Positions 1 through 51,419 of a stretch of DNA of 51,419 nucleotides are shown here, piece by piece (the first letter of the stretch is position 1; each line of letters begins with the position of its first letter). The notes beneath the pieces are model-generated. The model was not told the DNA's origin, did not search any database, and saw nothing but the letters and a program-made list of their open reading frames with translations. A program made the translations under genes and the position numbers. The DNA is from a virus (lineage: Duplodnaviria > Caudoviricetes). Where the stretch lies: IMG/VR virus record IMGVR_UViG_3300012943_000010, positions 1 to 51,419 of that record; one strand, 5' to 3'.

Positions 1-123
1 AAAGGCTCTTGCTGCCGCTTGGTCTGCTCTCTCCCCTATATTCTTACCCTTCGCGTTCGGGACGTTCTGGGCCGGGTTGCCGACGGTTGTGTTCGGATCG
101 GCGTAGACGATAGTAAGCGGAGT
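1..123. repeat. Terminal direct repeat, copy 1 (circular-assembly overlap)
   Basis: Identical to 51297-51419; the portal reading frame runs through the junction. Confidence 0.97.
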
Positions 124-975
124 TCCCTTCCGGTCGAGAGCAACCGAGAGCATCTGGAGGAACCCGTCTTTCATCACGTACCACTTATAAGCTCGACGAA
201 GGAGAGACCGGCCGTAAGGGTTCCCCATCTTTCCAGCCGCGTCGAAAGCGTAGTGGATACACTTCTCAGTCGGTATCCTGATGGAAAGGTAAGAATAGGT
301 ATTCGCGCTCCGGATCGGGAAAGGCATATCGCCGAACCGAGCGAAAGGATCGTTCGAAGAACCCTTAGAACCCCCGGAAAAGCCGAAAAGAGTCGATACC
401 CCATAAGCGAGGTTGGCCGGGTTATAGTTCCGCTGGTATTGAAGGATACCGTCAGGCGTCAGCTCTCCAGTCCTTTCAGTCTCGAAAAGAAGGGAGCCCG
501 GTGGAAGGGTGACGAGCTTTTTCACAACGAACCCGAGTTCGTCATCGTTACCCCAGACCTTTTCCTGCACCATAAAACCAGCCCACGAAGCGCCGAGCAG
601 CTCCTTCATAGCGTTGGTAAAACCGCCAGCGATACTCTCTAAAGCCCGATTAACCCAGTCCTCGATTTCCTTATTAGGGTGCTCATATCGACCGATACGA
701 GCCGCGAGGCACGTCGTAAGGAAGTCGATACCCGAGCCGATCGTGTCGTCGGTATCCACCATCCGCTTAAACGTCTCGACCGAGACAGTCGAGGGATTCT
801 GAATGAACTTATAGAACTGGTTGAATAGCGCAGGAATAGGCGTTCCGCGCTGTTGGGCAAGGTCGTCCCACGACTTAATTTCGGCGTGTCTGGCATACAA
901 CATCTCGTCGAGTTCGGACTCCGGAACCTCTGCGGTCGGCTCGGCGTAGCCGTTGTTATTCGTGGTCGTCAACAT
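1..975 (-). CDS. Portal protein (DUF935/Mu gp29-like), N-terminal part; continues across the origin to 50574 (565 aa total)
   Basis: Not in the ORF track because there is no stop in the window. Manual translation from ATG 975: MLTTTNNNGYAEP...GFMVQEKVW...GNPYGRSLLRRAYKWYVMK; in frame with the 50574-51197 ORF. Confidence 0.9.
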   Translation of the reverse strand, partial: MLTTTNNNGYAEPTAEVPESELDEMLYARHAEIKSWDDLAQQRGTPIPALFNQFYKFIQNPSTVSVETFKRMVDTDDTIGSGIDFLTTCLAARIGRYEHPNKEIEDWVNRALESIAGGFTNAMKELLGASWAGFMVQEKVWGNDDELGFVVKKLVTLPPGSLLFETERTGELTPDGILQYQRNYNPANLAYGVSTLFGFSGGSKGSSNDPFARFGDMPFPIRSANTYSYLSIRIPTEKCIHYAFDAAGKMGNPYGRSLLRRAYKWYVMKDGFLQMLSVALDRKGTPLTIVYADPNTTVGNPAQNVPNAKGKNIGERADQAAARAF

Positions 976-1525
976 TCTCCAAACTCCTTAGGTACTGCTG
1001 GATTGTGGGTAAAACTCGATCTTTCGCACTCAAATTTGGACGAGTATGTACGCCGAAGTTCTCCACAATTTCGGGAGAGTCCCAGGCCACGCCGCCGTCA
1101 AAAGCAGGTTCGTAAAAACTCGTGCAATTGTAGTGGACGATGGAATGTCGGGAAAGAACCAAGAACCCGTGCGCGCATCCTGGCGGGGAGTAAAGAGACT
1201 CCCCCCTCTCCCAGTTAAGCCGGAGAGCGAGCGATCTAAGGAAGGTCGGAGAGTCGGGCCGGAGGTCAACGATCACGTCGAGAACTTCCCCGTAGAGACA
1301 GGTCACGAGCTTCCCTTGAGGGTTCTCCGCTTGCAGGTGCATACCCCGAAGGACTCCGTGATCCGAGAAGGACTGATTTTGCTGCACAAACTTAGCGCCT
1401 ATCGCTTCGTCGATCCAGCCCTCCCGGTAAAGCTCCGAGAAGTTCCCCCGAGAGTCCGAGTGGACCTTTCGAAGTCCGATAAAAGCTCCCTTAATTGCAT
1501 CGACTGGTTCGAACTCAAAGGACAT
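956..1525 (-). CDS. rmlC: dTDP-4-dehydrorhamnose 3,5-epimerase
   Basis: DSRGNFSE, QQNQSFS..GVLRGMHLQ, QGKLV, DLRPDSPTF, AHGF motifs. Confidence 0.95.
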   Translation of the reverse strand: MSFEFEPVDAIKGAFIGLRKVHSDSRGNFSELYREGWIDEAIGAKFVQQNQSFSDHGVLRGMHLQAENPQGKLVTCLYGEVLDVIVDLRPDSPTFLRSLALRLNWERGESLYSPPGCAHGFLVLSRHSIVHYNCTSFYEPAFDGGVAWDSPEIVENFGVHTRPNLSAKDRVLPTIQQYLRSLENVDDHE

Positions 1526-2546
1526 TGAAACCTACCTCCTCGGCGTACCACCGCACGGTATCGCTTAATTTTTGGACAAAATTCTGTGGATTAGGTGACC
1601 AACCTAAAGCCCTGATAACCGAGTTGTCGATAGCGTATCGAAGGTCATCCGTGGGCCTAGCGAGGACATTATGTTCCACGTGAAACGGTCCCTCGGTAAG
1701 CCCGAGGTTCAACATGACATCGTGGACAGCCTTAACGAACTGATAATTTGTCAGCTCCTTCTCTCCCCCTATGCAGTATCTAAGCCCGTTCTCTCCCCGA
1801 AGGAATACCGTCTCGATCGCTTCGCAATGATCCTCCACGAAAAGCCAGTCGCGCATCTGAGCACCGCTTCCGAAAAGGATCGCTGGCTTCCGAGCTAGGA
1901 AGCTTCGGAAGGTCTGGGGGAGGAGCTTTTCGTGGTGCTGGTGAGGGCCGAAGTTATTCGAGCAGTTCGTTACCCGGACTTGGGTTCCGTAAGTCTCGAA
2001 GTAAGCCAGAGCGATCAGGTCGCTCGAAGCCTTGGAAGCTGCGTAGGGAGACCGGGGACGTATCGGGCTCTCCTCGAAAAAGGGCTCGTCTAAGAATCCT
2101 AGCTCTCCGAATACCTCGTCCGTGCTGACGTGGATAAAGGGACGGTTCGGAGTTCCCCCGTGGAGCTGGCGCCATTCCTCCAGGAGGTTCCAGGTTCCCA
2201 TGATGTTTGTGGTCATGAAGTCCTTAGGGCCCGCTATCGAACGGCAGACGTGAGACTCCGCGGCGAAGTGAAAGATAACCTCCGGGTGGTGGTGCTGCAG
2301 CACTCGGGCAACGACAGCCTGATCCCTGATGTCGACCTTCTCGAAGAACACCCGAGCCGAGCAGTCGTTCGCGCCGATATAGGACAGAACTCCGGTCGAG
2401 TCCGATGCGTAAGTCTCGGCGTCCATGATAAGGATCGTGTCTCTCGGGTATTTACGAAGCCAGTATTTTACGAAGTTCGTGCCGATAAAACCGAAGCCGC
2501 CAGTCACCGCTATTTTTCTCATATCGTATTCCGATTTGTGATTCAT
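1515..2546 (-). CDS. rmlB: dTDP-glucose 4,6-dehydratase
   Basis: VTGGFGFIG, HFAAESHV, STDEVFG, YAASK, CSNNFGPHQHHEKLLP, RDWLFVEDH. Confidence 0.95.
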   Translation of the reverse strand: MNHKSEYDMRKIAVTGGFGFIGTNFVKYWLRKYPRDTILIMDAETYASDSTGVLSYIGANDCSARVFFEKVDIRDQAVVARVLQHHHPEVIFHFAAESHVCRSIAGPKDFMTTNIMGTWNLLEEWRQLHGGTPNRPFIHVSTDEVFGELGFLDEPFFEESPIRPRSPYAASKASSDLIALAYFETYGTQVRVTNCSNNFGPHQHHEKLLPQTFRSFLARKPAILFGSGAQMRDWLFVEDHCEAIETVFLRGENGLRYCIGGEKELTNYQFVKAVHDVMLNLGLTEGPFHVEHNVLARPTDDLRYAIDNSVIRALGWSPNPQNFVQKLSDTVRWYAEEVGFNVL

Positions 2547-3991
2547 GGTTGCCTCATAAGATCATATTCCTCGCGAAGTTGCGACGGCAAAGACTCGATA
2601 ATTTCCGCTTGGCGACCAGGAGGAAAGAGCTTAAAGACTGCGTAACCGGCGGCATCCGATGCGTGGGTTCGGTCTCCATCTCCACCATCGTCGAGCTTAC
2701 CTCGGCCCGAAGACGTGACCGACTTCCAGCCGACCATCTTCACGTCACCGTCGAAATAAGTGCAGCGAGCAGGATCATAGGTCTGTCTGATTTCGCCCAT
2801 CGCGTTGCAGAAACGAGAGTTCATGTTCTCGACTCGGGTTCGGACTCTCGGGTTCGCTCGACTCTCCTCCTCATCGAGCTGGTGAAAGTCGACCGTAAAC
2901 CGAGCGCCTGCGTCTGCTAGAGTCGCTGCGATCTGATCGTAGTCGGTAACGCCTGCGTTCGAGGTCGTTCCGATACCGCCCGACACGTCGCCGTAGATCC
3001 GATAAAAGAAGTCCGGATACGACTGGAGAAGGTAAAGAGTCATGGCAACGCTCGACATCTCTCGCCCCGAAAGTTCTCCGAACCAATGAATGTGATCGTA
3101 CCAATATTCCCCATTCGGCCCGAAGGTATTCGGCCCACGTTGTCCGACCATCCAGACCAGCGGAGCAGGAGCAAAGTTAAAGTCACAGCCGATAATAAGG
3201 TCCATATCGCGATCCGGAAACGAAGCTCCCCACGGCGCGCGGCCCTGTCGATTCTTATCCGAAGCAGCGTAATAAGCTTTTCCGCCGAAGACGTTGATGT
3301 GTTTTGCTTCGAGTTCTTGCAGCGCCATCAGAGGCGAATAGGAAGCGGCCATCGTGTTGTAGTAGTTGAGGTCGATAATGCCCAGCTCGACCGATGCCAT
3401 CGTCGGAACGTGCATGGATCCATAGATCCGAGAGGCGTTTTGCCCGAGAACGAAGCGCTTATAAGACCAGTCCTCTCCGTTGGTCGTGGTCGTGATCAGG
3501 CCCTTAATATAGCCTTTCGTTTCACGCATACGCGAAATAACAACGTCATGGGTTGCCTGGGAAGTATCGCGAGTCTCGTCGAGCCAGTACCAACTGATTT
3601 CGATACCACGGAGCGCATCCGGATCGGAGAGCGTCCTGGTAAAGATCAGGGTGCAACGGTTGGTCCTTCGATTAAAGATCGAAACGGTGTTCTTATAGCT
3701 TTTTAAAGCCCGTTTTTGACCCCATGATTTCGGCGGAATGCAGTCCACAACGTAGTCGAGGTCGTACTCCTCCAGCCAAGAAAAGAAGGCTCGGAGAACA
3801 ACCTGGGAGAGCTGGTCATAGGTGTTTGCGCCTATTAAACCCGTCATCTGCGGGTGCTCAGTGATGTGATGGATCGAGAAGTGGGAACCGGTGTAGGTCT
3901 TACCGACAGCAACGCCGCCGTACATCGCGAAGTGTTGGAAGGGGTTATATATCGCTGCGTACTGCCAAGGAGCGATGCTTAAATCAGGCAT
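2543..3991 (-). CDS. terL: Terminase large subunit
   Basis: Walker A GGVAVGKT, Walker B WYWLDE, TTT coupling motif, RNase-H-like GCDFN and C-terminal HASDAAGY. Confidence 0.92.
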   Translation of the reverse strand: MPDLSIAPWQYAAIYNPFQHFAMYGGVAVGKTYTGSHFSIHHITEHPQMTGLIGANTYDQLSQVVLRAFFSWLEEYDLDYVVDCIPPKSWGQKRALKSYKNTVSIFNRRTNRCTLIFTRTLSDPDALRGIEISWYWLDETRDTSQATHDVVISRMRETKGYIKGLITTTTNGEDWSYKRFVLGQNASRIYGSMHVPTMASVELGIIDLNYYNTMAASYSPLMALQELEAKHINVFGGKAYYAASDKNRQGRAPWGASFPDRDMDLIIGCDFNFAPAPLVWMVGQRGPNTFGPNGEYWYDHIHWFGELSGREMSSVAMTLYLLQSYPDFFYRIYGDVSGGIGTTSNAGVTDYDQIAATLADAGARFTVDFHQLDEEESRANPRVRTRVENMNSRFCNAMGEIRQTYDPARCTYFDGDVKMVGWKSVTSSGRGKLDDGGDGDRTHASDAAGYAVFKLFPPGRQAEIIESLPSQLREEYDLMRQP

Positions 3992-4757
3992 CCGGCTCCC
4001 CTTCCGCTGAGTTCTTTACCTCGTCGAAAGTGTGAGGGAGCGACGGCTTATCGTACCAGTCGGACATCATCTTCGTTATCTGCTTCGAGGAAAGGTTCTC
4101 CCCTCCTCTGATCGTAACCTTCCACTCGGCGTTCTCGATCTTTTCCTGCTCGACGTGGAACTGCGCAGGATCGGAGAACGTCTCCGCGACCTTGAAAGAC
4201 CAGTCGTTGATCATCAGGGACTTGTGCTTCGACTCAGTAGCGACCTTAATCGCCGCCGCTAGCGACAGGAGTTCGCTTGACTTTATCGCTTTAAAAGCCG
4301 AGTAAGCTTCGAGCCCGGTAATCTTAGCTTGCTGCTTTTTCTGCTCGTCTTCGTTGATCGTCTGGATAATATCGTTGAGCCGCTTTTTCAGAATACCAAG
4401 CATCGCATCGTTGGCTTCCGGGTATTCAGTCAACGTCTTGAGAACGTCCGAATGCCACCGACCACGATGTTTAAATACGGCCTCTGCAATAGTTTCGGCT
4501 TGCTCTTTCGCGAACACATCGCGCTTCTGTTTTATCCACTCCTCGACTGGGAGACCGGATCGACTCGAAGCGGATTGCCATCCCATGCTTTTGGCAAAAG
4601 GAGTCCACTCGATATGGTCACTGGCCATATAGAGCTGCCTAATGCTGTCGGGGGAGGGCTTCGCGGAGGGAGCAGGTTTGTTTTCGTCGCCGTCTTTTAC
4701 AAGCCGTAGTGACTTTTTCTTCTCTCCGTCTTTCGGCGGGAGGTCGTCACTGCTCAA
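3984..4757 (-). CDS. Putative terminase small subunit
   Basis: Helical 257-aa ORF overlapping the start of terL; positional call only. Confidence 0.5.
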   Translation of the reverse strand: MSSDDLPPKDGEKKKSLRLVKDGDENKPAPSAKPSPDSIRQLYMASDHIEWTPFAKSMGWQSASSRSGLPVEEWIKQKRDVFAKEQAETIAEAVFKHRGRWHSDVLKTLTEYPEANDAMLGILKKRLNDIIQTINEDEQKKQQAKITGLEAYSAFKAIKSSELLSLAAAIKVATESKHKSLMINDWSFKVAETFSDPAQFHVEQEKIENAEWKVTIRGGENLSSKQITKMMSDWYDKPSLPHTFDEVKNSAEGEPDA

Positions 4758-4777
4758 ACGCTGCCTCTCAATGAAGG

Positions 4778-5035
4778 TTATTCGGTGGCTGCGATGCCCA
4801 TCTTAGCTGCTTCCTTCGGACCCAAATAGTCGAGGAGCAGGATGTTCACGCACTCGCGAAGGTAAGCGGAAAGAGTCGTCCCGTTCTTCTCGCAGAGACC
4901 TTCCGCGCTCTCCTTCCGGAGAGGATCGACTTTAAAGTTCGCGTTCACGAGAGCCACGCGGTTCTTCTCAGAATCGACAGCGCGACTCAGAGCATGGTGG
5001 ACGTTCGAGACCTCGACTTTTTTCAAGACGGACAT
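4778..5035 (-). CDS. Ribbon-helix-helix DNA-binding protein (RelB/DinJ-like fold)
   Basis: VNANFKVDPLRKESAEGLCEKNGTTLSAYLRECV pattern; GGAGGT RBS before ATG 5035. Confidence 0.6.
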   Translation of the reverse strand: MSVLKKVEVSNVHHALSRAVDSEKNRVALVNANFKVDPLRKESAEGLCEKNGTTLSAYLRECVNILLLDYLGPKEAAKMGIAATE

Positions 5036-5111
5036 TTGTATTACCTCCCGTGATACGTCTGAGACTATCACGCCGTTTAATGGAATAAAAGACCCACACA
5101 TTTTTTCTTTA

Positions 5112-5684
5112 CTACGTCGGATAGAACTGGATCACATCGCCTAAATCGAATAAGTAAACGGTAGTCCTGGTTATGCCCGAAGCGACCTTATAACAATGGA
5201 ACTCCCAGTTCGTGCAATCGCGCACGTTGGTCGTCTCCTGGATAGCGTCGAATAGGGCTTTTACCCGGTTATCCCCGTCCATATCGCGGATCGTATCGCG
5301 CTTAGTAAGCCAGTGAGGACTCTGATAAAAGATCATCGCCATCACTGCTCCCTTCGGCTTCCACGTTGACTTTCCTGCTCCGATACCGACAGCCACCAAC
5401 TTCTTAAAGAGCTTCGCATCGCTCGATAAGATCCGCTTGCCCTTGAACGTCGCGTAGAGCTTATTCACGCTCGGCGGAAGATCCGGAACCGCGAAGGTAA
5501 GCCACCCGTTCTGTTGGCTTCGAGCAAGGCAATGCTCGATTAAGACCTGCGCAGTCGGGGGGAACTCGTCTCCGAACCGAGAGACGATGTTCCTCCTGAT
5601 CTTTATATCGTAGCTTGCGCTTCGGGAGACCTTCGATCCTGATGGAAGCCGAACGGCAGCTTTTTGTTGCCCTTGAAAATCCAT
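5112..5684 (-). CDS. rusA: RusA-family Holliday junction resolvase
   Basis: LPPSVNKLY and RDMDGDNRVKALFDAI motifs. Confidence 0.85.
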   Translation of the reverse strand: MDFQGQQKAAVRLPSGSKVSRSASYDIKIRRNIVSRFGDEFPPTAQVLIEHCLARSQQNGWLTFAVPDLPPSVNKLYATFKGKRILSSDAKLFKKLVAVGIGAGKSTWKPKGAVMAMIFYQSPHWLTKRDTIRDMDGDNRVKALFDAIQETTNVRDCTNWEFHCYKVASGITRTTVYLFDLGDVIQFYPT

Positions 5685-6079
5685 AGGTGCCTCATATTCG
5701 CATCGTTTACGATCTCGCTGTCGGCTGGATAAACCTCGAACCCTTCCAGCTCTCCTCGACCGATTTCGCGTTTCAAGGTTTGGAGCTCGTCCCAGGTTAT
5801 CTTATCCGCCCAGCGTTCCCCGAGGTTCGCGTCGGTTCGATTTACGCTCATCCGGATCATATCTCCGCCCTTATCGAATACCTGCACAAGGAACTGTCGG
5901 CTCCTCCACGCTTCGACAGGGAACTTCGCGTCACCCCGATACTTTTCTGGTATATCGACAGGCACAAGATACTTCGGAAAAGCAGCGTTCTCCTTCTTAA
6001 CCCTCGAAAGATAACTCCGTCTCTCGGCTCGATTTAAAGGTCTCCCGAGGTTGTCCTCTACGGCGGAAAAGATCGTCAT
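5603..6079 (-). CDS. Conserved phage hypothetical protein
   Basis: ITWDELQTLK...EVYPADSEIVNDANMRHLW pattern common in phage proteins. Confidence 0.7.
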   Translation of the reverse strand: MTIFSAVEDNLGRPLNRAERRSYLSRVKKENAAFPKYLVPVDIPEKYRGDAKFPVEAWRSRQFLVQVFDKGGDMIRMSVNRTDANLGERWADKITWDELQTLKREIGRGELEGFEVYPADSEIVNDANMRHLWIFKGNKKLPFGFHQDRRSPEAQATI

Positions 6080-6089
6080 CGAAGACTCC

Positions 6090-6278
6090 TTAAGGGTTCG
6101 GGGCGACCGAAGTCAGCTCGGTAAAAAGGTAGTTGCTCGACCTCTGCTCGTCCTCGATAAACCACTCGCACGTTGCGCCTTGAACCGTCTTATCCGCGTT
6201 GCTCCATACCCGATCGACCTTCATCGCGGGAGAGCCTGTCTTTAGATAAACGGTGTCACCTTCTTTAAACTCGTCCAT
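6090..6278 (-). CDS. YodC/DUF2158-family small protein
   Basis: FKEGDTVYLKTGSPAMKV...CEWF; AAGGAGG RBS. Confidence 0.8.
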   Translation of the reverse strand: MDEFKEGDTVYLKTGSPAMKVDRVWSNADKTVQGATCEWFIEDEQRSSNYLFTELTSVAPNP

Positions 6279-6288
6279 AAATCCTCCT

Positions 6289-7401
6289 TTAAATTACGTC
6301 CCACTTCTCAGCGACAGGGCCTATCGGACACTTCTCGACGAGACAGTTAATGATGTCCTGTCGGCGTTCGTTGACCTTCGTAAGGGTAAGGGTATTTTTG
6401 ATGAAGTCGCGACTCTGGCGCCACTGGTATCCGCCATCGAGTTCTCCTCGAAGGAAGCTGTCGAGCTTAACTTCGAAGTCCTTCGAGTCGGTGTAATTGA
6501 TGATACCGGGGCGGCGCCACTCCTCGAAATCAGGAGCCAGCGTAACCGCACCTGCATGGGTTGCTTCGATCCAGGCGATATTAGACTTCGAGCGGTTGAA
6601 GGGACAGTCGTCGAGGGGAACTATCATCAGGGCCGGTCTGGTCTTTTCAAGGAACCCTAGATAGTCGATAGGATCGATCGTCTCCGTAAGGATCACGTTC
6701 GAGTCTTTAATACCTGGCACTTCGTCCAGCATCTCAATGGTGAGCCAGAACGGTTCCCCGATAAAGTTGTAAGTCCAATCCAGGTGCTTCCCTATCGCCT
6801 CCTTAAGGGCCGGCGTTACGCAGAGGAGGTCTTTATCGTGAGTCCCGCTCCCACGCCAAGCGACGATCTTATTCTGGTGAGGAGGTTTAGCGGCCTCGGT
6901 CAACGGGTTCATCAGGTCCATATCGTAGGCGTTCGGAACCACCACGACCTTCGAAGGATCGAGCAGGAGACCGGGCTCGCTCTGCGCTCCCTTCGCGATA
7001 CGCCTGATGATCGACCTTACCTGCTCCTGGAGGAAAGGAGTCGACACCGAGACGATATCCGCCTTCGCCAGCATTGTGCTCATGTTGTTCTGTATGGCCG
7101 GGTTGTTGTAAATACGGCTCGCCTTATTAAAGAGCGGAACCCCGTAAAGCCAGTCGTCATAATCGATCCAGACCTGCTTACGATTTGCCTTTGCCATGCT
7201 TATCATCTTGACGTGGTTCTCTAGGGCCGGTCTCTGGAGGAATACCGCGTCCACGCCCTTGAGAGACGCCCAGTTCATCGGCTGTCCGACTTGCACCGAT
7301 AAGTTGCCCCAGCTCCGGACGAGAGACTGGAGCGGGCCCACTCCCCGATAAAGGCTCGTCGCATCGGTCGGCTCGGGCATCTGACACATTAGATTTATCA
7401 T
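6289..7401 (-). CDS. Glycosyltransferase, GT-B fold (GT4-like)
   Basis: YRG..P, FLQRP, IDYDDW, ADIVSVSTPFL, VVVPNA, IVAWRGSGTHDKDL, PLDDCPFNRSKSNIAWIEA. Confidence 0.8.
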   Translation of the reverse strand: MINLMCQMPEPTDATSLYRGVGPLQSLVRSWGNLSVQVGQPMNWASLKGVDAVFLQRPALENHVKMISMAKANRKQVWIDYDDWLYGVPLFNKASRIYNNPAIQNNMSTMLAKADIVSVSTPFLQEQVRSIIRRIAKGAQSEPGLLLDPSKVVVVPNAYDMDLMNPLTEAAKPPHQNKIVAWRGSGTHDKDLLCVTPALKEAIGKHLDWTYNFIGEPFWLTIEMLDEVPGIKDSNVILTETIDPIDYLGFLEKTRPALMIVPLDDCPFNRSKSNIAWIEATHAGAVTLAPDFEEWRRPGIINYTDSKDFEVKLDSFLRGELDGGYQWRQSRDFIKNTLTLTKVNERRQDIINCLVEKCPIGPVAEKWDVI

Positions 7402-7708
7402 CGGTCGGAACTCCACACAGGCTATTGAGGAAAGCAGTCACGACAGCCCTTTGAAGCTGTCCATTATCGGCAAAAACTTCACAGGCTCCCGCGATCTTTA
7501 TCGCCCAAACGCAGCTATCGAGCCAACGGATTTGAGGCTCGAAGTCGAACGCAAGGGCTTCGAGCAGCACCGCGAGGTGAGCCCACTTTTTCGAAGGTTC
7601 GAAGTTATCGGGAAGTACGAGGAGTCCCTGGTAACGGGAGTCTAAGGCGCGCCTTAGGTCGGCGTCGATGGAAGTCGAGACGGATAACATAAGTCGGTCT
7701 CCTCGCAT
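7178..7708 (-). CDS. Hypothetical protein (3' part overlaps the glycosyltransferase)
   Basis: ORF follows a sigma70-like promoter; the last ~70 codons overlap the next gene and may not be functional. Confidence 0.45.
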   Translation of the reverse strand: MRGDRLMLSVSTSIDADLRRALDSRYQGLLVLPDNFEPSKKWAHLAVLLEALAFDFEPQIRWLDSCVWAIKIAGACEVFADNGQLQRAVVTAFLNSLCGVPTDDKSNVSDARADRCDEPLSGSGPAPVSRPELGQLIGASRTADELGVSQGRGRGIPPETGPREPRQDDKHGKGKS

Positions 7709-7720
7709 GATTTTACGAGG

Positions 7721-7749
7721 AGACTATCAACCAGGATCACGTTTGGCAA
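7721..7749 (-). promoter_or_regulatory. sigma70-like promoter
   Basis: TTGCCA-N17-TAGTCT in an intergenic gap. Confidence 0.5.
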
Positions 7750-7756
7750 TACGGAC

Positions 7757-7948
7757 TTACTGGACCGCTTGCCCTTCCGCGTTCGTTGTGGTTGTTGACG
7801 CTGTTGACGGAGCCGCAGCGGTCGCTTGGGCCGCCTTCTCCGAGAGGTCGAACTGCTTCCGAGCCAGCTCCAGGACTTCGATTTTCTGCTCGTATGTGCA
7901 GTTCTTAAGGGAACGGACTACGTTCTGAGTGGTCGTTAAAAGATCCAT
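7757..7948 (-). CDS. Small hypothetical protein
   Basis: AAGGAG RBS before ATG 7948 (MDLLTTTQ...); Ala/Thr-rich tail. Confidence 0.6.
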   Translation of the reverse strand: MDLLTTTQNVVRSLKNCTYEQKIEVLELARKQFDLSEKAAQATAAAPSTASTTTTNAEGQAVQ

Positions 7949-8108
7949 GCTTATGTTCTCCTTCGGGTGAGTAAGCTCACCTAAAATATGCCTCGAACGA
8001 CGCACTTCGTCGATCAGTAAATCAACGCTATCGAGAAAAACTAGAGTCTTCACTTGGCCGCGTCGAAAGTCTAAGACCTTTTCTGCGAACGAGTCGAGCC
8101 CTATAGGA

Positions 8109-8495
8109 TTAGTGGTAGACAACGCTCGATACCTCCAACAGGTCGTCCTTGATTTCGATTGCCTCGGACCAAGGATACTTATCCGGATGCGCAAGGTCTA
8201 GCAAGGAGTTAAGCCCTGCGTAGTTCCCAGCGCGTAAGCGATAAGCGATACCGTCTAGAGCTGCGGAGTGCGAAACGTAATGCCCGTGCCGCTTCGAGAG
8301 CTTCGCGGCTCTCTTTACAATCGAGAGGAACCGCTCTTTTTCAGCTTCCCGAAAAGCCTCGGACACGGGAGGGGGAACCGGCTTCGGAGCTGGCGGAGGC
8401 TTCGGGGTTCCCTTCTTAAAGGTGGACCTATCGATCGCCTGATATACGACTGGGACGAACTGAACGTACCCGAGTTTTATAAGCTTACTAGCCAT
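8109..8495 (-). CDS. Hypothetical protein with Pro-rich linker and small helical domain
   Basis: KRAAKLSK..HYVSHSAALDGIA...GNYAGL; overlaps neighbour. Confidence 0.6.
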   Translation of the reverse strand: MASKLIKLGYVQFVPVVYQAIDRSTFKKGTPKPPPAPKPVPPPVSEAFREAEKERFLSIVKRAAKLSKRHGHYVSHSAALDGIAYRLRAGNYAGLNSLLDLAHPDKYPWSEAIEIKDDLLEVSSVVYH

Positions 8496-8787
8496 TATCG
8501 ATAACCTCCTTCTTTACAGGGATGATGACAAAGACCTTCTTTTCAGCATCCTTAACCCGGCGATAGAGTTCATCATCCAGGGCTCGGGCTTTATCCATAG
8601 TCTTTTGCCCGACTTTTACCTTGCACGCTCGAACTAAATCCGCGTAATCGACGAACCCCATCCTTTCAGCACATAACTCTCTAGCCGCGAACGATCCTGC
8701 AGCGTCGCCTAGGTCTTGTAAACAGAAGCAAATCCTATTGATATAGGTCTGGAAAGTATCGATCCTTTCCCGTCTGGAGTTGCTCAT
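8488..8787 (-). CDS. Hypothetical protein
   Basis: ATGA-coupled to the upstream gene. Confidence 0.6.
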   Translation of the reverse strand: MSNSRRERIDTFQTYINRICFCLQDLGDAAGSFAARELCAERMGFVDYADLVRACKVKVGQKTMDKARALDDELYRRVKDAEKKVFVIIPVKKEVIDNG

Positions 8788-9599
8788 CGACGGACTCCGT
8801 GGAGCTTCGCAGACAGGGCGTTCAGCTCCGACCTCTCCTGCTCCGGGCTTACCTGGGTGGGCTCCGGCTGGTTGTCCCCGAAGTAATCATCAACTCGGGC
8901 TCCTTCCTTCACGGAGTTAAAGATCGCCTGGAGGTCGGCGATATCGTCTCCTGACATCTCCGCAGCGTCGTACCCGAGCCGAGTATCGATAAGCTCCTTC
9001 GAGACTCCGTGGCGCTTAAATGCGTCCAGGATGCGTTGGATACGGGGAGACAGCTCGACCTTAGTTCCTTCCGCTAAGACCTCTCGGCAACGCTCCGAAG
9101 CGGCGTCAACGATATCACGGGGAACGACTCCGAGAATGCAGTTCCGCATACGCCGAGCCTTGGCACTCTCGATAAGCTCCGACAGTTCGGTCGGATCAGT
9201 AACCGCACGGACAGCTCCGTTAGCCTTGCGCTCGTGTCGGACGATAAAGGTATCGACCTTCGAGAAGTTCTTCTCCATATCGAAGCAGAACGCTTCGCAC
9301 GTTGTCTGTTTATCGCCGCTTTCGAGAGTGCGAGCGCCGTACTCGATGTTCTCATAGAGCTGCGCGATCGCTTCCGCGAGTCGGATCGACGGCCCGGTTA
9401 TGGTCTGTTTCCCCCTAGGAAGGGCGTAGTGAGCGATCCGAGCAAGGGAAGGTCTTTCGCAAGCGGCCATGATTTGGTCGAAAACATCTTTCTGATTTCG
9501 GCGGAAGTTCTTCGCGACGATAAGCTTGCCCTGGATAACCTGGACGGCCTTACTCTGCTCGATTTCGACAACTGCGCTGGAAGCTTTAACGATGCTCAT
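8784..9599 (-). CDS. Putative single-strand annealing recombinase
   Basis: YALPRG..ITGPSIRLAEAIA..Y.N, A.AR..RNCIL pattern; ATGA-coupled downstream of the RecE-like nuclease. Confidence 0.65.
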   Translation of the reverse strand: MSIVKASSAVVEIEQSKAVQVIQGKLIVAKNFRRNQKDVFDQIMAACERPSLARIAHYALPRGKQTITGPSIRLAEAIAQLYENIEYGARTLESGDKQTTCEAFCFDMEKNFSKVDTFIVRHERKANGAVRAVTDPTELSELIESAKARRMRNCILGVVPRDIVDAASERCREVLAEGTKVELSPRIQRILDAFKRHGVSKELIDTRLGYDAAEMSGDDIADLQAIFNSVKEGARVDDYFGDNQPEPTQVSPEQERSELNALSAKLHGVRR

Positions 9600-10459
9600 A
9601 CGATTGGTCCTTTCATCGCCCAGTAAGGGAGAGAGATAAATTTCATGTTCGATTGATAACTCGGCCACTTGTAGTTTGGATCGGCCTTGCTTGCGTCAGT
9701 GCAGGACTTAATCAGGTCGAGAGCCCTGCGATAGTCGCGGCGTCCGACTTCGAGAGAGGGCCTGTCGAGCAGGTAAACCGCAACGTCGAAGGGAGCTGTC
9801 TTACCGACAACGATCATCGCGTGGTAACGGATCGGTTCCTCGTCGAGGATTTCGATACCTTCGGCATACATGGCCATCTGAAAGTCGTAACGGTAGTTCC
9901 AAATCGAACGGGAAAAATCCTCCTCCCGAACGCTGTCGGCGGTCTTAAGATCGACCAGGATTCCTTTTTCTGGGACGTAATAGTCGGGGCGGAACCGAAG
10001 CGCAAGCCCTGTCTGCGGATCGGTATAGTATCCGGACTGCTCCGCGATACCGTCTCTCAGTAAAGCCGCTGCGTCCTCGTGCTTATAGACGTTCTCGCAC
10101 ATGCGTTCGAGGTCGTCGAGTTCTTGCTGCGTTACCGAAATCATACCGACGTTATCGAGCTTCCACTGATCCTTTAGAGCCTTACTCCCCTTCCCTTCGA
10201 ACTTCGGCGCAACGATGTGCCTATCGAAGAACGTAGGCCCTTCGAGGATTGCGCAATGTGCGAGGTTGCCGAAGCGTTGAGAGGGAGTTTGTTTCCTCTC
10301 GGGCTGGTTCCCGAGGATCGTTTTCTCGTAGTAAGCCAGTGGGGAAAGTTCAATTACGTCTACGATCTGAGAGCGGGAACTTGCTGAGCGGTCGCTGTGA
10401 TAGTCCTCTATAGACTGTCCAGGACGCCAGCCGTTTTGATTATCGGCATTATCGAGCAT
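9596..10459 (-). CDS. PD-(D/E)XK exonuclease (RecE/ExoVIII C-terminal, DUF3799-like)
   Basis: YH...S.S, FG...H..ILE, E.SGY, RFRPDY, LVDLKT, YDFQMAMY. Confidence 0.88.
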   Translation of the reverse strand: MLDNADNQNGWRPGQSIEDYHSDRSASSRSQIVDVIELSPLAYYEKTILGNQPERKQTPSQRFGNLAHCAILEGPTFFDRHIVAPKFEGKGSKALKDQWKLDNVGMISVTQQELDDLERMCENVYKHEDAAALLRDGIAEQSGYYTDPQTGLALRFRPDYYVPEKGILVDLKTADSVREEDFSRSIWNYRYDFQMAMYAEGIEILDEEPIRYHAMIVVGKTAPFDVAVYLLDRPSLEVGRRDYRRALDLIKSCTDASKADPNYKWPSYQSNMKFISLPYWAMKGPIV

Positions 10460-10547
10460 TTAAGCTCCTCCCTTTTAAGGTTCGCGTCTTACACTTGGTA
10501 ATATCTAGCGGCGATCCGAAAAAGGAAAGAACTTTTTTGCATAATTT

Positions 10548-11135
10548 TTAATCGACGTAAAGCCTAGCCAGTATGGTCTTTACTATCTTGGCCATATCCT
10601 CTCGACTCTCGTTCTCCAAGAGTTCGGCTTCCTTAAATACCTTCTGAATATTATCGAGTTTTACAGCCCTAGACCTACACCACTCGGCTGTCTGATCGTC
10701 GGCTCTCTCGATGTGTCGGCGCTTTAAGGTCTGGCTGGAAGCCTTTACTATAAGGATATCTGTCGGTGCTACCATTCGACACTGGCTTAGGAAAGGTGTA
10801 CCGAAAAGTCGGTCTCCTTCGAAGACGATAGCGTAGTCCTTAAGACCGAGTTCTTTCGACCGCGAGAGGAAAGATATAGCGTCTTTCGTGACCTGGAGGG
10901 AGAGCCGATCGGTTCCGGCGAAGGTCTCCGAGCTTGCGTAAATACCGAGGATCACGACACGCTTATTCGGAACGCAGTGGCCACGAAGGAGACCGTACTC
11001 GAACCGGTGGAACGTGCTGTCGCGAGAGAACTCGTCGATAACTTTCCGAACTACTGTCGTCTTACCTGTCGCGGGCTCTCCACCAATCGCAACGATCCGG
11101 CGCCATAATGCGAAGAGTCCGGGGGAAGGTATCAC
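10548..11135 (-). CDS. P-loop nucleotide kinase of the type associated with hydroxymethyl-pyrimidine DNA hypermodification
   Basis: GGEPATGKT, LGIY..ETFAGTDRLS, IVFEGDRLF; GTGA-coupled to the aGPT-Pplase-like gene. Confidence 0.75.
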   Translation of the reverse strand: MIPSPGLFALWRRIVAIGGEPATGKTTVVRKVIDEFSRDSTFHRFEYGLLRGHCVPNKRVVILGIYASSETFAGTDRLSLQVTKDAISFLSRSKELGLKDYAIVFEGDRLFGTPFLSQCRMVAPTDILIVKASSQTLKRRHIERADDQTAEWCRSRAVKLDNIQKVFKEAELLENESREDMAKIVKTILARLYVD

Positions 11136-12100
11136 CTCAGTTCCGACAGCATTTTTTTTCTGTATGTCTCTTTTCGATAGTTCCATAGAACGGTCCAATT
11201 AACGCCCTCCGATACTGCTTCCTGCATGGTTTTAAGTTCTTCGGCCTGAGCGTCAAGGTAAAAGCCAACCCATCTCTTTCCGAAGCGGTATTTTTCATAG
11301 GCGCACAGCGTTGTCTTTAGACTCCAGACTGTGTTCCTCCTGTCGATGGACTTCATTCGGGAGACCAGCATCTCGTACTGTCCCTGGAGGTATCCGGTCT
11401 CCTGGAGCGTAAGCCGGCGTCCTGCAGCACAGCCTAAATCGGGCCGACCGATCGCCAGCGCCAGCCCTCCGCGAACCCCAACGGCCTCGCGCATATCCAG
11501 GGAAGGTGGATCCATCGGGAAGCCAGTAAGCTCGGAGACCGCTTCGAGGTAAGGGAACATCGACAGCCGACCGAACTGATATACCCGGCTCATATCCGCC
11601 GCGGCTCTCTCGTAGGTCGTCCTCGGGTTCGGCGTCAGGAAAGACTGGAATAGGTGCTCCTGCTTAAGCCGACCGACGTTCCCCCGATAGCTCTCCACAA
11701 CGTCCGGAAAGTGGTCTCTCGCTCTCATCCAGCGCCGGTCTGAGTGGAATAGGAGCCGCTGCTTATTCGAGTCCCACCACCGCCGCAGGCGCTCCTGGTC
11801 GATAAGCTCGAAGTCGGGGAACTCGTGAAGGATATAGAACGCTGTCGGAGCCGACAGAGTGCAAGCGTAGAGGAAAGCGAGCCAATACCTCTGCTCGGTA
11901 TTCAGCTCGAAGCGTTCGGCCACGTAGCGCAGCATTCCGAACGCAGGAGACACGTCTCCGGCTTCCAGGCTCTCGGAGTGATACTGCTCGAAGGTCGCCG
12001 GTATTTCAGACGGCAGCGGTGGCCGTGAACATACCAGAGTCTTTCCGTATCTTTTCGAGGACGATCGGGCATCCTCCGAGGGTGTAAGGTTGTTGCTCAA
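11132..12100 (-). CDS. aGPT-Pplase / amino-acid:DNA transferase-like protein
   Basis: GDVSP, EQRYWLAFLY, FHSDRRW, FGRLSMFPYLE, TTLCAYEK, GFYLD; adjacent to the kinase. Confidence 0.75.
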   Translation of the reverse strand: MSNNLTPSEDARSSSKRYGKTLVCSRPPLPSEIPATFEQYHSESLEAGDVSPAFGMLRYVAERFELNTEQRYWLAFLYACTLSAPTAFYILHEFPDFELIDQERLRRWWDSNKQRLLFHSDRRWMRARDHFPDVVESYRGNVGRLKQEHLFQSFLTPNPRTTYERAAADMSRVYQFGRLSMFPYLEAVSELTGFPMDPPSLDMREAVGVRGGLALAIGRPDLGCAAGRRLTLQETGYLQGQYEMLVSRMKSIDRRNTVWSLKTTLCAYEKYRFGKRWVGFYLDAQAEELKTMQEAVSEGVNWTVLWNYRKETYRKKMLSELR

Positions 12101-12728
12101 AATACTCTCCTGGAACTTCCGAACGCTTTAAAATGTCACGAGTCGATGCCCAAAACGTAACGCCATCTCCTTCCAAAGTGGAATACCAGAGCGGCCTTTT
12201 CGGGTTCCGAACCCACCACAGACCAGACCGAGAGGAGAGAACGAAGCCTGCGAAAGAGAACCTTTGCCGGATAAACCACGAGCGAAAGGCTTCCGGGCCG
12301 CGTTCGATGAACTCTCTTAGCACGACCTCACCGTCGTTGTCGGTAACGTAGCGCCGACCGAACTCCTCCTCCCAGTCCACTCTAAAGCGTTGAGAGACCA
12401 CGCCATCGAAGGCGAGAGCTATCGTTTCCCCCTGCTCGACCGAGACGATCGGCTGGTTATTCGAGGGCTGTTTGTGGTCTCCGGAAGTCGAATAATGATT
12501 GTTAAAAATCAGAGCGCACGGGGGCGACTCCTGGAAAGAAGTCGAGCCGAGCAGACAGACAAGATCGTCGATCCTAGAGCTTTTTATCGTCGAGACCTTT
12601 CCGTCTCTTAGATAACTCATGCCGAAGGAATGGAGACCGCGAGACGCAGAGTTCCGCATCAGGCGAGCGATGATATCGAAGTGCCACTGCTTAGGATTTT
12701 TCGCTCGGTACGCGATCACTCCTGACAT
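12006..12728 (-). CDS. Class-II glutamine amidotransferase-like (Ntn) protein with atypical N-terminus
   Basis: GGAGGT RBS before MSGVIAY; RGLHSFG, YSTSG, NNQPI, DGVV, TDNDGE, RNPKRPLW, ASTRDIL. Confidence 0.7.
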   Translation of the reverse strand: MSGVIAYRAKNPKQWHFDIIARLMRNSASRGLHSFGMSYLRDGKVSTIKSSRIDDLVCLLGSTSFQESPPCALIFNNHYSTSGDHKQPSNNQPIVSVEQGETIALAFDGVVSQRFRVDWEEEFGRRYVTDNDGEVVLREFIERGPEAFRSWFIRQRFSFAGFVLSSRSGLWWVRNPKRPLWYSTLEGDGVTFWASTRDILKRSEVPGEYFEQQPYTLGGCPIVLEKIRKDSGMFTATAAV

Positions 12729-12821
12729 TTTTTGCGCTACCTCCAACTCGACAAAGGATTTTTCCGACCACGTAGAAAGCCCACAAAACAAGCATTAAAT
12801 CGGGAATAAGGATCAGATACT

Positions 12822-13670
12822 TCACTTTCGAAACTCCTCGGAGAGCAGCATAGGTATCGTGCTTTTCCAATTAATGCTGTGATGAAGCCGGGAGAACTTG
12901 GTCGACATCATCTTTACCGTGACCGAGGAGGGCTGGTACATCACGGAATAAAAGCTTTTAACGTAGGTTCCCGAGTCGAGGTACATCTCGGTCATACCGC
13001 CAGCGTTTTGCTGAGTCGATACTTGAGTCAGGGAGACCTGATTTACCGTGAAAAGCAGGAGCCCTTTACTCGCGAGATGAGTATAGGTATTCACGTCCTC
13101 GTTGATGCGGCCGACGAAGCGGAAGGGACGATCCGTGCTGCAAATAAAGGAGTTCATACACTTGCGCTTAAGCTTTATCTGCTTCGAAAAAGCCGACTGC
13201 TCTCCCCCGATAAAGTCTCCCCCTTGCGCTATCGCGATGCTGTCCGCGCTCGAAGCCTTATAGAACTTAAGCAGGGCTTCGAAGATCGGATCGAGGTTCC
13301 GAGCCGCCTTAGGAACGTAGGCGAATCGGTCGTTGAAGCGATAATAAAAGCAGGTGTAGTCGTCGTCGAGCTGCATAAAATACTTTATTCCAAGCTCTTT
13401 CGCGACATCGAAGCTCGCGTTGCGGGCGTAGATAATCGCTCTCATATCCTGGAAGTTATCGCCCTGGTCGAACGTCTTCGCGACCGCACTCTTATCGAAA
13501 ATGCGAACCTCATCGCCGTACCGCTCGATATACTCTCCCCGAGTTTTATCGAGGTCATCGACCAGGAGGAAAATGCGGCCGGTGTATCCGAGTCGGCGCA
13601 GACTGGAGTAAGTCTTCACTCGATCCGGACGACCGTTTGTAAGGATAAATACCGCGAAGTCTTCATGCAT
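12822..13670 (-). CDS. TAGT/GREB1-like glycosyltransferase (GT-A; DNA-base glycosylation family)
   Basis: FILTNGRP, ARN, MQLDDDY, MNSF, GRINEDV, TQQNAGGMTEMY. Confidence 0.8.
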   Translation of the reverse strand: MHEDFAVFILTNGRPDRVKTYSSLRRLGYTGRIFLLVDDLDKTRGEYIERYGDEVRIFDKSAVAKTFDQGDNFQDMRAIIYARNASFDVAKELGIKYFMQLDDDYTCFYYRFNDRFAYVPKAARNLDPIFEALLKFYKASSADSIAIAQGGDFIGGEQSAFSKQIKLKRKCMNSFICSTDRPFRFVGRINEDVNTYTHLASKGLLLFTVNQVSLTQVSTQQNAGGMTEMYLDSGTYVKSFYSVMYQPSSVTVKMMSTKFSRLHHSINWKSTIPMLLSEEFRK

Positions 13671-14469
13671 TCCTGTACGCCTCGGCGATCTCGTCCGCTA
13701 GGACTACGAAGCCCTTCTCGATGGCTTTATTAAAGTCGATGATAACCATCGCGCTATCCTCCATCAGGAGTTGAACTTCCTTCGGAGCATGGGCGTAGAA
13801 CTCGGCGAGCTTTTCGTAATTGAAAACGATGTGACGACACGCTGCGAAGCGGAGCAGGTTCTTATCGTTCTCCGAAATTTCGGCCTTGTTTATCGCAGCC
13901 GTGAGCTGAGCGTACTTCGTCGTGTCGTACATCTCGCTATACTCGGGCTTTTCCCCCTTCGGAGTATAGATCGGGGAGACCACCTTCCGGGTGTACTCGA
14001 CTCCTTCGCTATCGTCCTCCTCCTCGGGCTCCGTTGAGAGAACTGGAGGATTTAAGAAGGTGTTGAGACTTTCGAGCTTAAAGCCCGTCATCTCTAAGTT
14101 CGTTCCCTCTCCTATCGTTTCGAGAGTCGTAACGATCTGCTGCAACTTCCCGACGTTCATCTGAGACATTCGAGCAAGCTGGTTATCCGCTACGATATCC
14201 GATAATTCCTGCGCTTCGTTCTCGTAGTCCTGGTAGTCGATAGGGACTTCGGTAAACCCAGCCGCGAACGCTGCAGCAAGCGCACCGTGTCCCTTCGTGA
14301 TAAACCCGGATCGAGTCGAGACCGTTATCGGGCGGCGCCATCCCTGGAAGTTTAGTATCTGCACGAATAGGGCGACCTGATCCGGCCCGTGTTCGTTCGG
14401 GTTCGCTGGATGGGGAACCAGTGTACTCGGATCGACAACGGCCTTGTGAGCGCAGTGAATCGGTATCAT
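13663..14469 (-). CDS. ParB/Srx N-terminal domain fused to a helical domain
   Basis: HPANPNEH, GWRRPITVS, KGHG, IVADN; C-terminal RHIVFNYEKLAEFYAHA..LMEDSAMVIIDF. Confidence 0.8.
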   Translation of the reverse strand: MIPIHCAHKAVVDPSTLVPHPANPNEHGPDQVALFVQILNFQGWRRPITVSTRSGFITKGHGALAAAFAAGFTEVPIDYQDYENEAQELSDIVADNQLARMSQMNVGKLQQIVTTLETIGEGTNLEMTGFKLESLNTFLNPPVLSTEPEEEDDSEGVEYTRKVVSPIYTPKGEKPEYSEMYDTTKYAQLTAAINKAEISENDKNLLRFAACRHIVFNYEKLAEFYAHAPKEVQLLMEDSAMVIIDFNKAIEKGFVVLADEIAEAYRNA

Positions 14470-15275
14470 TGGACGTATCCTTCTCGGGTTTTACGCAACA
14501 CCGCCAGCACTACGTCTGTCGTGTTATTGATGTTCATCGCGGCTTGAAAGAAGTGGCTTAGCTCCATGAACTCGGCGAGGTTCTCCTCGGTAAAGAAAAG
14601 CTGCACCATTCGAACTTGGTTCGAAGCCATGCGCCCGTCCGGAGCCCGAGCCTCTGCTCCGATATAAGGAACCGGCTCCGAAGCTCCTGGAGGTATCGAC
14701 GGAACAAACGCGCTCTCCGACTCTCCTCCTTCGTTGGGAACGTACTCCGATCCAGGCTCGACAGGAGCGCCGACTAAGGTCTCTCCTTCCGGGGAGAGCT
14801 TATATTCGGGAGCCTTTTTAACGCCCAGGAGCTTATCGAGGGCTTTCGTTTCGAGCCCGGTAAGAGACAGGTCGAACGCTGCTACGTTGAGACTGGTCAC
14901 GATCTTTTGCAGCTTACCGGTGTTCATCTCCGACATGCGCTGGAGAGTGTTGTCGGCAACGATATCGGCAAGCTCCTGCTCCTCGTTATCGTAGTCCTGA
15001 TACTCGACCGGCACTTCGGTATATCCAGCCGAGAGAGCAGCGGCCAAAGCTCCGTGGCCTTTCGTGACGAAGTTCGAGCGTGTCGAGACAGTGATCGGTC
15101 TACGCCATCCCTGATAAACCAGGATCGCCTTGAATAACTCGATCTGCTTTTCCCCGTGCTCGTTCGGGTTCGAAGGGTGAGGGTGCAGCGTGCTCGGATC
15201 TTGGATCGAGGTAAATCGACAGCGGACTTGAGCGTTCTCTACGACTGGTTCTTCGGTGCTAGGAACTTCGTTCAT
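14466..15275 (-). CDS. ParB/Srx N-terminal domain protein (paralog of 13663-14469)
   Basis: HPSNPNEH, GWRRPITVS, KGHG, IVADN; C-terminal VRMVQLFF...NTTDVV domain. Confidence 0.8.
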   Translation of the reverse strand: MNEVPSTEEPVVENAQVRCRFTSIQDPSTLHPHPSNPNEHGEKQIELFKAILVYQGWRRPITVSTRSNFVTKGHGALAAALSAGYTEVPVEYQDYDNEEQELADIVADNTLQRMSEMNTGKLQKIVTSLNVAAFDLSLTGLETKALDKLLGVKKAPEYKLSPEGETLVGAPVEPGSEYVPNEGGESESAFVPSIPPGASEPVPYIGAEARAPDGRMASNQVRMVQLFFTEENLAEFMELSHFFQAAMNINNTTDVVLAVLRKTREGYVQ

Positions 15276-15311
15276 GGCGTGTCCTCGGGCGTTGGGTGTT
15301 GAATGTCCGTA

Positions 15312-15340
15312 ATCCTATCCGTAATGCCGGACTAGGGCAA
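15312..15340 (-). promoter_or_regulatory. sigma70-like promoter for the ParB/DNA-modification operon
   Basis: TTGCCC-N17-TAGGAT, 37 bp upstream of ATG 15275. Confidence 0.55.
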
Positions 15341-15343
15341 CGA

Positions 15344-16216
15344 TTAAGACTCGGCTCGGGCCTTAGAGCAAAGATCCTTCCAGGCACCGAGAACCCGAGG
15401 ATCACGCTTCCAGTATCGCGGCTCACCGCCGTCGAAAGACTCCAGCCTTAGCTCCGTGGCCCGAACGATGTGTTGCGTCTCATAACCGGCACGGAAAAGC
15501 TCCTTAACGTACCCTTCGACTGTCGCGAGGCTTGTGTATTCGCAATGGAAGGTTCGAACCAGACCAACGAGGCCCTTAAAGGTCATAAGCTTTTTCGACT
15601 TAGGAGGAGGAGAGACCGACACTTTATCCTCGACCTCCTGCGGAGCAGGGGGAGTATTTAGATTTTCTTTTTTCAGTTCCTTATTAAGTTCAGGTTCCTC
15701 GATCCAGGTAGGGCTATTCTGTCCTGGAAGTAGACCTAAACTGTCGGGCTCCTCTGATCCAGGGACGGTTACTTGACCACCCTCCTCCGATCCAGGGAGG
15801 TCTTTTTGTTCTGGCTCCTCCTTCCGAACCAGTCGAGGAGTATCGACCACGAGGAGAGACCGAACTAGATCAATAGCCTTTCGAGTAAGTCGGCGGAAAG
15901 TTCTCCCGCTGGCGTCTGTCCAGAACTCGATAAGGCCCTGGGTTTTGAGGTCGGAAAAGCCTGCGGTTATCTGCTTTTTTCCTGCTTCATCGCAGCTTAT
16001 TCCTGCGTACTGACACCAGGAGGATCGAGAGTCCCATCGAACTTCGAATAGATCGAGCAGACCGTTCTCGTTCCTGATCCTGTGTACGAAGAGACCTAGG
16101 AGAGTGTACGCATTCATTTTTAATCGAAGTTTTTTTCCGAGCCGATATACCGCTTGGTGGACTTGAAATGCTGGAAGCTTTACGGCTGGTTGGGCTAGAG
16201 AGAGGGCTGCGCTCAT
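15344..16216 (-). CDS. Putative replication initiator (lambda O-like architecture)
   Basis: N-terminal winged-helix-like region, low-complexity linker carrying DNA repeats, ELNKELKKE motif, helical C-terminus. Confidence 0.55.
   Translation of the reverse strand: MSAALSLAQPAVKLPAFQVHQAVYRLGKKLRLKMNAYTLLGLFVHRIRNENGLLDLFEVRWDSRSSWCQYAGISCDEAGKKQITAGFSDLKTQGLIEFWTDASGRTFRRLTRKAIDLVRSLLVVDTPRLVRKEEPEQKDLPGSEEGGQVTVPGSEEPDSLGLLPGQNSPTWIEEPELNKELKKENLNTPPAPQEVEDKVSVSPPPKSKKLMTFKGLVGLVRTFHCEYTSLATVEGYVKELFRAGYETQHIVRATELRLESFDGGEPRYWKRDPRVLGAWKDLCSKARAES
15661..15800. repeat. Iteron-like repeats plus AT-rich tract (candidate origin)
   Basis: GATCCAGG at 15701, 15756, 15789 (the last two within near-identical CTCCTCyGATCCAGGGA); AT-rich 15661-15690. 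Confidence 0.5.
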
Positions 16217-16331
16217 GACTTTTCTTCTCCGATTTGCACCGAACTCGAAAAGATAAAGCCTTGCGTTGGACGCGCTTGTACTTTAGATTAAGCACATAGG
16301 CCGCTCTTATCCGAGTCGCTGTTTGTTAAAG

Positions 16332-16369
16332 AAGCCAGATAATCTTTTCCGAGAGTGCTGGCTTTTTTT
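16332..16369. terminator. Hairpin with T-tract
   Basis: AAGCCAG...CTGGCTT followed by a T run; intergenic. Confidence 0.45.
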
Positions 16370-16428
16370 ATTTCTACTTTTGTACTTACCTATTTTCTCT
16401 CCGAAATTATACCGAAAAATCCTACACT

Positions 16429-16905
16429 CTATTTCGACCTAATAATATTCCCCTCAGAATCGACAGTGTGCAACGGTCTCTCCGGGTATCGAGCTTTAGG
16501 AGCTTCGGTCGGTTTATCCTCTTTCGTAGCACCTTCCAGCCTTTTCCAGCGTCCTGTCTGATCCCTCTCCGCTTTCTTAACTCGATCCTTCCCTGCCAAA
16601 CTTCTCGGGCTTAATTTTTGTAGGTCGGCTGGTAAAGACAGCTTTACCGACAGCTTTTCCGGCTTACTACACCAGCCAACTCGTTCCAGTATTGTCGCGA
16701 AGGGAATAGGAGCCCTCCACGCAGTAAGGGAGTCGATTTCGGCTACGTGGAACTTTACTCGGTTCTGAGTCGCTACCACCGAAGCCAACATAATAAGCCG
16801 ACCGATAAGGGGAGCTGCGTCCTCTCCGGAGTAAGTCTGGAGGAGCCGGAAAGTTTCGTTACCGAGGAACGCATAGGGCATGTTGAGGGTGTCGCGTCGG
16901 GACAT
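16429..16905 (-). CDS. Hypothetical protein, possibly replication-associated
   Basis: AAAGGAAAG upstream; first gene of the leftward unit before the initiator. Confidence 0.6.
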   Translation of the reverse strand: MSRRDTLNMPYAFLGNETFRLLQTYSGEDAAPLIGRLIMLASVVATQNRVKFHVAEIDSLTAWRAPIPFATILERVGWCSKPEKLSVKLSLPADLQKLSPRSLAGKDRVKKAERDQTGRWKRLEGATKEDKPTEAPKARYPERPLHTVDSEGNIIRSK

Positions 16906-16962
16906 TTTTACTTTCCTTTTTCTTCGGGTATAAGCACACTAGTCTGTCTTAAGGAGTACGAA

Positions 16963-17829
16963 ATGGAATACATCCCAGCCGATAAAAAGCCGTTGTCACA
17001 AGCCAACTGGAAGGACTTAACCGTCCTCCAACCGTTCAACACCAGGACTCCTATCGAAGCTGCTCCGTTGGAAGAACTTCCCTCCCTCCAGCGGCAGTTC
17101 CGAGAGAACGGAGTCGCGGTGCTGGAGAACTTCATACCCCATGACCTCCTCGACGCTTATTCTCTCGTCCGAGCCCGACTCCCTAAAGACCGTTCTGTGC
17201 CTGATAACTATTGGGCTGGATGGCATTATCCGACTCCGTACCAGGACTGTCGAGAACTTCTCGACCTCGCGACCTATCCAGACCTCCAGGGAGCCTTACA
17301 CGCCCTTATCGGAGCGGAGATGGGCCTGCACCTAGCCCTTACCGGATGGGTAAGCACCGAGCGAAAATGGCACCAGGACACCTATCTTAACCCCGAGTTC
17401 CTTTGGAGCTACTACGCTGCCGCCTGGATCGCGCTGGAGGACGTGGAGCCCGAAGCGGGACCGTTCCAGTACATCAAAGGGAGCCACAACTGGAGGTCTC
17501 TCCGTCAGGATAAGTTATTCGAGTTTATGACTCCCGAGGAGAGGAAAGATCCTCGGTGGCCGACTTTTACGCAGGACGAAGTCGCCCGAGTCTGCGAAGC
17601 CGAAATCGAGAGACAGGGAGAGAAGGTCTCCGAGTTTTTGCCGAAAAAGGGAGACGTTCTCATCTGGCACTCGAACTTAGTCCATAGAGGCTCCGAGCCG
17701 AAGAACCCAGACCTCGAACGTCGGGCGCTTATCTGTCACTACTCCTCGATTGGTCGTCGGGTGGATATGGATCGGCTCTCGCGAAATCCTACAAACGGAC
17801 AGCTTTATTTCGATTTCCGTCGGAACTAA
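16963..17829 (+). CDS. PhyH-family 2OG-Fe(II) dioxygenase
   Basis: AAGGAG RBS; FRENGVAV, WHQD, WIALED, GP...GSH, GDVLIWHSNLVHRG. Confidence 0.88.
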   Translation: MEYIPADKKPLSQANWKDLTVLQPFNTRTPIEAAPLEELPSLQRQFRENGVAVLENFIPHDLLDAYSLVRARLPKDRSVPDNYWAGWHYPTPYQDCRELLDLATYPDLQGALHALIGAEMGLHLALTGWVSTERKWHQDTYLNPEFLWSYYAAAWIALEDVEPEAGPFQYIKGSHNWRSLRQDKLFEFMTPEERKDPRWPTFTQDEVARVCEAEIERQGEKVSEFLPKKGDVLIWHSNLVHRGSEPKNPDLERRALICHYSSIGRRVDMDRLSRNPTNGQLYFDFRRN

Positions 17830-17966
17830 GCTCCCTCCCAAACGCTGCGCTTATGCCCCTCTCCCCGTCCGCGATGGACGGGGTTCCCAGGCAAATCCGT
17901 CCTATATCGAACCCCTGAGAGCTCGTCTAGAATATAGGTATAGCAAGCCCTCTAGGAGAGTCGCAC

Positions 17967-18236
17967 ATGAAAGATTGGTTGATAAATTTGGTGGTGGGGA
18001 TGATCCTCAATGCAATCACCGACGATAAAATCGAAAGTCTCGCTCACACCGTTCAGGGATTCCTGATACCATTTCTGAGAGAGCAAAAAGCGGAGCTGGT
18101 TCGTCGCCTGAAAGAAAAGGCTCAAGCTACGGACACGGAAATCGATGACGCGATCTATCACGCCATCGACGTATTCCTGGAAAGCTTCATTCCAAAGGAT
18201 GCCCAGTGCCTCATACCGGCTAAGAAGTCCGCCTGA
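17967..18236 (+). CDS. Hypothetical protein
   Basis: AGGAG RBS; amphipathic helices. Confidence 0.65.
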   Translation: MKDWLINLVVGMILNAITDDKIESLAHTVQGFLIPFLREQKAELVRRLKEKAQATDTEIDDAIYHAIDVFLESFIPKDAQCLIPAKKSA

Positions 18237-18260
18237 TGCTCACCTCTAAAAGCGGAGCCC

Positions 18261-18602
18261 TTACCTCACGGTAAGGGCTTTTTTTATTCTCCAAAATCTC
18301 TTCTCGTTGTTGCAGACGTAAACCGAAATGTCCCATATCGCGGACTTCGCCGCGGTGTGAGCGACCTCGATAGGAAGCACCTCCCCGTACTTCCTTCTCT
18401 CCATAAAGAGTCGAGCCCGGAGCCAGAACTTAAAGAACCGAGCTATCGTCGGGTTCGTCGATATACCTTCGGAAAGGGTATCGTTCTCCAGGTCGATAAC
18501 CAGCGGATCGTCTCGGCTTATGTGGAGCCTAAGATCCTCGGACTTAACCGGCTTAATCTTTTCCCCGTCGATCACAAGGAACGGCTTGCTGAAGTCCTTC
18601 AC
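18261..18602 (-). CDS. Hypothetical protein
   Basis: GTGA-coupled, GGAGG RBS. Confidence 0.6.
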   Translation of the reverse strand: MKDFSKPFLVIDGEKIKPVKSEDLRLHISRDDPLVIDLENDTLSEGISTNPTIARFFKFWLRARLFMERRKYGEVLPIEVAHTAAKSAIWDISVYVCNNEKRFWRIKKALTVR

Positions 18603-18817
18603 CGGCCACCTCCTTTCCTAATCCTCTCCATCCAAGCAGCGTGCTCGGTGTCCCACATCTCGTTAAGCTCCAGGCTCTCGGTTATCACGTCCTCGGGAAC
18701 TTGGTTCTTATCCTCGTGGTATCGAGCTATCGCCGACCGAACCTCCTGCATTCGATCCTCGATCCAGAACAGTCTAGGGCGTATTCCCAGCGTAGGCCGC
18801 TTCTTATCTGCTAGCAT
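18599..18817 (-). CDS. Hypothetical protein
   Basis: Compact ORF in a coupled array. Confidence 0.6.
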   Translation of the reverse strand: MLADKKRPTLGIRPRLFWIEDRMQEVRSAIARYHEDKNQVPEDVITESLELNEMWDTEHAAWMERIRKGGGR

Positions 18818-18951
18818 TATTCACTCCGTTTGCATAAGGCCCGGAAAGGCTCGAAAGTTCCCTCTCGAAAACAACCGAAATCGGGCATGTTCGCTATAAA
18901 CATAGATCGAAAACGAGGGCCTTTCGGAAGCCATCGCGCATAAACATCGCG

Positions 18952-19200
18952 TCAGAGTGGGCGTTTCTCGGGTGAAATTCTCGAGTTTTTCACCTCCGCC
19001 TGGAGACCTTCGTTCAGTTCGCGGAGCAGTCTTTCGGCGCTCTCCCACTGGTGGCTGGTCTGATACCAGAGGATCTTTTCAACGCAGAACCGGATAACCC
19101 CGTCCCGGTCTCTCCCGCGAAGGTGGTGGTCGAGTTCCGGGAGTCGGTATATCAGGCGGCAGCGAAGCCGAGGATCGTTCTTTAAATCCTGGGTGGCCAT
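18952..19200 (-). CDS. Hypothetical protein
   Basis: ORF in a coupled array. Confidence 0.5.
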   Translation of the reverse strand: MATQDLKNDPRLRCRLIYRLPELDHHLRGRDRDGVIRFCVEKILWYQTSHQWESAERLLRELNEGLQAEVKNSRISPEKRPL

Positions 19201-19529
19201 GACCAGCTCCCCGGAGACTTATCCGGATCGTAGGGAGACCGAAGCCCGATAACCGGCTCCACATCGTTCGGCATCATCTGATTAGCGAACACCGAGAGCC
19301 ACACGTCTCCGTTATCGAATAGGCCCGACACAGTAGCCGCCAGGAGCCCGTATTTCGGATCGTGGTAGTGGACAGCCCTCCCGATTGTTGGCGCCGCTCC
19401 AGGGCGTCCTATCACCTTCGCAGGAGCTTCCAGCTCGGCTTGCTCCTTCTGGCAATCAGGACAGAGCGCCGGCCCTCCACATCTAGCGACCGCACCACTT
19501 GCATTTGGCTTAACCCAACCGTGTCCCAT
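19182..19529 (-). CDS. Hypothetical protein with N-terminal His/Cys (Zn-binding) motif
   Basis: GHGWV.PN..G..ARCGGPALCPDC, then PTIGRAVHY...GSWSWPPRI domain. Confidence 0.7.
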   Translation of the reverse strand: MGHGWVKPNASGAVARCGGPALCPDCQKEQAELEAPAKVIGRPGAAPTIGRAVHYHDPKYGLLAATVSGLFDNGDVWLSVFANQMMPNDVEPVIGLRSPYDPDKSPGSWSWPPRI

Positions 19530-19740
19530 CTCTCTCTCCTCTGTTTAATCGCTCCGGCTTCGGAGCAGGTATTCGAGCCGCCCAGAACGTCCAGGCATAC
19601 TCGGCCATCAGATAGGCTTCCTTTACCCGAGGGTTTATCGCCTTCGAGCAGTCGAGACCAGGAGCAGCGTCCCAGCCTCGCATCTTCATAAAGTGTTTCG
19701 CGAGTTCGTTGATCTCTTTCGTCGGTTTTGCACGAGCCAT
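19510..19740 (-). CDS. Hypothetical protein
   Basis: ORF in a coupled array. Confidence 0.55.
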   Translation of the reverse strand: MARAKPTKEINELAKHFMKMRGWDAAPGLDCSKAINPRVKEAYLMAEYAWTFWAARIPAPKPERLNRGERDGTRLG

Positions 19741-19844
19741 ACTATTCCCCATACAGGCATCAAAAGTTGTAGTAGCAAGACTCCCAGACCGAACGCTTGC
19801 TCCGGAGTAAGCCTCTCGATAAATCCAGCGACTCCAGACATCAT
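19686..19844 (-). CDS. Small single-pass membrane protein (52 aa; not in the ORF track)
   Basis: Manual translation MMSGVAGFIERLTPEQAFGLGVLLLQLLMPVWGIVWLVQNRRKRSTNSRNTL; ATGA-coupled. Confidence 0.5.
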   Translation of the reverse strand: MMSGVAGFIERLTPEQAFGLGVLLLQLLMPVWGIVWLVQNRRKRSTNSRNTL

Positions 19845-20323
19845 TTTTTCGGTCTCTCTTTCCAAATTTCGACTACAACCCGGATCGATTTTTGCTGCTT
19901 ATTCGGCTGGTAAAAGTTGTAAATCGTCTCGTACCTTCCGCCCCCCGGCCCTGCTTCCTCGATAGCTCCGCGAGCAACTGCAATTTCGACAGACCTTCGA
20001 ACCAGTCCGGGCTCCGACTCCCAATCGTCGTTGATGGGTACGTTGTCCGGGCGGACCTTCGGATCGAGTTTGAACTCCATGCAGTCGTGCCCGAGTTCGA
20101 CTCCGCTTACCGGGGAAACGTGGGTAAGACAGTCGCGCTCGACTCCAGGGACGGTCCTGTCGACACTGATACACTTTCCCTCGATACACGCGCTGACGAA
20201 CCGATCCGCGAAGCGTTTATCCTTCCGGATCAGTCGCGTCGTGTCTCCCTGCCAACTCATCGTTGACCAAATCACCGAAGCCATAACCACTAGCTGCATA
20301 CGTACCTCTCTCCACATCGACAT
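19841..20323 (-). CDS. Hypothetical protein
   Basis: 160-aa ORF with an RBS-like GGGAAAAG upstream. Confidence 0.55.
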   Translation of the reverse strand: MSMWREVRMQLVVMASVIWSTMSWQGDTTRLIRKDKRFADRFVSACIEGKCISVDRTVPGVERDCLTHVSPVSGVELGHDCMEFKLDPKVRPDNVPINDDWESEPGLVRRSVEIAVARGAIEEAGPGGGRYETIYNFYQPNKQQKSIRVVVEIWKERPKK

Positions 20324-20493
20324 AAATATTCTTTTCCCTTCGGATTAGAAGGGACTTCCACGCTCCAGAAACACCTAGGACAGCTCACCGCATAGAGACA
20401 GGAGTTCTTCTTAATCGGTTCAAATCCGCAATAGATTTTAACCTTCCACTCTCGGATTAGTCGGCGTGTCTTTCGGTATAGATCTTTCGGCAC
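20290..20493 (-). CDS. Small zinc-ribbon-like protein
   Basis: CPRC...CRCG. Confidence 0.4.
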   Translation of the reverse strand: MPKDLYRKTRRLIREWKVKIYCGFEPIKKNSCLYAVSCPRCFWSVEVPSNPKGKEYLCRCGERYVCS

Positions 20494-20636
20494 TGCAACT
20501 CCTGCTTAAGTCTCTCGTCGTGCAGAGCTTGTTCGTCCCAGAAACGATTACAGGCTCCGCAATACTGCTCCTTCTTGTCCCTCGGGTGCTGTGATATCCG
20601 ACCACAGCCTGGGCATTTAAACTTCTCCCAGCTCAC
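20457..20636 (-). CDS. Small zinc-finger protein (59 aa; not in the ORF track)
   Basis: Manual translation MSWEKFKCPGCGRISQHPRDKKEQYCGACNRFW...; GTGA-coupled. Confidence 0.6.
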   Translation of the reverse strand: MSWEKFKCPGCGRISQHPRDKKEQYCGACNRFWDEQALHDERLKQELQCRKIYTERHAD

Positions 20637-21283
20637 CGGATAAATCCTTCCGGGCCTGCGAGTCCCTTCTCGTGACGATCGCGCATCGAAGGGAAGTACA
20701 TTCCTTTCGCGATCACGTCGTCAGTCTCGAAGGCAACGATCATCAGTCGCGATCCTCCGGAGCGATGTCGAATACCGACTCGGTGCATATCGCGGCTGGT
20801 ATATTCGACGATCTGATTAGGTGCTGAAGTCACGAAAGGAAGCGGTTCGAGCTGAGAGACTTCGGAGAAGAACTTCCCATAGTCGGTCTCGAAAGGGAGA
20901 GCTGGAGGGAGGTCGAGAGGCTTCGACATAAAGTCGGTCTCGCACATGTTTCCCCAGGAGCAGAGCATCAGTCTCCAGTCGTCCATCGTCTTCGCAGACC
21001 TCTCTCTCCCGTCCGCGAGTCGGACGTTCACATCGATATGCCAGCCGTCTCCGAGCAGGTTCGAAGGTCTCCCGTGGAACCAGGAGGAGGGCCGAACCTG
21101 GATCACGTTCGGACGGCCCGACCAGGGGAACTGGTCGAGAGCTTCCCGGAGAGCAGGAGTACACTTCTCGTGATTTACGATCTCGTCGTAGCTGCAAGCA
21201 AAGAACTCCGGACAGTCCCAAATGTCTCGATCCGAAATCGGCTTCGTAATGTTTAGGAACCTGTGGCCGGTGTTGTAAATCAT
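20633..21283 (-). CDS. Putative 2OG-Fe(II) oxygenase-fold protein
   Basis: GWHID (HxD) ... MHR ... SRLMI (distal His and 2OG-binding Arg spacing). Confidence 0.55.
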   Translation of the reverse strand: MIYNTGHRFLNITKPISDRDIWDCPEFFACSYDEIVNHEKCTPALREALDQFPWSGRPNVIQVRPSSWFHGRPSNLLGDGWHIDVNVRLADGRERSAKTMDDWRLMLCSWGNMCETDFMSKPLDLPPALPFETDYGKFFSEVSQLEPLPFVTSAPNQIVEYTSRDMHRVGIRHRSGGSRLMIVAFETDDVIAKGMYFPSMRDRHEKGLAGPEGFIR

Positions 21284-21600
21284 GGCGCTCCCCTTCTCGA
21301 TTTCATTAATGGATACCACCAGGGCTTTTTATTTACTCGGCGCTCCTCGTCTAATTGGAGCATCCGATCCTGGATGTTTTGGATCAGTCGGGCCTTGAAT
21401 AATACCCGGCATTCTACGTTCCAAAGCTCTGCGGAGACTTCCTTAAGGACTGCTATAGCCTCGCTTCGGTGTCGCGACGGAAGGAACGAAATCCAGTCTG
21501 TAAGCTGGACGGTATCGTCTCCTATATCGATTATTTTTTCCATGAACTCAGTCGAAAGATATACCGTTCCGAACCGATCCATACTGGTCTCAACGTCCAT
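21280..21600 (-). CDS. Hypothetical protein
   Basis: TAATG-coupled, GGAGGT RBS. Confidence 0.6.
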   Translation of the reverse strand: MDVETSMDRFGTVYLSTEFMEKIIDIGDDTVQLTDWISFLPSRHRSEAIAVLKEVSAELWNVECRVLFKARLIQNIQDRMLQLDEERRVNKKPWWYPLMKSRRGAP

Positions 21601-21875
21601 TAAATCCAGACCTCCTTAATCGCAGGATCATCGTTAATCGAACGGATTAGTTTTACCATTCCGAAGGGAATTAAAGAGAGGTATTGCTCGCGGGTTTTAC
21701 AAATAAATCCGATACCCGACTGGATACCGCCATCGCTGGTGATAGTCCACTGACGGATAACGAAATGGCCTTGAGCGTCGAGGGGGTTCTCGTAGACAAC
21801 GTATTGCATAAGGACTTCGTTCGAGTGCTCGAACTTAGCTTCGGGAGAGTATGGATAGGTTGGAGGATACTGCAT
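21600..21875 (-). CDS. Hypothetical protein
   Basis: VYENPLD..GHFVIRQW...R...DDP.I.EVW pattern seen in small phage proteins. Confidence 0.6.
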   Translation of the reverse strand: MQYPPTYPYSPEAKFEHSNEVLMQYVVYENPLDAQGHFVIRQWTITSDGGIQSGIGFICKTREQYLSLIPFGMVKLIRSINDDPAIKEVWI

Positions 21876-21945
21876 AACCTTTCGGCTCCGGGTATTACGT
21901 TTAGCAATACTTATCGCCGAAAGGCTATCGGAAGTCCATCGGATC

Positions 21946-22698
21946 TTACTCGGGCTTACCGGCTGCAAGCCACGACTCGAAGTCGCCTTTCCAGGTTTGC
22001 AGGTGAGCGTGAACCCACTTGTACGTCATGTACTCTTTATCCTGCTTAGCTCTCAGAACCTCGTTCTCCGCCCAGCCTGGGAGGAACGCCCAGTCGCGTC
22101 CGCCAAGCTTGTCATACATTGCAGCTTCCAGGTGGCCGTAGAACGCAGTCGGCTCACTGAGTCCACCGACTCTCTTAAGCCATCCGTAGCTGAACGCCGA
22201 AATCGAGTTCATCACGGGGCGGCGCGTTACCATCAGGTCGATATACCCGTCGGCTTTTCGACGCTCGTACCCCCTCTCCTCCAGCTCCTTCGCGGCTTGC
22301 TCGTGGATCAGGGAAGCCCATACCACGTTCTGCTTCGAGTCTCCTCGAATAGCGCGGACGAGGGCCATATCCCAGCCCTGTCCTAACGGGTTCGTATCCG
22401 GATCGTAGGCGATAATTACGGCGTGGTCGGGTGGATTTATCTGACGCAGCGCCCAGTTAAAACCGTCGTGGAGCCCGAGGTTCTTTCCTGGATCTAAGAC
22501 CTCGATACCGTGCTCCTCGCAAATCTTTCGAAGCGCGACTCGGTTCTTCTCTTTTTTCAACGGATAGTGTTGGTCAACGAAGTAGTGTTTGTAGCGAAGC
22601 AGAGGGTTTCGAGTAGCGGCGTAAGCGGCTGCGGACTGCTTCCAAATCCGAGCTGGAACGAAGCCGAGCGTGATCGTTATAACATCGAAATCGGACAT
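21946..22698 (-). CDS. Glycosyltransferase, GT-A fold (GT2-like)
   Basis: FVDQ, KNLGLHDGFNWAL, IIAYDPD (DxD), VGGLSE..FYG..E. Confidence 0.7.
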   Translation of the reverse strand: MSDFDVITITLGFVPARIWKQSAAAYAATRNPLLRYKHYFVDQHYPLKKEKNRVALRKICEEHGIEVLDPGKNLGLHDGFNWALRQINPPDHAVIIAYDPDTNPLGQGWDMALVRAIRGDSKQNVVWASLIHEQAAKELEERGYERRKADGYIDLMVTRRPVMNSISAFSYGWLKRVGGLSEPTAFYGHLEAAMYDKLGGRDWAFLPGWAENEVLRAKQDKEYMTYKWVHAHLQTWKGDFESWLAAGKPE

Positions 22699-22729
22699 AA
22701 AAAAAGGCTCCCTGGTTTAAGAGGGAGCC
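22699..22729 (-). terminator. Rho-independent terminator overlapping the RBS of the GT2-like gene
   Basis: GGCTCCCT-N8-AGGGAGCC-T7 followed immediately by ATG 22698. Confidence 0.7.
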
Positions 22730-22804
22730 GTGTCGGGGAAGGCGTCGAACCTTCTCGAAATATATTTTACAACATTCCGGCCTACCCGGCTTGGCTCCCG
22801 ACAC
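22730..22804 (-). ncRNA. tRNA-like element (pseudo-tRNA)
   Basis: 75 nt; 8-bp acceptor GTGTCGGG/CCCGACAC, D-arm GCC..GG..GGC, T-arm GAAGG-TTCGACG-CCTTC; anticodon arm non-canonical; no CCA. Confidence 0.6.
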
Positions 22805-22812
22805 AAGGAAGC

Positions 22813-23202
22813 TTAGTTCTTTTTATTTTTCGCCTCAACCATTTGTTTCCACATCTGATGCAGGAACACCTGGAAGCTCGCGACAGTCGAGGAGTGCATG
22901 ATCGCCGACTGCCAATCGAAGCCCTCGACCTTAAGCCCGGTCACGCCCAAGAACATCGTCAGGGCGGTTATTAAAAGCAGTTTGTACGGGCCTGCGAGAT
23001 ACCCGAGCGGAGAGCGCAAGACGAAAAGGAGCACCTGGATCAGTGCCGCGATACCTCCCATGATACCTGCGCCCTTAAGCCCACCGATTGCATTTAAGAA
23101 GGTCTCCCACTGGCCCGGTTCGACCGGTGCAGTACCATCAGCGAGAGCGAAGGAAGCCGCTGTGAGAAGGAGAAGAACCAGCAAACCCTTTAACCAAGCC
23201 AT
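22813..23202 (-). CDS. Multi-pass membrane protein (holin-like)
   Basis: Signal/TM N-terminus, ~3 further hydrophobic segments, basic C-terminus. Confidence 0.55.
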   Translation of the reverse strand: MAWLKGLLVLLLLTAASFALADGTAPVEPGQWETFLNAIGGLKGAGIMGGIAALIQVLLFVLRSPLGYLAGPYKLLLITALTMFLGVTGLKVEGFDWQSAIMHSSTVASFQVFLHQMWKQMVEAKNKKN

Positions 23203-23358
23203 GTGCGAGCCTCGAAATTTTGAAAGATTTTTGTGTAACTTAATCTTAGCTGTGTAAGCCAGTTCGGGCAATGGATCAGAATTGCCTTTTGTCTTACCCT
23301 TCGGATATGCTAAAGCGACTTCGGAGCTTTTTCCTAAGGATCAAAGGAGGAGACGGTC

Positions 23359-23625
23359 GTGGGTTCTATTTTGGAGTTTAAAAGACGCAGTGTCCGAACC
23401 GACCTTCGGGGAGTTCCGGTCGAGCAGGAGCGAAGCCTCTCAATGGGAGAGCTGGAGCTTAACAGTATCGAGCTGCACGGCAAGCCAGCACTGGCCTTAA
23501 TTATGACTGATCCAAGTCACACCGGGCTCGTTTACGCTTTCGTCAACACGGACGATCTAGCGGATTTTATTCGTGACCTGACGCAGGCTCTCGGAGAGAT
23601 GAAGATCGCAGGAGGTAAGGCTTAA
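23359..23625 (+). CDS. Hypothetical protein
   Basis: AAGGAGG RBS; TTGCCT-N18-TATGCT upstream; TAATG-coupled to the acyltransferase. Confidence 0.65.
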   Translation: MGSILEFKRRSVRTDLRGVPVEQERSLSMGELELNSIELHGKPALALIMTDPSHTGLVYAFVNTDDLADFIRDLTQALGEMKIAGGKA

Positions 23626-24209
23626 TGGGTTGGATGACAGCGACTCAGCTCGCGAAGTTTAAGTCGGTCGGTCGGGAAGTAAAGATCGCAGACGATGTGG
23701 TCGTCTTCGGGCCGGAGAACATCGAAATCGGTGATAACGTCCGGATCGATACCGGATGTGTTCTCCTCGCCTCCGCAGATGGAGCCTGGATAAAGATCGG
23801 CTCCCATATTCACATCGCTTCGAGAGCTATATTCATGGCCTCGGGAGGTATCGAACTCGGTGATTTTTCGACCGTCAGCTTCCAAGCACAGCTCATATCA
23901 GCATCCGATACTTTCGACGGGAGTTATCTTATCGGGCCCGTCTTCGATCCGGAGTTTATCAAGGTTAAAAAGAGTCCTATCCGAACGCAAATGCACTGCT
24001 CGATCGCAGCCGGGAGTACGCTGCTCCCCGGCGCGTGGATGCTGGAGGGTAGCGTCCTTGGAGCTATGTCGATGCTTAAGGAGAGAACGCAGCCTTGGAC
24101 GATTTACGGTGGTGTTCCGGCTAAGCCGATCGGCACCAGGAGCCTAAAGGCCCTGGCGATGGGAGAGGAATGGGAAGCGGTATTTAATTCGAGGTATCCG
24201 AAAGATTAG
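23625..24209 (+). CDS. vioB: Left-handed beta-helix sugar N-acyltransferase (VioB/AntD-like)
   Basis: FKSVG..VKI, ENIEIGDNVRID..CVL, IGSHIHIA, D.F.G.YL.GP, GAMS, YGGVPAKPIG.RS hexapeptide architecture. Confidence 0.75.
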   Translation: MGWMTATQLAKFKSVGREVKIADDVVVFGPENIEIGDNVRIDTGCVLLASADGAWIKIGSHIHIASRAIFMASGGIELGDFSTVSFQAQLISASDTFDGSYLIGPVFDPEFIKVKKSPIRTQMHCSIAAGSTLLPGAWMLEGSVLGAMSMLKERTQPWTIYGGVPAKPIGTRSLKALAMGEEWEAVFNSRYPKD

Positions 24210-24520
24210 GAAGCGTCGAGGATAACTTCGGGCGTGTGGCTACGCCTGATCCTCATCGCCGAGGTCAGGACTGCAACGTCTATTTCGAGCCGCCGCAAGT
24301 CCTTTATCTCGTTTTTTATTTCACTGAGAACCCTGCTCTGCGACTTCCGCATTTCTGCGATATTTTTCCCCTGCTCCTTACCCACTCTGAGAGCTTCCGA
24401 AGCAGTCTTATCTGTCGCGTCGATCTTATCGATAAGGCGTTTCATAAAGAAAATCAGACACGCAAGCAGGAGCGATATAAGCGTCCCGGCTCCGCTAAGC
24501 ACTAGCTCCTGTGTTGTCAT
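24206..24520 (-). CDS. Single-TM plus coiled-coil protein (holin-like)
   Basis: N-terminal TM helix then coiled coil; last gene of the late operon. Confidence 0.55.
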   Translation of the reverse strand: MTTQELVLSGAGTLISLLLACLIFFMKRLIDKIDATDKTASEALRVGKEQGKNIAEMRKSQSRVLSEIKNEIKDLRRLEIDVAVLTSAMRIRRSHTPEVILDAS

Positions 24521-25595
24521 GATTTTTTCTCTCCGCTATATAAGATCGTGTGACCTCGACCACCCTTAAAGTCTCTCCTAGATCCACGTCCGAGGGAAGG
24601 GCACAGCAATTTTTCATCACCTCTGCCGATACCGATACCCTCTCCACATCGCGGAGTGCCGGCATTCGGGAAAGAAGCGGATAATACCGTCTGAATACGA
24701 TACCTTCTCGCTCCGAAGCGGCTTCCAGGGCTTCCGCCGGTAAGTTCCCGAGGACGCAGAGTGAAGGGAATTTTTTACCGGGAGGAACATACGCCTGGGG
24801 AAAAGCTTCCTGGTATCGGTCGAGCGTCAGCCTTTTGGCGTCGATCCTCTCCTCGACAGCTTCCAGTCCGATAGCAGAGAGGGAGTTTATCAGGAACGAG
24901 GACTTGAGCTCGTCGAGCTTCGAGTTCGATCCTCGAAGGGAAGCGATCTCCCTATTCGACAGAGTATCGAAATTGATTAAACGCTTAGCGTGCTTCGCCT
25001 GTCGTTCCGACCGGAACACAATCATTCCGCCCTCTCCGACTCCGACGTTCTTCGTAGCGTGAAAGGAATAACAGACCGGTGCTATCGTCTTCGGAAAGTT
25101 CCCGAACGCTCCTGCGAAGTCGTAGACCAGCGCGAACCCGGCTCGATCCTGCAGCAAGTCCCAAGCCAGAACATCGACCTCGTATCCGAAGGGGGAGACC
25201 ACGATAACCCCGTCGATCCTCTGCTCCCGACAGACCTTCTCGACCTCATCCGGACGGAGGCACCACGTCTTAGGATCCACCCCAGCTAAGACCGGAGTTA
25301 AACCAGCCCTCACAACCGCGAGGATGGTCCCTGAGTGCGTGAAGTCGGGGAGGAGAACCCTATCACCCGGTTCGAGCCCGAGGACGGCCAGGGCCACCTC
25401 GATAGCCGCGGTGCCGGTCGACACCGGGACGGCGTACCCCCCAGTGATCTTACACAGCCTTTTTTCGAGTCTTTCGTGGATCGCGCCGAAGTTCGTCAGC
25501 ATTCCCGAGAGGGCCGCTGACGTGAACGTAGCAATCGAGTCCGATAGGTTCGGCATGAGAGGACGGATCAGAGGTATCGACGGCGTTTCGTGCAT
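24495..25595 (-). CDS. vioA: DegT/DnrJ/EryC1/StrS PLP sugar aminotransferase (VioA-like)
   Basis: IPLIRP, LTNFG..H..LE, STGTAA, YDFAGAFG, SFHATK (PLP Lys), GEGG, GSNSKLDE, RRYYP. Confidence 0.85.
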   Translation of the reverse strand: MHETPSIPLIRPLMPNLSDSIATFTSAALSGMLTNFGAIHERLEKRLCKITGGYAVPVSTGTAAIEVALAVLGLEPGDRVLLPDFTHSGTILAVVRAGLTPVLAGVDPKTWCLRPDEVEKVCREQRIDGVIVVSPFGYEVDVLAWDLLQDRAGFALVYDFAGAFGNFPKTIAPVCYSFHATKNVGVGEGGMIVFRSERQAKHAKRLINFDTLSNREIASLRGSNSKLDELKSSFLINSLSAIGLEAVEERIDAKRLTLDRYQEAFPQAYVPPGKKFPSLCVLGNLPAEALEAASEREGIVFRRYYPLLSRMPALRDVERVSVSAEVMKNCCALPSDVDLGETLRVVEVTRSYIAERKNHDNTGASA

Positions 25596-25609
25596 TCTCG
25601 ACTGTCCTT

Positions 25610-26614
25610 TTATCCAGGGTAAACGATCTTTCCTAGAGCCCATTTTACAACGTCCTCGGGCTTCGGGAGCCAAGATCGAAGGAGCTTTTCGTCCACGTTT
25701 TCGAGACTGATTTCGTGCTTAGTGTTCGGGAGTTCCGAGACGACATCCCAGTATCCTCCGAGCCCGAGGTTCTCCATCCTCCAGCCGAACTCAGCGCCAG
25801 GGCCGCGCCAGTGAGTGATGTAGTCCGGATGCTTTACCGTTGCGATATAACCGATCCAGGTCGAGCCCGAAGCGGCCATGTGAAGCGGAGAGCTGTCGTT
25901 CGTGATAAGGACAGGCGAATGTTGCAGTAAAGCCACGCACTGCATGATGCTAAGACGACTACGAAGGTCAACACAACCAGTCGTATCCACGTCAACCGTT
26001 CCTCGATTGTCATCGCAGTTCTCCCCTATTAATACCGGCGTGATGCCGGAGTACATCAGTCGGTCGAGAACCGCGTTCCACCAGTCTTTCGGGAAGGTCT
26101 TAGAGGGCCAGTGCTTACCAGCGTGGACGACCACGTACTTCGATCCGACCAGCTCCGACAGATAATACTCGGCCACCGAAACGTCATCCGGAGAAGGGTA
26201 AAGCTGCACCGGCTTAAACTCGATAGGAAGCATGGATCGGAAGGAGCAGAGCGATGCGTAGTCAACGCAGTTCACGAGCATGTGGGACATAAACTCCCAG
26301 GTTAAATGCCCGTTCGACTGGATCGTATCGAAGATCAGATACTCCGCTGGATCATACTTTTCACGACCGCACCGCACGACGTTATCGAACGGCAGGTGCT
26401 GGAAAAGCTCGGGGAGTTCGGAGCCGAGAGTTATCCGAGCTTCCTTGAACTTATGCAGGGCATAGCGCAAGGTCGGCTCGGCACATATCTGATCGCCGAT
26501 ACCTCCCCAAGTCCTTACCATTATATTTCGTTCGACACCGTGCTCCAGGGCCATCGCGGTCCTAAAGCTCGGTATCTGCATTGCAGGAATAACTACGTTG
26601 TCTACTGGAAGCAT
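25610..26614 (-). CDS. Glycosyltransferase family 9-like (GT-B)
   Basis: GGIGDQI, VVHAG..WPSKTFP..WW, DLRSRLS, ITNDSSPLHMAA. Confidence 0.85.
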   Translation of the reverse strand: MLPVDNVVIPAMQIPSFRTAMALEHGVERNIMVRTWGGIGDQICAEPTLRYALHKFKEARITLGSELPELFQHLPFDNVVRCGREKYDPAEYLIFDTIQSNGHLTWEFMSHMLVNCVDYASLCSFRSMLPIEFKPVQLYPSPDDVSVAEYYLSELVGSKYVVVHAGKHWPSKTFPKDWWNAVLDRLMYSGITPVLIGENCDDNRGTVDVDTTGCVDLRSRLSIMQCVALLQHSPVLITNDSSPLHMAASGSTWIGYIATVKHPDYITHWRGPGAEFGWRMENLGLGGYWDVVSELPNTKHEISLENVDEKLLRSWLPKPEDVVKWALGKIVYPG

Positions 26615-26627
26615 TTGGGTCTCTCTT

Positions 26628-27992
26628 TTAAGCGAAATATTCGAGCTGGATCAACGGCATGTCAACCCGAGCACCGAGGTTTATGTTCTGCTCTAAAGCA
26701 GCATCGTAGAGCAAAATGGTGTTGTTCCACAGCTTAAGGGAGTAGGAGGTTCCAGGGACAACATCGATAGTCGTCTCCCTTACCAGCTCGTGACTCAGTA
26801 TCTTTCCGATATACCCGGAAGCCACAATCGTCGGAGAGCTATAGTTGAAAGAAGTTCCGTTCCCGAGGGTATAGTTCCCCGAGTCGTCGTAACCCCATCC
26901 GTACAGGATACCGTCATCACCACCGGCAAAGATTACGCCGGCCTTAGTCCCACAGAGGGTAACGTAGCGACGGTTCCCTGACACAAGAGTCGGAGACGAT
27001 ACCGAGTTCGAACCAAGAGAGCCGTTTACATTCCCATCACCCCACCAGTAAAGCTGTCCGTCTTTCGTGATACCCGCTGCCGCACCGTTCTGCGCAGTAG
27101 TTGCGAGAGCCACGAACTTATATCCGCCGACTGTCTGCACCGGGCTCGAAGTGTTCGCGGTCGAGTTATTCCCGATCCGACCTCCACTGTTCTCTCCCCA
27201 ACCCCAGGCATTTCCATCGACATCGAGAGCCATCGGTCCGTTTCCGATACCGTAAAGCCTATAGAACTCAGTCGAGCCCGAGACGAGGTTTGGCGTACTG
27301 CGCTCGATAGTGGTCCCTGCTCCGAGACCTCCAAAGAAGTCGTAACCCCAGCTCAAGGCCACGTTGTCGTCCTGTCGGAGAGCCACGGAAAAACCGCTAT
27401 AGAGCTGGACTTGGCGGAAGGTTCCTCCGAACGAAATAGCAACCGGTGTCGACTTAGCAATGGTGGTTCCGTCTCCGAGTTCTCCGCTGGTGTTCGTACC
27501 CCAGACGTAAAGCTCTCCTCGGTCGGTGATACCCGCTGTCGAGCGGTCGCCAGCCGATACCTGCACCCACTTCCGGTTCCCGTTGACGACCAGTGTCGGA
27601 GTCGATTTATCGACGATCGTTCCGTCTCCGAGCTGTCCCTTATCGTTCCTTCCCCAGGTGTAAAGATCACCGAACTCATCGATAGCCGCGAAGTGCTGGT
27701 TGGATCCACCCGCGATCATCTTCCACTTCTTTTTCGTAGGTAAAAGGAAGGGGTTCGACTTCGTGACGACAGTCGCATCGCCGAGCTGTCCTCGTGATCC
27801 GGAACCCCACATATAGAGGTCTCCGTTCTGAGTGATAAGGCCCTGGGCGTTACCGTTCGACGAGTCCGAAGACGAGGCCATCTGTCCGACTCGAAGCTCG
27901 CGAAAGACCTTTACAGCGATCTTAGTAACGCCAGGAGGAACCGACCAATCAGAGTCATATTTAAAGCGCTTCGTGACTAGATTCTTTCCCAT
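26628..27992 (-). CDS. RCC1-repeat beta-propeller, putative receptor-binding tail protein
   Basis: About 7 repeats of G.LY.WG.N..GQLGDGT...KSTP; located after baseplate and fibre genes. Confidence 0.85.
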   Translation of the reverse strand: MGKNLVTKRFKYDSDWSVPPGVTKIAVKVFRELRVGQMASSSDSSNGNAQGLITQNGDLYMWGSGSRGQLGDATVVTKSNPFLLPTKKKWKMIAGGSNQHFAAIDEFGDLYTWGRNDKGQLGDGTIVDKSTPTLVVNGNRKWVQVSAGDRSTAGITDRGELYVWGTNTSGELGDGTTIAKSTPVAISFGGTFRQVQLYSGFSVALRQDDNVALSWGYDFFGGLGAGTTIERSTPNLVSGSTEFYRLYGIGNGPMALDVDGNAWGWGENSGGRIGNNSTANTSSPVQTVGGYKFVALATTAQNGAAAGITKDGQLYWWGDGNVNGSLGSNSVSSPTLVSGNRRYVTLCGTKAGVIFAGGDDGILYGWGYDDSGNYTLGNGTSFNYSSPTIVASGYIGKILSHELVRETTIDVVPGTSYSLKLWNNTILLYDAALEQNINLGARVDMPLIQLEYFA

Positions 27993-28004
27993 TTCATGCT
28001 CCTT

Positions 28005-29414
28005 TTAGACGATCCAGTAGTTGCGGCCGAGTACGTTATCTGCTTTGAAAGTCCACGCGCCGTAGTCGGCTTCGAGGTACATTCCGCCCTGTCCTTCGAT
28101 TTTCATCGTGGCGCCGTTCGAGACTCCTATCTGCACAGTAAGCCGAGAGAAGTTCCCACCAACGTCCTTGATCGTCCACTTCGCGTTCTTCACGTCCCCC
28201 GAGAACTGAGCAAGGTAAACGTAAGTCCCATCTGAGAGAGCCGAGAAGTCGCAGAGCAGAGTCTTTCCATCCCAAGTTGAATCGAAATACTGGAGTTCGT
28301 TCGCGTCGAGCAGAACACTCTCTCCGGAGAGGGCTCCAGGATCAGCGGTCACGACGTTACCTGGATGCCGAATGTCGAACACCTGGATATCGGATACTGT
28401 CGTCCCGTCCTCTCCCGCGAGGATCAGATGGCAGAGTCCCTTATATCCAGCCGGAGCATCCGCAAGGCCGTCGTTGATGTCGAAAAATACACCCGACTTC
28501 GAGTTATAAGAGAACGAAGGAGTCGGGTAAAAGACGAATATTTTATCGTCAACGCCCAGACAGACTGTCGCGAGTTGATACTTGCCGGCCTCTGGAATAA
28601 CAGGAGTAAACGTGTCGTCGTACCCTCCCGAAATAACGCCGGTCTCCATATCGACGAAGGTATCGACGTTCTGTGCACCGTTGAACGTGTCGCGAGGGAA
28701 AAGGGACTTCTTACCAGCCTTAATATAGGAAAAGCCGAGAGGCTTATTCCGGACGTTGGCCTGTCCCATGTACGTGATATCGCCCTGGATCGCGGGCTTA
28801 ATACCTATCGCTTTGTAGCTTGTTTTGTAGGGCCGGAGACGATCATCCCAGATGCCGTGTACGTCTAAACCAGTCGCGTTTTTCATCGGCATATCGCGGA
28901 TTGCGAAGTCGATGTCAGCGTTACCATCGAAGTTGAAACTAGGATTTAAATACACGCCACAGAGGATCACATCGTCAGCGCCCTTCGCAGGATACTCGGG
29001 AGTAAGGCTCTCGACTCCTCGGATACCAACGATCTCATAGCCCTGGAGGGCCTTTAGATTTACGGTCGAGTTCGGATCGATCGGAGAGGTTATCGGAGTC
29101 GTGTTCGTGATCTTAGGACGCATGACCAAGAGGGCTCTCTCGGGGAGAGATACTGGAGCAGTAAAGGAGTAATTCTGGAACGCGACGTGATACATAAGCT
29201 TCCCGGTCGGGGAGACCGCGATACCCGGATTTACTCGAACACCACGGCCCGAAGCTCGAAGACACCCGAGCCCGGTAAGGACAGCGGCGCCGTAGGCTCC
29301 TTCCATACTCCCGCGAGTCGTCGAAGCCATCGCGTCTTGAAAGGAGGTAAAGTCGTCTTGCGTCCACAGATAACGAAAGTAAAAATTATAGAAACTGATG
29401 CTAGAGTTGGCCAT
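28005..29414 (-). CDS. Putative tail fibre / baseplate-proximal fibre protein
   Basis: Position after the gp48-like gene; N-terminal GAAVLTGL...V.V.PG.A...G.L pattern. Confidence 0.6.
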   Translation of the reverse strand: MANSSISFYNFYFRYLWTQDDFTSFQDAMASTTRGSMEGAYGAAVLTGLGCLRASGRGVRVNPGIAVSPTGKLMYHVAFQNYSFTAPVSLPERALLVMRPKITNTTPITSPIDPNSTVNLKALQGYEIVGIRGVESLTPEYPAKGADDVILCGVYLNPSFNFDGNADIDFAIRDMPMKNATGLDVHGIWDDRLRPYKTSYKAIGIKPAIQGDITYMGQANVRNKPLGFSYIKAGKKSLFPRDTFNGAQNVDTFVDMETGVISGGYDDTFTPVIPEAGKYQLATVCLGVDDKIFVFYPTPSFSYNSKSGVFFDINDGLADAPAGYKGLCHLILAGEDGTTVSDIQVFDIRHPGNVVTADPGALSGESVLLDANELQYFDSTWDGKTLLCDFSALSDGTYVYLAQFSGDVKNAKWTIKDVGGNFSRLTVQIGVSNGATMKIEGQGGMYLEADYGAWTFKADNVLGRNYWIV

Positions 29415-29428
29415 ATCCGTTGCAACCT

Positions 29429-30115
29429 TTATACGACGTGGGTTTGGTTATCCGAAATCAAGTGTCCGGATCGAGCCGGTTCCGCTGGTATTAAAGCAGT
29501 ATCGAGAGCCTCGTACTCGGACGGACTGAGAGTGTATCCGAAGATTTTAACCTCGTAGGTATAAGCCTGCTTTTTCATACCGTCCCACACCTCCTGCGTA
29601 AGTCCGTAGTCCGCTGGATTGATGTCGCAAGCGCCATCACCCGTCACCGTAAGCATGTTGTAGTTGCCAAGATACGTGTTGTATCCGAGCAATGAAACAC
29701 CTAATTGCCATGCTCCAAACTCTCCACCCGAGCAGTTCCATTCGACGATTTCGACATCCTTATCGGAGCCGATAATACCGAGCACTGCTTCCTTAATATC
29801 ACCCTTCGTAATCCCTTTTTTCGCTCGAAGTTTAACCACAACACGGTCGCGGCGTTCAGCGAGAGACAGGGACGCAACGAGGGGGAAGCCGAAAGCGGTG
29901 ATTTCCCAATCGGTGATCCTCTCGTCGGAGGTCTGCGGCCAATAGTTCTCGTAGATCCGTTCGAGGTTCGCGTATCCAGTCGCTGCAACATCGGCCACCG
30001 AAGCCATATCGGCGGTCGAGAAGTAAGCCGACGCTGCTCCGTCAGGATAAACCCCCTCGGGAAGCTCCCGCTGGAGGAGCCGGTATATCTCGTTCCTATT
30101 CAGAAATTTAGGCAT
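29429..30115 (-). CDS. Baseplate wedge protein (Mu gp48/DUF2313-like)
   Basis: LLQRELP.G, P.T....ITDWE...G, ERRDRV..KL, EPAR. Confidence 0.8.
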   Translation of the reverse strand: MPKFLNRNEIYRLLQRELPEGVYPDGAASAYFSTADMASVADVAATGYANLERIYENYWPQTSDERITDWEITAFGFPLVASLSLAERRDRVVVKLRAKKGITKGDIKEAVLGIIGSDKDVEIVEWNCSGGEFGAWQLGVSLLGYNTYLGNYNMLTVTGDGACDINPADYGLTQEVWDGMKKQAYTYEVKIFGYTLSPSEYEALDTALIPAEPARSGHLISDNQTHVV

Positions 30116-30118
30116 CGC

Positions 30119-31321
30119 TCAACTCAATGTGATGACGTTAATCGTTCCAGGGAACGCGACTTGCGTCCCGAGGAGAGAGCGGTTTGCCCCTGTAACCGTA
30201 AGGTTTGCCACCTGTCTGTCGGTGATTATCTGCGCCTTTTCCCCGATAGCGTAAGGGCTCGCGGAGAGGTTTAGATCGATAACCTCCTCGATTTCGGCTG
30301 CGACAACGTACCCTGTGGCTCCGAACTTCCGGCCACCAGGAGGAGTCTTATAGATTGCGCGCTGCACTTCCCGGCGTACCAGCTCCTCCTGCGTCAGCGT
30401 CTGGCCCGAGTTTATCGTCGAGCCGTTGCCCTGGGCGTACCGAACCGAAACAACAACATCGACCGGCACCGAAGCGGGCTTTAGAACGTAGGCACAGTCG
30501 GTAAGGGGGTTCTGAGTCTCGATATACTCCTGCACACGCTCCACGAGGTCGTCAGAGGGTATCAGGATGATCGGATCACCGTTGTCTAGGGCCGAGTCTA
30601 TATCGGTCGTTCCAGCCGTGATCACGACGCCGACAGTTCCCAGACCGAAAGGGTATCGGGCCACGGTCGCAGAGGTCACAGCCGGATCAGCGTTGATGGC
30701 GAACTGTTGGTAGTCCGAGACCTTCCCTCCAGCGAGAGGGCTCCGTATCTGCGTCAGGACTCGGGCCGCTCCTTCGTCGGTGGACTCGATGTTCCGACCG
30801 TCCGATATATTCCCGTTGATAACCGAAGCCGTCGAAGCCACGCCAGCGGGAGGGCTCGGGATGGTAAGGACAGCTCCTTCGAGGAGGTTCTGGTTCTGGC
30901 CTGTCGCGAGAGACTGGACGGGTACGTTCGCCGTTGCCGCTGTTCCAAAGTTTATGGTCTCGGTCGCTGCGTAAAGGTTCCCGTTGGCTTCGTATTCGAG
31001 CTGCGTACCAGCCGGGAAGCTGGAGCCGGTGGCGCCGCTGAGTCGGACAGTTCCGATGGCCTGCGTTGCATCACGGAAGCCACTCCCGAAGTACGTTATC
31101 AGGGACTTTTCCAGACCTTCGCGTCGAGCCGACTGGGGGAAAGGATCGTTCGCGATACGTGCCTGATCCGCGTAAATACCGGAGACAACACCACCAACAA
31201 CCTGTCCGCGTATCCACCAATCGGAGTCGGTCTGGTCGGTGTTTACCTCGGGCTTTAAAGACTTTAAATGCTCAAGGTATTGGTCTGCGCACTGCTCCGG
31301 CGTCTTATAATTGAGGGCCAT
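30119..31321 (-). CDS. Baseplate J / Mu gp47-like
   Basis: FPQSA...L, A.GTV..SG..G, G.N.ES....RV, GG..SDY, R...GLGTV.V. Confidence 0.92.
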   Translation of the reverse strand: MALNYKTPEQCADQYLEHLKSLKPEVNTDQTDSDWWIRGQVVGGVVSGIYADQARIANDPFPQSARREGLEKSLITYFGSGFRDATQAIGTVRLSGATGSSFPAGTQLEYEANGNLYAATETINFGTAATANVPVQSLATGQNQNLLEGAVLTIPSPPAGVASTASVINGNISDGRNIESTDEGAARVLTQIRSPLAGGKVSDYQQFAINADPAVTSATVARYPFGLGTVGVVITAGTTDIDSALDNGDPIILIPSDDLVERVQEYIETQNPLTDCAYVLKPASVPVDVVVSVRYAQGNGSTINSGQTLTQEELVRREVQRAIYKTPPGGRKFGATGYVVAAEIEEVIDLNLSASPYAIGEKAQIITDRQVANLTVTGANRSLLGTQVAFPGTINVITLS

Positions 31322-31325
31322 TCCG

Positions 31326-31700
31326 TTATGCTCCGAGTGGGTTTAGGTTAAGTTCTTCTGCGGTTCCCTGCGCTGAAACGATCTTTATCTTAAGACCAAC
31401 TCCGTTCCGAGCTACTGCGTCGAAGTCTATATCGATCCGCTGCGCTCGCTGGTCGTCCGCGAGAGGCTGGAGACCTCGGGCCGCGATGTTCTCGACCGCG
31501 CTCGTGTCGGTGTTGGTCTGTCTCTTTTTCAGTCGAAAGAAGTCGGAACCGTAGTTCACATCGGGAGCATACATCCACTGCGTACGCTTCACCTTAAGCC
31601 GGTTATAAGCCGGTATTCTAAGGCTGTCGGTCTGCAACGGTGCGCCGCCGCGCATCACATAATCGCCAGTTCTCTCGTTGATGTCCCAGTTCTGTGCCAT
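31326..31700 (-). CDS. Mu gp46-like baseplate protein
   Basis: GDY, W.Y....YGS, LQPL..D.RA..I. Confidence 0.8.
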   Translation of the reverse strand: MAQNWDINERTGDYVMRGGAPLQTDSLRIPAYNRLKVKRTQWMYAPDVNYGSDFFRLKKRQTNTDTSAVENIAARGLQPLADDQRAQRIDIDFDAVARNGVGLKIKIVSAQGTAEELNLNPLGA

Positions 31701-31710
31701 GCTCTCTCCC

Positions 31711-31947
31711 TTACGTGATTTGAAGTGGTACCGGTGCCGCCGGCCCTGTCTGAGTCGCTGCCGAACCGCTCGTTACGATCGCGCTCGCAGGGATAATAAC
31801 CAGTCCGTTAGCCGTCAGATACTCGACGATAGCCTCTCCGATTGCAGCGCAGAACGGATCGAGGTCCGCTGACGCAGGAGCTTCGGCTTGCGTTGCGATT
31901 ATCTTTGCCTTGATGGCGTCTCCCATTCCTGCTCCGACTAAAGGCAT
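31711..31947 (-). CDS. Small baseplate/spike-associated protein
   Basis: Between spike and gp46-like genes; AI..AIVEYL..N, TSGSAATQTG. Confidence 0.6.
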   Translation of the reverse strand: MPLVGAGMGDAIKAKIIATQAEAPASADLDPFCAAIGEAIVEYLTANGLVIIPASAIVTSGSAATQTGPAAPVPLQIT

Positions 31948-32495
31948 TATCCGAACCCTCCTTCCTTCGTTGAGAGCAGAGTCGTCCCTGCTAGATCGTC
32001 TGTCTTAAGTTGCGTAAAGTCCGCGGCGTTCGAGGGAGGTGTACCCGGTGGACCGTGCGTGTGGATAACCAGCACATCGATAAGCTTACCGAGGAACGTA
32101 ATCACCTCGTCTCCCAGGAGCAGAGCGTATTTTTGGTCTCCCTTTACCACTCGAAGTCCATCGAGCATCGCACGGAGCTCGTACCCCTCCGAGGAATAAA
32201 TACCCGACTCTCCCTCCTCGACCTCGGGCCTTTTCGAGTCGCGATGGCCGAGAGTCATGCGGTTCGATGGATCCGCTCCGATCTTACCGATAACCGAAAG
32301 GACTCCCCGCTTAGCTCGCGACACAAAGCCGAAAGGGTGCATCACAGGACGCTCGGGTATCGAGGGAGAACCTGGATAAAGGTTCTCGATAGTCTCGGTC
32401 ATAGAAGTGTTTTCGCCTGCTTGACCGTTCTGAATAACGATAAGCTGACGTTGGATCTCTTCGCGAACCCACCGCTTTAAATCAGCATCATTCAT
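31947..32495 (-). CDS. Baseplate central spike (Mu gp45-like)
   Basis: HPFGFVS, RP...EGES.IY, C-terminal HTH metal-binding motif. Confidence 0.85.
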   Translation of the reverse strand: MNDADLKRWVREEIQRQLIVIQNGQAGENTSMTETIENLYPGSPSIPERPVMHPFGFVSRAKRGVLSVIGKIGADPSNRMTLGHRDSKRPEVEEGESGIYSSEGYELRAMLDGLRVVKGDQKYALLLGDEVITFLGKLIDVLVIHTHGPPGTPPSNAADFTQLKTDDLAGTTLLSTKEGGFG

Positions 32496-33778
32496 GGCGC
32501 TTTCACGTCAGAAACTATCGTTCCCAACTTACAAAAATAGAGGTTTGTGCGTTGGCCGCCCTTCTCCGTCAGCTCGTAATCACACTGGTATAGGTACATC
32601 TTTTCGTAGACGTTCCCCCGGTCGTACTCGATGAAGTAAATCGTATCGACAACGAAGGGCTCTCCGGCTTCGTTATAGTGGCCTGGAACTACGGCCTGGA
32701 CGATAAGCTCCTGCACGTTCCGACGAGCAAGCTCTCGCTTCGCGTAGGCTTCGAGGAGCTTCGATCCTCCGACCTTAATTGCGTTGATGTCCGAGAGCCC
32801 TTGAGGATCGGGAGCAGTCGGAGACGAGACAACGCAGCTTTTCGGAACCCTATGCCCAAGCTTAAAAAGCCGAGAAGGACGCTCGGCCGCATTCATCATG
32901 ACCTGCTCTTTCGGAACACGGTCGACCACTGTCTCCTGGCCCACCCAAATAGGAACCATCGCGTTAGGAATACTGGTCGCGCTCCTGGTCGCTCTCATCG
33001 ATAGGACGTTCGACAGACGCTTCGACTTCGAAAGGATCAGGGCTCCTCTCGGCTCCGAGGACATATCGGGCTTCCCAATGTTTAAAGCTCCATCGGCGGC
33101 CATCCAGGCAACGCAGTTTAGAGGCTCCAGGAAGCGCTGGAGGGCTGCGAGCTTGCTCTCCCCTGGTTCGGTGGCAAGAAGGTAAGTCGAGGACGGGAGA
33201 GAGCCCTTAGCGACTAAGCTCGTGATCCTGGTGTTATCGAGGAACTTCCGAACCCCGTTGATAACCGTGAAGGAGTTCGCCCATATCGGGCTGGAGTCCA
33301 TTGATACTGCGTCCTGATCCTCCAGTTGGGCCATCAGGTCGCGGCCCTGCACGAAGCCTCTCTCCCCCTGCTCGGCGTCGGTCTCGACCTCTAAAGTGTC
33401 GATAATACCAGTCGCAATCGTCACGCCGTTGGCACTGATAACCGCGAGGTCTCCGTCCTTTATCTGCTCGTAGAGAGGAGGTCCATCCGGAGCCACGAAC
33501 TCGAAGGAGAAGGAGTCCACTGGTATCAGAACCGAGCTGGTGAAGGTGTAGGAAAGGAACCGCGTAAGGTTTACGTTCGCGACCGAGAGCTGAGAGCCGA
33601 TAAGTCCCTCGGACGTGAGCTTCCCGCTCGCACTTTGTTTCTGCACGTTTTCGAGAGGCTTTACCGAGAGCGTGACCGGTGGGAAACGACCGTCCTGCTC
33701 GATGGTTTTACTTATCGAGAGGCCGCCGATTTTACCGAAGCTCGGAGTATCGTAGTTCGGAAAGATGCTTAAACTCAT
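32492..33778 (-). CDS. Baseplate hub (Mu gp44/P-like)
   Basis: D.FSF, TGIID, GRDLMAQL.D, EPGES, DGAL.IG, G.RT.L. Confidence 0.85.
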   Translation of the reverse strand: MSLSIFPNYDTPSFGKIGGLSISKTIEQDGRFPPVTLSVKPLENVQKQSASGKLTSEGLIGSQLSVANVNLTRFLSYTFTSSVLIPVDSFSFEFVAPDGPPLYEQIKDGDLAVISANGVTIATGIIDTLEVETDAEQGERGFVQGRDLMAQLEDQDAVSMDSSPIWANSFTVINGVRKFLDNTRITSLVAKGSLPSSTYLLATEPGESKLAALQRFLEPLNCVAWMAADGALNIGKPDMSSEPRGALILSKSKRLSNVLSMRATRSATSIPNAMVPIWVGQETVVDRVPKEQVMMNAAERPSRLFKLGHRVPKSCVVSSPTAPDPQGLSDINAIKVGGSKLLEAYAKRELARRNVQELIVQAVVPGHYNEAGEPFVVDTIYFIEYDRGNVYEKMYLYQCDYELTEKGGQRTNLYFCKLGTIVSDVKAP

Positions 33779-35136
33779 GACGATGGAATCCTTAAGACAG
33801 TGCCCGGCTCGATATAATTTATCGACGCAAGCTCGGGGTTAAGTATGTCCAACTCCTGCACACGGTTCGGAGAGAGACCGTTCAGAAAAGCCGCTTCTCT
33901 AAGGCTCATCACCCGCTTAACTGTGAAGGAAACGATACGCGCATTCGAGGACGCAGCGCCTTTTTCCAGCACGTCCTGAGTCAGTATTACGGTCTGTCTC
34001 ATCTCTAAAATCGTGTCGTAGAGTTCGAGAGCAGCGCCGTTTCCTTCGATTGCTTTTATGATCTGAGTGGCTTGGTCTCGAAGGGCCTGCACCTCCTTCG
34101 TCAGCTCGGTTATCGCGACAGCGATCAGAGTGGTCGAGGAAAGATCCGCGACAGGAATACCGTTGAAAGGATCGCTTATCGACCGCACGACAACGAAGTT
34201 CTCGTCGGCTGTGATCGCTGTCTGAGAGCCGATGGTGGTTCCGGTCGGTCTCCCCGTGACAGGATCGATACTCCCGAGAGTCGGAACCCGACCGTCAGAG
34301 GCTCCCCCGGCTGCGGAGGTAGCGATACCCGAGCCGCCGATGTTCTGGGGAAGCAGGGCCGGTATATCCGTGCTCGTCCCGTTCGAGTTAAAGGTCACAT
34401 TCATCCGGGTAAGGGTTCGAGCCGAGTCTCGTTTGTAAAGTGCCAGGTACGAGTTCACGAGGTTCTTAATACCCCGTGCCAGGAGGATCGCTCCCTCCAC
34501 TCGGGCGACAGCCCTATCGATGGCCTTAAAGACTTCGAGGGCTTTCGTCAGGCTCGACTTAACCGAACTGTCTCGGAGGGCGTTGATACTCCCCACGGTA
34601 AAGTTGTGCTCGGTAAAGACGATCCGGAGAGCCACGGCCTTGCGCTGGTCGTGCTGGTGGATATGGGAGACCTGCTCGACTACGCAATCGAGTTCCCCTC
34701 GGACTGGATGGATAAGCTTCCCTGGAGTCGGCTTATTAAACTCGTTAAGGAGCCGCTGGTATCCTTCCATATAGCGCGGCCCGTGGATCAGAGCATCGAC
34801 CTCGAAGGTCTCCCCCATCCGGCCTAAGTCGTCCGTGGTCTGTCCGTCTCGGTACGGGAAGGAATACTTGACCTTCCTTCGGCCCGAGAAGTCCGCGAAC
34901 CGAGAGACAGCTCCGTCCCACACCGTCTTTTCGTCGGGCTGCGGAGCGCCGTTGACAGCCGAGAAGGAGTTCGTCTTCGAGAGGTTAAAAACGTGGAACT
35001 TGACCCCGTTGAACGAAGCCTCTCGGATATCCCACTCTTTCGGATCGCGGCCACCGATAAGGCTATTAAAGCTCCCGAGAGCGCCCTGGGTGATCCGCGA
35101 AAAGTCCGCTAAGTCCGATATGTCAAACTTTGGCAT
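33775..35136 (-). CDS. Mu gp43-like DNA circularization/tail protein
   Basis: EASFNGVKF, GRR...Y.FPYRDG...DDLGR, PG.LIHP..G; LysM-like LNP..I.PG..L.IP end. Confidence 0.88.
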   Translation of the reverse strand: MPKFDISDLADFSRITQGALGSFNSLIGGRDPKEWDIREASFNGVKFHVFNLSKTNSFSAVNGAPQPDEKTVWDGAVSRFADFSGRRKVKYSFPYRDGQTTDDLGRMGETFEVDALIHGPRYMEGYQRLLNEFNKPTPGKLIHPVRGELDCVVEQVSHIHQHDQRKAVALRIVFTEHNFTVGSINALRDSSVKSSLTKALEVFKAIDRAVARVEGAILLARGIKNLVNSYLALYKRDSARTLTRMNVTFNSNGTSTDIPALLPQNIGGSGIATSAAGGASDGRVPTLGSIDPVTGRPTGTTIGSQTAITADENFVVVRSISDPFNGIPVADLSSTTLIAVAITELTKEVQALRDQATQIIKAIEGNGAALELYDTILEMRQTVILTQDVLEKGAASSNARIVSFTVKRVMSLREAAFLNGLSPNRVQELDILNPELASINYIEPGTVLRIPSS

Positions 35137-37049
35137 TAGTTCGATGCTCCCTGACTTGGTGATTTAGTCCGAGCCTTTAGGTTCGGCTCCTTCGTCTCGA
35201 TCACAATCCTAGTGGCGTTTCCTCCGAACGGGTTATTCGTAGGTTGGACGACGCTCGTTGTCTCTTTAACGGTCTTCTCTCGGATCGTTTCTTTATTTTC
35301 CTGGATCTTATCAGTCGGGACGAGTTTTTTTGCAGGAACTCCATCGACCTTCCCACCGTATTTGCGGTTATATTCTTTTTGGTCTAGTTCTTTCGACATA
35401 TCTCCGCCGATCATTTTATCCATGACGTACCCGATCCGGTCTCCCAGGTTCATCTCCATGCCGCCATAGTTCTGCTTTTCAGTGTTCTCCAGGGCTCCAT
35501 TGACGTAGGGCTCGATGATTTTACCGATACCGACTCCGACAAGAGCAGCAAGCCCGACCATACCTGCATTTTTGGCCATAGCAGCGGCTCCCCCTGCCGC
35601 TCCAGCAGCTCCTCCTGCGGCTCCGAGAGCATCACCGATACCTCCCCCACCGATTTCGGAAGCATTCGTGACGTAGACAGGGATGGTCTTTTCCCCAAGC
35701 ACAGCTTCGGCTCCGGCTGTCTTAGCAGCGGTAGTGGCCAGCCCTCCGATACCCATACCTTTCCCGACTCCCTTAAGCCCTTTACCAGCGAGAAGAGCGG
35801 CTAGGAGACCACCACCAGCAACGACAGCCGCAGAGCCAGCGGTCGATTCTGAGGTCGCTGAGAGAGCGTCTGTCGCGCCCTGGGTGATAGCGGCCAATGG
35901 AGTGGCTATAAGCTTTTTAAATTGGTTGAAGTTGGCCTTAAAAGCTTCGCTAAGGCCCTTTGTGTCACGGTATTGATCCTCTCGGGTGCCCTGGATACCC
36001 TTACCGGCTTGGAGAGCCTTACGAACTTCATCTAGGCTCTCTCGGAGCTTAACCAGACCTTCGGCCGCATCTTCGTCAATACCGGCTGTCGTAAGGCCCA
36101 TTCTAGGATCACCACCAGTCCTGGCGCTGACGCTATCGATAAATGAGGCAAGCTTATCGAGGTCGATACCCTTATCGCTGAAAAGATTTCCACCGCCCTG
36201 AGCATCGAGAGCCATGCGTTTAATCGGAGACATCGCAGCGTATTGCTCGAAATATTTCGTAGCATTAGGCCCTCCAACAGCGCCGACGGTCGCAAGGTTT
36301 GCCAGTCCTTCCGATCCGATCTTAGCTCGTAGGTCTTTCGGCATAGCGGTGAAAATCTTTTTCATCGCATCGATAGATTCGGTTGGTGTTTGGCCGGTGG
36401 AGACGAACACCTTTCGAAGAGACTCAGATAGGGCTCCAAGCTGCGCCTGATCATTTACATTCCCACCGCGAGCCTGAGTCACGTCGGCAAGACCTTTTGC
36501 GATCTGTCCTTCTTTACCGGATTCTTGAGAGATAGATGCCAGCATTCCAGCTTCGGCTGAATATGCCAGTATGTTCTCTTTTCCACGAACCCTTGTTTTT
36601 GAAAGACCGTCAAGCGTCCTGGATGCTACATCAGAACTCATTCCGATATCGCCAAGGCCCGACGTTATGAAGGACTGGAAAGAGGAGAACTGATCTTTTG
36701 CAATACCAAACGTAGTACCAAGCTTTCGGACTTTATCCGAAAGGGTAACGGTCTCTGTGATAGAGCCCTTAAATTGGTTCGAGAGTTTGAGGGAGTCGGA
36801 CACTGCGTTGATCGCAACGAGTGATTTGAAGTCGCCGCGAAGTTGATCCGCGACGCGACGAGAGAGGCTTCGGAGAGAACCGAAGAACGTATCGACCTTT
36901 TTCGTGTTGTCCTTAAGCCCGTCCTCGACACCTTTCCCGGTATCCTCGAACGTCTCTTGGACTTCCTTAGCGGCCTTTTTTACCTTCTCCAGCTCGTCGA
37001 TAATGGACTGTAAAGACGACCGGACTGATACCTGTACTGGATCGCTCAT
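35136..37049 (-). CDS. Tape measure protein
   Basis: 637 aa, helical Ala/Gly-rich, PVYVTN motif; between chaperone and gp43-like gene. Confidence 0.85.
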   Translation of the reverse strand: MSDPVQVSVRSSLQSIIDELEKVKKAAKEVQETFEDTGKGVEDGLKDNTKKVDTFFGSLRSLSRRVADQLRGDFKSLVAINAVSDSLKLSNQFKGSITETVTLSDKVRKLGTTFGIAKDQFSSFQSFITSGLGDIGMSSDVASRTLDGLSKTRVRGKENILAYSAEAGMLASISQESGKEGQIAKGLADVTQARGGNVNDQAQLGALSESLRKVFVSTGQTPTESIDAMKKIFTAMPKDLRAKIGSEGLANLATVGAVGGPNATKYFEQYAAMSPIKRMALDAQGGGNLFSDKGIDLDKLASFIDSVSARTGGDPRMGLTTAGIDEDAAEGLVKLRESLDEVRKALQAGKGIQGTREDQYRDTKGLSEAFKANFNQFKKLIATPLAAITQGATDALSATSESTAGSAAVVAGGGLLAALLAGKGLKGVGKGMGIGGLATTAAKTAGAEAVLGEKTIPVYVTNASEIGGGGIGDALGAAGGAAGAAGGAAAMAKNAGMVGLAALVGVGIGKIIEPYVNGALENTEKQNYGGMEMNLGDRIGYVMDKMIGGDMSKELDQKEYNRKYGGKVDGVPAKKLVPTDKIQENKETIREKTVKETTSVVQPTNNPFGGNATRIVIETKEPNLKARTKSPSQGASN

Positions 37050-37131
37050 GTGTGGGCTCCCTTGACCGATTGCCATTGAAGCTTACCGCTTACCACAGCA
37101 TGGGCAACCCACCAAACCACTTGGCCCGATG

Positions 37132-37638
37132 TCAGTCGTCGTTGGTCAGATAAAAGCGCACCAGACTCACCAGTTGCGAGAAAGATAGCTCGATCAGTTG
37201 AGAGTCCCATTCCTCGGAGGACGTTTCCGTCCTGTTTTTTTTTAAGTGGTCGATCAGTCCCTCCATCTCGGGAGGGCTCATAAAGTCTAAGACAGGATTA
37301 GCCCGATCTACAATCGAAACGTACTGCTTAAAGACAGCCATGATTTCGTCGTTGGTGAAGCGATCCAAAACGTAAGACGTGATCCGAGGATCGTTCTTAT
37401 CCACGTCCGAAGTCGAAGCGAGTTCGAGCGTGAACTTAGCGAGAAAAGCGTGTTCCGTAAGCCGATTTCGAGCCGACTCCGGAACACCCTTCATAGCTTC
37501 GGCGACCTTTTGAGCAACCGATACCGTCTCCATAAGAGCGAGAGGACGGACATCCAACTCGAAGTTTCGAACCTTAATCGGGAACCTGTAAGATACCCCG
37601 GCTCGCATCGCTTCAATCTGCTGCATATCCTGATCCAT
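37132..37638 (-). CDS. Tail assembly chaperone with probable -1 frameshift extension to 37046
   Basis: Between tube and TMP; TTA AAA AAA AAC slippery run at 37234-37245. Confidence 0.8.
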   Translation of the reverse strand: MDQDMQQIEAMRAGVSYRFPIKVRNFELDVRPLALMETVSVAQKVAEAMKGVPESARNRLTEHAFLAKFTLELASTSDVDKNDPRITSYVLDRFTNDEIMAVFKQYVSIVDRANPVLDFMSPPEMEGLIDHLKKNRTETSSEEWDSQLIELSFSQLVSLVRFYLTNDD

Positions 37639-37654
37639 CTCGCTCTCCTAAGTC

Positions 37655-38071
37655 TTATAAAGTCAGGTTGAAAAGAACGGAGTTCCCCACCGCGTCGGTG
37701 ATGCGGAGGGCTCCGAAGTTGAACGTGGTTTTCACTTCATCTCCGATACCTCCTGCACTGTCGTCTGTGTCCTTGTTGAAAAGGCCAGTACACACGTACT
37801 GGTCAGCTCCACAGACGAAGGTAAGCTGCACGTCGTTAGTCTCGAAGTCTATTCCCTCCAGCTTCGGACGCGCAAGCTGATTAAGCACCGCGAGAGTAAA
37901 CGTGATGTCGATGTCGGTGTTGCCCTGCACGAAGCCACGGTTAAAGCCGTCCGGAGTCATCGTCGGGACAGCTCGGGCGTTCTTCGTCTGCTTAAGAGAT
38001 GCCGATTGTATGTCGGCAAGTCGGGCTCCGTTGATGGAAATAAAGGCTCGGTCGGCGTATCTAGTTGACAA
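37655..38071 (-). CDS. Tail tube protein
   Basis: 138-aa beta-rich ORF directly after the sheath. Confidence 0.8.
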   Translation of the reverse strand: MSTRYADRAFISINGARLADIQSASLKQTKNARAVPTMTPDGFNRGFVQGNTDIDITFTLAVLNQLARPKLEGIDFETNDVQLTFVCGADQYVCTGLFNKDTDDSAGGIGDEVKTTFNFGALRITDAVGNSVLFNLTL

Positions 38072-38119
38072 CTTTCGTCTCCTTTTTTCGGCTTAAAGGC
38101 GTTCCTGGGAAGCCCGATG

Positions 38120-39313
38120 TTAGATCGAAATTACATCGAACTCTGTCGTAGCTTCGACGTTGGTCGCGATGACGTGAAGGCCCGGAATGACGTTGACCGG
38201 CGTCTTCAAATCGAAGCGGTGTCGGTCGGACACGTTGCGTTTGAGCAGGAATTTTTTCGCGAGCTGTTGGACAGCCTGGAACATATTCTGCGTCTCGAAC
38301 TGAACGGCCAATCGGATCGCTTCGGCCTTGATGTTGAGACCAACATCCTCGGAAGCCTTGGTACGCTTAAAGTCGGGCTGAGAGAACCGAGTGAAGAGAG
38401 TCTTGCGCCAGAAGTAGAGGACTTGGAAGTCCTGCACATCGTAATACGCAGTCACGACCGGAGTTCCAGTTCCATCCGCCGAGAGCCGACCCGTGACAGT
38501 ACGGACGAAGGCGACCTCCTCGTTAGGCTTAACGAAGAGCGGAGTCCAACCTTGTTGCAGACAGGCTTCCGACTCCAATCCGGCACCGACAGAGGGCCAA
38601 TCTTCGACCTTCTTAGGAGCAGGAATACCAGGGATGGAAACGTCGTCGAGCGGGTTATAAGGAACCCCGTTCGAAGCCATGCGAGCAGCGGCAGCGGCAG
38701 CAACTTCCCCGACCGAGTAAGTCGAGAGTTGATCCCCTGATCCGGTATCACGCTTCCACACGCCGATAAGGAACTGGGTGTCCATCTTAAACAACGCAGA
38801 CGGATCCACCTGGGACATCGAAGCACCGACGCCGAAGGTTCCGAACTGATTGTTCTGCACACGTTGAGGGCCTGACATCGCGTTCGCCATATCCTTAAGG
38901 ACAGTTCGGCTCGCGCTGTCGGAGTCGAGGTCGTAGCAGGAGACTACAAACTCGGCTTTTACAGCCTTAATCGCGTTCTGGAGAGGGACAGGAATCACAG
39001 TCTCTGCGGAGTCGAGTACACCGACTTTCAGACGAGGAAAGGTTCCGTTACCTTCGTTCGCCTTGACAGCCGCGAGGACCATCTTAGCCGCTTCGGAACC
39101 GTCTCCGAACTTAGCCGCTACCTCTCCGGACGCGGCTTTAAGATCGGCTACGTTATTGATGTTGACGACGGTGTTCGTGCCGGTCGCACCACTTTCCGCG
39201 TGAGCGATCAATAAGACTTCCTGCTCGTCCGATGGGAGTCCAGTTTCACCAGCGAATGTAATTTCCACTGGTCTGCCTGGGGTTTTCTGAGAACCGATGC
39301 TGGTCAACGCCAT
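38120..39313 (-). CDS. Tail sheath protein (Mu gpL-like)
   Basis: PG..VE, FGDGSE..KM, GWTPL, VRTVT, F....F...K, PVNVIPGLHVIA. Confidence 0.9.
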   Translation of the reverse strand: MALTSIGSQKTPGRPVEITFAGETGLPSDEQEVLLIAHAESGATGTNTVVNINNVADLKAASGEVAAKFGDGSEAAKMVLAAVKANEGNGTFPRLKVGVLDSAETVIPVPLQNAIKAVKAEFVVSCYDLDSDSASRTVLKDMANAMSGPQRVQNNQFGTFGVGASMSQVDPSALFKMDTQFLIGVWKRDTGSGDQLSTYSVGEVAAAAAARMASNGVPYNPLDDVSIPGIPAPKKVEDWPSVGAGLESEACLQQGWTPLFVKPNEEVAFVRTVTGRLSADGTGTPVVTAYYDVQDFQVLYFWRKTLFTRFSQPDFKRTKASEDVGLNIKAEAIRLAVQFETQNMFQAVQQLAKKFLLKRNVSDRHRFDLKTPVNVIPGLHVIATNVEATTEFDVISI

Positions 39314-39331
39314 GCTGCAATACCTCCGTCG

Positions 39332-40027
39332 TTAAGGATCTTGTTCTATCACTTGCTCGGAGCTAACGATAAGTTCTTCCGAACCGTCATCTCTAAGCGC
39401 CTGAATGGTTGTAAAGAGCGATTCTAGGTCGCCGAGTGGACGACTGAAAGGCTCGTCTTTCGTCCGATAATCGCTCTCCATGTAGTCGTCCCAAGCCCTT
39501 AAATCGAGCTTAAAGTTGACCATGCACTGGATCAGGGGAACGAGCATATCCTCCTGCCATTCGAACGCGAGAGCCTTATCGCAATCGACCACTTTCCCAA
39601 GCTCGTTTAGTCCTGGAACTCGGGCCGATATAGCATTGAAAAACGACTGTCTGCGGAACTGTTGGAGGAGAGCAGCACAGATGGTATCCGGTATTTGCTG
39701 CGTCTCCTTCCGTCGAATATTCGCAGGAAAGATAAGATCGATTTTAATATAGCCATTGATAAACCAGGACTCGAAGTCCTTCTTAAAGTTATCGTTATAT
39801 ATTCTGATCGCTGGGAGAGCGCGCATCGAATAGTCCATGCGTTTATAACCATCGATAAAGTCTCCTCCTCCGAAAAGAACCGACCAGACTGGATCGATCC
39901 GAAGCTGCTCCGCAATCGAAAGGCAAAGGAACTCCGCAGGCCCGGTAAGGAAAAGAGTCTCGAACTCCTCCTTCGTCGTGGGCTCGGTCGGAGTCGAATA
40001 AACAAGGGTATCTATGCGCTCACTCAT
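39332..40027 (-). CDS. Putative tail terminator/completion protein
   Basis: Position between gpG-like and sheath genes; LPAIRIY motif. Confidence 0.6.
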   Translation of the reverse strand: MSERIDTLVYSTPTEPTTKEEFETLFLTGPAEFLCLSIAEQLRIDPVWSVLFGGGDFIDGYKRMDYSMRALPAIRIYNDNFKKDFESWFINGYIKIDLIFPANIRRKETQQIPDTICAALLQQFRRQSFFNAISARVPGLNELGKVVDCDKALAFEWQEDMLVPLIQCMVNFKLDLRAWDDYMESDYRTKDEPFSRPLGDLESLFTTIQALRDDGSEELIVSSEQVIEQDP

Positions 40028-40832
40028 TCAATATTCCTGCGATTAGATTTAGAAGGGCTCCGTCGATTTCTTGCTGATCCTGTTGGTTCCACTCGTCGAA
40101 GTTTCGAGCAGGGATCTTAACCCACTTCCGAAAGATAAACTTGTCTCCCCCGACTCCGGTCGCCAGGATCTTATTCCGTCGGGCTTCCGCCTTCTCGACC
40201 TTCGCCTGCGCTTTGTGCTTCGCGTCGAGCTGCTTATCGAGTCTTTCCTGGATGGCCATAGCTCGGGAGCCGCTGTCCGATTTCGTCTTCGAGAACCGGG
40301 CTCTCGTGGCGTTGATCCGCTGCTCGATTGTGGCCACACCGTCACGGGCTCGACTGATAACCTTCTCGGCTGTCCCTGTGGAGAGCTTCCTAGCGTGCTC
40401 ATTCGCGCTTTTTCCCTGGGGGAGAGGTATCCGGAGGACTTTAGCGTTCTTCGGCCTTAGAACCCCACCTGGGAGCTTTTCAGTTCCATCGTTCATCATC
40501 CGAGCGTAAAGGAGCTTCGTTCCGACTGTTATCGTGTCTCCCGCGAACTGGACGATACCGTCTGGGCCGGGAGTCCCGTTCGCTTTCGAAGGAGCTATCG
40601 ACTTGCGGAGCGTTCCCCTCTGAGAGAGGATTTGGCCCTGTCTAAATCGGAGCGGAGCCCACTTACTATGCCCGTTGTGAGAGCCCTCTGAGTCGAATAA
40701 TAAACCCCGGTTCGTCTGCACCTGTGCAGCGATGAATAGGTTGATCCGCTCGGTATTTCGACCGACCTTCTCGACCCAATCAGGGAATTTAAATTCGATC
40801 TCAATGCTCACCAGCCATTCCACCCGTTCCAA
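40020..40832 (-). CDS. Virion morphogenesis protein (Mu gpG-like)
   Basis: F..EG....W.PL, L...G.LR.SI, VGT...YA...N.G, IPAR.F; carries a coiled-coil insertion. Confidence 0.85.
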   Translation of the reverse strand: MERVEWLVSIEIEFKFPDWVEKVGRNTERINLFIAAQVQTNRGLLFDSEGSHNGHSKWAPLRFRQGQILSQRGTLRKSIAPSKANGTPGPDGIVQFAGDTITVGTKLLYARMMNDGTEKLPGGVLRPKNAKVLRIPLPQGKSANEHARKLSTGTAEKVISRARDGVATIEQRINATRARFSKTKSDSGSRAMAIQERLDKQLDAKHKAQAKVEKAEARRNKILATGVGGDKFIFRKWVKIPARNFDEWNQQDQQEIDGALLNLIAGILNE

Positions 40833-41380
40833 AAGTTGAACGCAGGATCGTTGACCTGTCCACGAGCGTATCCTTGAGAGTCCGACCCGTTTGCAACGAT
40901 AACCGAACCCATATATCCGTCGTCAGCGGCGGTGTTCATATAGTTCAAGCGGAGCCCTGGGAGAGGAGGATACTTCCAGCCCTGGGAGTCCGTGGCGCCG
41001 TCTTTTTTCTTCGCGAGAAGGTTCTCGGTCATGGTCTTATATCGATCCGCGACCGACTTCATATATTTATCGCCCTGCACAGCCGTACCGCTCCCGAAAT
41101 CAGTTTCGAGGATACGCTCGACGGCCTTGAGCTCGCAGAGAGTCTTAAGGATTTGCTTCGTTGGATTTAGGGAAAGATCCGCGAACGGAGCTTCCGCATC
41201 AGTCTGAAACGGTGCGTAGTATCGAGGAGAGAGGTCGTACTCGACGACTCCTTCGGCTTCATCGATAAGACGCTCGGCTAACGCCTGCAGCATCTTATTA
41301 TCGTCGTTTACATCGGTCGTGAACTGCACCTTTCCGATAAGGCGCAAGCGAACGTCTTCGAACGTGATGTACTGCGGCAT
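40808..41380 (-). CDS. Head-tail adaptor (Mu gp36/DUF1320-like)
   Basis: Y.T..DV, I..AE..V...L..RY..P, L...C...A. Confidence 0.75.
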   Translation of the reverse strand: MPQYITFEDVRLRLIGKVQFTTDVNDDNKMLQALAERLIDEAEGVVEYDLSPRYYAPFQTDAEAPFADLSLNPTKQILKTLCELKAVERILETDFGSGTAVQGDKYMKSVADRYKTMTENLLAKKKDGATDSQGWKYPPLPGLRLNYMNTAADDGYMGSVIVANGSDSQGYARGQVNDPAFNFWNGWNGW

Positions 41381-41390
41381 CGGTTTACCT

Positions 41391-41425
41391 TAAAAAAATG
41401 GGAGGGAGCAGAAGGCCACCTCCCT
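41391..41425 (-). terminator. Rho-independent terminator after the head genes
   Basis: GGGAGG...CCTCCC-A-T7 on the minus strand. Confidence 0.6.
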
Positions 41426-41459
41426 TTAATGCTTCCAGTAAAAACAGACTCAACGAAGG

Positions 41460-41765
41460 TTAAGCCACACGTTCTGCACGAACGATTTTAAACTTATCGG
41501 CTGTCGAGTTCCCGCGCTCTCCTGCGAAGGCGTAGCCACCATCGAAAGAACGGTCGCAATATTCTGCGGCTGTCTCCTCATCGACCTCTGCGATCGAACC
41601 AGGAGAGAGAGTTAAGTTATCGATTGCGATTGCGCGGAGTGCGCGGATCTTGACCTTTTTTTTCGCGCTAGGTTGAACGAGCTGAGACTTAGCAGCGTCG
41701 GGAGCAGCGGTCATATCGGAGGCGATAGGGCCGGTCGGGCCGGGAGTTTTTGTTGCATCGCTCAT
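41460..41765 (-). CDS. Small head-associated hypothetical protein
   Basis: Directly after the capsid gene; KVKIRAL...L.PG...EV pattern. Confidence 0.65.
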   Translation of the reverse strand: MSDATKTPGPTGPIASDMTAAPDAAKSQLVQPSAKKKVKIRALRAIAIDNLTLSPGSIAEVDEETAAEYCDRSFDGGYAFAGERGNSTADKFKIVRAERVA

Positions 41766-41789
41766 CTTAAAAATCCTTTTCCTTTTGGG

Positions 41790-41820
41790 GCTGGAGCCCC
41801 ACTAAATGCAGGGCTCCAGC
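41790..41820. other. Strong hairpin just downstream of the capsid gene
   Basis: GCTGGAGCCC-N11-GGGCTCCAGC. Confidence 0.6.
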
Positions 41821-41850
41821 TTTAGCAATTCATGGCCACACCACTCGCTC

Positions 41851-42945
41851 TTAGACTACCGTAGCAGTCAGAACGTCGAAGCCACGGTCGAGTTTCACGC
41901 CGCCGTACACACCACCAACGAGGTCGAGGTACGGGTTCGAGGGACCGCCCTTAGTACCGGCTGCGGTATTATCCTCGACAACGAGGAACTTACCGAAGCC
42001 TGGGTTGTCGATCGAACCTGACGCAAGGTTGACCGTCTGAACGAACTCACCGATCTTATCGTTGCCAGGGAGAGAGCACTCGAAAAAGATCTTTCCGTCC
42101 GGGATGAAATACTGAGCGTCGGTAACGGTGATGTGACCGTTAGCGTCGATGCTCTCGTCCATCCAAGTTCCGTTGTAAACCTCGACATTCGGGAGACCGG
42201 GAATAAGGAACTGGAGCACCTTATTTACGTCGTATCCACCGATTGAAGGGTTCGCGCCGTAGCTGGTGAGATAAGCGCGAGTGTTCGCGTTATCCAGGAG
42301 CCAACGGGCTGTGTTCGGGTTCATCACGATGCCAGTGATCTTGTACTTACGGAACGCATCGAGTCCGCCCATGATCCAGTATCGAAGGTCGATAATGGGG
42401 TTCGCGGAGTTGTTTGCGTTGATACCGTCAGACGACCAGACAGCTCCGACAGGGACAGTCCGATTTTTCAACGGAGTTCCGAAAGAGATGGCTTTACCCA
42501 TCCAGGAGAACCCACCGTTAAAGATCGACTGCCAACGCTGATACTCGATACGAGTCTCGATACGTCGGTTAAGACGGTCGATATCGAGGTCGATGTACTG
42601 CTGCACACCGCGCACGTTGCGGCCATTCGAGCCGAGTTCACGCAGATAAAGAATCCGCGTTTCGTCGTAGTGAATGACCTCCTTATAGAACGGAGGAGAG
42701 TATTCCTGCGCTCGGGTTCCGAAGGACTGGATGTACTTCGGGTTCGTACCGGGCAAGTGCTCGTTGGTCATACCGCCAGTGGCTTCGATGACCTCAGTGC
42801 GTACTCGCGAGACAGGGAGAGCGACCGAGGGAAGGTATTTCGAGCCGATATAAGTCGTCGGATCGTTGACCACTTCCTTGATCAATTTTTGAATAACTTC
42901 GGTGTATTCGTTGGTGAAAAACAAGTTCATCATTTGGGACGCCAA
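41851..42945 (-). CDS. Major capsid protein (lambda E-like, HK97 fold)
   Basis: PPFYKE, L..RI..RIEY.R.Q....G, W.......PI.D, MN..T, FIPDGK. Confidence 0.9.
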   Translation of the reverse strand: MASQMMNLFFTNEYTEVIQKLIKEVVNDPTTYIGSKYLPSVALPVSRVRTEVIEATGGMTNEHLPGTNPKYIQSFGTRAQEYSPPFYKEVIHYDETRILYLRELGSNGRNVRGVQQYIDLDIDRLNRRIETRIEYQRWQSIFNGGFSWMGKAISFGTPLKNRTVPVGAVWSSDGINANNSANPIIDLRYWIMGGLDAFRKYKITGIVMNPNTARWLLDNANTRAYLTSYGANPSIGGYDVNKVLQFLIPGLPNVEVYNGTWMDESIDANGHITVTDAQYFIPDGKIFFECSLPGNDKIGEFVQTVNLASGSIDNPGFGKFLVVEDNTAAGTKGGPSNPYLDLVGGVYGGVKLDRGFDVLTATVV

Positions 42946-42996
42946 GCCTCCATAAATTGTGATAGTTCCGTCGGGTGACGCGCCTAAGCGTCCCGC

Positions 42997-43407
42997 TTAA
43001 AACTTCAGTGTTGTAACGCCCGTCGCGTCGATGATGGACTTTCCGCCGAGGTCTGTTTTTCCGTTCGCGTCGAGCCCTAGGAGCTTCGCCTCGAACACAG
43101 TACAACCGCCGAAGATACCCACCGCCATGCAGGAGCCTGTCGCGCCTGATCCATCGAAGTCCTCGATAGGATGCTGCTCGAATAGGATGCAAGACGCAGT
43201 GTTGAGACCACTCGAAGCGCCATCGTTATAGCGTTCGAAAAGGCCGTCAGTCGTGTTGCGCGCAAGCACCGTTCCGGCTGGATAACCAGAAGCGTTGTAG
43301 CGCAGACGGACCGGATTAAGGATCGCTGACGCACGGTTCGTCGCGATGATGATCGGGTTGTCTTTCGAAAAAATGTTGCCGTTAAAAGCTGCTCCAATTG
43401 CACCCAT
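42997..43407 (-). CDS. Head decoration protein
   Basis: AGTVLAR...DG....Y......G...A..IL; immediately upstream of the capsid gene. Confidence 0.8.
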   Translation of the reverse strand: MGAIGAAFNGNIFSKDNPIIIATNRASAILNPVRLRYNASGYPAGTVLARNTTDGLFERYNDGASSGLNTASCILFEQHPIEDFDGSGATGSCMAVGIFGGCTVFEAKLLGLDANGKTDLGGKSIIDATGVTTLKF

Positions 43408-43464
43408 CGGTCGGGCTCCTCCAAGATCAAAGGTTAAGTTCGAAAGTTCTAAGCCTCGGAGCGA

Positions 43465-44916
43465 TTAAGCGCCGACGAGAGAACTGCTTAGCTTCACGAT
43501 ACCATCGAACTGAGTCTGCATCTTCTCGACAGCCGCAGAGAGCGCAGAGAGTTGGTTCTCAGTTTCGAGTGTGTTGGTGTCGGCTCCATCAGCGGCAGCG
43601 GCTCCGCTGGCCATCCGTTGAATAAGGGCCTTAAGAGCATCCTTCGCGCCAACGCCGTTCCCCTGGTCGATCATCTGACAGATGTGGGTATACTCTGCGT
43701 CGAAGGTAAGGGTTTGGTTCGGCTCCTCGTGGACAGCCGGGACAGGAGCGTCGGTCGGTGCTCCTCCTTCCGACAGTCTGCGGCCCTTATCCATCTTCGC
43801 GAGGAGGGGCATATTCGCACGAGTCTCGGCTTCGAGTCGGCTCATCCGAGTCTTAGCTTGGACAGCCGAGAGGTGTTCCGATTTCGTCGAGCCTATCTGT
43901 CCGACCTGGATCACTGGCTCGCGAGCTTCGTAGGTTGCCAGGACTGCTTCGATAGCATCCGGAGAGGACGCCGCGAGCTTCGTGATGTCGAGCTTTTTGA
44001 TTTCGGCTGGAGTGACCTTAGCCTCGGAGCGGAGCTTCGAAAGACGGGTAAGGATACGACCTTTCGCAGCGGCCAGACGTGCACCATCGTGCGTTGCCCG
44101 GAAGTCGGTCGAGAGTCGAGTGAGTTCGGTACGAGCAGCGGTAAGCTTTTCCTCCTTCTCTTTCTTCTCCTTTTCCTCCTTCTCAGTGTTCTCAGCGGAG
44201 AGCTTTTTCCCGTGCTCATCCTCCTCCGCCGAGAGCTTGTCGAGGTCTTCTTTTTTGTCGTCCGCCGAGAGTTTATCGAGTTCTTCGTCGGCGTCCTTCT
44301 CGGACATCTTCTTCGTGTCCATCAGATACTTTTTCAGCTTCGCTCGATTCATATCGACTTGTTCCTTATCGTCGTCGTCGTCCTTTTCAGGATCAACTTT
44401 GGTTTCGCCCTGCTTTAAAAGACTCGCGCCTTTGGCCGCTGGGAATGGGGTGACGGTGAGTTCTGAGAGCTTAGATTTATCGAAGTCGGCACCCACGGAG
44501 AGATGCGTCCAGCGACCGTCTTTAACACGTTCCACGTTGTCCTTACCGAGGAACCGCACATTCCCGAAGATGGCCGGAACTTGGTCTCCGTCTTCGTTCT
44601 CGTAGAAGTCGAGTTCGAGGTCTCCGATAACTCGGCCCACAGTGTCCCACGCGCTCGTGGAGTGGTCTGCTTGGACAGGAGGGTAGTTCTTAAGTGGAAC
44701 CTCTCCGGAAGCCAGTCTCTTAACCTTCCCCATCAGGCCGTTGTGAGTCTCGACCAGGGCGCTAAGCTGCGCAGGAGTGACCGTTACTTCCCCGTCCATC
44801 GACTCGAACTTCCCCGCGTATACGAGCATTGCCCGACGTTCGACCGAGCCCTCGGAGTCTCCTTCGCGAGCGGTGTGATCGAATATAGCGCCGGTCTCTC
44901 TCAGTCTTACGAGCAT
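43465..44916 (-). CDS. Capsid maturation protease/scaffold (Mu gpI-like)
   Basis: P..ADH, GR, G.W.HLS, EL.VT.FPA; charged helical scaffold C-terminal half. Confidence 0.85.
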   Translation of the reverse strand: MLVRLRETGAIFDHTAREGDSEGSVERRAMLVYAGKFESMDGEVTVTPAQLSALVETHNGLMGKVKRLASGEVPLKNYPPVQADHSTSAWDTVGRVIGDLELDFYENEDGDQVPAIFGNVRFLGKDNVERVKDGRWTHLSVGADFDKSKLSELTVTPFPAAKGASLLKQGETKVDPEKDDDDDKEQVDMNRAKLKKYLMDTKKMSEKDADEELDKLSADDKKEDLDKLSAEEDEHGKKLSAENTEKEEKEKKEKEEKLTAARTELTRLSTDFRATHDGARLAAAKGRILTRLSKLRSEAKVTPAEIKKLDITKLAASSPDAIEAVLATYEAREPVIQVGQIGSTKSEHLSAVQAKTRMSRLEAETRANMPLLAKMDKGRRLSEGGAPTDAPVPAVHEEPNQTLTFDAEYTHICQMIDQGNGVGAKDALKALIQRMASGAAAADGADTNTLETENQLSALSAAVEKMQTQFDGIVKLSSSLVGA

Positions 44917-44925
44917 TCGAGTCTC

Positions 44926-45810
44926 CTATCTGACTTTCGCCGTCCATTCCGGGGGAAGCTTTTCCGGACTATTGTTACGCCGCGATCGTTTTTTATCCTC
45001 GATAAGCCTGAGATGGTTGGGGTTCGCAGGCGTTAGCGGCAGGAGTTCCGAACGGCAGTTCCAGTGAATCGGAGGCGTCTCTTTGTCTAAAAGTGGATCG
45101 CCCTTAGCGTACACCAAACCCTGTCGGGATTTACACCATTTTGTAGTCGCATGGTCGCGGACAGCTACAAAAAGATAGTGAGTCACATCGGGTGATTGGT
45201 CGTAAACCGTTCTCCGAGCCTCGTTGAAGTAATGCGTGGTCTCGGTCTCGACGATCATCTTACCACGACTTACGACAACATCGGCACCCTTCATAATTGC
45301 CTGGACGGCCTCTGTCTTACTAGCCGTAATACCGGATAGGAAGTCCTGGGCATTTGCGCGCCAGACCTCCTGACATTTCTGCACGTAAGCTGTCCGAAGT
45401 CTCTCAGCGATAGCGAGCTGTCGGGGAGGTATCTTATTCCGCTTCCGATAAGCGTCCCACCAGACGCGAAGCTCTCGGAAGGACTTCGGCACAGCCGCCT
45501 TAGGAGCCTGTGCAAGACGGTGCGCTCGGACTGGCCTTACTTCCTTCGTGGACTCGATACCAGCGATTGTGATGGCCCTGGAGTGCTCCATAAGGATCGG
45601 AACGAAGTCAACGAAGTCGAGTCGGAGCCGACCTGTCTCGGCTGCATTCTCCATCCACTCCTTCGTGAACTCTCGAATGTGTTCGGCCATTTCGTTCTGC
45701 CACTTGCGCTCTAAAGCATCGACCTTCTTAGCCATGCGGATAACGCCAGCCGACTCGCGACTCCCTAGCATCTTTATCAGATTAGAGATAGTTTGTTGGT
45801 TTATCGCCAT
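44926..45810 (-). CDS. Minor head morphogenesis protein (Mu gpF/SPP1 gp7-like)
   Basis: IVETE, AVRDHATT..C....G, PPIHWNCRS. Confidence 0.92.
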   Translation of the reverse strand: MAINQQTISNLIKMLGSRESAGVIRMAKKVDALERKWQNEMAEHIREFTKEWMENAAETGRLRLDFVDFVPILMEHSRAITIAGIESTKEVRPVRAHRLAQAPKAAVPKSFRELRVWWDAYRKRNKIPPRQLAIAERLRTAYVQKCQEVWRANAQDFLSGITASKTEAVQAIMKGADVVVSRGKMIVETETTHYFNEARRTVYDQSPDVTHYLFVAVRDHATTKWCKSRQGLVYAKGDPLLDKETPPIHWNCRSELLPLTPANPNHLRLIEDKKRSRRNNSPEKLPPEWTAKVR

Positions 45811-45846
45811 TGTATTCTTCTTTGTAATACGAGTTGAGGGGTCATT

Positions 45847-46368
45847 ATGCTTAAGCTCCATCTGGGTTGCGGAAAGATTATCTTACCGACGTGGAAGAAC
45901 ATGGACATCGAACCAGGGCCGATGAGAATCGTATTCGACCTTCGCTCACCTATACCAGAGGAAAGCGACACGGTTGACTACATTTATCACGAGCACTTCA
46001 TCGAACACCTTACACGAGACGAAGGAATAGCTCTCTTTAAGGAGTGCTTTCGAGTCTTGAAAAAAGGGGGAGTCATGCGGTTCTCGACTCCCGACCTGCA
46101 CATGCTCTGCATCTGGTATCAGCAAGGAAAAATAAATCAATGGCCGGGAACCTGGGAGCCGAAGTCGAACGCTCAGTTCTTCAACGAAGCCATGCGACTG
46201 TGGGGGCATCAGTTCCTTTACGATACCGAAGAACTCGGTATGATACTCGGTGAGCTTGGGTTCTCTCACCTCCTTATGGAGGAGTATCACAATAGCGAAC
46301 ACGATGCTTTGCGCGAAATCGAAGCTCGACCTTATCAACGCGATATCATCATGGAGTGTACGAAATGA
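45847..46368 (+). CDS. Class I SAM-dependent methyltransferase (type frequent in glycan loci)
   Basis: KLHLGCG, NMD, IYHEHFIEHL, ECFRVLKKGG....TPDL, GH..LYD. Confidence 0.85.
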   Translation: MLKLHLGCGKIILPTWKNMDIEPGPMRIVFDLRSPIPEESDTVDYIYHEHFIEHLTRDEGIALFKECFRVLKKGGVMRFSTPDLHMLCIWYQQGKINQWPGTWEPKSNAQFFNEAMRLWGHQFLYDTEELGMILGELGFSHLLMEEYHNSEHDALREIEARPYQRDIIMECTK

Positions 46369-47288
46369 AGCATCTGATTTTGGGAGCAGGGAACTTAGGT
46401 ATCGACATTAAGAATGAGGTGATCCGACAGAGCGGAGAGAGAAGGAATGTTGACCTTGTGTCCCTCTCCGAAGGGCTCGACGTGAGAGACCTCAACGCGC
46501 TTCGAGCAACGCTAGCCCGAGACGATTACGATGTGATTTGGTATTGCGTCGGACAGGGCTCGGTGCAGCAAGCTAAGGACGATCCGGAGAGCGCGAGACT
46601 GATCTACGGCAATGCTCCGAAGCTGGTGGCTGCGTCGGCGCGAGTGGACGCGAAGGTTATCATCTTCTCGACCGACTACGTTGCAGACGAGAACGATCCA
46701 GGGAACCCGAACGCTGTCACTCAGGAGTTCCTTTCGGAATACGCTTCGATTAGAGCGAAAGCGGAGCAGTATATCCTCCACGCGAACCGACCGAACACAG
46801 CTATCGTTCGAGTCGGCTCTCTCTACGGAACACACAAGCCCGATAAAACCTTTCCAGGTCGGATACTGGCTTCCTTCGGACAGGAGTCGGATACTCGGAT
46901 CAGGCTCCCTCGGAACCTAGTCACACCAACGCCTACGCTGTGGCTTGCGTCTGTCCTGGTCTCTAATTTGGAGAGGATGTTCAATGCAGAGGAGACGGTT
47001 ATTCATCACTGCTCTCCACTCGGCAACGTATCCGTGTGGGACTGGGCGACCTTTGTTTTAAAGGGTATTCGCGAGCCGAGCGCATTCAGTCATGACGAGT
47101 TTTTCGACGAGGAGAGACCAAAGATTTCCGCTCTCGGTTCGACCTTCTTAGAGACGAACTGGAACTGGTTCGAGCTATGGCAGACCTATTTTAAGCCTGA
47201 ATGGTTTACGCTACCTGATCCGCAGCCGAGCGACGAGGCTCCGACAGAGCCCACTGGTGCCGAAGCACTTGCCGATACGAAGGCATAG
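46365..47288 (+). CDS. rmlD: dTDP-4-dehydrorhamnose reductase-like SDR
   Basis: LILGAGNLG, LDVRD, FSTDYV, Y...R..AE, IVR...LYG, TPT; ATGA-coupled to the methyltransferase. Confidence 0.75.
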   Translation: MKHLILGAGNLGIDIKNEVIRQSGERRNVDLVSLSEGLDVRDLNALRATLARDDYDVIWYCVGQGSVQQAKDDPESARLIYGNAPKLVAASARVDAKVIIFSTDYVADENDPGNPNAVTQEFLSEYASIRAKAEQYILHANRPNTAIVRVGSLYGTHKPDKTFPGRILASFGQESDTRIRLPRNLVTPTPTLWLASVLVSNLERMFNAEETVIHHCSPLGNVSVWDWATFVLKGIREPSAFSHDEFFDEERPKISALGSTFLETNWNWFELWQTYFKPEWFTLPDPQPSDEAPTEPTGAEALADTKA

Positions 47289-47868
47289 TCATTGAAAGAG
47301 AGCCGCCCGGATCAGTCTTTCGTCCCGGTGAAACTTCATCGTGACCGAGAACTAGATCGAGACTAAAGACCTCCGGGTTGTTCTCCTTAAGCCACAGAAT
47401 AAGCCTCGTTAAACTCTCCTCCTGCTCCTTCGTGTAAATGTGATAAGCGCCAGCCTTTCGGTTCTCCTCGTCGTACACGATCCGAACCTCCTCCCGAGGT
47501 ATCCTCGACTTCCACCAGGAGGTAAAGTTCCCGGCGCCGTCCGGAGTCACAACCCCTGCGCAATCGACCTCGATACCGACCAGCCGCTTACTGACGTTCC
47601 CTGGCCCGAGGGACGGCCACGAGCTGACGCCGGCATGGGAACCCCAACGGTCTAAGGGGAAGCCCTGGTGGATACCCCCGTCCTTATCTATGAGGAAGTA
47701 GGTAAAGCCGACCTGTCGGGCAAGCTCTAGCTCCGACAGCCCATAGGCTCCAGCCGTATAGTGGACCACGGCTCCTTCCGGATAACCCTTCGGATACCGG
47801 CCCTTAGTCGGGAGCGGCGGATCGACCACCTCCGCGAACGGACACCTAAGCAATTTTTTACTCTCCAT
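47206..47868 (-). CDS. Endolysin, N-acetylmuramoyl-L-alanine amidase (Amidase_2)
   Basis: VVHYTAG, HAG.S.W, GIEV, LGHDEVSPGRKTDPG; AAGGAGG RBS before ATG 47868. Confidence 0.9.
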   Translation of the reverse strand: MESKKLLRCPFAEVVDPPLPTKGRYPKGYPEGAVVHYTAGAYGLSELELARQVGFTYFLIDKDGGIHQGFPLDRWGSHAGVSSWPSLGPGNVSKRLVGIEVDCAGVVTPDGAGNFTSWWKSRIPREEVRIVYDEENRKAGAYHIYTKEQEESLTRLILWLKENNPEVFSLDLVLGHDEVSPGRKTDPGGSLSMTMPSYRQVLRHQWALSEPRRSAADQVA

Positions 47869-48062
47869 TTTCGCATCCTCCTTACTGGATACCTTATCGG
47901 GGGTTGTCGGATACTTACCGGGCCGCGTCATTCCGAGTATAAGCGAAGTGCAAATTATTTTGCATCGCTATCTATGCCGAATAGTGGTAGTGAATGCCGC
48001 CAGATACCATCGAAAATACTCGTAACCATCGTAAATAATTAACGAAACCGAAATTTTAGTTC

Positions 48063-48089
48063 TAAAGAAAAATCCAAAATACCCGATAA
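48063..48089 (+). promoter_or_regulatory. sigma28 (FliA)-type promoter 1
   Basis: TAAAGAAA-N11-CCCGATAA. Confidence 0.7.
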
Positions 48090-48152
48090 GGGTTTTGTAG
48101 GTCGCAGGAGATAGGCTCCCCAGACCACTCCCCCGGCACAAAGGATTTACCC

Positions 48153-48722
48153 ATGAAAAAGTTCCCAACCGTTTCTGCTTTCGAAGTCAACGCTACTGAT
48201 TACTCTGCAAATTTCGACCTTATCGTTGCTGAGATGGTTAAGATGCGCATCGACCACAACATGACCTGGGTCGCTGTCGAAGCTCTCTATAAGGCTTCGA
48301 AATACAACGAGTATCTGGCTTGGCAGAAGCTTTACGTCGCAGCTTCCAAGATCAGTAAGTCGAAAGGTAAGACAGCTCCTAAACCGGAAGCTGGAACCCT
48401 AAGAGCAACTGCTCGCGCTACTACTGATAAAGCCGAAATCGAAGCCGCTGGAAAGAGACCTCTATTCTCGGGTTCCATACCAGCCCGCGAAGCTAAGCTC
48501 CAGGATCAAATTGCTGAGAGCAAGGCTAAGCAGCCTGTCGAAATCGTCGCCCAGGGAGAAGTCGAGGTCGAAGAACTCCCCCTTACTCCTCCTGCTCCGA
48601 TCACTGTCGAAGGGTTCTTCGGAGTCGAGGGAGAGGCCGCAGAACTCCTTCGCAAGATCCTCCTGAAAGATCTGGCTTCGGTGGACTCGATCCTCCTCGC
48701 CGAAATTCAGAAAAAGCTTTAA
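48153..48722 (+). CDS. Hypothetical protein, first gene of the putative early unit
   Basis: AAGGA RBS; followed by a strong hairpin. Confidence 0.75.
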   Translation: MKKFPTVSAFEVNATDYSANFDLIVAEMVKMRIDHNMTWVAVEALYKASKYNEYLAWQKLYVAASKISKSKGKTAPKPEAGTLRATARATTDKAEIEAAGKRPLFSGSIPAREAKLQDQIAESKAKQPVEIVAQGEVEVEELPLTPPAPITVEGFFGVEGEAAELLRKILLKDLASVDSILLAEIQKKL

Positions 48723-48729
48723 GTTCTCC

Positions 48730-48760
48730 AAGCCGAGCCCACGTCGAGGGCTCGGCTTTA
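48730..48760 (+). terminator. Hairpin/terminator
   Basis: AAGCCGAGCCC-N7-GGGCTCGGCTT. Confidence 0.65.
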
Positions 48761-48784
48761 ACCTCCTTCCGAAAGGGAATACCC

Positions 48785-49075
48785 GTGCAAATCCGTTCCG
48801 CATTTAACGCCTCTCTCCACGGCCGCATTCTGGTCTTAATCGACCGCGATGAGCCAGGGAAAATGTCAGTGACCAACGATGCAATGGCTGTCGTGGACTA
48901 CTGTTTCAAGGTTTATCCGAAGCAGTTCGATCGGATAATTTACCGAGACTCGACTGGCATGTTTGATGAACTCAAGTTCTTCGAGGGACGCTTCCAGTCC
49001 TACGCACCGATTAAGATCGGAAGCCGTTGCCGAACTCTCGAAGACGCCCTTAAAGCTGTGGAGGGCTCGGTATGA
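48785..49075 (+). CDS. Hypothetical protein
   Basis: SVTNDA..V...IIYRDS.G.FDEL pattern. Confidence 0.7.
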   Translation: MQIRSAFNASLHGRILVLIDRDEPGKMSVTNDAMAVVDYCFKVYPKQFDRIIYRDSTGMFDELKFFEGRFQSYAPIKIGSRCRTLEDALKAVEGSV

Positions 49076-49404
49076 GAGCCCTAGTTATCAACTCAAAGGA
49101 GAAGAAAGTCGAGGTCGTCGAAATTAGCGAGACCGACTCTCTTTCCGAGATGCAAGCCCTGGTCGGCGGCTATATCCAGGGAGTCCTTAAGATCGGCAAG
49201 CAGGACCAACTGTACGTGGACGAAGAAGGACAGATGAAGTCCCACACGACCGGCTTTTACGTTACAGGCTCTCCCCACCCGGTCTATGTCGGGAACGGAG
49301 TTATCCTCGGTTTTAACCGGAAGGGAGACGAAATCGACTGCACGTTGACAGCCGAGTACGTTCGAAGTCTCGTCGTCTTTTTACAAACCAGGGAGACTCA
49401 CTGA
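49072..49404 (+). CDS. DUF3846-like protein
   Basis: L..MQ.LVGGYI, YVDEEG, GN.VI.G....GD. Confidence 0.8.
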   Translation: MRALVINSKEKKVEVVEISETDSLSEMQALVGGYIQGVLKIGKQDQLYVDEEGQMKSHTTGFYVTGSPHPVYVGNGVILGFNRKGDEIDCTLTAEYVRSLVVFLQTRETH

Positions 49405-49709
49405 TGAACCGAGAATTTTTCCTTAAAAGCCTCTCCGCGATCGTTAAGACTATCGATCCGAAGGAGCTTCCGGAGTTTGTTCGACAGGTCGTTTACGCTC
49501 TGTACGAGGAAGCCGAGCTTGAGAGTATGGACCGATACCGGATCATCCTCGAAGGAGTTAAGCTGGAAGTCGAACGCGAACTCCGTATCCTCTCGGCTCC
49601 TTCCGACGATATCAGTATCGACCTCGGCTCCCAGGTCGGAACTGAGCGTCTGGAAGGGCTCCTTGAGAGCCTGTCCGAGACGATCGACATGGCCACTTAC
49701 GAGGACTAA
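49404..49709 (+). CDS. Hypothetical acidic protein
   Basis: TGATG-coupled, GGGAG RBS. Confidence 0.65.
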   Translation: MNREFFLKSLSAIVKTIDPKELPEFVRQVVYALYEEAELESMDRYRIILEGVKLEVERELRILSAPSDDISIDLGSQVGTERLEGLLESLSETIDMATYED

Positions 49710-49718
49710 GTGGTAATG

Positions 49719-49744
49719 GGCCGGAAGGATTCGGCCTTTTTTTA
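49719..49744 (+). terminator. Rho-independent terminator
   Basis: GGCCGGA-AGGA-TTCGGCC-T7. Confidence 0.75.
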
Positions 49745-49748
49745 TGTC

Positions 49749-49775
49749 TAAAGTTTTGACGAAAAAGCCCGATAA
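49749..49775 (+). promoter_or_regulatory. sigma28 (FliA)-type promoter 2
   Basis: TAAAGTTT-N11-CCCGATAA, immediately after a terminator. Confidence 0.75.
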
Positions 49776-49811
49776 GCATTTTAAGTTCAACGGATCACAC
49801 GGAGTTACACC

Positions 49812-50021
49812 ATGAAAAGCTTTATCTTCCTTACCCGCTCTTTCGACGAGAAAATCGCTGTCCGTAAGTCGTCTATCGAGTCGGTTCGAGTCGTCTCGGA
49901 TCAGGAGACAGAGGTTATTTTTACCTCGGGTAAGCACTTCATCTGCAAGGAACTTGCGTCCGATATACTCGCTCTGCTCGGTGGCTGTGAAGACGTTCCG
50001 GAGGACGGTTCGGTAAGATAA
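49812..50021 (+). CDS. Small hypothetical protein
   Basis: GGAG RBS; FI.LT......I.V....IESV......T.V....G....CKE pattern (FlbD-like small beta domain, tentative). Confidence 0.6.
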   Translation: MKSFIFLTRSFDEKIAVRKSSIESVRVVSDQETEVIFTSGKHFICKELASDILALLGGCEDVPEDGSVR

Positions 50022-50042
50022 GCTTAAGAAAAAGGGGGTTTT

Positions 50043-50513
50043 ATGTTCAGCTTTAGATTGCTCCTGGTCCTCTCAGCTCTCCTCAGTTCCGGCATCGCCG
50101 CCTGCGGTCGAGGAGAGCCCGACATCGATCCGGAGCTGGAGCCTATCCTCCAGGAATACCTCGACCATGCTCCGACCGTTGGGAACCTAAGCTCCCTGGT
50201 CTCCCTTAAGATCGGCATCCCTGACGAGTCCGATCCAACCCACCTCGCGGGGAAGTGCGTTAAGACTCCCTGGGGTTACGGGGAAGTTCGAGTCGGTATC
50301 GACCTAAAGATCACTGTCGCCCCCATCGACGTAGGATCCGCCCAGTTCAAAGCGACAGTCTTTCACGAGCTCGCCCACTGTCTCCACAATTTCGATCACA
50401 ACGAGGAGGATAAGGACGCAATCATGGCTCCCTCGAATACCAGCCCTAAGGGGTTCTGGGAGGTCCACCTCTACGAAAAGCTCCTCCAAATGTTCAGGGA
50501 AGGACGCAAATAA
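50043..50513 (+). CDS. Lipoprotein zinc metalloprotease (matrixin/metzincin-like)
   Basis: Signal peptide with lipobox IAAC; HELAHCLHNFDH and Met-turn AIMAP. Confidence 0.8.
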   Translation: MFSFRLLLVLSALLSSGIAACGRGEPDIDPELEPILQEYLDHAPTVGNLSSLVSLKIGIPDESDPTHLAGKCVKTPWGYGEVRVGIDLKITVAPIDVGSAQFKATVFHELAHCLHNFDHNEEDKDAIMAPSNTSPKGFWEVHLYEKLLQMFREGRK

Positions 50514-50573
50514 AAAGACCGGCTCCCAGGGAAGGGAACCGGCCCGCTACTGCTAAGCTGTCGTTGAACGCTA

Positions 50574-51419
50574 TTAGCCTTTGAAAACCGCCATCAGTCG
50601 AGCCCAAAGCTTCCTGCGCTCCTGGGGGGAGGGCTTAAACTCCTGCTCCTCTCCGGGCTTCACATTGGGCTTAGGATCGTCCTTCTCCCCTTCCAGACCG
50701 TTCTCCCCCTCCTCTCCTGGCTGGAGGGCTCCAGGGAAGTCGCTGGCGGCTGGTATCGGGTTCCCGAACTCGTCGAACTCGACCTCGGGAGCTGGCGGCT
50801 TAATGATCGTGTCTCGTGCCGGCATCCGGATCTTATCGCGGATAGCGTTGAGGTCTTTCAGGTCGGACATATCGACCGCACCCATATTCACTGCTTTTTC
50901 GAGGATATCGATCTCTTTTTGGATCTCGTCCGGAGAGAGTTCCATCTTTCCAAACTTCCCAAGCCCATCCTTTTTCCAGACCGACCTAGGCCAGTTGTAG
51001 GCTAGGAGAGGCTTAATAAGCTCGGTTCTCAAGGTCTCCATAAAGCCCGAGAGCATCCCGTCCAGGATCTTATCGAAGGTCTTAGCGTGCTCCTGTCCGA
51101 GAGCAAACGAACCTGTCCCGTCTCCGTTCGTAAAGATCAGGGAAGGTATCAGGAGAGCCCGGAGCATCGACTTGTTACAGAGGTCGATTGCCGCCATGAA
51201 GTCTCCTGCGTTCGAGGTCTGGGGAACGAAGTCCGTCTCGAATATCTGTCCCTTCTTACCAGGGAGGATAATAGTCGAGTCGTTGTGGACGTTCCTAAAG
51301 GCTCTTGCTGCCGCTTGGTCTGCTCTCTCCCCTATATTCTTACCCTTCGCGTTCGGGACGTTCTGGGCCGGGTTGCCGACGGTTGTGTTCGGATCGGCGT
51401 AGACGATAGTAAGCGGAGT
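50574..51419 (-). CDS. Portal protein, C-terminal part (continuation of 1-975)
   Basis: Open frame from the window end; GSFALGQEH..F, LI.PL..YNW; acidic Pro-rich tail. Confidence 0.9.
   Translation of the reverse strand, partial: TPLTIVYADPNTTVGNPAQNVPNAKGKNIGERADQAAARAFRNVHNDSTIILPGKKGQIFETDFVPQTSNAGDFMAAIDLCNKSMLRALLIPSLIFTNGDGTGSFALGQEHAKTFDKILDGMLSGFMETLRTELIKPLLAYNWPRSVWKKDGLGKFGKMELSPDEIQKEIDILEKAVNMGAVDMSDLKDLNAIRDKIRMPARDTIIKPPAPEVEFDEFGNPIPAASDFPGALQPGEEGENGLEGEKDDPKPNVKPGEEQEFKPSPQERRKLWARLMAVFKG
51297..51419. repeat. Terminal direct repeat, copy 2
   Basis: Identical to 1-123. Confidence 0.97.

Follow-up and report, generated by a model that had tools for sequence, protein, structure and literature searches.

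The anthrose operon of Bacillus and the vio genes of Pseudomonas syringae are chromosomal, and have BclA or flagellin as targets. In mycobacteriophages, phage-encoded soluble glycosyltransferases (GTs) and a methyltransferase reportedly act in the cytoplasm on subunits of the capsid and tail tube (Freeman et al. 2023), these phages being said to infect Actinobacteria and to use host sugar donors. This glycosylation of mycobacteriophage particles is cited in the consulted part of PMC12619734. For Mimivirus, the consulted part of PMC4691112 attributes the rhamnose and N-acetyl-3-O-methyl-viosamine on the fibrils to R141 (4,6-dehydratase), L780 (epimerase/reductase), L136 (aminotransferase) and L142 (N-acetyltransferase), which act on UDP-sugars and are encoded in one nine-gene cluster of a 1.2-Mb eukaryotic virus. 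The 5mYOX and ThyS clusters for DNA glycans, in the parts of Pyle et al. and O'Toole et al. drawn on here, bring together GT-A and GT-B enzymes, sugar-nucleotide tailoring, an O-methyltransferase and ParB-like proteins in phages known from metagenomes.

The window analysed here is the whole stretch of 51,419 nucleotides, a virus record classed as complete with a 123-bp terminal repeat and contractile tail genes (sheath, tube and baseplate J). A total of 73 proteins are predicted, and these formed the basis of the hydrophobicity and Ser/Thr scans. It is well supported by the predicted genes that this 51-kb phage encodes the synthesis of two rare activated sugars as well as three GTs. The branch-point logic and the set of enzyme types resemble those of Mimivirus, and rhamnose with an N-acylated, O-methylated viosamine would be expected, but the window differs in having separate RmlB, RmlC and RmlD-like enzymes of the bacterial dTDP type and an AntD-like acyltransferase, dispersed in a tailed phage. 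Unlike the mycobacteriophages, this phage encodes an NDP-sugar pathway itself, and its tail and portal genes are Mu-like. The combination of an AntD-like gene, a DegT-family gene and rhamnose genes is shared with the anthrose operon (AntC/AntD) and the P. syringae vio genes, whereas an AntA-type hydratase is absent from the window, leaving a PhyH-like oxygenase as the sole candidate for acyl tailoring. In common with the 5mYOX/ThyS clusters the window has a TAGT and ParB-like genes, but no base hydroxylase was detected in it, and some complete genomes without one still carry the sugar module.

Every gene that an earlier note on this DNA had singled out was recovered by profile, PDB or structure matches, at the same position or a few codons off. 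The dTDP-glucose 4,6-dehydratase RmlB (1515..2546, minus strand) has intact GGFGFIG, STDEV and YAASK motifs and passed the Pfam cut-off (PF16363, 219 bits), but with 330.4 bits fell short of the TIGR01181 equivalog cut-off of 365.1. The dTDP-4-dehydrorhamnose 3,5-epimerase RmlC (956..1525, minus strand) matched PF00908 with 171.8 bits, and its TIGR01221 score of 160.2 exceeded the cut-off of 155.75. The third enzyme, a divergent RmlD-like NDP-4-keto-6-deoxyhexose reductase (46356..47288, plus strand, probable start at the Met at 46365), matched RmlD_sub_bind (PF04321, 80.6 bits) and contains a YGTHK motif, but scored only 70.4 against a TIGR01214 cut-off of 224, which is below equivalog level; its best PDB match was 1vl0 (rfbD, 8e-11). 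RmlA (PF00483) was absent from all 15 records searched, in agreement with the earlier proposal that RmlA alone is borrowed from the host.

For the second branch, a DegT-family PLP-dependent sugar aminotransferase (24495..25673, minus strand) was identified by PF01041 (164.9 bits) and a SFHATK lysine motif. Since relatives align from residue 33, translation probably begins at the Met at 25595, which lies 14 nt beyond the stop codon of the preceding GT9-like gene. The best dTDP-type NCBIfam model was DesI with 86 bits, far under its cut-off, and the PDB matches (about 1e-21) were not discriminating, but DegT may be a C4 aminotransferase making dTDP-viosamine. The AntD-like left-handed beta-helix (hexapeptide) N-acyltransferase (23625..24209, plus strand; Hexapep, 31 bits) matched PDB entries 3vbi-3vbp with an E-value of 1e-27 across residues 11-184; these were deposited as 'galactoside O-acetyltransferase', and we take them to be AntD. 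A small class-I SAM methyltransferase (MT; 45847..46368, plus strand), which matched Methyltransf_11/23/25 and PDB 8k76 (1.8e-5), is a candidate sugar O-methyltransferase. Finally, a PhyH-family Fe/2OG oxygenase (16747..17829, plus strand, start probably near 16960) was recognised by PF05721 (66.6 bits) and an HQD motif. Its nearest solved structures are the small-molecule enzymes MysH, SnoK and PhyH, and its homologs directly adjoin AntD-like genes in three other records, GT-B genes in two, and an SDR and a GT-A gene in one, making it a candidate tailoring enzyme for the acyl group or the sugar.

All three GTs are soluble, and comprise a GT-B, a GT-A and a GT9-like enzyme. The GT-B (GT4-like; 6289..7416, minus strand) had no Pfam match, but was assigned by phrog_7162 'glycosyltransferase' and by its AF2 model (pLDDT 91.5), for which the top Foldseek matches were GT4-type GT-B enzymes (GlgM, MshA, BshA and PimA), with the T4 alpha-glucosyltransferase, a DNA enzyme, at rank 19. 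Its gene has RusA as a neighbour in the early/middle region, away from the structural genes. The GT-A (21946..22698, minus strand) has a DPD motif and matched neither Pfam nor PHROG; its Atlas features (0.98) and structure (TM 0.73) point to PF00535 clusters, and its GT2-like assignment is a lead from modelled structure. The GT9-like (heptosyltransferase-family) GT-B (25610..26614, minus strand; PF01075, 42.9 bits, cut-off 22) is encoded immediately after the fibre and RCC1 genes, and in another record one homolog of it has a GT-B homolog as its immediate downstream neighbour.

The sugar genes are dispersed, as the earlier note had described; they occupy three insertion sites inside or beside late operons, and are tightly coupled to late genes by overlaps or short gaps. 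TerL, rmlB, rmlC and the portal gene form a chain with overlaps of 4 nt (TerL stop and rmlB start), 11 nt and 20 nt (rmlC and portal start), while the fibre, RCC1, GT9 and DegT genes are spaced 12–14 nt apart. On the opposite strand, flanked by the MuF and amidase genes, the MT and RmlD-like genes share 13 nt, and the RmlD-like gene is translationally coupled to the MT gene. A consensus scan found terminator-like hairpins after g22813 and the portal gene only. The first (22706..22729, minus strand; 8 pairs including 6 G-C, then T7) ends the fibre-RCC1-GT9-DegT-g24206-g22813 string, with the GT-A being the first gene past it, and the second (50516..50545, minus strand; 12 pairs) lies right after the portal gene and ends the TerL-rmlB-rmlC-portal string. 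Lysis-type genes are interleaved with the sugar genes, namely the amidase (47206-47931), the holin-like g22813 and g24206, which encodes a TM/coiled-coil protein.

We compared the window with 13 related IMG/VR phage records (MCP identity 58–78%). The three insertion sites are conserved across all 13, and the genes at these syntenic sites co-occur rather than being scattered patchily. The GT-B gene, a family core gene, is present in 13/13 relatives (at least 376 relatives in IMG/VR), and the GT-A gene in 8/13, with a canonical PF00535 GT2 in its place in another four, giving a GT-A-type enzyme in 12/13; the GT9-like gene was found in none. Both core GTs show 31–47% identity, against 47–64% for TerL, which we take as the same pace as that of the structural genes. 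The other genes vary: rmlB occurs in 5/13, each time between TerL and portal, rmlC, the RmlD-like gene and DegT in 7/13 each, and the AntD-like gene in 5/13, all of which also carry DegT. The MT gene (8/13) adjoins the RmlD-like gene in four records and the GT-A, DegT or acyltransferase gene in four others; it changes site among relatives but stays with the DegT set, and all seven DegT-bearing records carry both the MT and the GT2-like gene. Where relatives lack the set of the window, these sites are occupied by different GT2, hexapeptide or SDR genes. The co-occurrence lies in two clades of the tree, and hence represents few independent events. Outside the family, an unrelated complete 104-kb phage (G014) has GT-B, GT-A, AntD-like, DegT, rmlC and rmlB genes around a 1155-aa tail-fibre gene, with the same interleaving of sugar and lysis-type genes.

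The genes show a dTDP-sugar pathway that starts from host-made dTDP-glucose, since the phage lacks RmlA. RmlB makes dTDP-4-keto-6-deoxyglucose, the branch point also named in the earlier note, and the assignments agree with both branches proposed from there: RmlC and the RmlD-like enzyme would produce dTDP-L-rhamnose or a close 6-deoxyhexose, while C4 amination by DegT would give dTDP-viosamine, which the AntD-like enzyme would N-acylate with a presumed acyl group, leading to an N-acyl-(O-methyl)-4-amino-4,6-dideoxyhexose. Further modification of the acyl group or the sugar may come from the PhyH-like oxygenase and the MT, the latter by methylation at a presumed position. Late in infection, an oligosaccharide would be built in the cytoplasm by the GT-B, the GT-A and, in this phage only, the GT9-like enzyme, possibly on a phage-supplied acceptor. 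This acceptor would most likely be a virion protein, such as the tail fibre, the RCC1 protein or a head protein, by analogy with the Mimivirus fibrils and the mycobacteriophage capsid and tail-tube glycans. As relatives swap tailoring genes at three fixed sites but keep two GTs, the glycan would vary while the attachment machinery stays constant.

We favour, at a probability of about 0.45, a modular phage-encoded glycan kit with a candidate virion or other phage-made acceptor, and put the virion or another phage-made protein as glycan target at the same value; the kit probably decorates something phage-made, most likely the phage's own particle. Speaking for this reading are the enzyme assignments, the tight coupling to late genes, the conserved sites with their co-occurring genes, the gene set around the tail-fibre gene of G014, the negative results for RmlA, integrase and transmembrane GT or flippase-like proteins, and the Mimivirus and mycobacteriophage precedents. 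Counting against it are the position of the GT-B beside RusA and of the GT-A past the hairpin, the similarity of the GT-B fold to T4 alpha-glucosyltransferase, the few independent events behind the co-occurrence, the below-equivalog NCBIfam scores of RmlB and the RmlD-like enzyme, and the lack of any Ser/Thr-rich stretch (≥13 S/T in 30 residues) among the 73 window proteins.

A further point against it is the presence of DNA-hypermodification genes in the window and in 6/13 relatives. The earlier note had treated sugars on DNA solely as grounds for refutation, but the window does hold a hypermodification cluster at 10.5–15.3 kb, with TAGT (PF20691, 116 bits), ADDT/aGPT-Pplase, P-loop kinase-like, GATase-like and two ParB-like genes. 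Together with a TET/JBP dioxygenase (Tet_JBP) in 6/13 relatives, this makes a DNA glycan a serious rival: the NDP-sugars would feed GTs that decorate hydroxymethyl-pyrimidines of the phage genome, with TAGT adding the first sugar and other GTs extending it, as a shield against restriction and CRISPR. ParB-like and MT genes go together in 8/8 records, TET/JBP, ParB, MT and GT-A are contiguous in G003 with DegT 3 kb on, and in G002 the sugar island abuts a kinase-ADDT-GATase-TET-ParB cluster. The similarity of the GT-B fold to MshA and BshA is shared by the DNA GT-Bs in the consulted part of bioRxiv 10.1101/2023.12.21.572611, where phage GTs are described as making mono- to trisaccharides on 5hmC, often requiring a partner sugar epimerase, and 5mYOX neighbourhoods contain GTs (31%), ParBs (27%), terminases, O-methyltransferases and sugar epimerases in the consulted part of PMC13229309. 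However, the comparative data lean against this route, and we consider it unlikely. Neither Tet_JBP nor ThyS was found in the window, a local HMM from six family TETs added none, and the model of the neighbouring g15344, albeit weak (pLDDT 57), is helical and not a jelly roll. Of the complete genomes, G001 keeps DegT, AntD-like, MT, RmlD-like, GT-A and GT-B genes, G004 both GTs, RmlD-like and rmlC, and G014 its sugar module, all three lacking Tet_JBP, ThyS and PhyH. The latter three are likewise absent from 14/25 GT-B records that are ≥90% complete, and Tet_JBP and ThyS were each found in 0/26 other long GT-B records. IMG/VR holds 66 AntD-like loci; 61 such loci outside the family have no TET or ParB homolog within 10 kb, and Tet_JBP occurs in 2/37 of the non-family AntD-like records (one below the family cut-off), most of which are fragments, and in 0/5 of those ≥90% complete. 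ADDT, the kinase-like gene and TAGT were each present in 1/13 relatives, as against 13/13 for sugar genes. The consulted parts of the cited phage DNA-glycan papers report no deoxy- or amino-sugar on DNA, and the main text of the preprint by Pyle et al. contains none of the words 'rhamnose', 'dTDP' and 'aminotransferase'.

Alternatively, the GTs may act on lipid-linked O-antigen, core or capsule intermediates of the host, or on one of its surface proteins, for instance flagellin or pilin. The cell surface would then be altered in the course of infection, for example blocking adsorption of progeny or rival phages. Loci for LPS, capsule and flagellin glycans typically contain GT4, GT2 and GT9 enzymes along with Rml-, Vio- and AntD-type enzymes, and rhamnose and viosamine-type sugars occur in P. 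syringae flagellin and Bacillus anthracis BclA. The interleaving with lysis-type genes in the window and G014 would fit, as would the rmlB-like genes of cyanophages and of phages of ~145–154 kb, for which the usual annotation is a cell-wall or LPS gene. We nevertheless regard this explanation as unlikely, to the same degree as the DNA route. No tyrosine integrase was found in 15 records, and genomes of 185,579 species (one per species) gave a single MCP match, on a 12-kb MAG contig, which makes lysogenic conversion unlikely. The hydrophobicity scan of the 73 window proteins revealed no transmembrane GT or flippase-like protein, nor was a phage polymerase or ligase seen, and a late, export-dependent surface change could hardly take effect within a lytic cycle. 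As the two GTs are core genes diverging with the structural genes, a phage-encoded acceptor fits better than a host-specific one.

Independent auxiliary 'morons' from recombination hot spots, each altering host nucleotide-sugar pools without a common product, would suit the moron-type sites (TerL/portal, portal/MuF and after the tail fibres) and the variable content, with rmlC and RmlD-like genes overlapping only partly among relatives, but are very unlikely given the nested co-occurrence around DegT, the two GTs universal in the family, the compact set in G014, and the PhyH genes of six other lineages, which adjoin AntD-like, GT-B or GT-A genes.

A self-supplied rare-sugar pathway had been called very unusual at this genome size. 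This held for two of the genes, as DegT had no match at 1e-15 among 50,697 GenBank phage records and AntD-like genes occurred in two, both huge phages, but not for rmlB-like genes, which were present in 203 of these records.

The earlier note had named ten enzymes as a rhamnose and N-acyl-(O-methyl)-viosamine pathway, serving as a candidate virion glycosylation system; all ten proved to be real by profile, PDB, fold or Atlas matches for each gene, and the pathway is well supported at the gene level. RmlC scored above its equivalog cut-off (TIGR01221, 160.2 bits versus 155.75; PF00908, 171.8 bits), and RmlB (PF16363, 219 bits) contains the motifs GGFGFIG at 16, STDEV at 141 and YAASK at 168, with a TIGR01181 score of 330.4 bits that lies under the equivalog cut-off of 365.1. 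The RmlD-like protein reached only 70.4 bits with TIGR01214 (cut-off 224), but it belongs to the Pfam RmlD_sub_bind family (80.6 bits versus 27) and contains the YGTHK motif, on which basis it is predicted to be a 4-ketoreductase with a putative product stereochemistry. The DegT aminotransferase (24495-25673) has both the expected fold and the PLP lysine (SFHATK), its specificity scores were far under the cut-offs (DesI 86 bits, LegC 95 bits) and its PDB matches comprise C3 and C4 enzymes; the pairing with the AntD-like gene is the sole pointer to a C4-aminotransferase. The AntD-like hexapeptide acyltransferase (23625-24209) matched PDB entries 3vbi-3vbp at E 1e-27 over almost its full length (3vbi: 100 bits, residues 11-184 of 194), which identifies it as a sugar N-acyltransferase; we take these entries to be AntD, the N-acyltransferase of the anthrose pathway, under a depositor's title of 'galactoside O-acetyltransferase'. 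The earlier call was refined in that the enzyme is more than a generic hexapeptide protein; the NeuD/PglB/VioB model gave a weak match (24.5 bits). Catalytic motifs were intact in RmlB, RmlD-like, DegT, the PhyH oxygenase and the glycosyltransferase GT-A. RmlA (PF00483) was absent from all 15 records searched, in agreement with the suggestion that only RmlA is borrowed from the host.

The three glycosyltransferases differed in how they were recognised. GT-B (6289-7416, phrog_7162) gave an AF2 model of high quality (pLDDT 91.5, pTM 0.90) with the two Rossmann domains of the GT-B fold, and Foldseek matched it to GlgM, MshA, BshA and PimA (E 1e-10 to 1e-9, TM ~0.65), the best matches being GT4 enzymes, so the label 'GT4-like' holds for the fold and comes with no Pfam hit. 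The GT-B family has at least 376 relatives in IMG/VR; the homolog in G001, a complete relative of the phage, aligns with the window protein over residues 6-277 only and lies within an open frame of 728 aa (L042:11664-13850), which may reflect a fusion or a different C-terminal domain. GT-A (21946-22698) had no match in Pfam or PHROG, and the designation 'GT2-like' is carried by ESM Atlas features and an Atlas model matching PF00535 clusters (TM 0.70-0.73), together with a DPD motif at residue 99. The GT9-like protein (25610-26614) passed PF01075 (42.9 bits, gathering score 22) over profile positions 103-200 of 247 only, and scored far under the cut-offs of all NCBIfam heptosyltransferase equivalogs.

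The 51,419-bp record is complete, with ends sharing a 123-bp repeat and a portal gene spanning them (975-1 and 51419-50574, minus strand), both parts of which match Portal_Mu. The contractile-tailed phage proposed in the earlier note was borne out by its late genes, which encode TerL (2543-3991), a Mu-F-like head protein, an E-type major capsid protein (MCP, 41851-42945), a D-type decoration protein (42997-43407), sheath, tube, and homologs of the DNA-circulation, gpP, baseplate-J and Mu-gp48 proteins; a 646-aa protein (35136-37076) without a significant family match was named tape measure from its size and position only. The gene for a 469-aa protein in the fibre position (28005-29414) is directly followed by an RCC1-repeat beta-propeller gene (26628-27992, minus strand; PF25390, 172 bits), and an Amidase_2 endolysin gene (47206-47931) shares 83 nt with the RmlD-like gene at the 3' end of the latter. 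The window proteins scanned included no recognisable DNA polymerase, primase, helicase or integrase, and no tRNA genes were identified in the window; recombination-type genes are represented by a PDDEXK DUF3799 protein, phrog_3657 and RusA. Nearly all genes are on the minus strand, and this single direction is broken by two short plus-strand blocks, one of PhyH and an 89-aa ORF and the other at 48153-49709, closed by strong terminator-like hairpins at 18254-18281 and 49718-49737, respectively (both plus strand).

Several of the sugar genes run in the same direction as the TerL/portal and fibre genes and are closely spaced with them. TerL, rmlB, rmlC and portal overlap successively by 4, 11 and 20 nt, with the only strong terminator-like hairpin of this string following the portal gene (50545-50516, minus strand), while the fibre, RCC1, GT9-like and DegT genes are spaced 12-14 nt apart (taking the probable DegT start at 25595) and the next such hairpin after the fibre string lies behind the small gene g22813 (22729-22706, minus strand), with GT-A beginning 8 nt past it. 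The small SAM methyltransferase MT (45847-46368) and RmlD-like genes overlap by 13 nt and use the other strand, with Mu-F and amidase as their neighbours, and GT-B is apart from the other sugar genes, beside RusA in the early/middle region. Two small membrane protein genes are interleaved with the sugar genes. The first, g22813 (22813-23271, minus strand), encodes a protein that starts with a signal-like stretch, has hydrophobic segments rich in Gly/Ala and ends in a charged tail. An FdtA-type sugar isomerase and a GtrA-like flippase were weighed as identities for it; it looks holin-like, and as it is also present in a relative without DegT (G006) it was left out of the pathway, its overall occurrence being 6/13 relatives and the unrelated phage G014. 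The second, g24206 (24206-24520, minus strand), is spanin-like, with an N-terminal TM segment followed by a region that looks coiled-coil by eye.

Neither a near-identity DNA search nor an MCP protein search found anything in GenBank phages (50,697 records), and TerL gave only matches of 23-27% identity there. The MCP had 511 homologs in metagenome-derived proteins, but in a search of 185,579 species, each represented by one genome, a single match was found, on a 12-kb MAG contig. An IMG/VR scan with the single MCP sequence found nothing, and an alignment of homologs recovered 37 loci, from which 13 long records (G001-G013) were taken whole; two of these are near-identical (G008 and G009), and six reach a completeness of 91% or more, with terminal repeats or nearly so. 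When the 73 window proteins were compared with the 13 records by tblastn, GT-B was present in all of them, the GT2-like GT-A, MT and ParB-like genes in eight each, DegT (once partial), rmlC and RmlD-like in seven each, rmlB and AntD-like in five each, and PhyH in two, with neither GT9-like nor RCC1 found in any. As four records without the GT2-like gene have a canonical PF00535 GT2, a GT-A-type enzyme is present in 12/13, the exception (G013) being only 73% complete.

The sugar genes recur at three insertion sites. The first, which separates TerL from portal, has rmlB and rmlC; the second, which separates portal from Mu-F, has MT and RmlD-like, or 2-7 kb with GT2, hexapeptide, NUDIX or NlpC/P60 genes in other relatives; and the third, behind the fibre genes, has DegT, AntD-like, g22813 and GT-A, joined by MT in G003, G007 and G008/G009. 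Their occurrence is nested, with DegT in all five AntD-like records, both MT and the GT2-like gene in all seven DegT records, and MT in none of the five DegT-less records (setting aside the incomplete G013). Patchy presence with no co-occurrence, which the earlier note had held to count against its reading, is therefore not what the 13 relatives display. When five structural proteins were concatenated for a tree, the records with the DegT set fell into two clades, and the co-occurrence thus represents few independent events. The MCP family, which consists of abundant, uncultivated, contractile-tailed phages of about 50 kb, exchanges its genes for dTDP-sugar tailoring at three constant positions in the structural operons, with two glycosyltransferases as core genes.

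The same genes were found together in an unrelated complete phage of 104 kb, G014, whose terminase differs and which lacks the family MCP. Within 19 kb the order is GT-B, amidase, g22813, GT-A, AntD-like, DegT, a 351-aa protein, a 1155-aa tail fibre, rmlC and rmlB, so that the kit moves as a whole and lies around a fibre gene, whose product has a Collar domain together with weak BclA_C and C1q matches that fall below threshold. By gene context, G014 would speak more strongly than any other single observation for a role tied to the fibre and not to DNA. Genes for a DnaJ protein, a histone-deacetylase-like protein and CobT/VWA and AAA_5 (CbbQ-like) proteins lie near the G014 kit (L080/L161). AntD-like genes were found at 66 IMG/VR loci, 61 of these outside the family, and within 10 kb of the latter were rmlB-like SDRs (25), DegT (7), PhyH (3) and MT (3). 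Our best single guess for the glycan target is the virion, with a probability of roughly 0.45. No Ser/Thr-rich or collagen-like acceptor stretches were seen in the 73 predicted window proteins or in the G014 fibre.

A serious rival, though an unlikely one, is that the sugars instead end up on the phage DNA as glycan hypermodification. The window has genes of that kind at 10548-15275 (minus strand), encoding a P-loop kinase-like protein, ADDT/aGPT-Pplase (PF18724, 69 bits), a GATase-like protein, TAGT (PF20691, 116 bits) and two paralogous ParB-like proteins. The presence of TAGT indicates that part of a predicted DNA-hypermodification system exists here; among the 13 relatives, TAGT is matched once (G012, weakly), and ADDT, kinase-like and GATase genes only in G002, where the place taken by TAGT in the window, flanked by the GATase-like and ParB-like genes, is occupied by a Tet_JBP gene. 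Such a destination is made credible by two studies. According to the first, phage glycosyltransferases put mono- to trisaccharides (hexose, HexNAc, heptose, Kdo) on 5hmC and frequently require a sugar epimerase as partner (bioRxiv 10.1101/2023.12.21.572611). The second states that phage thymine dioxygenases can depend on a ParB-like activator, that their neighbourhoods contain glycosyltransferases (31%), ParBs (27%) and terminases (19%) as well as O-methyltransferases and sugar epimerases, and that many phage 5mYOX, the base-hydroxylating dioxygenases that include Tet_JBP, escape the Pfam model (PMC13229309). Tet_JBP is present in 6/13 relatives, and the TET/JBP, ParB, MT and GT-A genes are contiguous in G003. 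The GT-B fold resembles T4 alpha-glucosyltransferase as well as MshA/BshA, and the Foldseek search with the GT-B model did not tell protein, small-molecule and DNA acceptors apart. In its most specific form, hydroxymethyl T or C bases made by an unrecognised type of hydroxylase would be capped by TAGT and extended by GT-A, GT-B and the GT9-like enzyme with rhamnose and N-acyl-O-methyl-viosamine, which we consider quite improbable.

The comparative results lower this reading, as the module appears without a base hydroxylase in many genomes. Both Tet_JBP (PF12851) and the thymidylate-synthase homolog ThyS (PF00303) are absent from the window, and a search of 14 genomes with an HMM made from the family's six TETs gave no further member. 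The 290-aa orphan g15344 (15344-16216, minus strand), which adjoins the ParB pair, was considered as a hidden T-dioxygenase and tentatively rejected; it has no Pfam or PHROG hit and only three distant homologs among 1.84 billion representatives, and its AF2 single-sequence model, of low confidence (pLDDT 57), is helical with a winged-helix-like N-terminus and not a jelly roll. Tet_JBP, ThyS and PhyH are all lacking from three complete genomes: G001, which keeps DegT, AntD-like, MT, RmlD-like, GT-A and GT-B; G004, which keeps both glycosyltransferases, RmlD-like and rmlC; and G014, which carries the module. Across these genomes the module thus does not depend on a hydroxylase. Neither Tet_JBP nor ThyS was found in 26 further long GT-B records by a method that had detected Tet_JBP in 6/14 records as positive control, and among the 25 GT-B records at least 90% complete, six have Tet_JBP, five have PhyH and 14 have neither, nor ThyS. 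No homologs of the family TET or ParB were found within 10 kb of the 61 non-family AntD-like loci, with Tet_JBP present in 2/37 records bearing such loci, most of which are fragments. The presence or absence of a base hydroxylase may serve as a rule for sorting DNA-directed from non-DNA phage glycosyltransferase modules. Should the sugars be on DNA, they would represent a new DNA chemistry, a deoxy-amino-sugar glycan from a phage-encoded dTDP-sugar pathway.

The PhyH-family oxygenase (16747-17829, plus strand) is a solid family member found in 6/40 GT-B-bearing records. PhyH and Tet_JBP are mutually exclusive within the MCP family, on which ground PhyH was considered as a possible stand-in for TET/JBP as base hydroxylase. 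Its nearest solved relatives are small-molecule enzymes, and it adjoins the AntD-like gene in three other lineages (L200, L202 and L210), GT-B in two (L098 and L105), and SDR and GT-A genes in G005 (PhyH at 19147-19986); these neighbours and relatives argue for a place in the sugar or acyl tailoring branch. PhyH could hydroxylate the acyl group of the sugar, in parallel with the hydroxyacyl groups that occur in anthrose and Pseudomonas viosamine.

That the glycosyltransferases remodel the host envelope is about as unlikely as the DNA reading. The window shows no membrane-embedded or multi-TM glycosyltransferase, flippase, polymerase or ligase, its only membrane proteins seen being the small g22813 and g24206, and an effect in the lytic cycle on lipid-linked intermediates or proteins of the host remains live. 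Classic lysogenic conversion, with O-antigen modification of the Gtr/Oac/Wzy type, is unlikely on this gene content, since such membrane proteins are lacking, tyrosine integrase (PF00589) was found in 0/15 records, and there are almost no prophage copies (the single MCP match in the genomes of 185,579 species).

Giant viruses are known to glycosylate with rare sugars of their own making, and mycobacteriophages to carry virion glycans. The nearest described system to that of the window is the Mimivirus pathway for its Rha/Vio fibre glycan. A virion location would make the glycan, to our knowledge, the first Rha/acyl-viosamine coat that a small tailed phage supplies for itself, with relevance to receptor binding and stability and to recognition by immune or defence systems. 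A full-text search for papers pairing phage and viosamine gave none describing a phage viosamine pathway in its title or the opening of its abstract, and no paper in a full-text search joined bacteriophage, dTDP-4-dehydrorhamnose, capsid and glycosylated. Within the GenBank phage records, DegT had no match at 1e-15 and AntD-like genes were found in two records only, both of huge uncultured phages, while rmlB-like genes were present in 203/50,697, including by name 89 Escherichia and 54 Synechococcus phages, with the genomes among the matches listed mostly of 145-154 kb.

What the first reader, a model, noticed from the sequence alone, without database searches (positions are those of the whole stretch)
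10548..15275. DNA-hypermodification-type operon lacking any visible base-hydroxymethylating enzyme
Seen: ParB, ParB, TAGT-like GT, Ntn amidotransferase-like, aGPT-Pplase-like and P-loop kinase genes, mostly overlapping, behind a sigma70-like promoter. Established: kinase plus aGPT-Pplase/AADT act on 5-hmU in DNA, and TAGT GTs act on hydroxymethyl-pyrimidines made by TET/JBP or thymidylate-synthase-like enzymes. I find no TET/JBP, dUMP/dCMP hydroxymethylase, DNA methyltransferase or polymerase here. Inference: either an unrecognised enzyme supplies the hydroxyl handle or the chemistry differs. With phage-made dTDP-rhamnose/viosamine available, a deoxysugar-modified base is possible.
Basis: partly seen in the sequence, partly recalled or inferred. 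Interest (0 to 1): 0.8.

Follow-up and report, generated by a model that had tools for sequence, protein, structure and literature searches.

The report
Hypermodification operon missing its thymine oxygenase
A phage gene cluster for decorating thymine in DNA has lost the enzyme that normally prepares the thymine, and in its place carries a sugar-adding enzyme with its own helper protein, a pair that also occurs alone in many small phages with no known way of preparing DNA for it.

Summary
The six genes are real. The complete 51.4 kb phage genome has no TET/JBP, ThyA, ThyX, DNA methyltransferase or polymerase homolog. The sigma70-like promoter was not reproduced.

The operon is a mosaic.
- ParB1, the GATase-like gene, AADT and the kinase match the published ParB-dependent 5mYOX thymidine-hypermodification cluster. 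The closest whole-genome relative (G004) has ParB-5mYOX-GNAT-GATase-AADT-kinase.
- Here ParB2-TAGT sits where 5mYOX-GNAT sit in G004.
- ParB2-TAGT is a separate two-gene module. In 79 of 80 related viral loci the GT follows a ParB2-type gene. None of the 80 holds 5mYOX, AADT, GATase or kinase.
- 0 of 12 near-complete genomes with the pair have TET/JBP or ThyA.
- A controlled complex model supports binding of the ParB2 C-terminal domain to TAGT (0.84 against 0.01).

The thymidine branch looks eroded or repurposed. The GATase-like protein lacks its N-terminal Cys (61 of 62 homologs keep it), and AADT has 10 unique changes at conserved sites.

In other viruses the two 2OG oxygenases sit with glycan-type genes, not DNA-modification genes.

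Most likely no hydroxymethyl handle is made here. What ParB-TAGT glycosylates is unknown.

The parts
14466..15275 (-). ParB1: ParB-like protein. Its C-terminal domain is of the type found beside phage 5mYOX thymine dioxygenases.
   Evidence: PHROG 620/498/930 ParB families. 33% identity over 264 aa to the G004 ParB, which precedes a Tet_JBP gene. C-terminal domain 32% identical to the G004 ParB but only 16% to ParB2. N-terminal domain 66% identical (80 of 121) to ParB2. GHGA in place of the GHGR motif.
13663..14469 (-). ParB2: ParB-like partner of the glycosyltransferase. Its C-terminal domain is predicted to bind TAGT.
   Evidence: A ParB2-type gene lies immediately upstream of the GT in 79 of 80 related viral loci. 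C-terminal domain 49-56% identical to ParBs of loci L104-L108. Complex model ipSAE 0.84 against a best control of 0.01.
12822..13670 (-). TAGT-family GT-A glycosyltransferase.
   Evidence: PF20691, E 2.2e-33. phrog_842, E 8e-76. Keeps all 63 invariant columns of a 27-sequence alignment, including the DDD at 102-104. AF2 model pLDDT 83.6; nearest solved folds are GT-A enzymes such as TarP and AvpGT, TM about 0.45-0.5.
12729..12821 (-). 93-nt non-coding spacer between TAGT and the GATase-like gene, with a GGAGGT ribosome-binding site before the ATG at 12728. Possibly the junction between the two modules.
   Evidence: Sequence read. The junction reading is inference from the module comparison.
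12006..12728 (-). Class II (Ntn) glutamine-amidotransferase-like protein lacking the catalytic residues. Probably a pseudoenzyme.
   Evidence: Codon 2 is TCA (Ser) where 61 of 62 homologs with an intact N-terminus have Cys. R to H in the HxRYSTSG motif and N to D in the NG motif. 6 of 37 near-invariant columns deviate, the most of 62 sequences. Pfam scores below cut-off.
11132..12100 (-). Amino acid:DNA transferase (AADT, formerly aGPT-Pplase) homolog. Start codon uncertain: the source's own gene call is 267 aa.
   Evidence: PF18724, E 5e-19. 52 homologs, all carrying PF18724. Differs at 10 positions that are at least 90% conserved in 23 distant homologs and kept by its 7 closest homologs, which deviate at 0-2.
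10548..11198 (-). P-loop kinase of the type that follows AADT in thymidine-hypermodification clusters (putative 5-hmU DNA kinase).
   Evidence: Walker A GGEPATGKT. Homolog directly downstream of AADT in 56 of 84 related loci. Only 2 of 22 near-invariant columns deviate. Ploopntkinase3 is weak, 14.9 bits.

Best explanation
The operon is a chimera of two DNA-modification modules, and the phage makes no hydroxymethyl-pyrimidine handle.

Module 1 (ParB1 ... GATase-like, AADT, kinase) is what remains of a ParB-dependent 5mYOX thymidine-hypermodification operon. In that pathway 5mYOX, helped by ParB, oxidises T to 5hmU in DNA. The kinase phosphorylates the 5hmU, and AADT with tailoring enzymes installs an amino-acid-derived group. 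In this lineage the 5mYOX and the adjacent GNAT were lost, and the slot between ParB and the GATase is occupied by module 2.

Module 2 (ParB2 + TAGT-family GT-A glycosyltransferase) is a self-contained, widely mobile two-gene cassette. It normally sits just upstream of the terminase genes of small phages that have neither 5mYOX nor thymidylate-synthase homologs. The C-terminal domain of ParB2 binds the GT and probably holds it on DNA, as published for ParB with 5mYOX. The acceptor is not a phage-made 5hm-pyrimidine and remains unknown.

Without 5hmU, module 1 has no ancestral substrate. Its GATase-like protein has become a pseudoenzyme and its AADT has diverged at otherwise fixed positions. 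This branch is therefore decaying or repurposed.

Shown here: gene identities, the absences, the synteny with G004, the module's independence in other genomes, the residue losses, and the modelled ParB2-TAGT interface.
Inferred: the order of events (loss and replacement), inactivity of the AADT branch, and that the target of ParB2-TAGT is DNA.
For: 1. Known architecture. PMC13229309 (section 5 read) states that ParB-dependent clade C1 5mYOXs are 'consistently linked' with GATases, P-loop kinases and AADTs.

2. AADT relatives.
- Of 84 related loci, 83 have the GATase directly upstream and 56 the kinase downstream.
- 69 of 84 hold a 5mYOX by an HMM built here. 9 of the 15 without one are cut off just upstream of the GATase.

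3. Closest relative G004 (49,946 bp, terminal repeats).
- It shares 42 of 77 window ORFs.
- Its operon reads ParB, Tet_JBP (E 7.6e-28), GNAT, GATase, AADT, kinase.
- It lacks TAGT.

4. ParB domains. The ParB1 C-terminal domain matches the G004 ParB (32%). The ParB2 C-terminal domain matches GT-linked ParBs (49-56%).

5. ParB2-TAGT stands alone elsewhere.
- At least 529 viral stretches encode a relative of the GT. Of the best 80, 79 have a ParB2-type gene directly upstream and the 80th is truncated.
- 0 of 80 have 5mYOX, AADT, GATase or kinase.
- 67 of 80 have a ~400-aa ORF family about 1.2 kb downstream on the same strand. The one member scanned (L104) is Terminase_6N.
- PF12851 is found in 0 of 48 records, including 0 of 12 that are at least 90% complete. 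PF00303 is found in 0 of those 12.
- Both are also absent from Lactobacillus phage phi jlb1, halovirus HHTV-2 and an E. coli phage record.

6. Complex model. TAGT with ParB2 residues 140-268 scored ipSAE 0.84 (three runs 0.83-0.86) against a best control of 0.01. The runs agree in at least 76% of contacts and the partner's pLDDT is at least 79. That mark was reached by 58 of 80 solved complexes and 2 of 110 mismatched pairs, counts that hold only roughly because my own alignments were used.

7. Erosion of module 1.
- GATase-like: Cys to Ser (61 of 62 others keep Cys), R to H and N to D at motif positions. TCA differs from TGY at two bases.
- AADT: 10 window-only deviations.

8. TAGT keeps every invariant column.
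Against: 1. All six ORFs are intact. The GATase-like gene has a strong RBS. One homolog at 49% identity (P0081) shares the Ser and the N to D changes. This suggests a maintained, non-catalytic or altered role rather than simple decay.

2. The kinase shows no erosion: 2 of 22 columns deviate.

3. G002 is a second complete phage (99.6 kb). It has ParB, GATase with Cys intact, AADT, GNAT, kinase and a radical SAM gene, yet no Tet_JBP, ThyA or ThyX hit. An unrecognised source of the hydroxyl may therefore exist in nature.

4. The window has gained two 2OG-Fe(II) oxygenases that G004 lacks, 1.7 and 5.4 kb from the operon.

5. The contexts of the closest AADT and GATase homologs (50-62% identity, from Logan contigs) could not be fetched. 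The ancestral state therefore rests on G004 and more distant loci.

6. Nothing shows that ParB2-TAGT acts on DNA. The nearest solved fold, TarP, glycosylates teichoic acid.

7. Both window ParBs carry GHGA instead of GHGR, with unknown effect.
Confidence: 0.55

Rival explanations
1. An unrecognised hydroxylase replaces 5mYOX. The PhyH-like dioxygenase (16963-17829, +) or the orphan 2OG-Fe(II) dioxygenase (20633-21319, -) oxidises T to 5hmU in DNA, perhaps with ParB1. 5hmU then feeds both TAGT (giving a base-J-like glycosyl-hmU) and kinase/AADT.
For: - Both genes are present in the window and absent from G004, which has a 5mYOX instead.
- Both have an intact HxD...H facial triad. In the second family H82, D84, H167 and R179 are invariant in 26 sequences.
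- They lie 1.7 and 5.4 kb from the operon.
- ParB1, the presumed activator of a lost 5mYOX, is retained intact.
- G002 shows that such operons can exist without any recognised hydroxymethylase.
Against: - PhyH-like relatives in 80 viral loci: 5mYOX, AADT, TAGT and GATase in 0 of 80, ParB in 3 of 80, kinase in 1 of 80. Homologs of the window's methyltransferase-domain gene occur in 42 of 80 and of GT 6289-7416 in 31 of 80.
- 5 of 10 longer homologs are MTase-PhyH fusions and 1 is a sulfotransferase-TPR fusion.
- Relatives of the second oxygenase in 8 loci lie beside epimerase/dehydratase or DegT-type genes in 6 of 8 and never beside ParB or AADT.
- hhalign to phage 5mYOX gives probability 0.2% and 7.3%.
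- No TET/JBP chain appears among the listed PDB matches of the second oxygenase's model (pLDDT 93). The best matches are ethylene-forming enzyme, MINA53, HygX and SnoK at TM 0.45 or less.
- G002 has no homolog of either oxygenase.
- This rival does not explain the dead GATase.
Confidence: 0.15
2. Retargeting. TAGT puts a hexose on DNA, and the kinase and AADT now act on a sugar hydroxyl (for example the primary C6-OH) instead of the 5hmU hydroxymethyl. The six genes would then form one new pathway, with the GATase-like protein kept as a non-catalytic subunit.
For: - All six ORFs are intact and contiguous on one strand.
- AADT has 10 lineage-specific changes at otherwise fixed sites while remaining a strong PF18724 match, a pattern also expected for a change of substrate.
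- The Ser-type GATase-like protein recurs in a second, 49%-identical sequence.
- The kinase is well conserved.
Against: - No other locus combines TAGT with AADT, GATase or kinase: 0 of 80 TAGT loci and 0 of 84 AADT loci. There is thus no sign of a selected combination.
- The idea presupposes an unknown acceptor for TAGT.
- No chemistry of this kind appears in the papers read.
Confidence: 0.1
3. ParB2-TAGT does not modify DNA bases at all. The GT acts on a protein, on a cell-envelope polymer, or on ParB itself. The operon is then an accidental neighbourhood of a dead thymidine pathway and an unrelated GT.
For: - The nearest solved folds are generic GT-A enzymes led by TarP, a teichoic-acid GlcNAc transferase, at TM 0.45-0.5.
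- The GT-linked ParB C-terminal domain has an invariant Tyr/Pro-rich motif (Y159, Y168, P170, P175) that lies in the modelled interface.
Against: - The GT is a strong member of PF20691 and phrog_842. That family includes the T6 enzyme that extends glucosyl-hmC on DNA (passage read in PMC13390438).
- It is coupled to a ParB-fold protein in 79 of 80 loci and sits beside a ~400-aa ORF family in 67 of 80, whose one scanned member is a large terminase subunit.
- Phage ParB folds are known as fused or separate partners of DNA methyltransferases and 5mYOX (passages read).
Confidence: 0.12
4. The handle comes from outside the phage: a host-encoded or co-resident prophage-encoded 5mYOX or hydroxymethylase supplies 5hmU or 5hmC.
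For: Only that the phage itself encodes none. The host is unknown.
Against: - In the 5mYOX survey of PMC13229309, only 1.5% of the superfamily is bacterial (section 5).
- ParB-5mYOX pairing is reported as relatively cognate-specific (section 13).
- This rival does not explain the loss of GATase catalytic residues.
Confidence: 0.05

Closest known systems
ParB-dependent clade C1 5mYOX thymine-dioxygenase clusters of phages (O'Toole et al., PNAS 2026, PMC13229309; abstract and sections 5, 12 and 13 read)
   Same: A ParB homolog without an obvious DNA-binding domain, encoded with a GATase, a P-loop kinase and an AADT. The closest relative G004 has exactly this cluster with a Tet_JBP gene.
   Different: The defining enzyme, 5mYOX, is absent from the whole genome. 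A second ParB and a TAGT glycosyltransferase occupy its place. The GATase-like protein lacks its catalytic residues.
Thymidine hypermodification by 5-hmU DNA kinase plus AADT/aGPT-Pplase (Lee et al. 2018, 2022; recalled, and seen only as cited in PMC11955845 and PMC13229309)
   Same: AADT (PF18724) followed by a P-loop kinase. The order GATase-AADT-kinase is conserved in 83 and 56 of 84 related loci.
   Different: Those phages obtain 5hmU from a dUMP hydroxymethylase and their own polymerase, or from a 5mYOX. This phage has none of the three.
TAGT family PF20691, including the T6-type beta-glucosyl-HMC alpha-glucosyltransferase (passage read in PMC13390438; phrog_842 label)
   Same: Strong family match, GT-A fold and DxD motif.
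   Different: Known members act on hmC-derived acceptors made through ThyA-like or TET enzymes. This clade is coupled to a ParB in 79 of 80 loci and occurs in near-complete genomes with neither enzyme, 0 of 12.
Base J synthesis: JBP thymidine hydroxylase plus glucosyltransferase (as summarised in PMC13229309)
   Same: If 5hmU were present, TAGT could make a glycosyl-hmU.
   Different: No JBP/TET homolog is present, so this route is not available as encoded.
ParB-fold fusions to DNA methyltransferases in phages and prophages (Kaljevic et al., PNAS 2025, PMC12704722; passages read)
   Same: A ParB N-terminal fold attached to a DNA-modifying enzyme in phage late regions. phrog_498 matches only the ParB part of both window proteins.
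   Different: Here the ParB is a separate polypeptide, and its C-terminal domain is modelled to bind a glycosyltransferase.

Membership tests
ParB-dependent 5mYOX thymidine-hypermodification cluster | A 5mYOX (Tet_JBP, PF12851) gene in the cluster or genome | tested here: not met
   0 six-frame matches at E 10 or less. The custom 5mYOX HMM found nothing in any ORF of 50 aa or more. tblastn with the G004 5mYOX gave a best E of 1.2. Positive control: G004, E 4.5e-30.
ParB-dependent 5mYOX thymidine-hypermodification cluster | An adjacent ParB homolog with a nucleotide-binding domain and a C-terminal domain | tested here: met
   ParB1 aligns over 264-271 aa with the G004 ParB (E 7e-39 to 1.5e-42). 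The C-terminal domain is 32% identical.
ParB-dependent 5mYOX thymidine-hypermodification cluster | Linked GATase, AADT and P-loop kinase genes | tested here: met
   Homologs are in the same order as in 83 (GATase) and 56 (kinase) of 84 loci.
ParB-dependent 5mYOX thymidine-hypermodification cluster | 5hmU or a derivative in the DNA | not testable with these tools
   Needs nucleoside LC-MS.
TAGT (PF20691) DNA glycosyltransferases | Profile match above the curated cut-off | tested here: met
   116.4 bits against 27.5. phrog_842, E 8e-76.
TAGT (PF20691) DNA glycosylltransferases | GT-A fold with a DxD motif | tested here: met
   AF2 model pLDDT 83.6, pTM 0.83. GT-A enzymes are the top PDB matches. 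D102-D104 are invariant.
TAGT (PF20691) DNA glycosyltransferases | Genomic association with a TET/JBP or thymidylate-synthase-like enzyme that makes the acceptor | tested here: not met
   Neither is present in the window. 5mYOX is absent from all 80 related loci. Both are absent from all 12 near-complete genomes.
Class II (Ntn) glutamine amidotransferase | N-terminal Cys nucleophile after the initiator Met | tested here: not met
   Met-Ser (ATG TCA) behind a GGAGGT RBS. 61 of 62 homologs have Met-Cys. The role of Cys1 is recalled from GlmS/PurF.
Class II (Ntn) glutamine amidotransferase | Conserved Arg of the HxRYSTSG motif and Asn of the NG (oxyanion) motif | tested here: not met
   R to H and N to D at columns at least 95% conserved in 61 homologs (alignment). 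Their roles are recalled by analogy to GlmS Arg73 and Asn98.
Class II (Ntn) glutamine amidotransferase | Pfam GATase_6 or GATase_7 above the gathering score | tested here: not met
   20.0 against 27 and 22.1 against 25 bits.
AADT / aGPT-Pplase (PF18724) | Profile match above the cut-off | tested here: met
   69.4 bits against 26.2.
AADT / aGPT-Pplase (PF18724) | Retention of family-invariant residues | tested here: inconclusive
   37 columns are invariant across 31 sequences, the window included. The window alone differs at 10 columns that are at least 90% conserved. The catalytic residues are not known to me.
5-hmU DNA kinase (P-loop nucleotide kinase) | Walker A motif and homology to the kinases that follow AADT | tested here: met
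   GGEPATGKT. tblastn hits in 56 of 84 loci. 2 of 22 conserved columns deviate. Pfam Ploopntkinase3 is below cut-off, 14.9 against 27.
ParB-CTPase fold | Conserved Arg of the nucleotide-binding GxxR motif | tested here: not met
   Both window ParBs read GHGA, where the 9 compared ParBs have GH(G/T/Q/C/H)R. PMC12704722 reports that mutating the P-motif Arg abolishes NTP binding (passage). PMC13229309 reports that such mutations do not abolish 5mYOX activation (abstract).

The most novel reading that the evidence does not exclude
The ParB-TAGT pair is a self-sufficient, widespread DNA glycosylation system. A ParB-fold protein uses its C-terminal domain to hold a GT-A enzyme on phage DNA around packaging. 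The acceptor is not a hydroxymethyl pyrimidine. It could be a canonical base, a DNA end or another group, which would be a new class of DNA sugar modification needing no precursor base. In this phage the pair has been captured into a thymidine-hypermodification operon. The surviving kinase and AADT may further decorate the sugar.
Probability: 0.2. Interest if true: 0.85.

Novelty: new variant of a known kind. Interest (0 to 1): 0.6.

Why it matters
Post-replicative thymidine hypermodification with a ParB-activated 5mYOX was described only in 2025-2026. This genome is a natural experiment in which the priming oxygenase is gone and the downstream genes remain. It shows which parts erode (the GATase active site, AADT conserved sites) and which do not (the kinase, both ParBs).

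The analysis also isolates a two-gene ParB + GT-A module. At least 529 viral stretches encode a relative of the GT. The module occurs in cultured Lactobacillus, E. coli and haloarchaeal viruses. It sits next to the terminase genes in genomes that have no known way to make the acceptor that this GT family is thought to need. That makes one question directly testable with cultured phages: what does a TET-associated glycosyltransferase glycosylate when there is no TET? The finding also extends the emerging idea that ParB folds serve as adaptors for DNA-modifying enzymes from oxygenases and methyltransferases to glycosyltransferases.

Tried and rejected
1. Hidden TET/JBP or thymidylate synthase. 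Rejected by Pfam six-frame searches, a custom 5mYOX HMM with filters off and tblastn with the G004 5mYOX.

2. The 20633-21319 oxygenase as a cryptic 5mYOX. Rejected for now.
- hhalign probability to 5mYOX is 0.2%.
- Atlas and PDB structural neighbours are PhyH, JmjC, EFE, HygX and SnoK-type enzymes.
- Its relatives sit in sugar-gene contexts.

3. The PhyH-like gene as the thymine hydroxylase. Rejected for now, on co-occurrence with MTase and GT genes and on MTase fusions.

4. The sugar-nucleotide genes as donors for TAGT. No support, because G004 has the same genes without TAGT.

5. Searches that gave little.
- Megablast of the operon against cultured phages: no match.
- The search for related loci with the single AADT protein: no relative.
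- tblastn of the kinase and GATase against cultured phages: 4 and 1 weak records.

6. Genome-contig scan for AADT. It gave only 4 MAG contigs, labelled Thermotogota, Muribaculaceae, Sediminibacterium and Paceibacterota. No host could be assigned.

7. Literature on a stand-alone ParB-GT module. Searches found no paper that characterises it. Pyle et al. list ParB-like proteins only among the neighbours of GTs. Iyer et al. 2013 is not held and is known to me only from recall and from citations in the papers read.

8. Supplements are closed. Dataset S10 and Figs S3-S4 of PMC13229309 may list contigs of this kind. The main text says thousands of mined contigs lack a TET/JBP annotation.

Full report
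WHAT IS THERE

The window is a complete virus record of 51,419 bp. Its first and last 123 bp are identical. IMG/VR classes it as having direct terminal repeats, and CheckV rates it 100% complete. It is a Mu-like-tailed phage. Pfam finds a Mu-type portal, MuF, baseplate J, gp48, DNA-circulation protein, sheath and tube, an E-type capsid and a T4-type large terminase.

The six flagged genes lie head to tail on the minus strand:
- ParB1, 14466-15275;
- ParB2, 13663-14469;
- a TAGT glycosyltransferase, 12822-13670 (PF20691, E 2.2e-33);
- a GATase-like gene, 12006-12728;
- an AADT, 11132-12100 (PF18724, E 5e-19);
- a P-loop kinase, 10548-11198.

By eye there is only an 8-of-12 match.

THE ABSENCE IS REAL

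Six-frame profile searches of the whole genome found none of the following: Tet_JBP, ThyA-type synthase, ThyX, C5 or N6/N4 DNA methyltransferase, family A or B polymerase. Pfam scans of 50 other ORFs agree. I built an HMM from phage 5mYOX genes found beside AADT relatives. It hits nothing in any window ORF of 50 aa or more, even at E 10 with filters off. The Pfam search does detect the 5mYOX of the nearest relative, so the negative result is meaningful.

WHAT THE OPERON DESCENDS FROM

O'Toole et al. (PMC13229309; abstract and sections 5, 12 and 13 read) describe phage thymine dioxygenases (5mYOX) that need a ParB-like activator. [quoted passage not shown]

I fetched 84 loci encoding AADT relatives.
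- 83 have the GATase directly upstream and 56 the kinase directly downstream.
- 69 hold a 5mYOX. 9 of the 15 without one are contigs cut off just upstream of the GATase.

One locus belongs to a true relative of the window phage, G004 (49,946 bp, terminal repeats). It shares 42 of 77 window ORFs, including capsid (76% identity), sheath, terminase, rmlB/C/D, DegT and two GT-like genes. Its operon reads ParB, Tet_JBP (E 7.6e-28), GNAT, GATase, AADT, kinase.

The window has ParB1 (an ortholog of the G004 ParB), then ParB2-TAGT where G004 has 5mYOX-GNAT, then a 93-nt spacer and the GATase-like gene.

THE INSERTED PAIR IS AN INDEPENDENT MODULE

At least 529 viral stretches encode a relative of the window's TAGT. 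Of the best 80:
- 79 have a ParB2-type gene immediately upstream, usually overlapping, and the 80th is truncated at that point;
- none has 5mYOX, AADT, GATase, kinase or either oxygenase;
- 67 have a ~400-aa ORF family about 1.2 kb downstream on the same strand, and the one member scanned (L104) is Terminase_6N.

Tet_JBP is absent from all 48 records tested, including 12 that are at least 90% complete (28-54 kb). ThyA is absent from those 12.

Cultured examples show the same pair and the same absences: Lactobacillus phage phi jlb1, halovirus HHTV-2 and E. coli vB_EcoS phages.

GT-linked ParBs share a conserved C-terminal domain (window ParB2 is 49-56% identical to four of them), while their N-terminal domains vary (19-46%). 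A complex model of TAGT with ParB2 residues 140-268 scored ipSAE 0.84 (runs 0.83-0.86) against 0.01 for the best of three controls. Contacts agreed at 76% or more and the partner's pLDDT was 79 or more. That mark was reached by 58 of 80 solved complexes and 2 of 110 mismatched pairs, and the counts hold only roughly because my own alignments were used. This supports binding but does not show it.

TAGT keeps every invariant column of its family, and its model is a GT-A fold.

THE THYMIDINE BRANCH IS ALTERED

The GATase-like gene starts at ATG 12728 behind a GGAGGT site, and its second codon is TCA, Ser. In 61 of 62 homologs with an intact N-terminus that residue is Cys, the nucleophile of class II amidotransferases (recalled knowledge). 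The Arg of HxRYSTSG is His and the Asn of the NG motif is Asp. Altogether 6 of 37 near-invariant columns deviate, the most among 62 sequences.

AADT differs at 10 columns that are at least 90% conserved in 23 distant homologs and that its seven closest homologs keep. Those seven deviate at 0-2 columns. The kinase is not unusual, with 2 of 22 columns deviating.

Against simple decay:
- every ORF is intact;
- one homolog at 49% identity (P0081) shares the Ser and Asp changes.

This hints at a maintained non-catalytic or changed role.

THE TWO ParBs

Their N-terminal domains are 66% identical to each other (80 of 121). Neither exceeds 46% to any other ParB compared, which suggests duplication or gene conversion within this genome. 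Their C-terminal domains are unrelated (16%) and match the 5mYOX-type and GT-type partners respectively. Both read GHGA where the nine other ParBs compared have an Arg.

THE TWO OXYGENASES

The PhyH-like gene (PF05721, E 4.9e-18; probable start 16963) has 1,689 homologs.
- Of 10 longer homologs scanned, 5 are fused to class I methyltransferases and 1 to a sulfotransferase with TPR repeats.
- In 80 viral loci its relatives co-occur with homologs of the window's methyltransferase-domain gene 45847-46368 (42 of 80) and GT 6289-7416 (31 of 80).
- They co-occur with ParB in 3 of 80, the kinase in 1 of 80 and 5mYOX in 0 of 80.

The 20633-21319 protein belongs to an unnamed, mostly viral 2OG-Fe(II) dioxygenase family with invariant H, D, H and R.
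- Its 8 viral relatives lie next to epimerase/dehydratase or DegT-type genes in 6 of 8 and never next to ParB or AADT.
- Its model (pLDDT 93) matches generic 2OG oxygenases at TM 0.45 or less, and no TET/JBP chain appears among those listed.

Neither family resembles 5mYOX by hhalign. These genes more likely belong to glycan-tailoring modules. They remain the only candidates for a substitute hydroxylase, and both are absent from G004.

A CAUTION

G002 (99.6 kb, rated complete) has ParB, a Cys-type GATase, AADT, GNAT, a Ploopntkinase3 kinase and a radical SAM gene. It has no Tet_JBP, ThyA or ThyX, and no hit to my 5mYOX HMM. Apparently intact pathways without a recognised hydroxymethylase therefore exist. 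This keeps the hidden-enzyme idea alive in general, although G002 shares neither window oxygenase.

VERDICT

The best reading (confidence 0.55) is a chimeric operon. A ParB-GT cassette with an unknown acceptor, not made by the phage, has replaced the 5mYOX-GNAT part of a ParB-dependent thymidine-hypermodification operon. The remaining GATase-like and AADT genes are now eroded or repurposed.

This is a new variant of a recently described kind. The more interesting lead is the stand-alone ParB-GT module. In the papers I could search I found no paper that characterises it. Supplements that might list such contigs were closed.

Noticed in passing
window 16963-17829 (+), 45847-46368 (+), 6289-7416 (-): The PhyH-like dioxygenase, the small methyltransferase-domain protein and a GT (phrog_7162) are scattered in this genome. 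Their homologs co-occur in other viral contigs: MT in 42 of 80 and GT in 31 of 80 PhyH loci. MT-PhyH fusions are common, 5 of 10 scanned. This looks like a GT + MT + dioxygenase glycan-tailoring trio of unknown target.
   Followed up: partly
window 20633-21319 (-): Member of an unnamed, mostly viral 2OG-Fe(II) dioxygenase family with no Pfam model. About 215 aa; H82, D84, H167 and R179 are invariant. The AF2 model has pLDDT 93, and the best PDB matches reach TM 0.45 or less. Relatives sit beside sugar-nucleotide genes, several on viral contigs of 110-470 kb.
   Followed up: partly
L104-L183 (related viral loci); L001, L102, L103: The ParB-GT pair sits directly upstream of a conserved ~400-aa ORF family in 67 of 80 loci. 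The one member scanned (L104) is a large terminase subunit. The pair is also found in bacterial and archaeal viruses. GT-linked ParBs share a conserved C-terminal domain with an invariant Y...Y-x-P...P motif that lies in the modelled interface with the GT.
   Followed up: partly
window 13663-15275 (-): The N-terminal domains of the two tandem ParB genes are 66% identical to each other and at most 46% to any other ParB compared. Both carry GHGA instead of GHGR. This suggests gene conversion between two ParBs of different origin.
   Followed up: partly
L026 / G002 (99.6 kb viral record), locus positions 7841-13275: An apparently intact ParB, GATase, AADT, 306-aa unknown, GNAT, kinase, radical SAM operon lies next to terL, in a genome rated complete. 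No Tet_JBP, ThyA or ThyX homolog was found. The record does have a C5 DNA methyltransferase.
   Followed up: partly
window 956-2546 (-), 46356-47288 (+), 23625-26614: The phage carries rmlC, rmlB, rmlD, a DegT-type aminotransferase, a hexapeptide acyltransferase and a GT9-like gene. Several lie next to the tail-fibre region. Most are shared with G004. The target is unknown; virion or host-surface glycans are possibilities.
   Followed up: no
window 26628-27992 (-): A 454-aa protein made of RCC1 repeats (PF25390, E 2.6e-50) sits among the tail-fibre and baseplate genes. G004 has no homolog.
   Followed up: no
window 1-975 and 50574-51419 (-): The Mu-type portal gene runs across the ends of the record, with open frames at both ends. 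The 123-bp terminal repeat may therefore be an assembly overlap of a circularly permuted genome rather than the physical ends.
   Followed up: no

Follow-up and report, generated by a model that had tools for sequence, protein, structure and literature searches.

The window analysed here is the whole 51,419-nucleotide stretch of IMG/VR virus record IMGVR_UViG_3300012943_000010 (Duplodnaviria; Caudoviricetes), from a soil phage. On its minus strand, to which all features below belong, a small membrane-protein gene (22813–23202) is followed by a 250-residue GT2-like gene (21946–22698) that starts with the ATG at 22698–22696. Of the 114 nt between the stop codon of the former (TAA, 22815–22813) and this ATG, 106 are taken up by three features: a tRNA-shaped cloverleaf of 75 nt (22730–22804) that begins 8 nt after the stop codon, a predicted intrinsic-terminator hairpin (22706–22729) and a U7 tract (22699–22705), with the start codon directly 3′ of the tract. 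A sequence-only reading of this DNA had described the same order, with the Shine-Dalgarno (SD) sequence buried in the hairpin stem, and coordinates, folding and a terminator scan all bear it out.

The membrane-protein gene probably starts at ATG 23202, which would give it a signal-peptide-like N-terminus; the automatic ORF list starts it at TTG 23271. The GT2-like protein, which has 72 homologues, carries conserved residues D99 and D101 in a YDPD motif. Its earlier naming as GT2-like holds as far as a weak family signal in its homologues, with weak matches to Pfam PF00535 in 15 of the 41 that were aligned (best E 2.9e-4) and one of the 72 labelled 'GT2 family glycosyltransferase' by its source, but the protein in the window itself has no PF00535 match. 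No relative was found for it in the PDB by sequence.

The tRNA-shaped element and its predicted fold

The acceptor stem of the cloverleaf pairs GTGTCGGG (22804–22797) with CCCGACAC (22737–22730) in eight perfect base pairs and stacks directly on the 5-bp stem of a T-arm, GAAGG/TTCGACG/CCTTC (22754–22738), the loop of which is of the TTCRANN type. The D-arm, GCC/GGGTA/GGC (22790–22780), has GG in its loop. Departures from the tRNA plan are concentrated below. In place of a 5-bp anticodon stem with a 7-nt loop containing U33 there is an extended anticodon-like arm (22779–22756) of 8 bp, two of them G-U, closed by the 8-nt loop TGTAAAAT (22771–22764), and the variable region before the T-stem is 1 nt, or 2 at most, rather than at least 4. 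The nucleotide after the acceptor is A, not U, at the position of U8, and no CCA is encoded, the next letters being GGC. Depending on how the D-arm is drawn, the connector from acceptor to D-stem, two nucleotides in a tRNA, is this single A or 6 nt long; the D-loop contains GG in both drawings, and the U8 place is occupied by A or G. The first description of the element, as a 75-nt cloverleaf with an 8-bp acceptor, a T-arm, a D-loop GG and a long anticodon arm but neither U8 nor CCA, is thus correct in every part.

The minimum free energy (MFE) structure given by RNAfold is the cloverleaf followed by the hairpin, at −48.5 kcal/mol. It accounts for 0.64 of the ensemble, has a z-score of −4.39 and is equalled by none of 200 shuffled sequences, with pair probabilities of 0.97–0.997 in the acceptor and terminator. 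The calculations show one dominant structure for the RNA, cloverleaf plus terminator, in which the top half of the tRNA shape is predicted to be intact, with its perfect acceptor, canonical T-arm and a D-loop GG able to form the elbow, and in which the modelled geometry of the lower half matches no canonical tRNA. All 24 pairs drawn in the cloverleaf are standard (22 Watson-Crick, 2 G-U); its oddities are of connector and arm lengths, and no pair is broken. The pattern of a 5-bp T-stem, a TTCRANN loop and an abutting perfect acceptor (7 bp or more) that closes 66–95 nt is found once in the window and was found twice in 300 simulated windows of matched dinucleotide make-up (∼0.007 per window).

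Relationship to tRNAs and tRNA-like RNAs

ARAGORN at its default settings finds no tRNA gene in the window, and the Rfam tRNA model RF00005 (gathering score 29 bits) gives no match to the element even at E ≤ 10. The best Rfam family is tRNA-Sec (RF01852), a member of the tRNA clan, which matches exactly 22730–22804 with 21.2 bits and an E-value of 0.026, far under its gathering score of 47. By these checks, of the kind proposed with the first description, the element is not a canonical tRNA. A single-sequence model of the element (R1), the self-match of which scores 109 bits, gives real tRNAs 21.1 (tRNA-Asn of locus L012), 22.7 (tRNA-Arg, L085) and 20.5 bits (tRNA-Thr, L083). These scores, the rarity of the T-arm/acceptor arrangement and the tRNA-Sec match argue for tRNA ancestry, and we regard the element as a non-canonical cloverleaf that is probably non-decoding.

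Only when its threshold is lowered to 85% of the default or less does ARAGORN call the element. At 85% the drawing has an 8-nt anticodon loop with anticodon 'gtaa' but has to accept an A-A mismatch and one base too many between T-stem and acceptor; with introns allowed the element is named tRNA-Tyr (gta) with a 3-nt insert, and a mitochondrial Thr is also proposed. The window contains 13 matches at this threshold, against 5–14 in 20 shuffles, and because the shuffled sequences are equally rich in calls we have rejected all of these names (tRNA-??? gtaa, Tyr with a 3-nt 'intron', mitochondrial Thr) as evidence.

Like phage tRNA genes (RF00005), the element is a ∼75-nt cloverleaf with a canonical T-arm (G53:C61-type end, TTCGA loop), a D-loop GG and a perfect acceptor; it is intergenic in a same-strand run, as is the L012 tRNA-Asn, and has a predicted intrinsic terminator downstream, as phage tRNA genes often do. 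It differs from them in lacking U8 and CCA and in its 8-bp anticodon stem, 8-nt loop, 1–2-nt variable region and 8-bp acceptor. With bacterial tRNA-Sec it shares the T-loop and an acceptor longer than 7 bp, but it has no UCA anticodon, long variable arm or 6-bp D-stem, and its single lower hairpin is aligned by the tRNA-Sec model to the variable arm, with the anticodon arm deleted. The non-decoding tRNA-like RNAs, among them the tRNA-like domain of tmRNA, bacterial YrlA, 'tRNA-Other' of Bacillus cereus, eukaryotic mascRNA and the TLS of plant viruses, keep the acceptor/T-arm/elbow half for processing enzymes and have the anticodon half altered or missing, and some are cut from longer transcripts by RNase P. 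The element is like them in its intact upper half, although no Rfam family of this kind matched it. Candidate tRNA-like RNAs are reported in IMG/VR in PMC10690425. Search listings for natural phage tRNAs with 8-nt loops and for tRNA decoys contained nothing specific, and a more general literature search gave only background on RNase P and tRNA-like RNAs.

A probable insertion between neighbouring genes

Comparison with related loci suggests how the element came to lie here. In three of these, L003, L004 and L005, a homologue of the membrane-protein gene lies directly upstream of the GT-like gene, the two overlapping by ATGA in L004, and the gap contains neither the element nor a convincing terminator. 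The records of L003 and L005, the two of the three covered by a comparison of major capsid proteins, are true relatives of the window (79% and 64% identity). The best explanation is that the element was inserted between two genes that lie next to each other in three relatives, in one of which they are tightly coupled. This phage group does have tRNA genes set within runs of genes on one strand: three of five related records searched have one canonical tRNA each, and the tRNA-Asn of L012 fills a gap two genes further downstream than the GT-like gene.

A search of 51 related loci with model R1 turned up no homologue of the element, so that it stands as a single sequence; a search of five whole related records with R1 also returned nothing, an empty answer that is uninformative there. 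An exact 25-mer spanning T-arm and acceptor has no match in viral contigs, and blastn and tblastn searches against GenBank phages gave none. A pattern running from the D-arm to the T-loop has one match in viral contigs, L056, from a phage unmatched to the capsid protein of the window, and 64 in genome contigs, which are mostly chance matches in coding regions, ordinary tRNAs and other tRNA-like elements; the A/U-rich arm is in none of the 64. The closer GT-like homologues (P0002–P0008, 81–63% identity) are unmatched in genome contigs, and P0008 is absent from viral contigs. Among sequencing runs X1–X4, only X1, the likely source run, covers the element; X2–X4 contain short flanking pieces, including one 151-nt piece in X3 that ends exactly at 22804, too little to interpret.

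Insertion with duplication of a GGGAGCC target into an older hairpin (GCTTCC...GGGAGC, 22812–22794) was also considered. This hairpin forms transiently in co-transcriptional prefixes of the RNA; the idea leaves unexplained the perfect match of the 5′ acceptor strand, which would belong to the 'old' part, to the 3′ strand.

The predicted terminator, the proposed cassette and alternative roles

The hairpin that follows the cloverleaf pairs GGCTCCCT (22729–22722) with AGGGAGCC (22713–22706) in an 8-bp stem with six G-C pairs and an 8-nt loop, and folds at −14.5 kcal/mol by itself. Its G+C-rich stem and the immediately following T7 are those of a Rho-independent terminator as judged by sequence, and the terminator scan places it among the two best terminator-like sites in 15000–32000. 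The SD-like GGGAG of the GT2-like gene lies within its 3′ arm. It is best read as an ordinary intrinsic terminator, presumably leaky, belonging to the same cassette as the cloverleaf. Two weak promoter-like hexamer pairs can be picked out by eye. One, TTGAGG-17-TAAGCT, stops 5 nt short of 22804; the other, TTGCCC-17-TAAGAT, is at 23271–23243. A promoter scan called neither, the second being inside the scanned range but below threshold.

The interpretation we favour, with a probability of about 0.55, is a lineage-specific, tRNA-derived cassette, consisting of a gene for a non-canonical cloverleaf RNA that probably does not decode and its own ordinary Rho-independent terminator, that has been inserted between the two genes. 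Transcripts that start in the promoter region ahead of the membrane-protein gene would mostly stop at the hairpin and U7. Since its acceptor/T-arm stack is intact, the element is a plausible substrate for host RNase P, which could cut the 5′ end, with trimming of the 3′ end, so that a stable tRNA-like RNA of ∼75 nt would be freed from the mRNA 3′ end. Only read-through transcripts would then express the GT2-like gene, and they would do so weakly because its SD is part of the 3′ strand of a hairpin of −14.5 kcal/mol, which would make the hairpin a fixed insulator or damper rather than a regulated switch. A tRNA-derived element with an ordinary terminator, raised at the outset as the outcome that would undo a more elaborate reading, is nearest to the evidence, except that simple decay is argued against by the intact stems. 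The perfect stems and reshaped junctions could reflect a function that the cassette explanation does not name.

Decay as such would make the element a functionless relic, a tRNA gene that suffered indels in its anticodon and variable regions and was kept as a harmless terminator or as bulk. A few indels could yield the odd features, the element is a singleton, and default tRNA detectors miss it, but a relic is hard to reconcile with 24 standard pairs out of 24, including an 8-bp anticodon-like stem that would need matched changes on both strands, with the retained elbow nucleotides, or with a 114-nt gap used to the full in a compact genome; we think it unlikely. Also unlikely, taken as a whole, is an undescribed class of phage tRNA mimic, in which the top half of a tRNA (a histidine-type 8-bp acceptor, elbow and T-arm) is set on an anticodon helix that is over-long and A/U-rich and carries a tyrosine-like U-G-U-A-A loop, the RNA being released from the 3′ end of an mRNA by RNase P and acting in trans. 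Were such a class to exist, the RNA might recode as a tRNA, or might be a decoy that draws off a tRNA-targeting defence of the host or a factor that binds tRNA, and its terminator would at the same time throttle the glycosyltransferase downstream.

A host-directed mimic with no role in translation would act in trans as a decoy or sponge, occupying a defence nuclease that targets tRNA or some other protein that binds it; the first reading had named a decoy for anticodon nucleases as its alternative, and the evidence favours that idea neither way. The mimic would present a U-G-U-A-A stretch on its over-long helix, which resembles the anticodon loop of tyrosine tRNA. Phage tRNAs can counter tRNA-cleaving defences; PARIS is a reported case (PMC11455837). 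The intact acceptor, T-arm and elbow, the perfect stems, an anticodon arm of seemingly undecodable geometry and the tRNA-Tyr name given by ARAGORN with introns would all suit a decoy. However, the neighbouring genes are sugar-modification genes, with no defence or counter-defence context seen, a loop motif of 4–5 nt is weak evidence, the settings that name Tyr give matches at noise level, and the element has no homologues among the sequences searched. We consider this role rather improbable.

The first reading had gone further and proposed a tRNA-mimic attenuator. Here the cloverleaf would permit the terminator to form and hide the SD, an alternative fold pairing GGGAGCC in the 5′ part of the cloverleaf (22793–22799) with GGCTCCC in the terminator 5′ arm (22729–22723) would give read-through and an open ribosome-binding site, and a factor binding or unfolding the tRNA-like domain would select between them. 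The complementarity is real. It is also unremarkable, as there are 13 copies of GGGAGCC on the minus and 8 on the plus strand where ∼4.5 per strand would be expected, a ∼3-fold over-representation on the coding strand; a second copy is the terminator 3′ arm itself (22712–22706). The best terminator-free fold lies just 4.5 kcal/mol above the MFE and additionally pairs GCTTCCT (22812–22806) with the terminator 3′ arm. A means of relief would be useful to the GT-like gene, whose SD is inside the hairpin and in front of which a separate promoter would not fit. A strong predicted terminator and a sequestered SD ahead of a conserved gene are awkward without relief, which leaves some room for regulation.

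The folding results nevertheless lend no support to two mutually exclusive folds. When the antiterminator is imposed the energy is −44.0 kcal/mol, against −48.5 for the MFE, and the antiterminator pairs have a probability of 0.003, an occupancy of 0.3%; in co-transcriptional prefixes the acceptor stem has already closed when the terminator 5′ arm is still unmade. When the 86-nt leader was shuffled 400 times with its dinucleotides preserved, 20.5% of the shuffles had a gap of 4.5 kcal/mol or less. Like T-box and attenuator leaders, the element places a terminator directly in front of a gene, and a segment further upstream can pair with the terminator 5′ arm. The alternative fold, however, is not favoured and does not stand out statistically, nor was it found to be competitive or kinetically reachable. 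T-boxes bind tRNA and are not themselves tRNA-shaped, whereas the element is tRNA-shaped and gives no Rfam riboswitch or T-box match above noise. With the element also found in none of the relatives searched, we judge the attenuator very unlikely; the element looks like an unusual inserted tRNA-like cassette, not a new type of regulator, and the switch is without support.

A deviant but functional decoding tRNA, either a quadruplet reader using the 8-nt 'gtaa' loop drawn by ARAGORN at 85% or a tRNA combining a histidine-type G-1:C73 acceptor with a GUA anticodon, would account for the 8-bp acceptor that pairs G to the last C, the canonical T-arm and the D-loop GG, and an unrelated viral contig, L056, does have an ARAGORN-default tRNA with a 4-base anticodon. 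It is highly doubtful in view of the silence of RF00005, the low tRNA-Sec score, the mismatch and extra base forced by the ARAGORN drawing, the equal frequency of such matches in shuffles, the absence of an encoded CCA and a genome that reads normally in translation table 11; quadruplet decoding was rejected after in-frame TTAC was found at none of 25 +1-overlapping ORF pairs on the coding strand.

The C4 antisense RNA of phages P1 and P7 (RF01695) is a cloverleaf-like RNA of ∼77 nt that is encoded ahead of its target genes and is set free by RNase P. The element is similar in size and upstream position, but a C4-like role was rejected, as a genome search for 15-mers complementary to the loop or arm (≤3 mismatches) gave the self-match only, and the single C4 match, on the opposite strand, is noise (12.2 bits against a gathering score of 45). 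An attP site overlapping a tRNA gene is unlikely because no integrase was found among 77 ORFs scanned (some small ORFs lying outside the scan), and the cloverleaf is complete, with both acceptor strands present.

The weight of the proposed tRNA-derived cassette is at present modest, as it is one sequence with no relative found, and the claim of a switch is unsupported. It shows that default tRNA finders and Rfam leave clean viral cloverleaves unannotated. If the RNA is stable and processed, it would add a structurally distinct tRNA mimic to the phage tRNA-like RNAs that annotation has missed, and would be a case in which a phage operon is punctuated by a module of tRNA shape.

Layout and fold of the tRNA-shaped element

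The minus-strand arrangement described in the sequence-only reading was confirmed in full. The stop codon of a small membrane-protein gene (22815-22813) is followed, after 8 nt, by a 75-nt cloverleaf (22804-22730), an 8-bp hairpin (22729-22706), a run of seven T residues (22705-22699) and the ATG (22698) of a gene for a 250-residue, weakly GT2-like protein (the GT-like gene); the heptamer GGGAGCC lies at 22799-22793. Cloverleaf and hairpin together are exactly the RNAfold minimum-energy structure, at -48.5 kcal/mol and 0.64 of the ensemble (z -4.39, with none of 200 shuffles equally stable), and pair probabilities in the acceptor and terminator are 0.97-0.997. The drawn stems comprise an acceptor of 8 bp, a D-stem of 3 bp, an anticodon-like stem of 8 bp with two G-U pairs and a T-stem of 5 bp closed by the loop TTCGACG, and all 24 drawn pairs are standard. 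The window has a single case of such a T-arm with a perfect acceptor (>=7 bp) abutting it directly and closing 66-95 nt, against two cases among 300 simulated windows of the same dinucleotide make-up; we conclude that the tRNA shape is not a chance fold.

The hairpin is a well-formed terminator, with six G-C pairs among its 8 bp, a U7 tract and a stability of -14.5 kcal/mol. The downstream Shine-Dalgarno sequence (GGGAG) is held inside its 3' arm, with the ATG 7 nt past the stem, and there is no space for the GT-like gene to have a separate promoter. Among the sequencing runs, the element is covered by the probable source run only. In another run, X3, a contig piece of 151 nt that matches window 22804-22954 identically stops at precisely the cloverleaf's first base, 22804; this end could represent either a variant without the element or an assembly coincidence.

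Relation to tRNAs and tRNA-like RNAs

By the usual tests the element is not a tRNA. The tRNA-finder check attached to the sequence-only reading, with ARAGORN and Rfam searches, did not recover a canonical tRNA at default or gathering thresholds: ARAGORN found no tRNA genes in the window, Rfam gave no match, and the Rfam tRNA family RF00005 gave none even at E<=10, for the whole record, a 501-nt stretch or a 126-nt stretch. The best family in the narrowest search was tRNA-Sec, placed exactly at 22730-22804 with 21.2 bits (gathering score 47; E 0.026); that model scores the long acceptor and the T-loop well, but aligns only by deleting the anticodon arm. For ARAGORN to call the element, its threshold must be lowered to 85%, and the call is then 'tRNA-??? 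(gtaa)', in a drawing that requires an A-A mismatch and an additional base after the T-stem. This call carries no weight, because at that setting the 13 matches in the window compare with 5-14 in 20 shuffles. A covariance model built from the element alone gives genuine tRNAs about 20-23 bits.

The element keeps intact that half of a tRNA which builds the elbow and the acceptor/T stack. Numbered as by ARAGORN, the D-loop carries A14 and G18 G19, with a purine at position 15 and pyrimidines at positions 16 and 17, and positions T54-A58 and G53:C61 of the T-loop are as usual. The anticodon half is deviant, with an 8-bp stem, an 8-nt loop and a variable region of 1-2 nt, and the element lacks both U8 and CCA. 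Its departures from tRNA are thus in lengths, without broken pairs, which simple decay would not predict. The element is a new structural variant, known from a single sequence, and membership tests placed it in none of tRNA, tRNA-Sec, C4 RNA or any Rfam cis-regulator. It works most like a phage tRNA gene equipped with a terminator of its own, or like those non-decoding tRNA-like RNAs in which only the top half of tRNA is retained, such as the tRNA-like domain of tmRNA, YrlA, mascRNA and B. cereus tRNA-Other.

Other tRNA-like RNAs were seen among the loci retrieved for comparison. On a viral contig unrelated to the window, with no match to its capsid protein, a 69-nt RNA (L056:13329-13397, plus strand) is found where two same-strand ORFs leave a short gap, and ARAGORN at default calls it 'tRNA-??? 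(tagc)', drawn with an anticodon loop of 8 nt; its D-arm (GCC/GGGTA/GGC) is the same as that of the element, but this likeness and that of the T-loop arise by construction of the search pattern. A conserved 69-70-nt RNA occurs in ten loci (L064, L078, L079, L086, L087, L095, L101, L105, L106 and L119; for example L087:5654-5723, plus strand, where the neighbouring genes are uninformative), eight from Solirubrobacteraceae genomes and two, including L086, labelled only Actinobacteria. It has an 8-bp acceptor-like stem, a directly abutting D-arm, a canonical T-arm and a variable lower-arm loop (CTTCA, CTTTA or TTTTA); ARAGORN at default left it uncalled in the nine of these loci scanned, and it had no Rfam gathering match in the two scanned. 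Repeated units of ~150 nt, one to three per locus (L058, L060, L080, L081, L085, L091, L103 and L115; for example L060:1268-1621, plus strand), come from Gammaproteobacteria MAGs, including Woeseiaceae, and one MAG labelled Halobacteria. They lie between tRNA-His and tRNA-Lys genes, where both are called, and each ends with a tRNA-like 3' part of D-arm, T-arm and acceptor-like strand; neither ARAGORN nor Rfam tRNA calls them. On a Streptomyces contig, the apparent 3' two-thirds of a tRNA (L067:6416-6490, minus strand), with a loop containing TGTAAAT, a variable arm, a T-arm and the acceptor 3' strand but no matching 5' part, could be an integration-site remnant. Candidate tRNA-like RNAs have also been reported from IMG/VR phages, in a survey of 2023 (PMC10690425).

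Comparative evidence and alternative roles

The GT-like protein has 72 homologues, one of them named GT2 by its source, and weak Pfam GT2 matches are found in 15 of the 41 aligned (best E 2.9e-4); the window's own protein has no such match, and the GT2-like label is plausible but weak. The loci compared, 19 from viral contigs and 31 from metagenome contigs, reach 56% protein identity at the closest; closer homologues (81-63%) lie outside this set. By major capsid protein, three of four records tested are true relatives (79%, 72% and 64% identity).

Searched against 51 loci, with the window itself as positive control, the covariance model of the element matched only a canonical tRNA-Asn in L012; in five whole related records it gave no match, an empty outcome that shows nothing there. 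A homologue of the membrane-protein gene stands directly upstream of the GT-like gene in L003, L004 and L005. The two genes overlap by ATGA in L004, and in L003 and L005 are separated by about 110-120 nt holding, by eye, a small hydrophobic ORF; no convincing terminator is seen between them in any of the three. Since the pair is adjacent in all three loci, and overlapping in one, the cloverleaf and terminator are probably an insertion into it. Canonical single tRNA genes occur in three of five records of the phage group searched. The tRNA-Asn (3808-3883, plus strand) of L012, a related phage with a 72% identical capsid protein, has an encoded CCA and occupies a same-strand intergenic gap, two genes beyond the GT-like gene in the downstream direction. 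Visual inspection shows a promoter-like TTGACT ahead of it and, no more than 25 nt past its end, the RBS of the next gene, but no terminator.

We favour, at a probability of about 0.55, a cassette derived from a tRNA and specific to this lineage, whose terminator is ordinary and probably leaky. A decoy for tRNA-targeting defences would be an attractive role for any RNA released, since the loop shows U-G-U-A-A and its helix has more length than decoding allows; the evidence is thin, coming only from the ARAGORN reading at noise-level settings. A decoding tRNA is unlikely given the deviant geometry, a genome that reads normally in table 11 and in-frame TTAC on the coding strand at none of 25 +1 ORF overlaps. 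An antisense role of the A/U-rich arm was rejected, with no target in the genome.

A tRNA-mimic switch, in which GGGAGCC pairs with the terminator 5' arm GGCTCCC (22729-22723) to form an antiterminator, was proposed in the sequence-only reading and now appears very improbable. The complementarity is real, but the forced fold (-44.0 kcal/mol), in which GCTTCCT (22812-22806) also pairs with the terminator 3' arm, lies 4.5 kcal/mol above the minimum, and the antiterminator pairs have a probability of 0.003. Nor do kinetics favour it: in folds of growing prefixes a transient 5' hairpin (GCTTCC/GGGAGC) appears, and is displaced by the acceptor once the acceptor's 3' strand is made, ahead of the terminator arm. 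The energy gap is not statistically unusual, as 20.5% of 400 shuffles of the 86-nt leader, with the terminator held fixed, gave a terminator-free fold <=4.5 kcal/mol from their own minimum, and nothing comparative supports the switch. The minus strand holds 13 copies of GGGAGCC where about 4.5 would be expected, frequently placed immediately ahead of a start codon or within a terminator-like arm, and a second terminator-like hairpin (about 50550-50510, minus strand) carries it in the 3' arm before a T-run; together these suggest a recurrent terminator/RBS motif in the phage.

Phage setting and predicted expression of the GT-like gene

The window is a complete virus record of 51,419 bp with direct terminal repeats and nearly all genes on the minus strand; its tail sheath, baseplate, terminase and major head protein genes identify a myovirus-type phage. 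A 454-residue RCC1-repeat protein (26628-27992, minus strand) is encoded just downstream of the baseplate genes, the usual place of tail-fibre or receptor-binding proteins. The genome is rich in sugar-nucleotide, glycosyltransferase and DNA-hypermodification genes. A hypermodification-type cluster at 11132-13670 (minus strand) encodes an amino acid:DNA transferase (ADDT), which also weakly matches aGPT-Pplase3, a weakly matched glutamine amidotransferase and a TET-associated glycosyltransferase, and is adjoined by two ParB-like genes (13663-15275). Sugar-nucleotide pathway genes are dispersed over 956-2546 (minus strand), 46356-47288 (plus strand) and 23625-26614; the set comprises a dTDP-4-dehydrorhamnose 3,5-epimerase, a 4,6-dehydratase-type epimerase, an RmlD-like reductase, a DegT-type aminotransferase, a hexapeptide transferase and a GT9-like protein, which may allow the phage to synthesise a modified amino-sugar and transfer it.

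Because plus-strand genes, including that for the hexapeptide transferase (23625-24209), lie beyond the membrane-protein gene, the latter probably has its own promoter region, and the tRNA-derived cassette would then belong to a short unit of promoter, membrane-protein gene, tRNA-like RNA and terminator. Most transcripts would stop at the U-tract. RNase P recognises the acceptor/T-arm stack, and with this stack intact and a U ahead of the first G the element may be cut by RNase P and trimmed at its 3' end. Such processing would either release a small stable RNA or protect the mRNA 3' end, and the GT-like protein would be made from read-through RNA only, and poorly.
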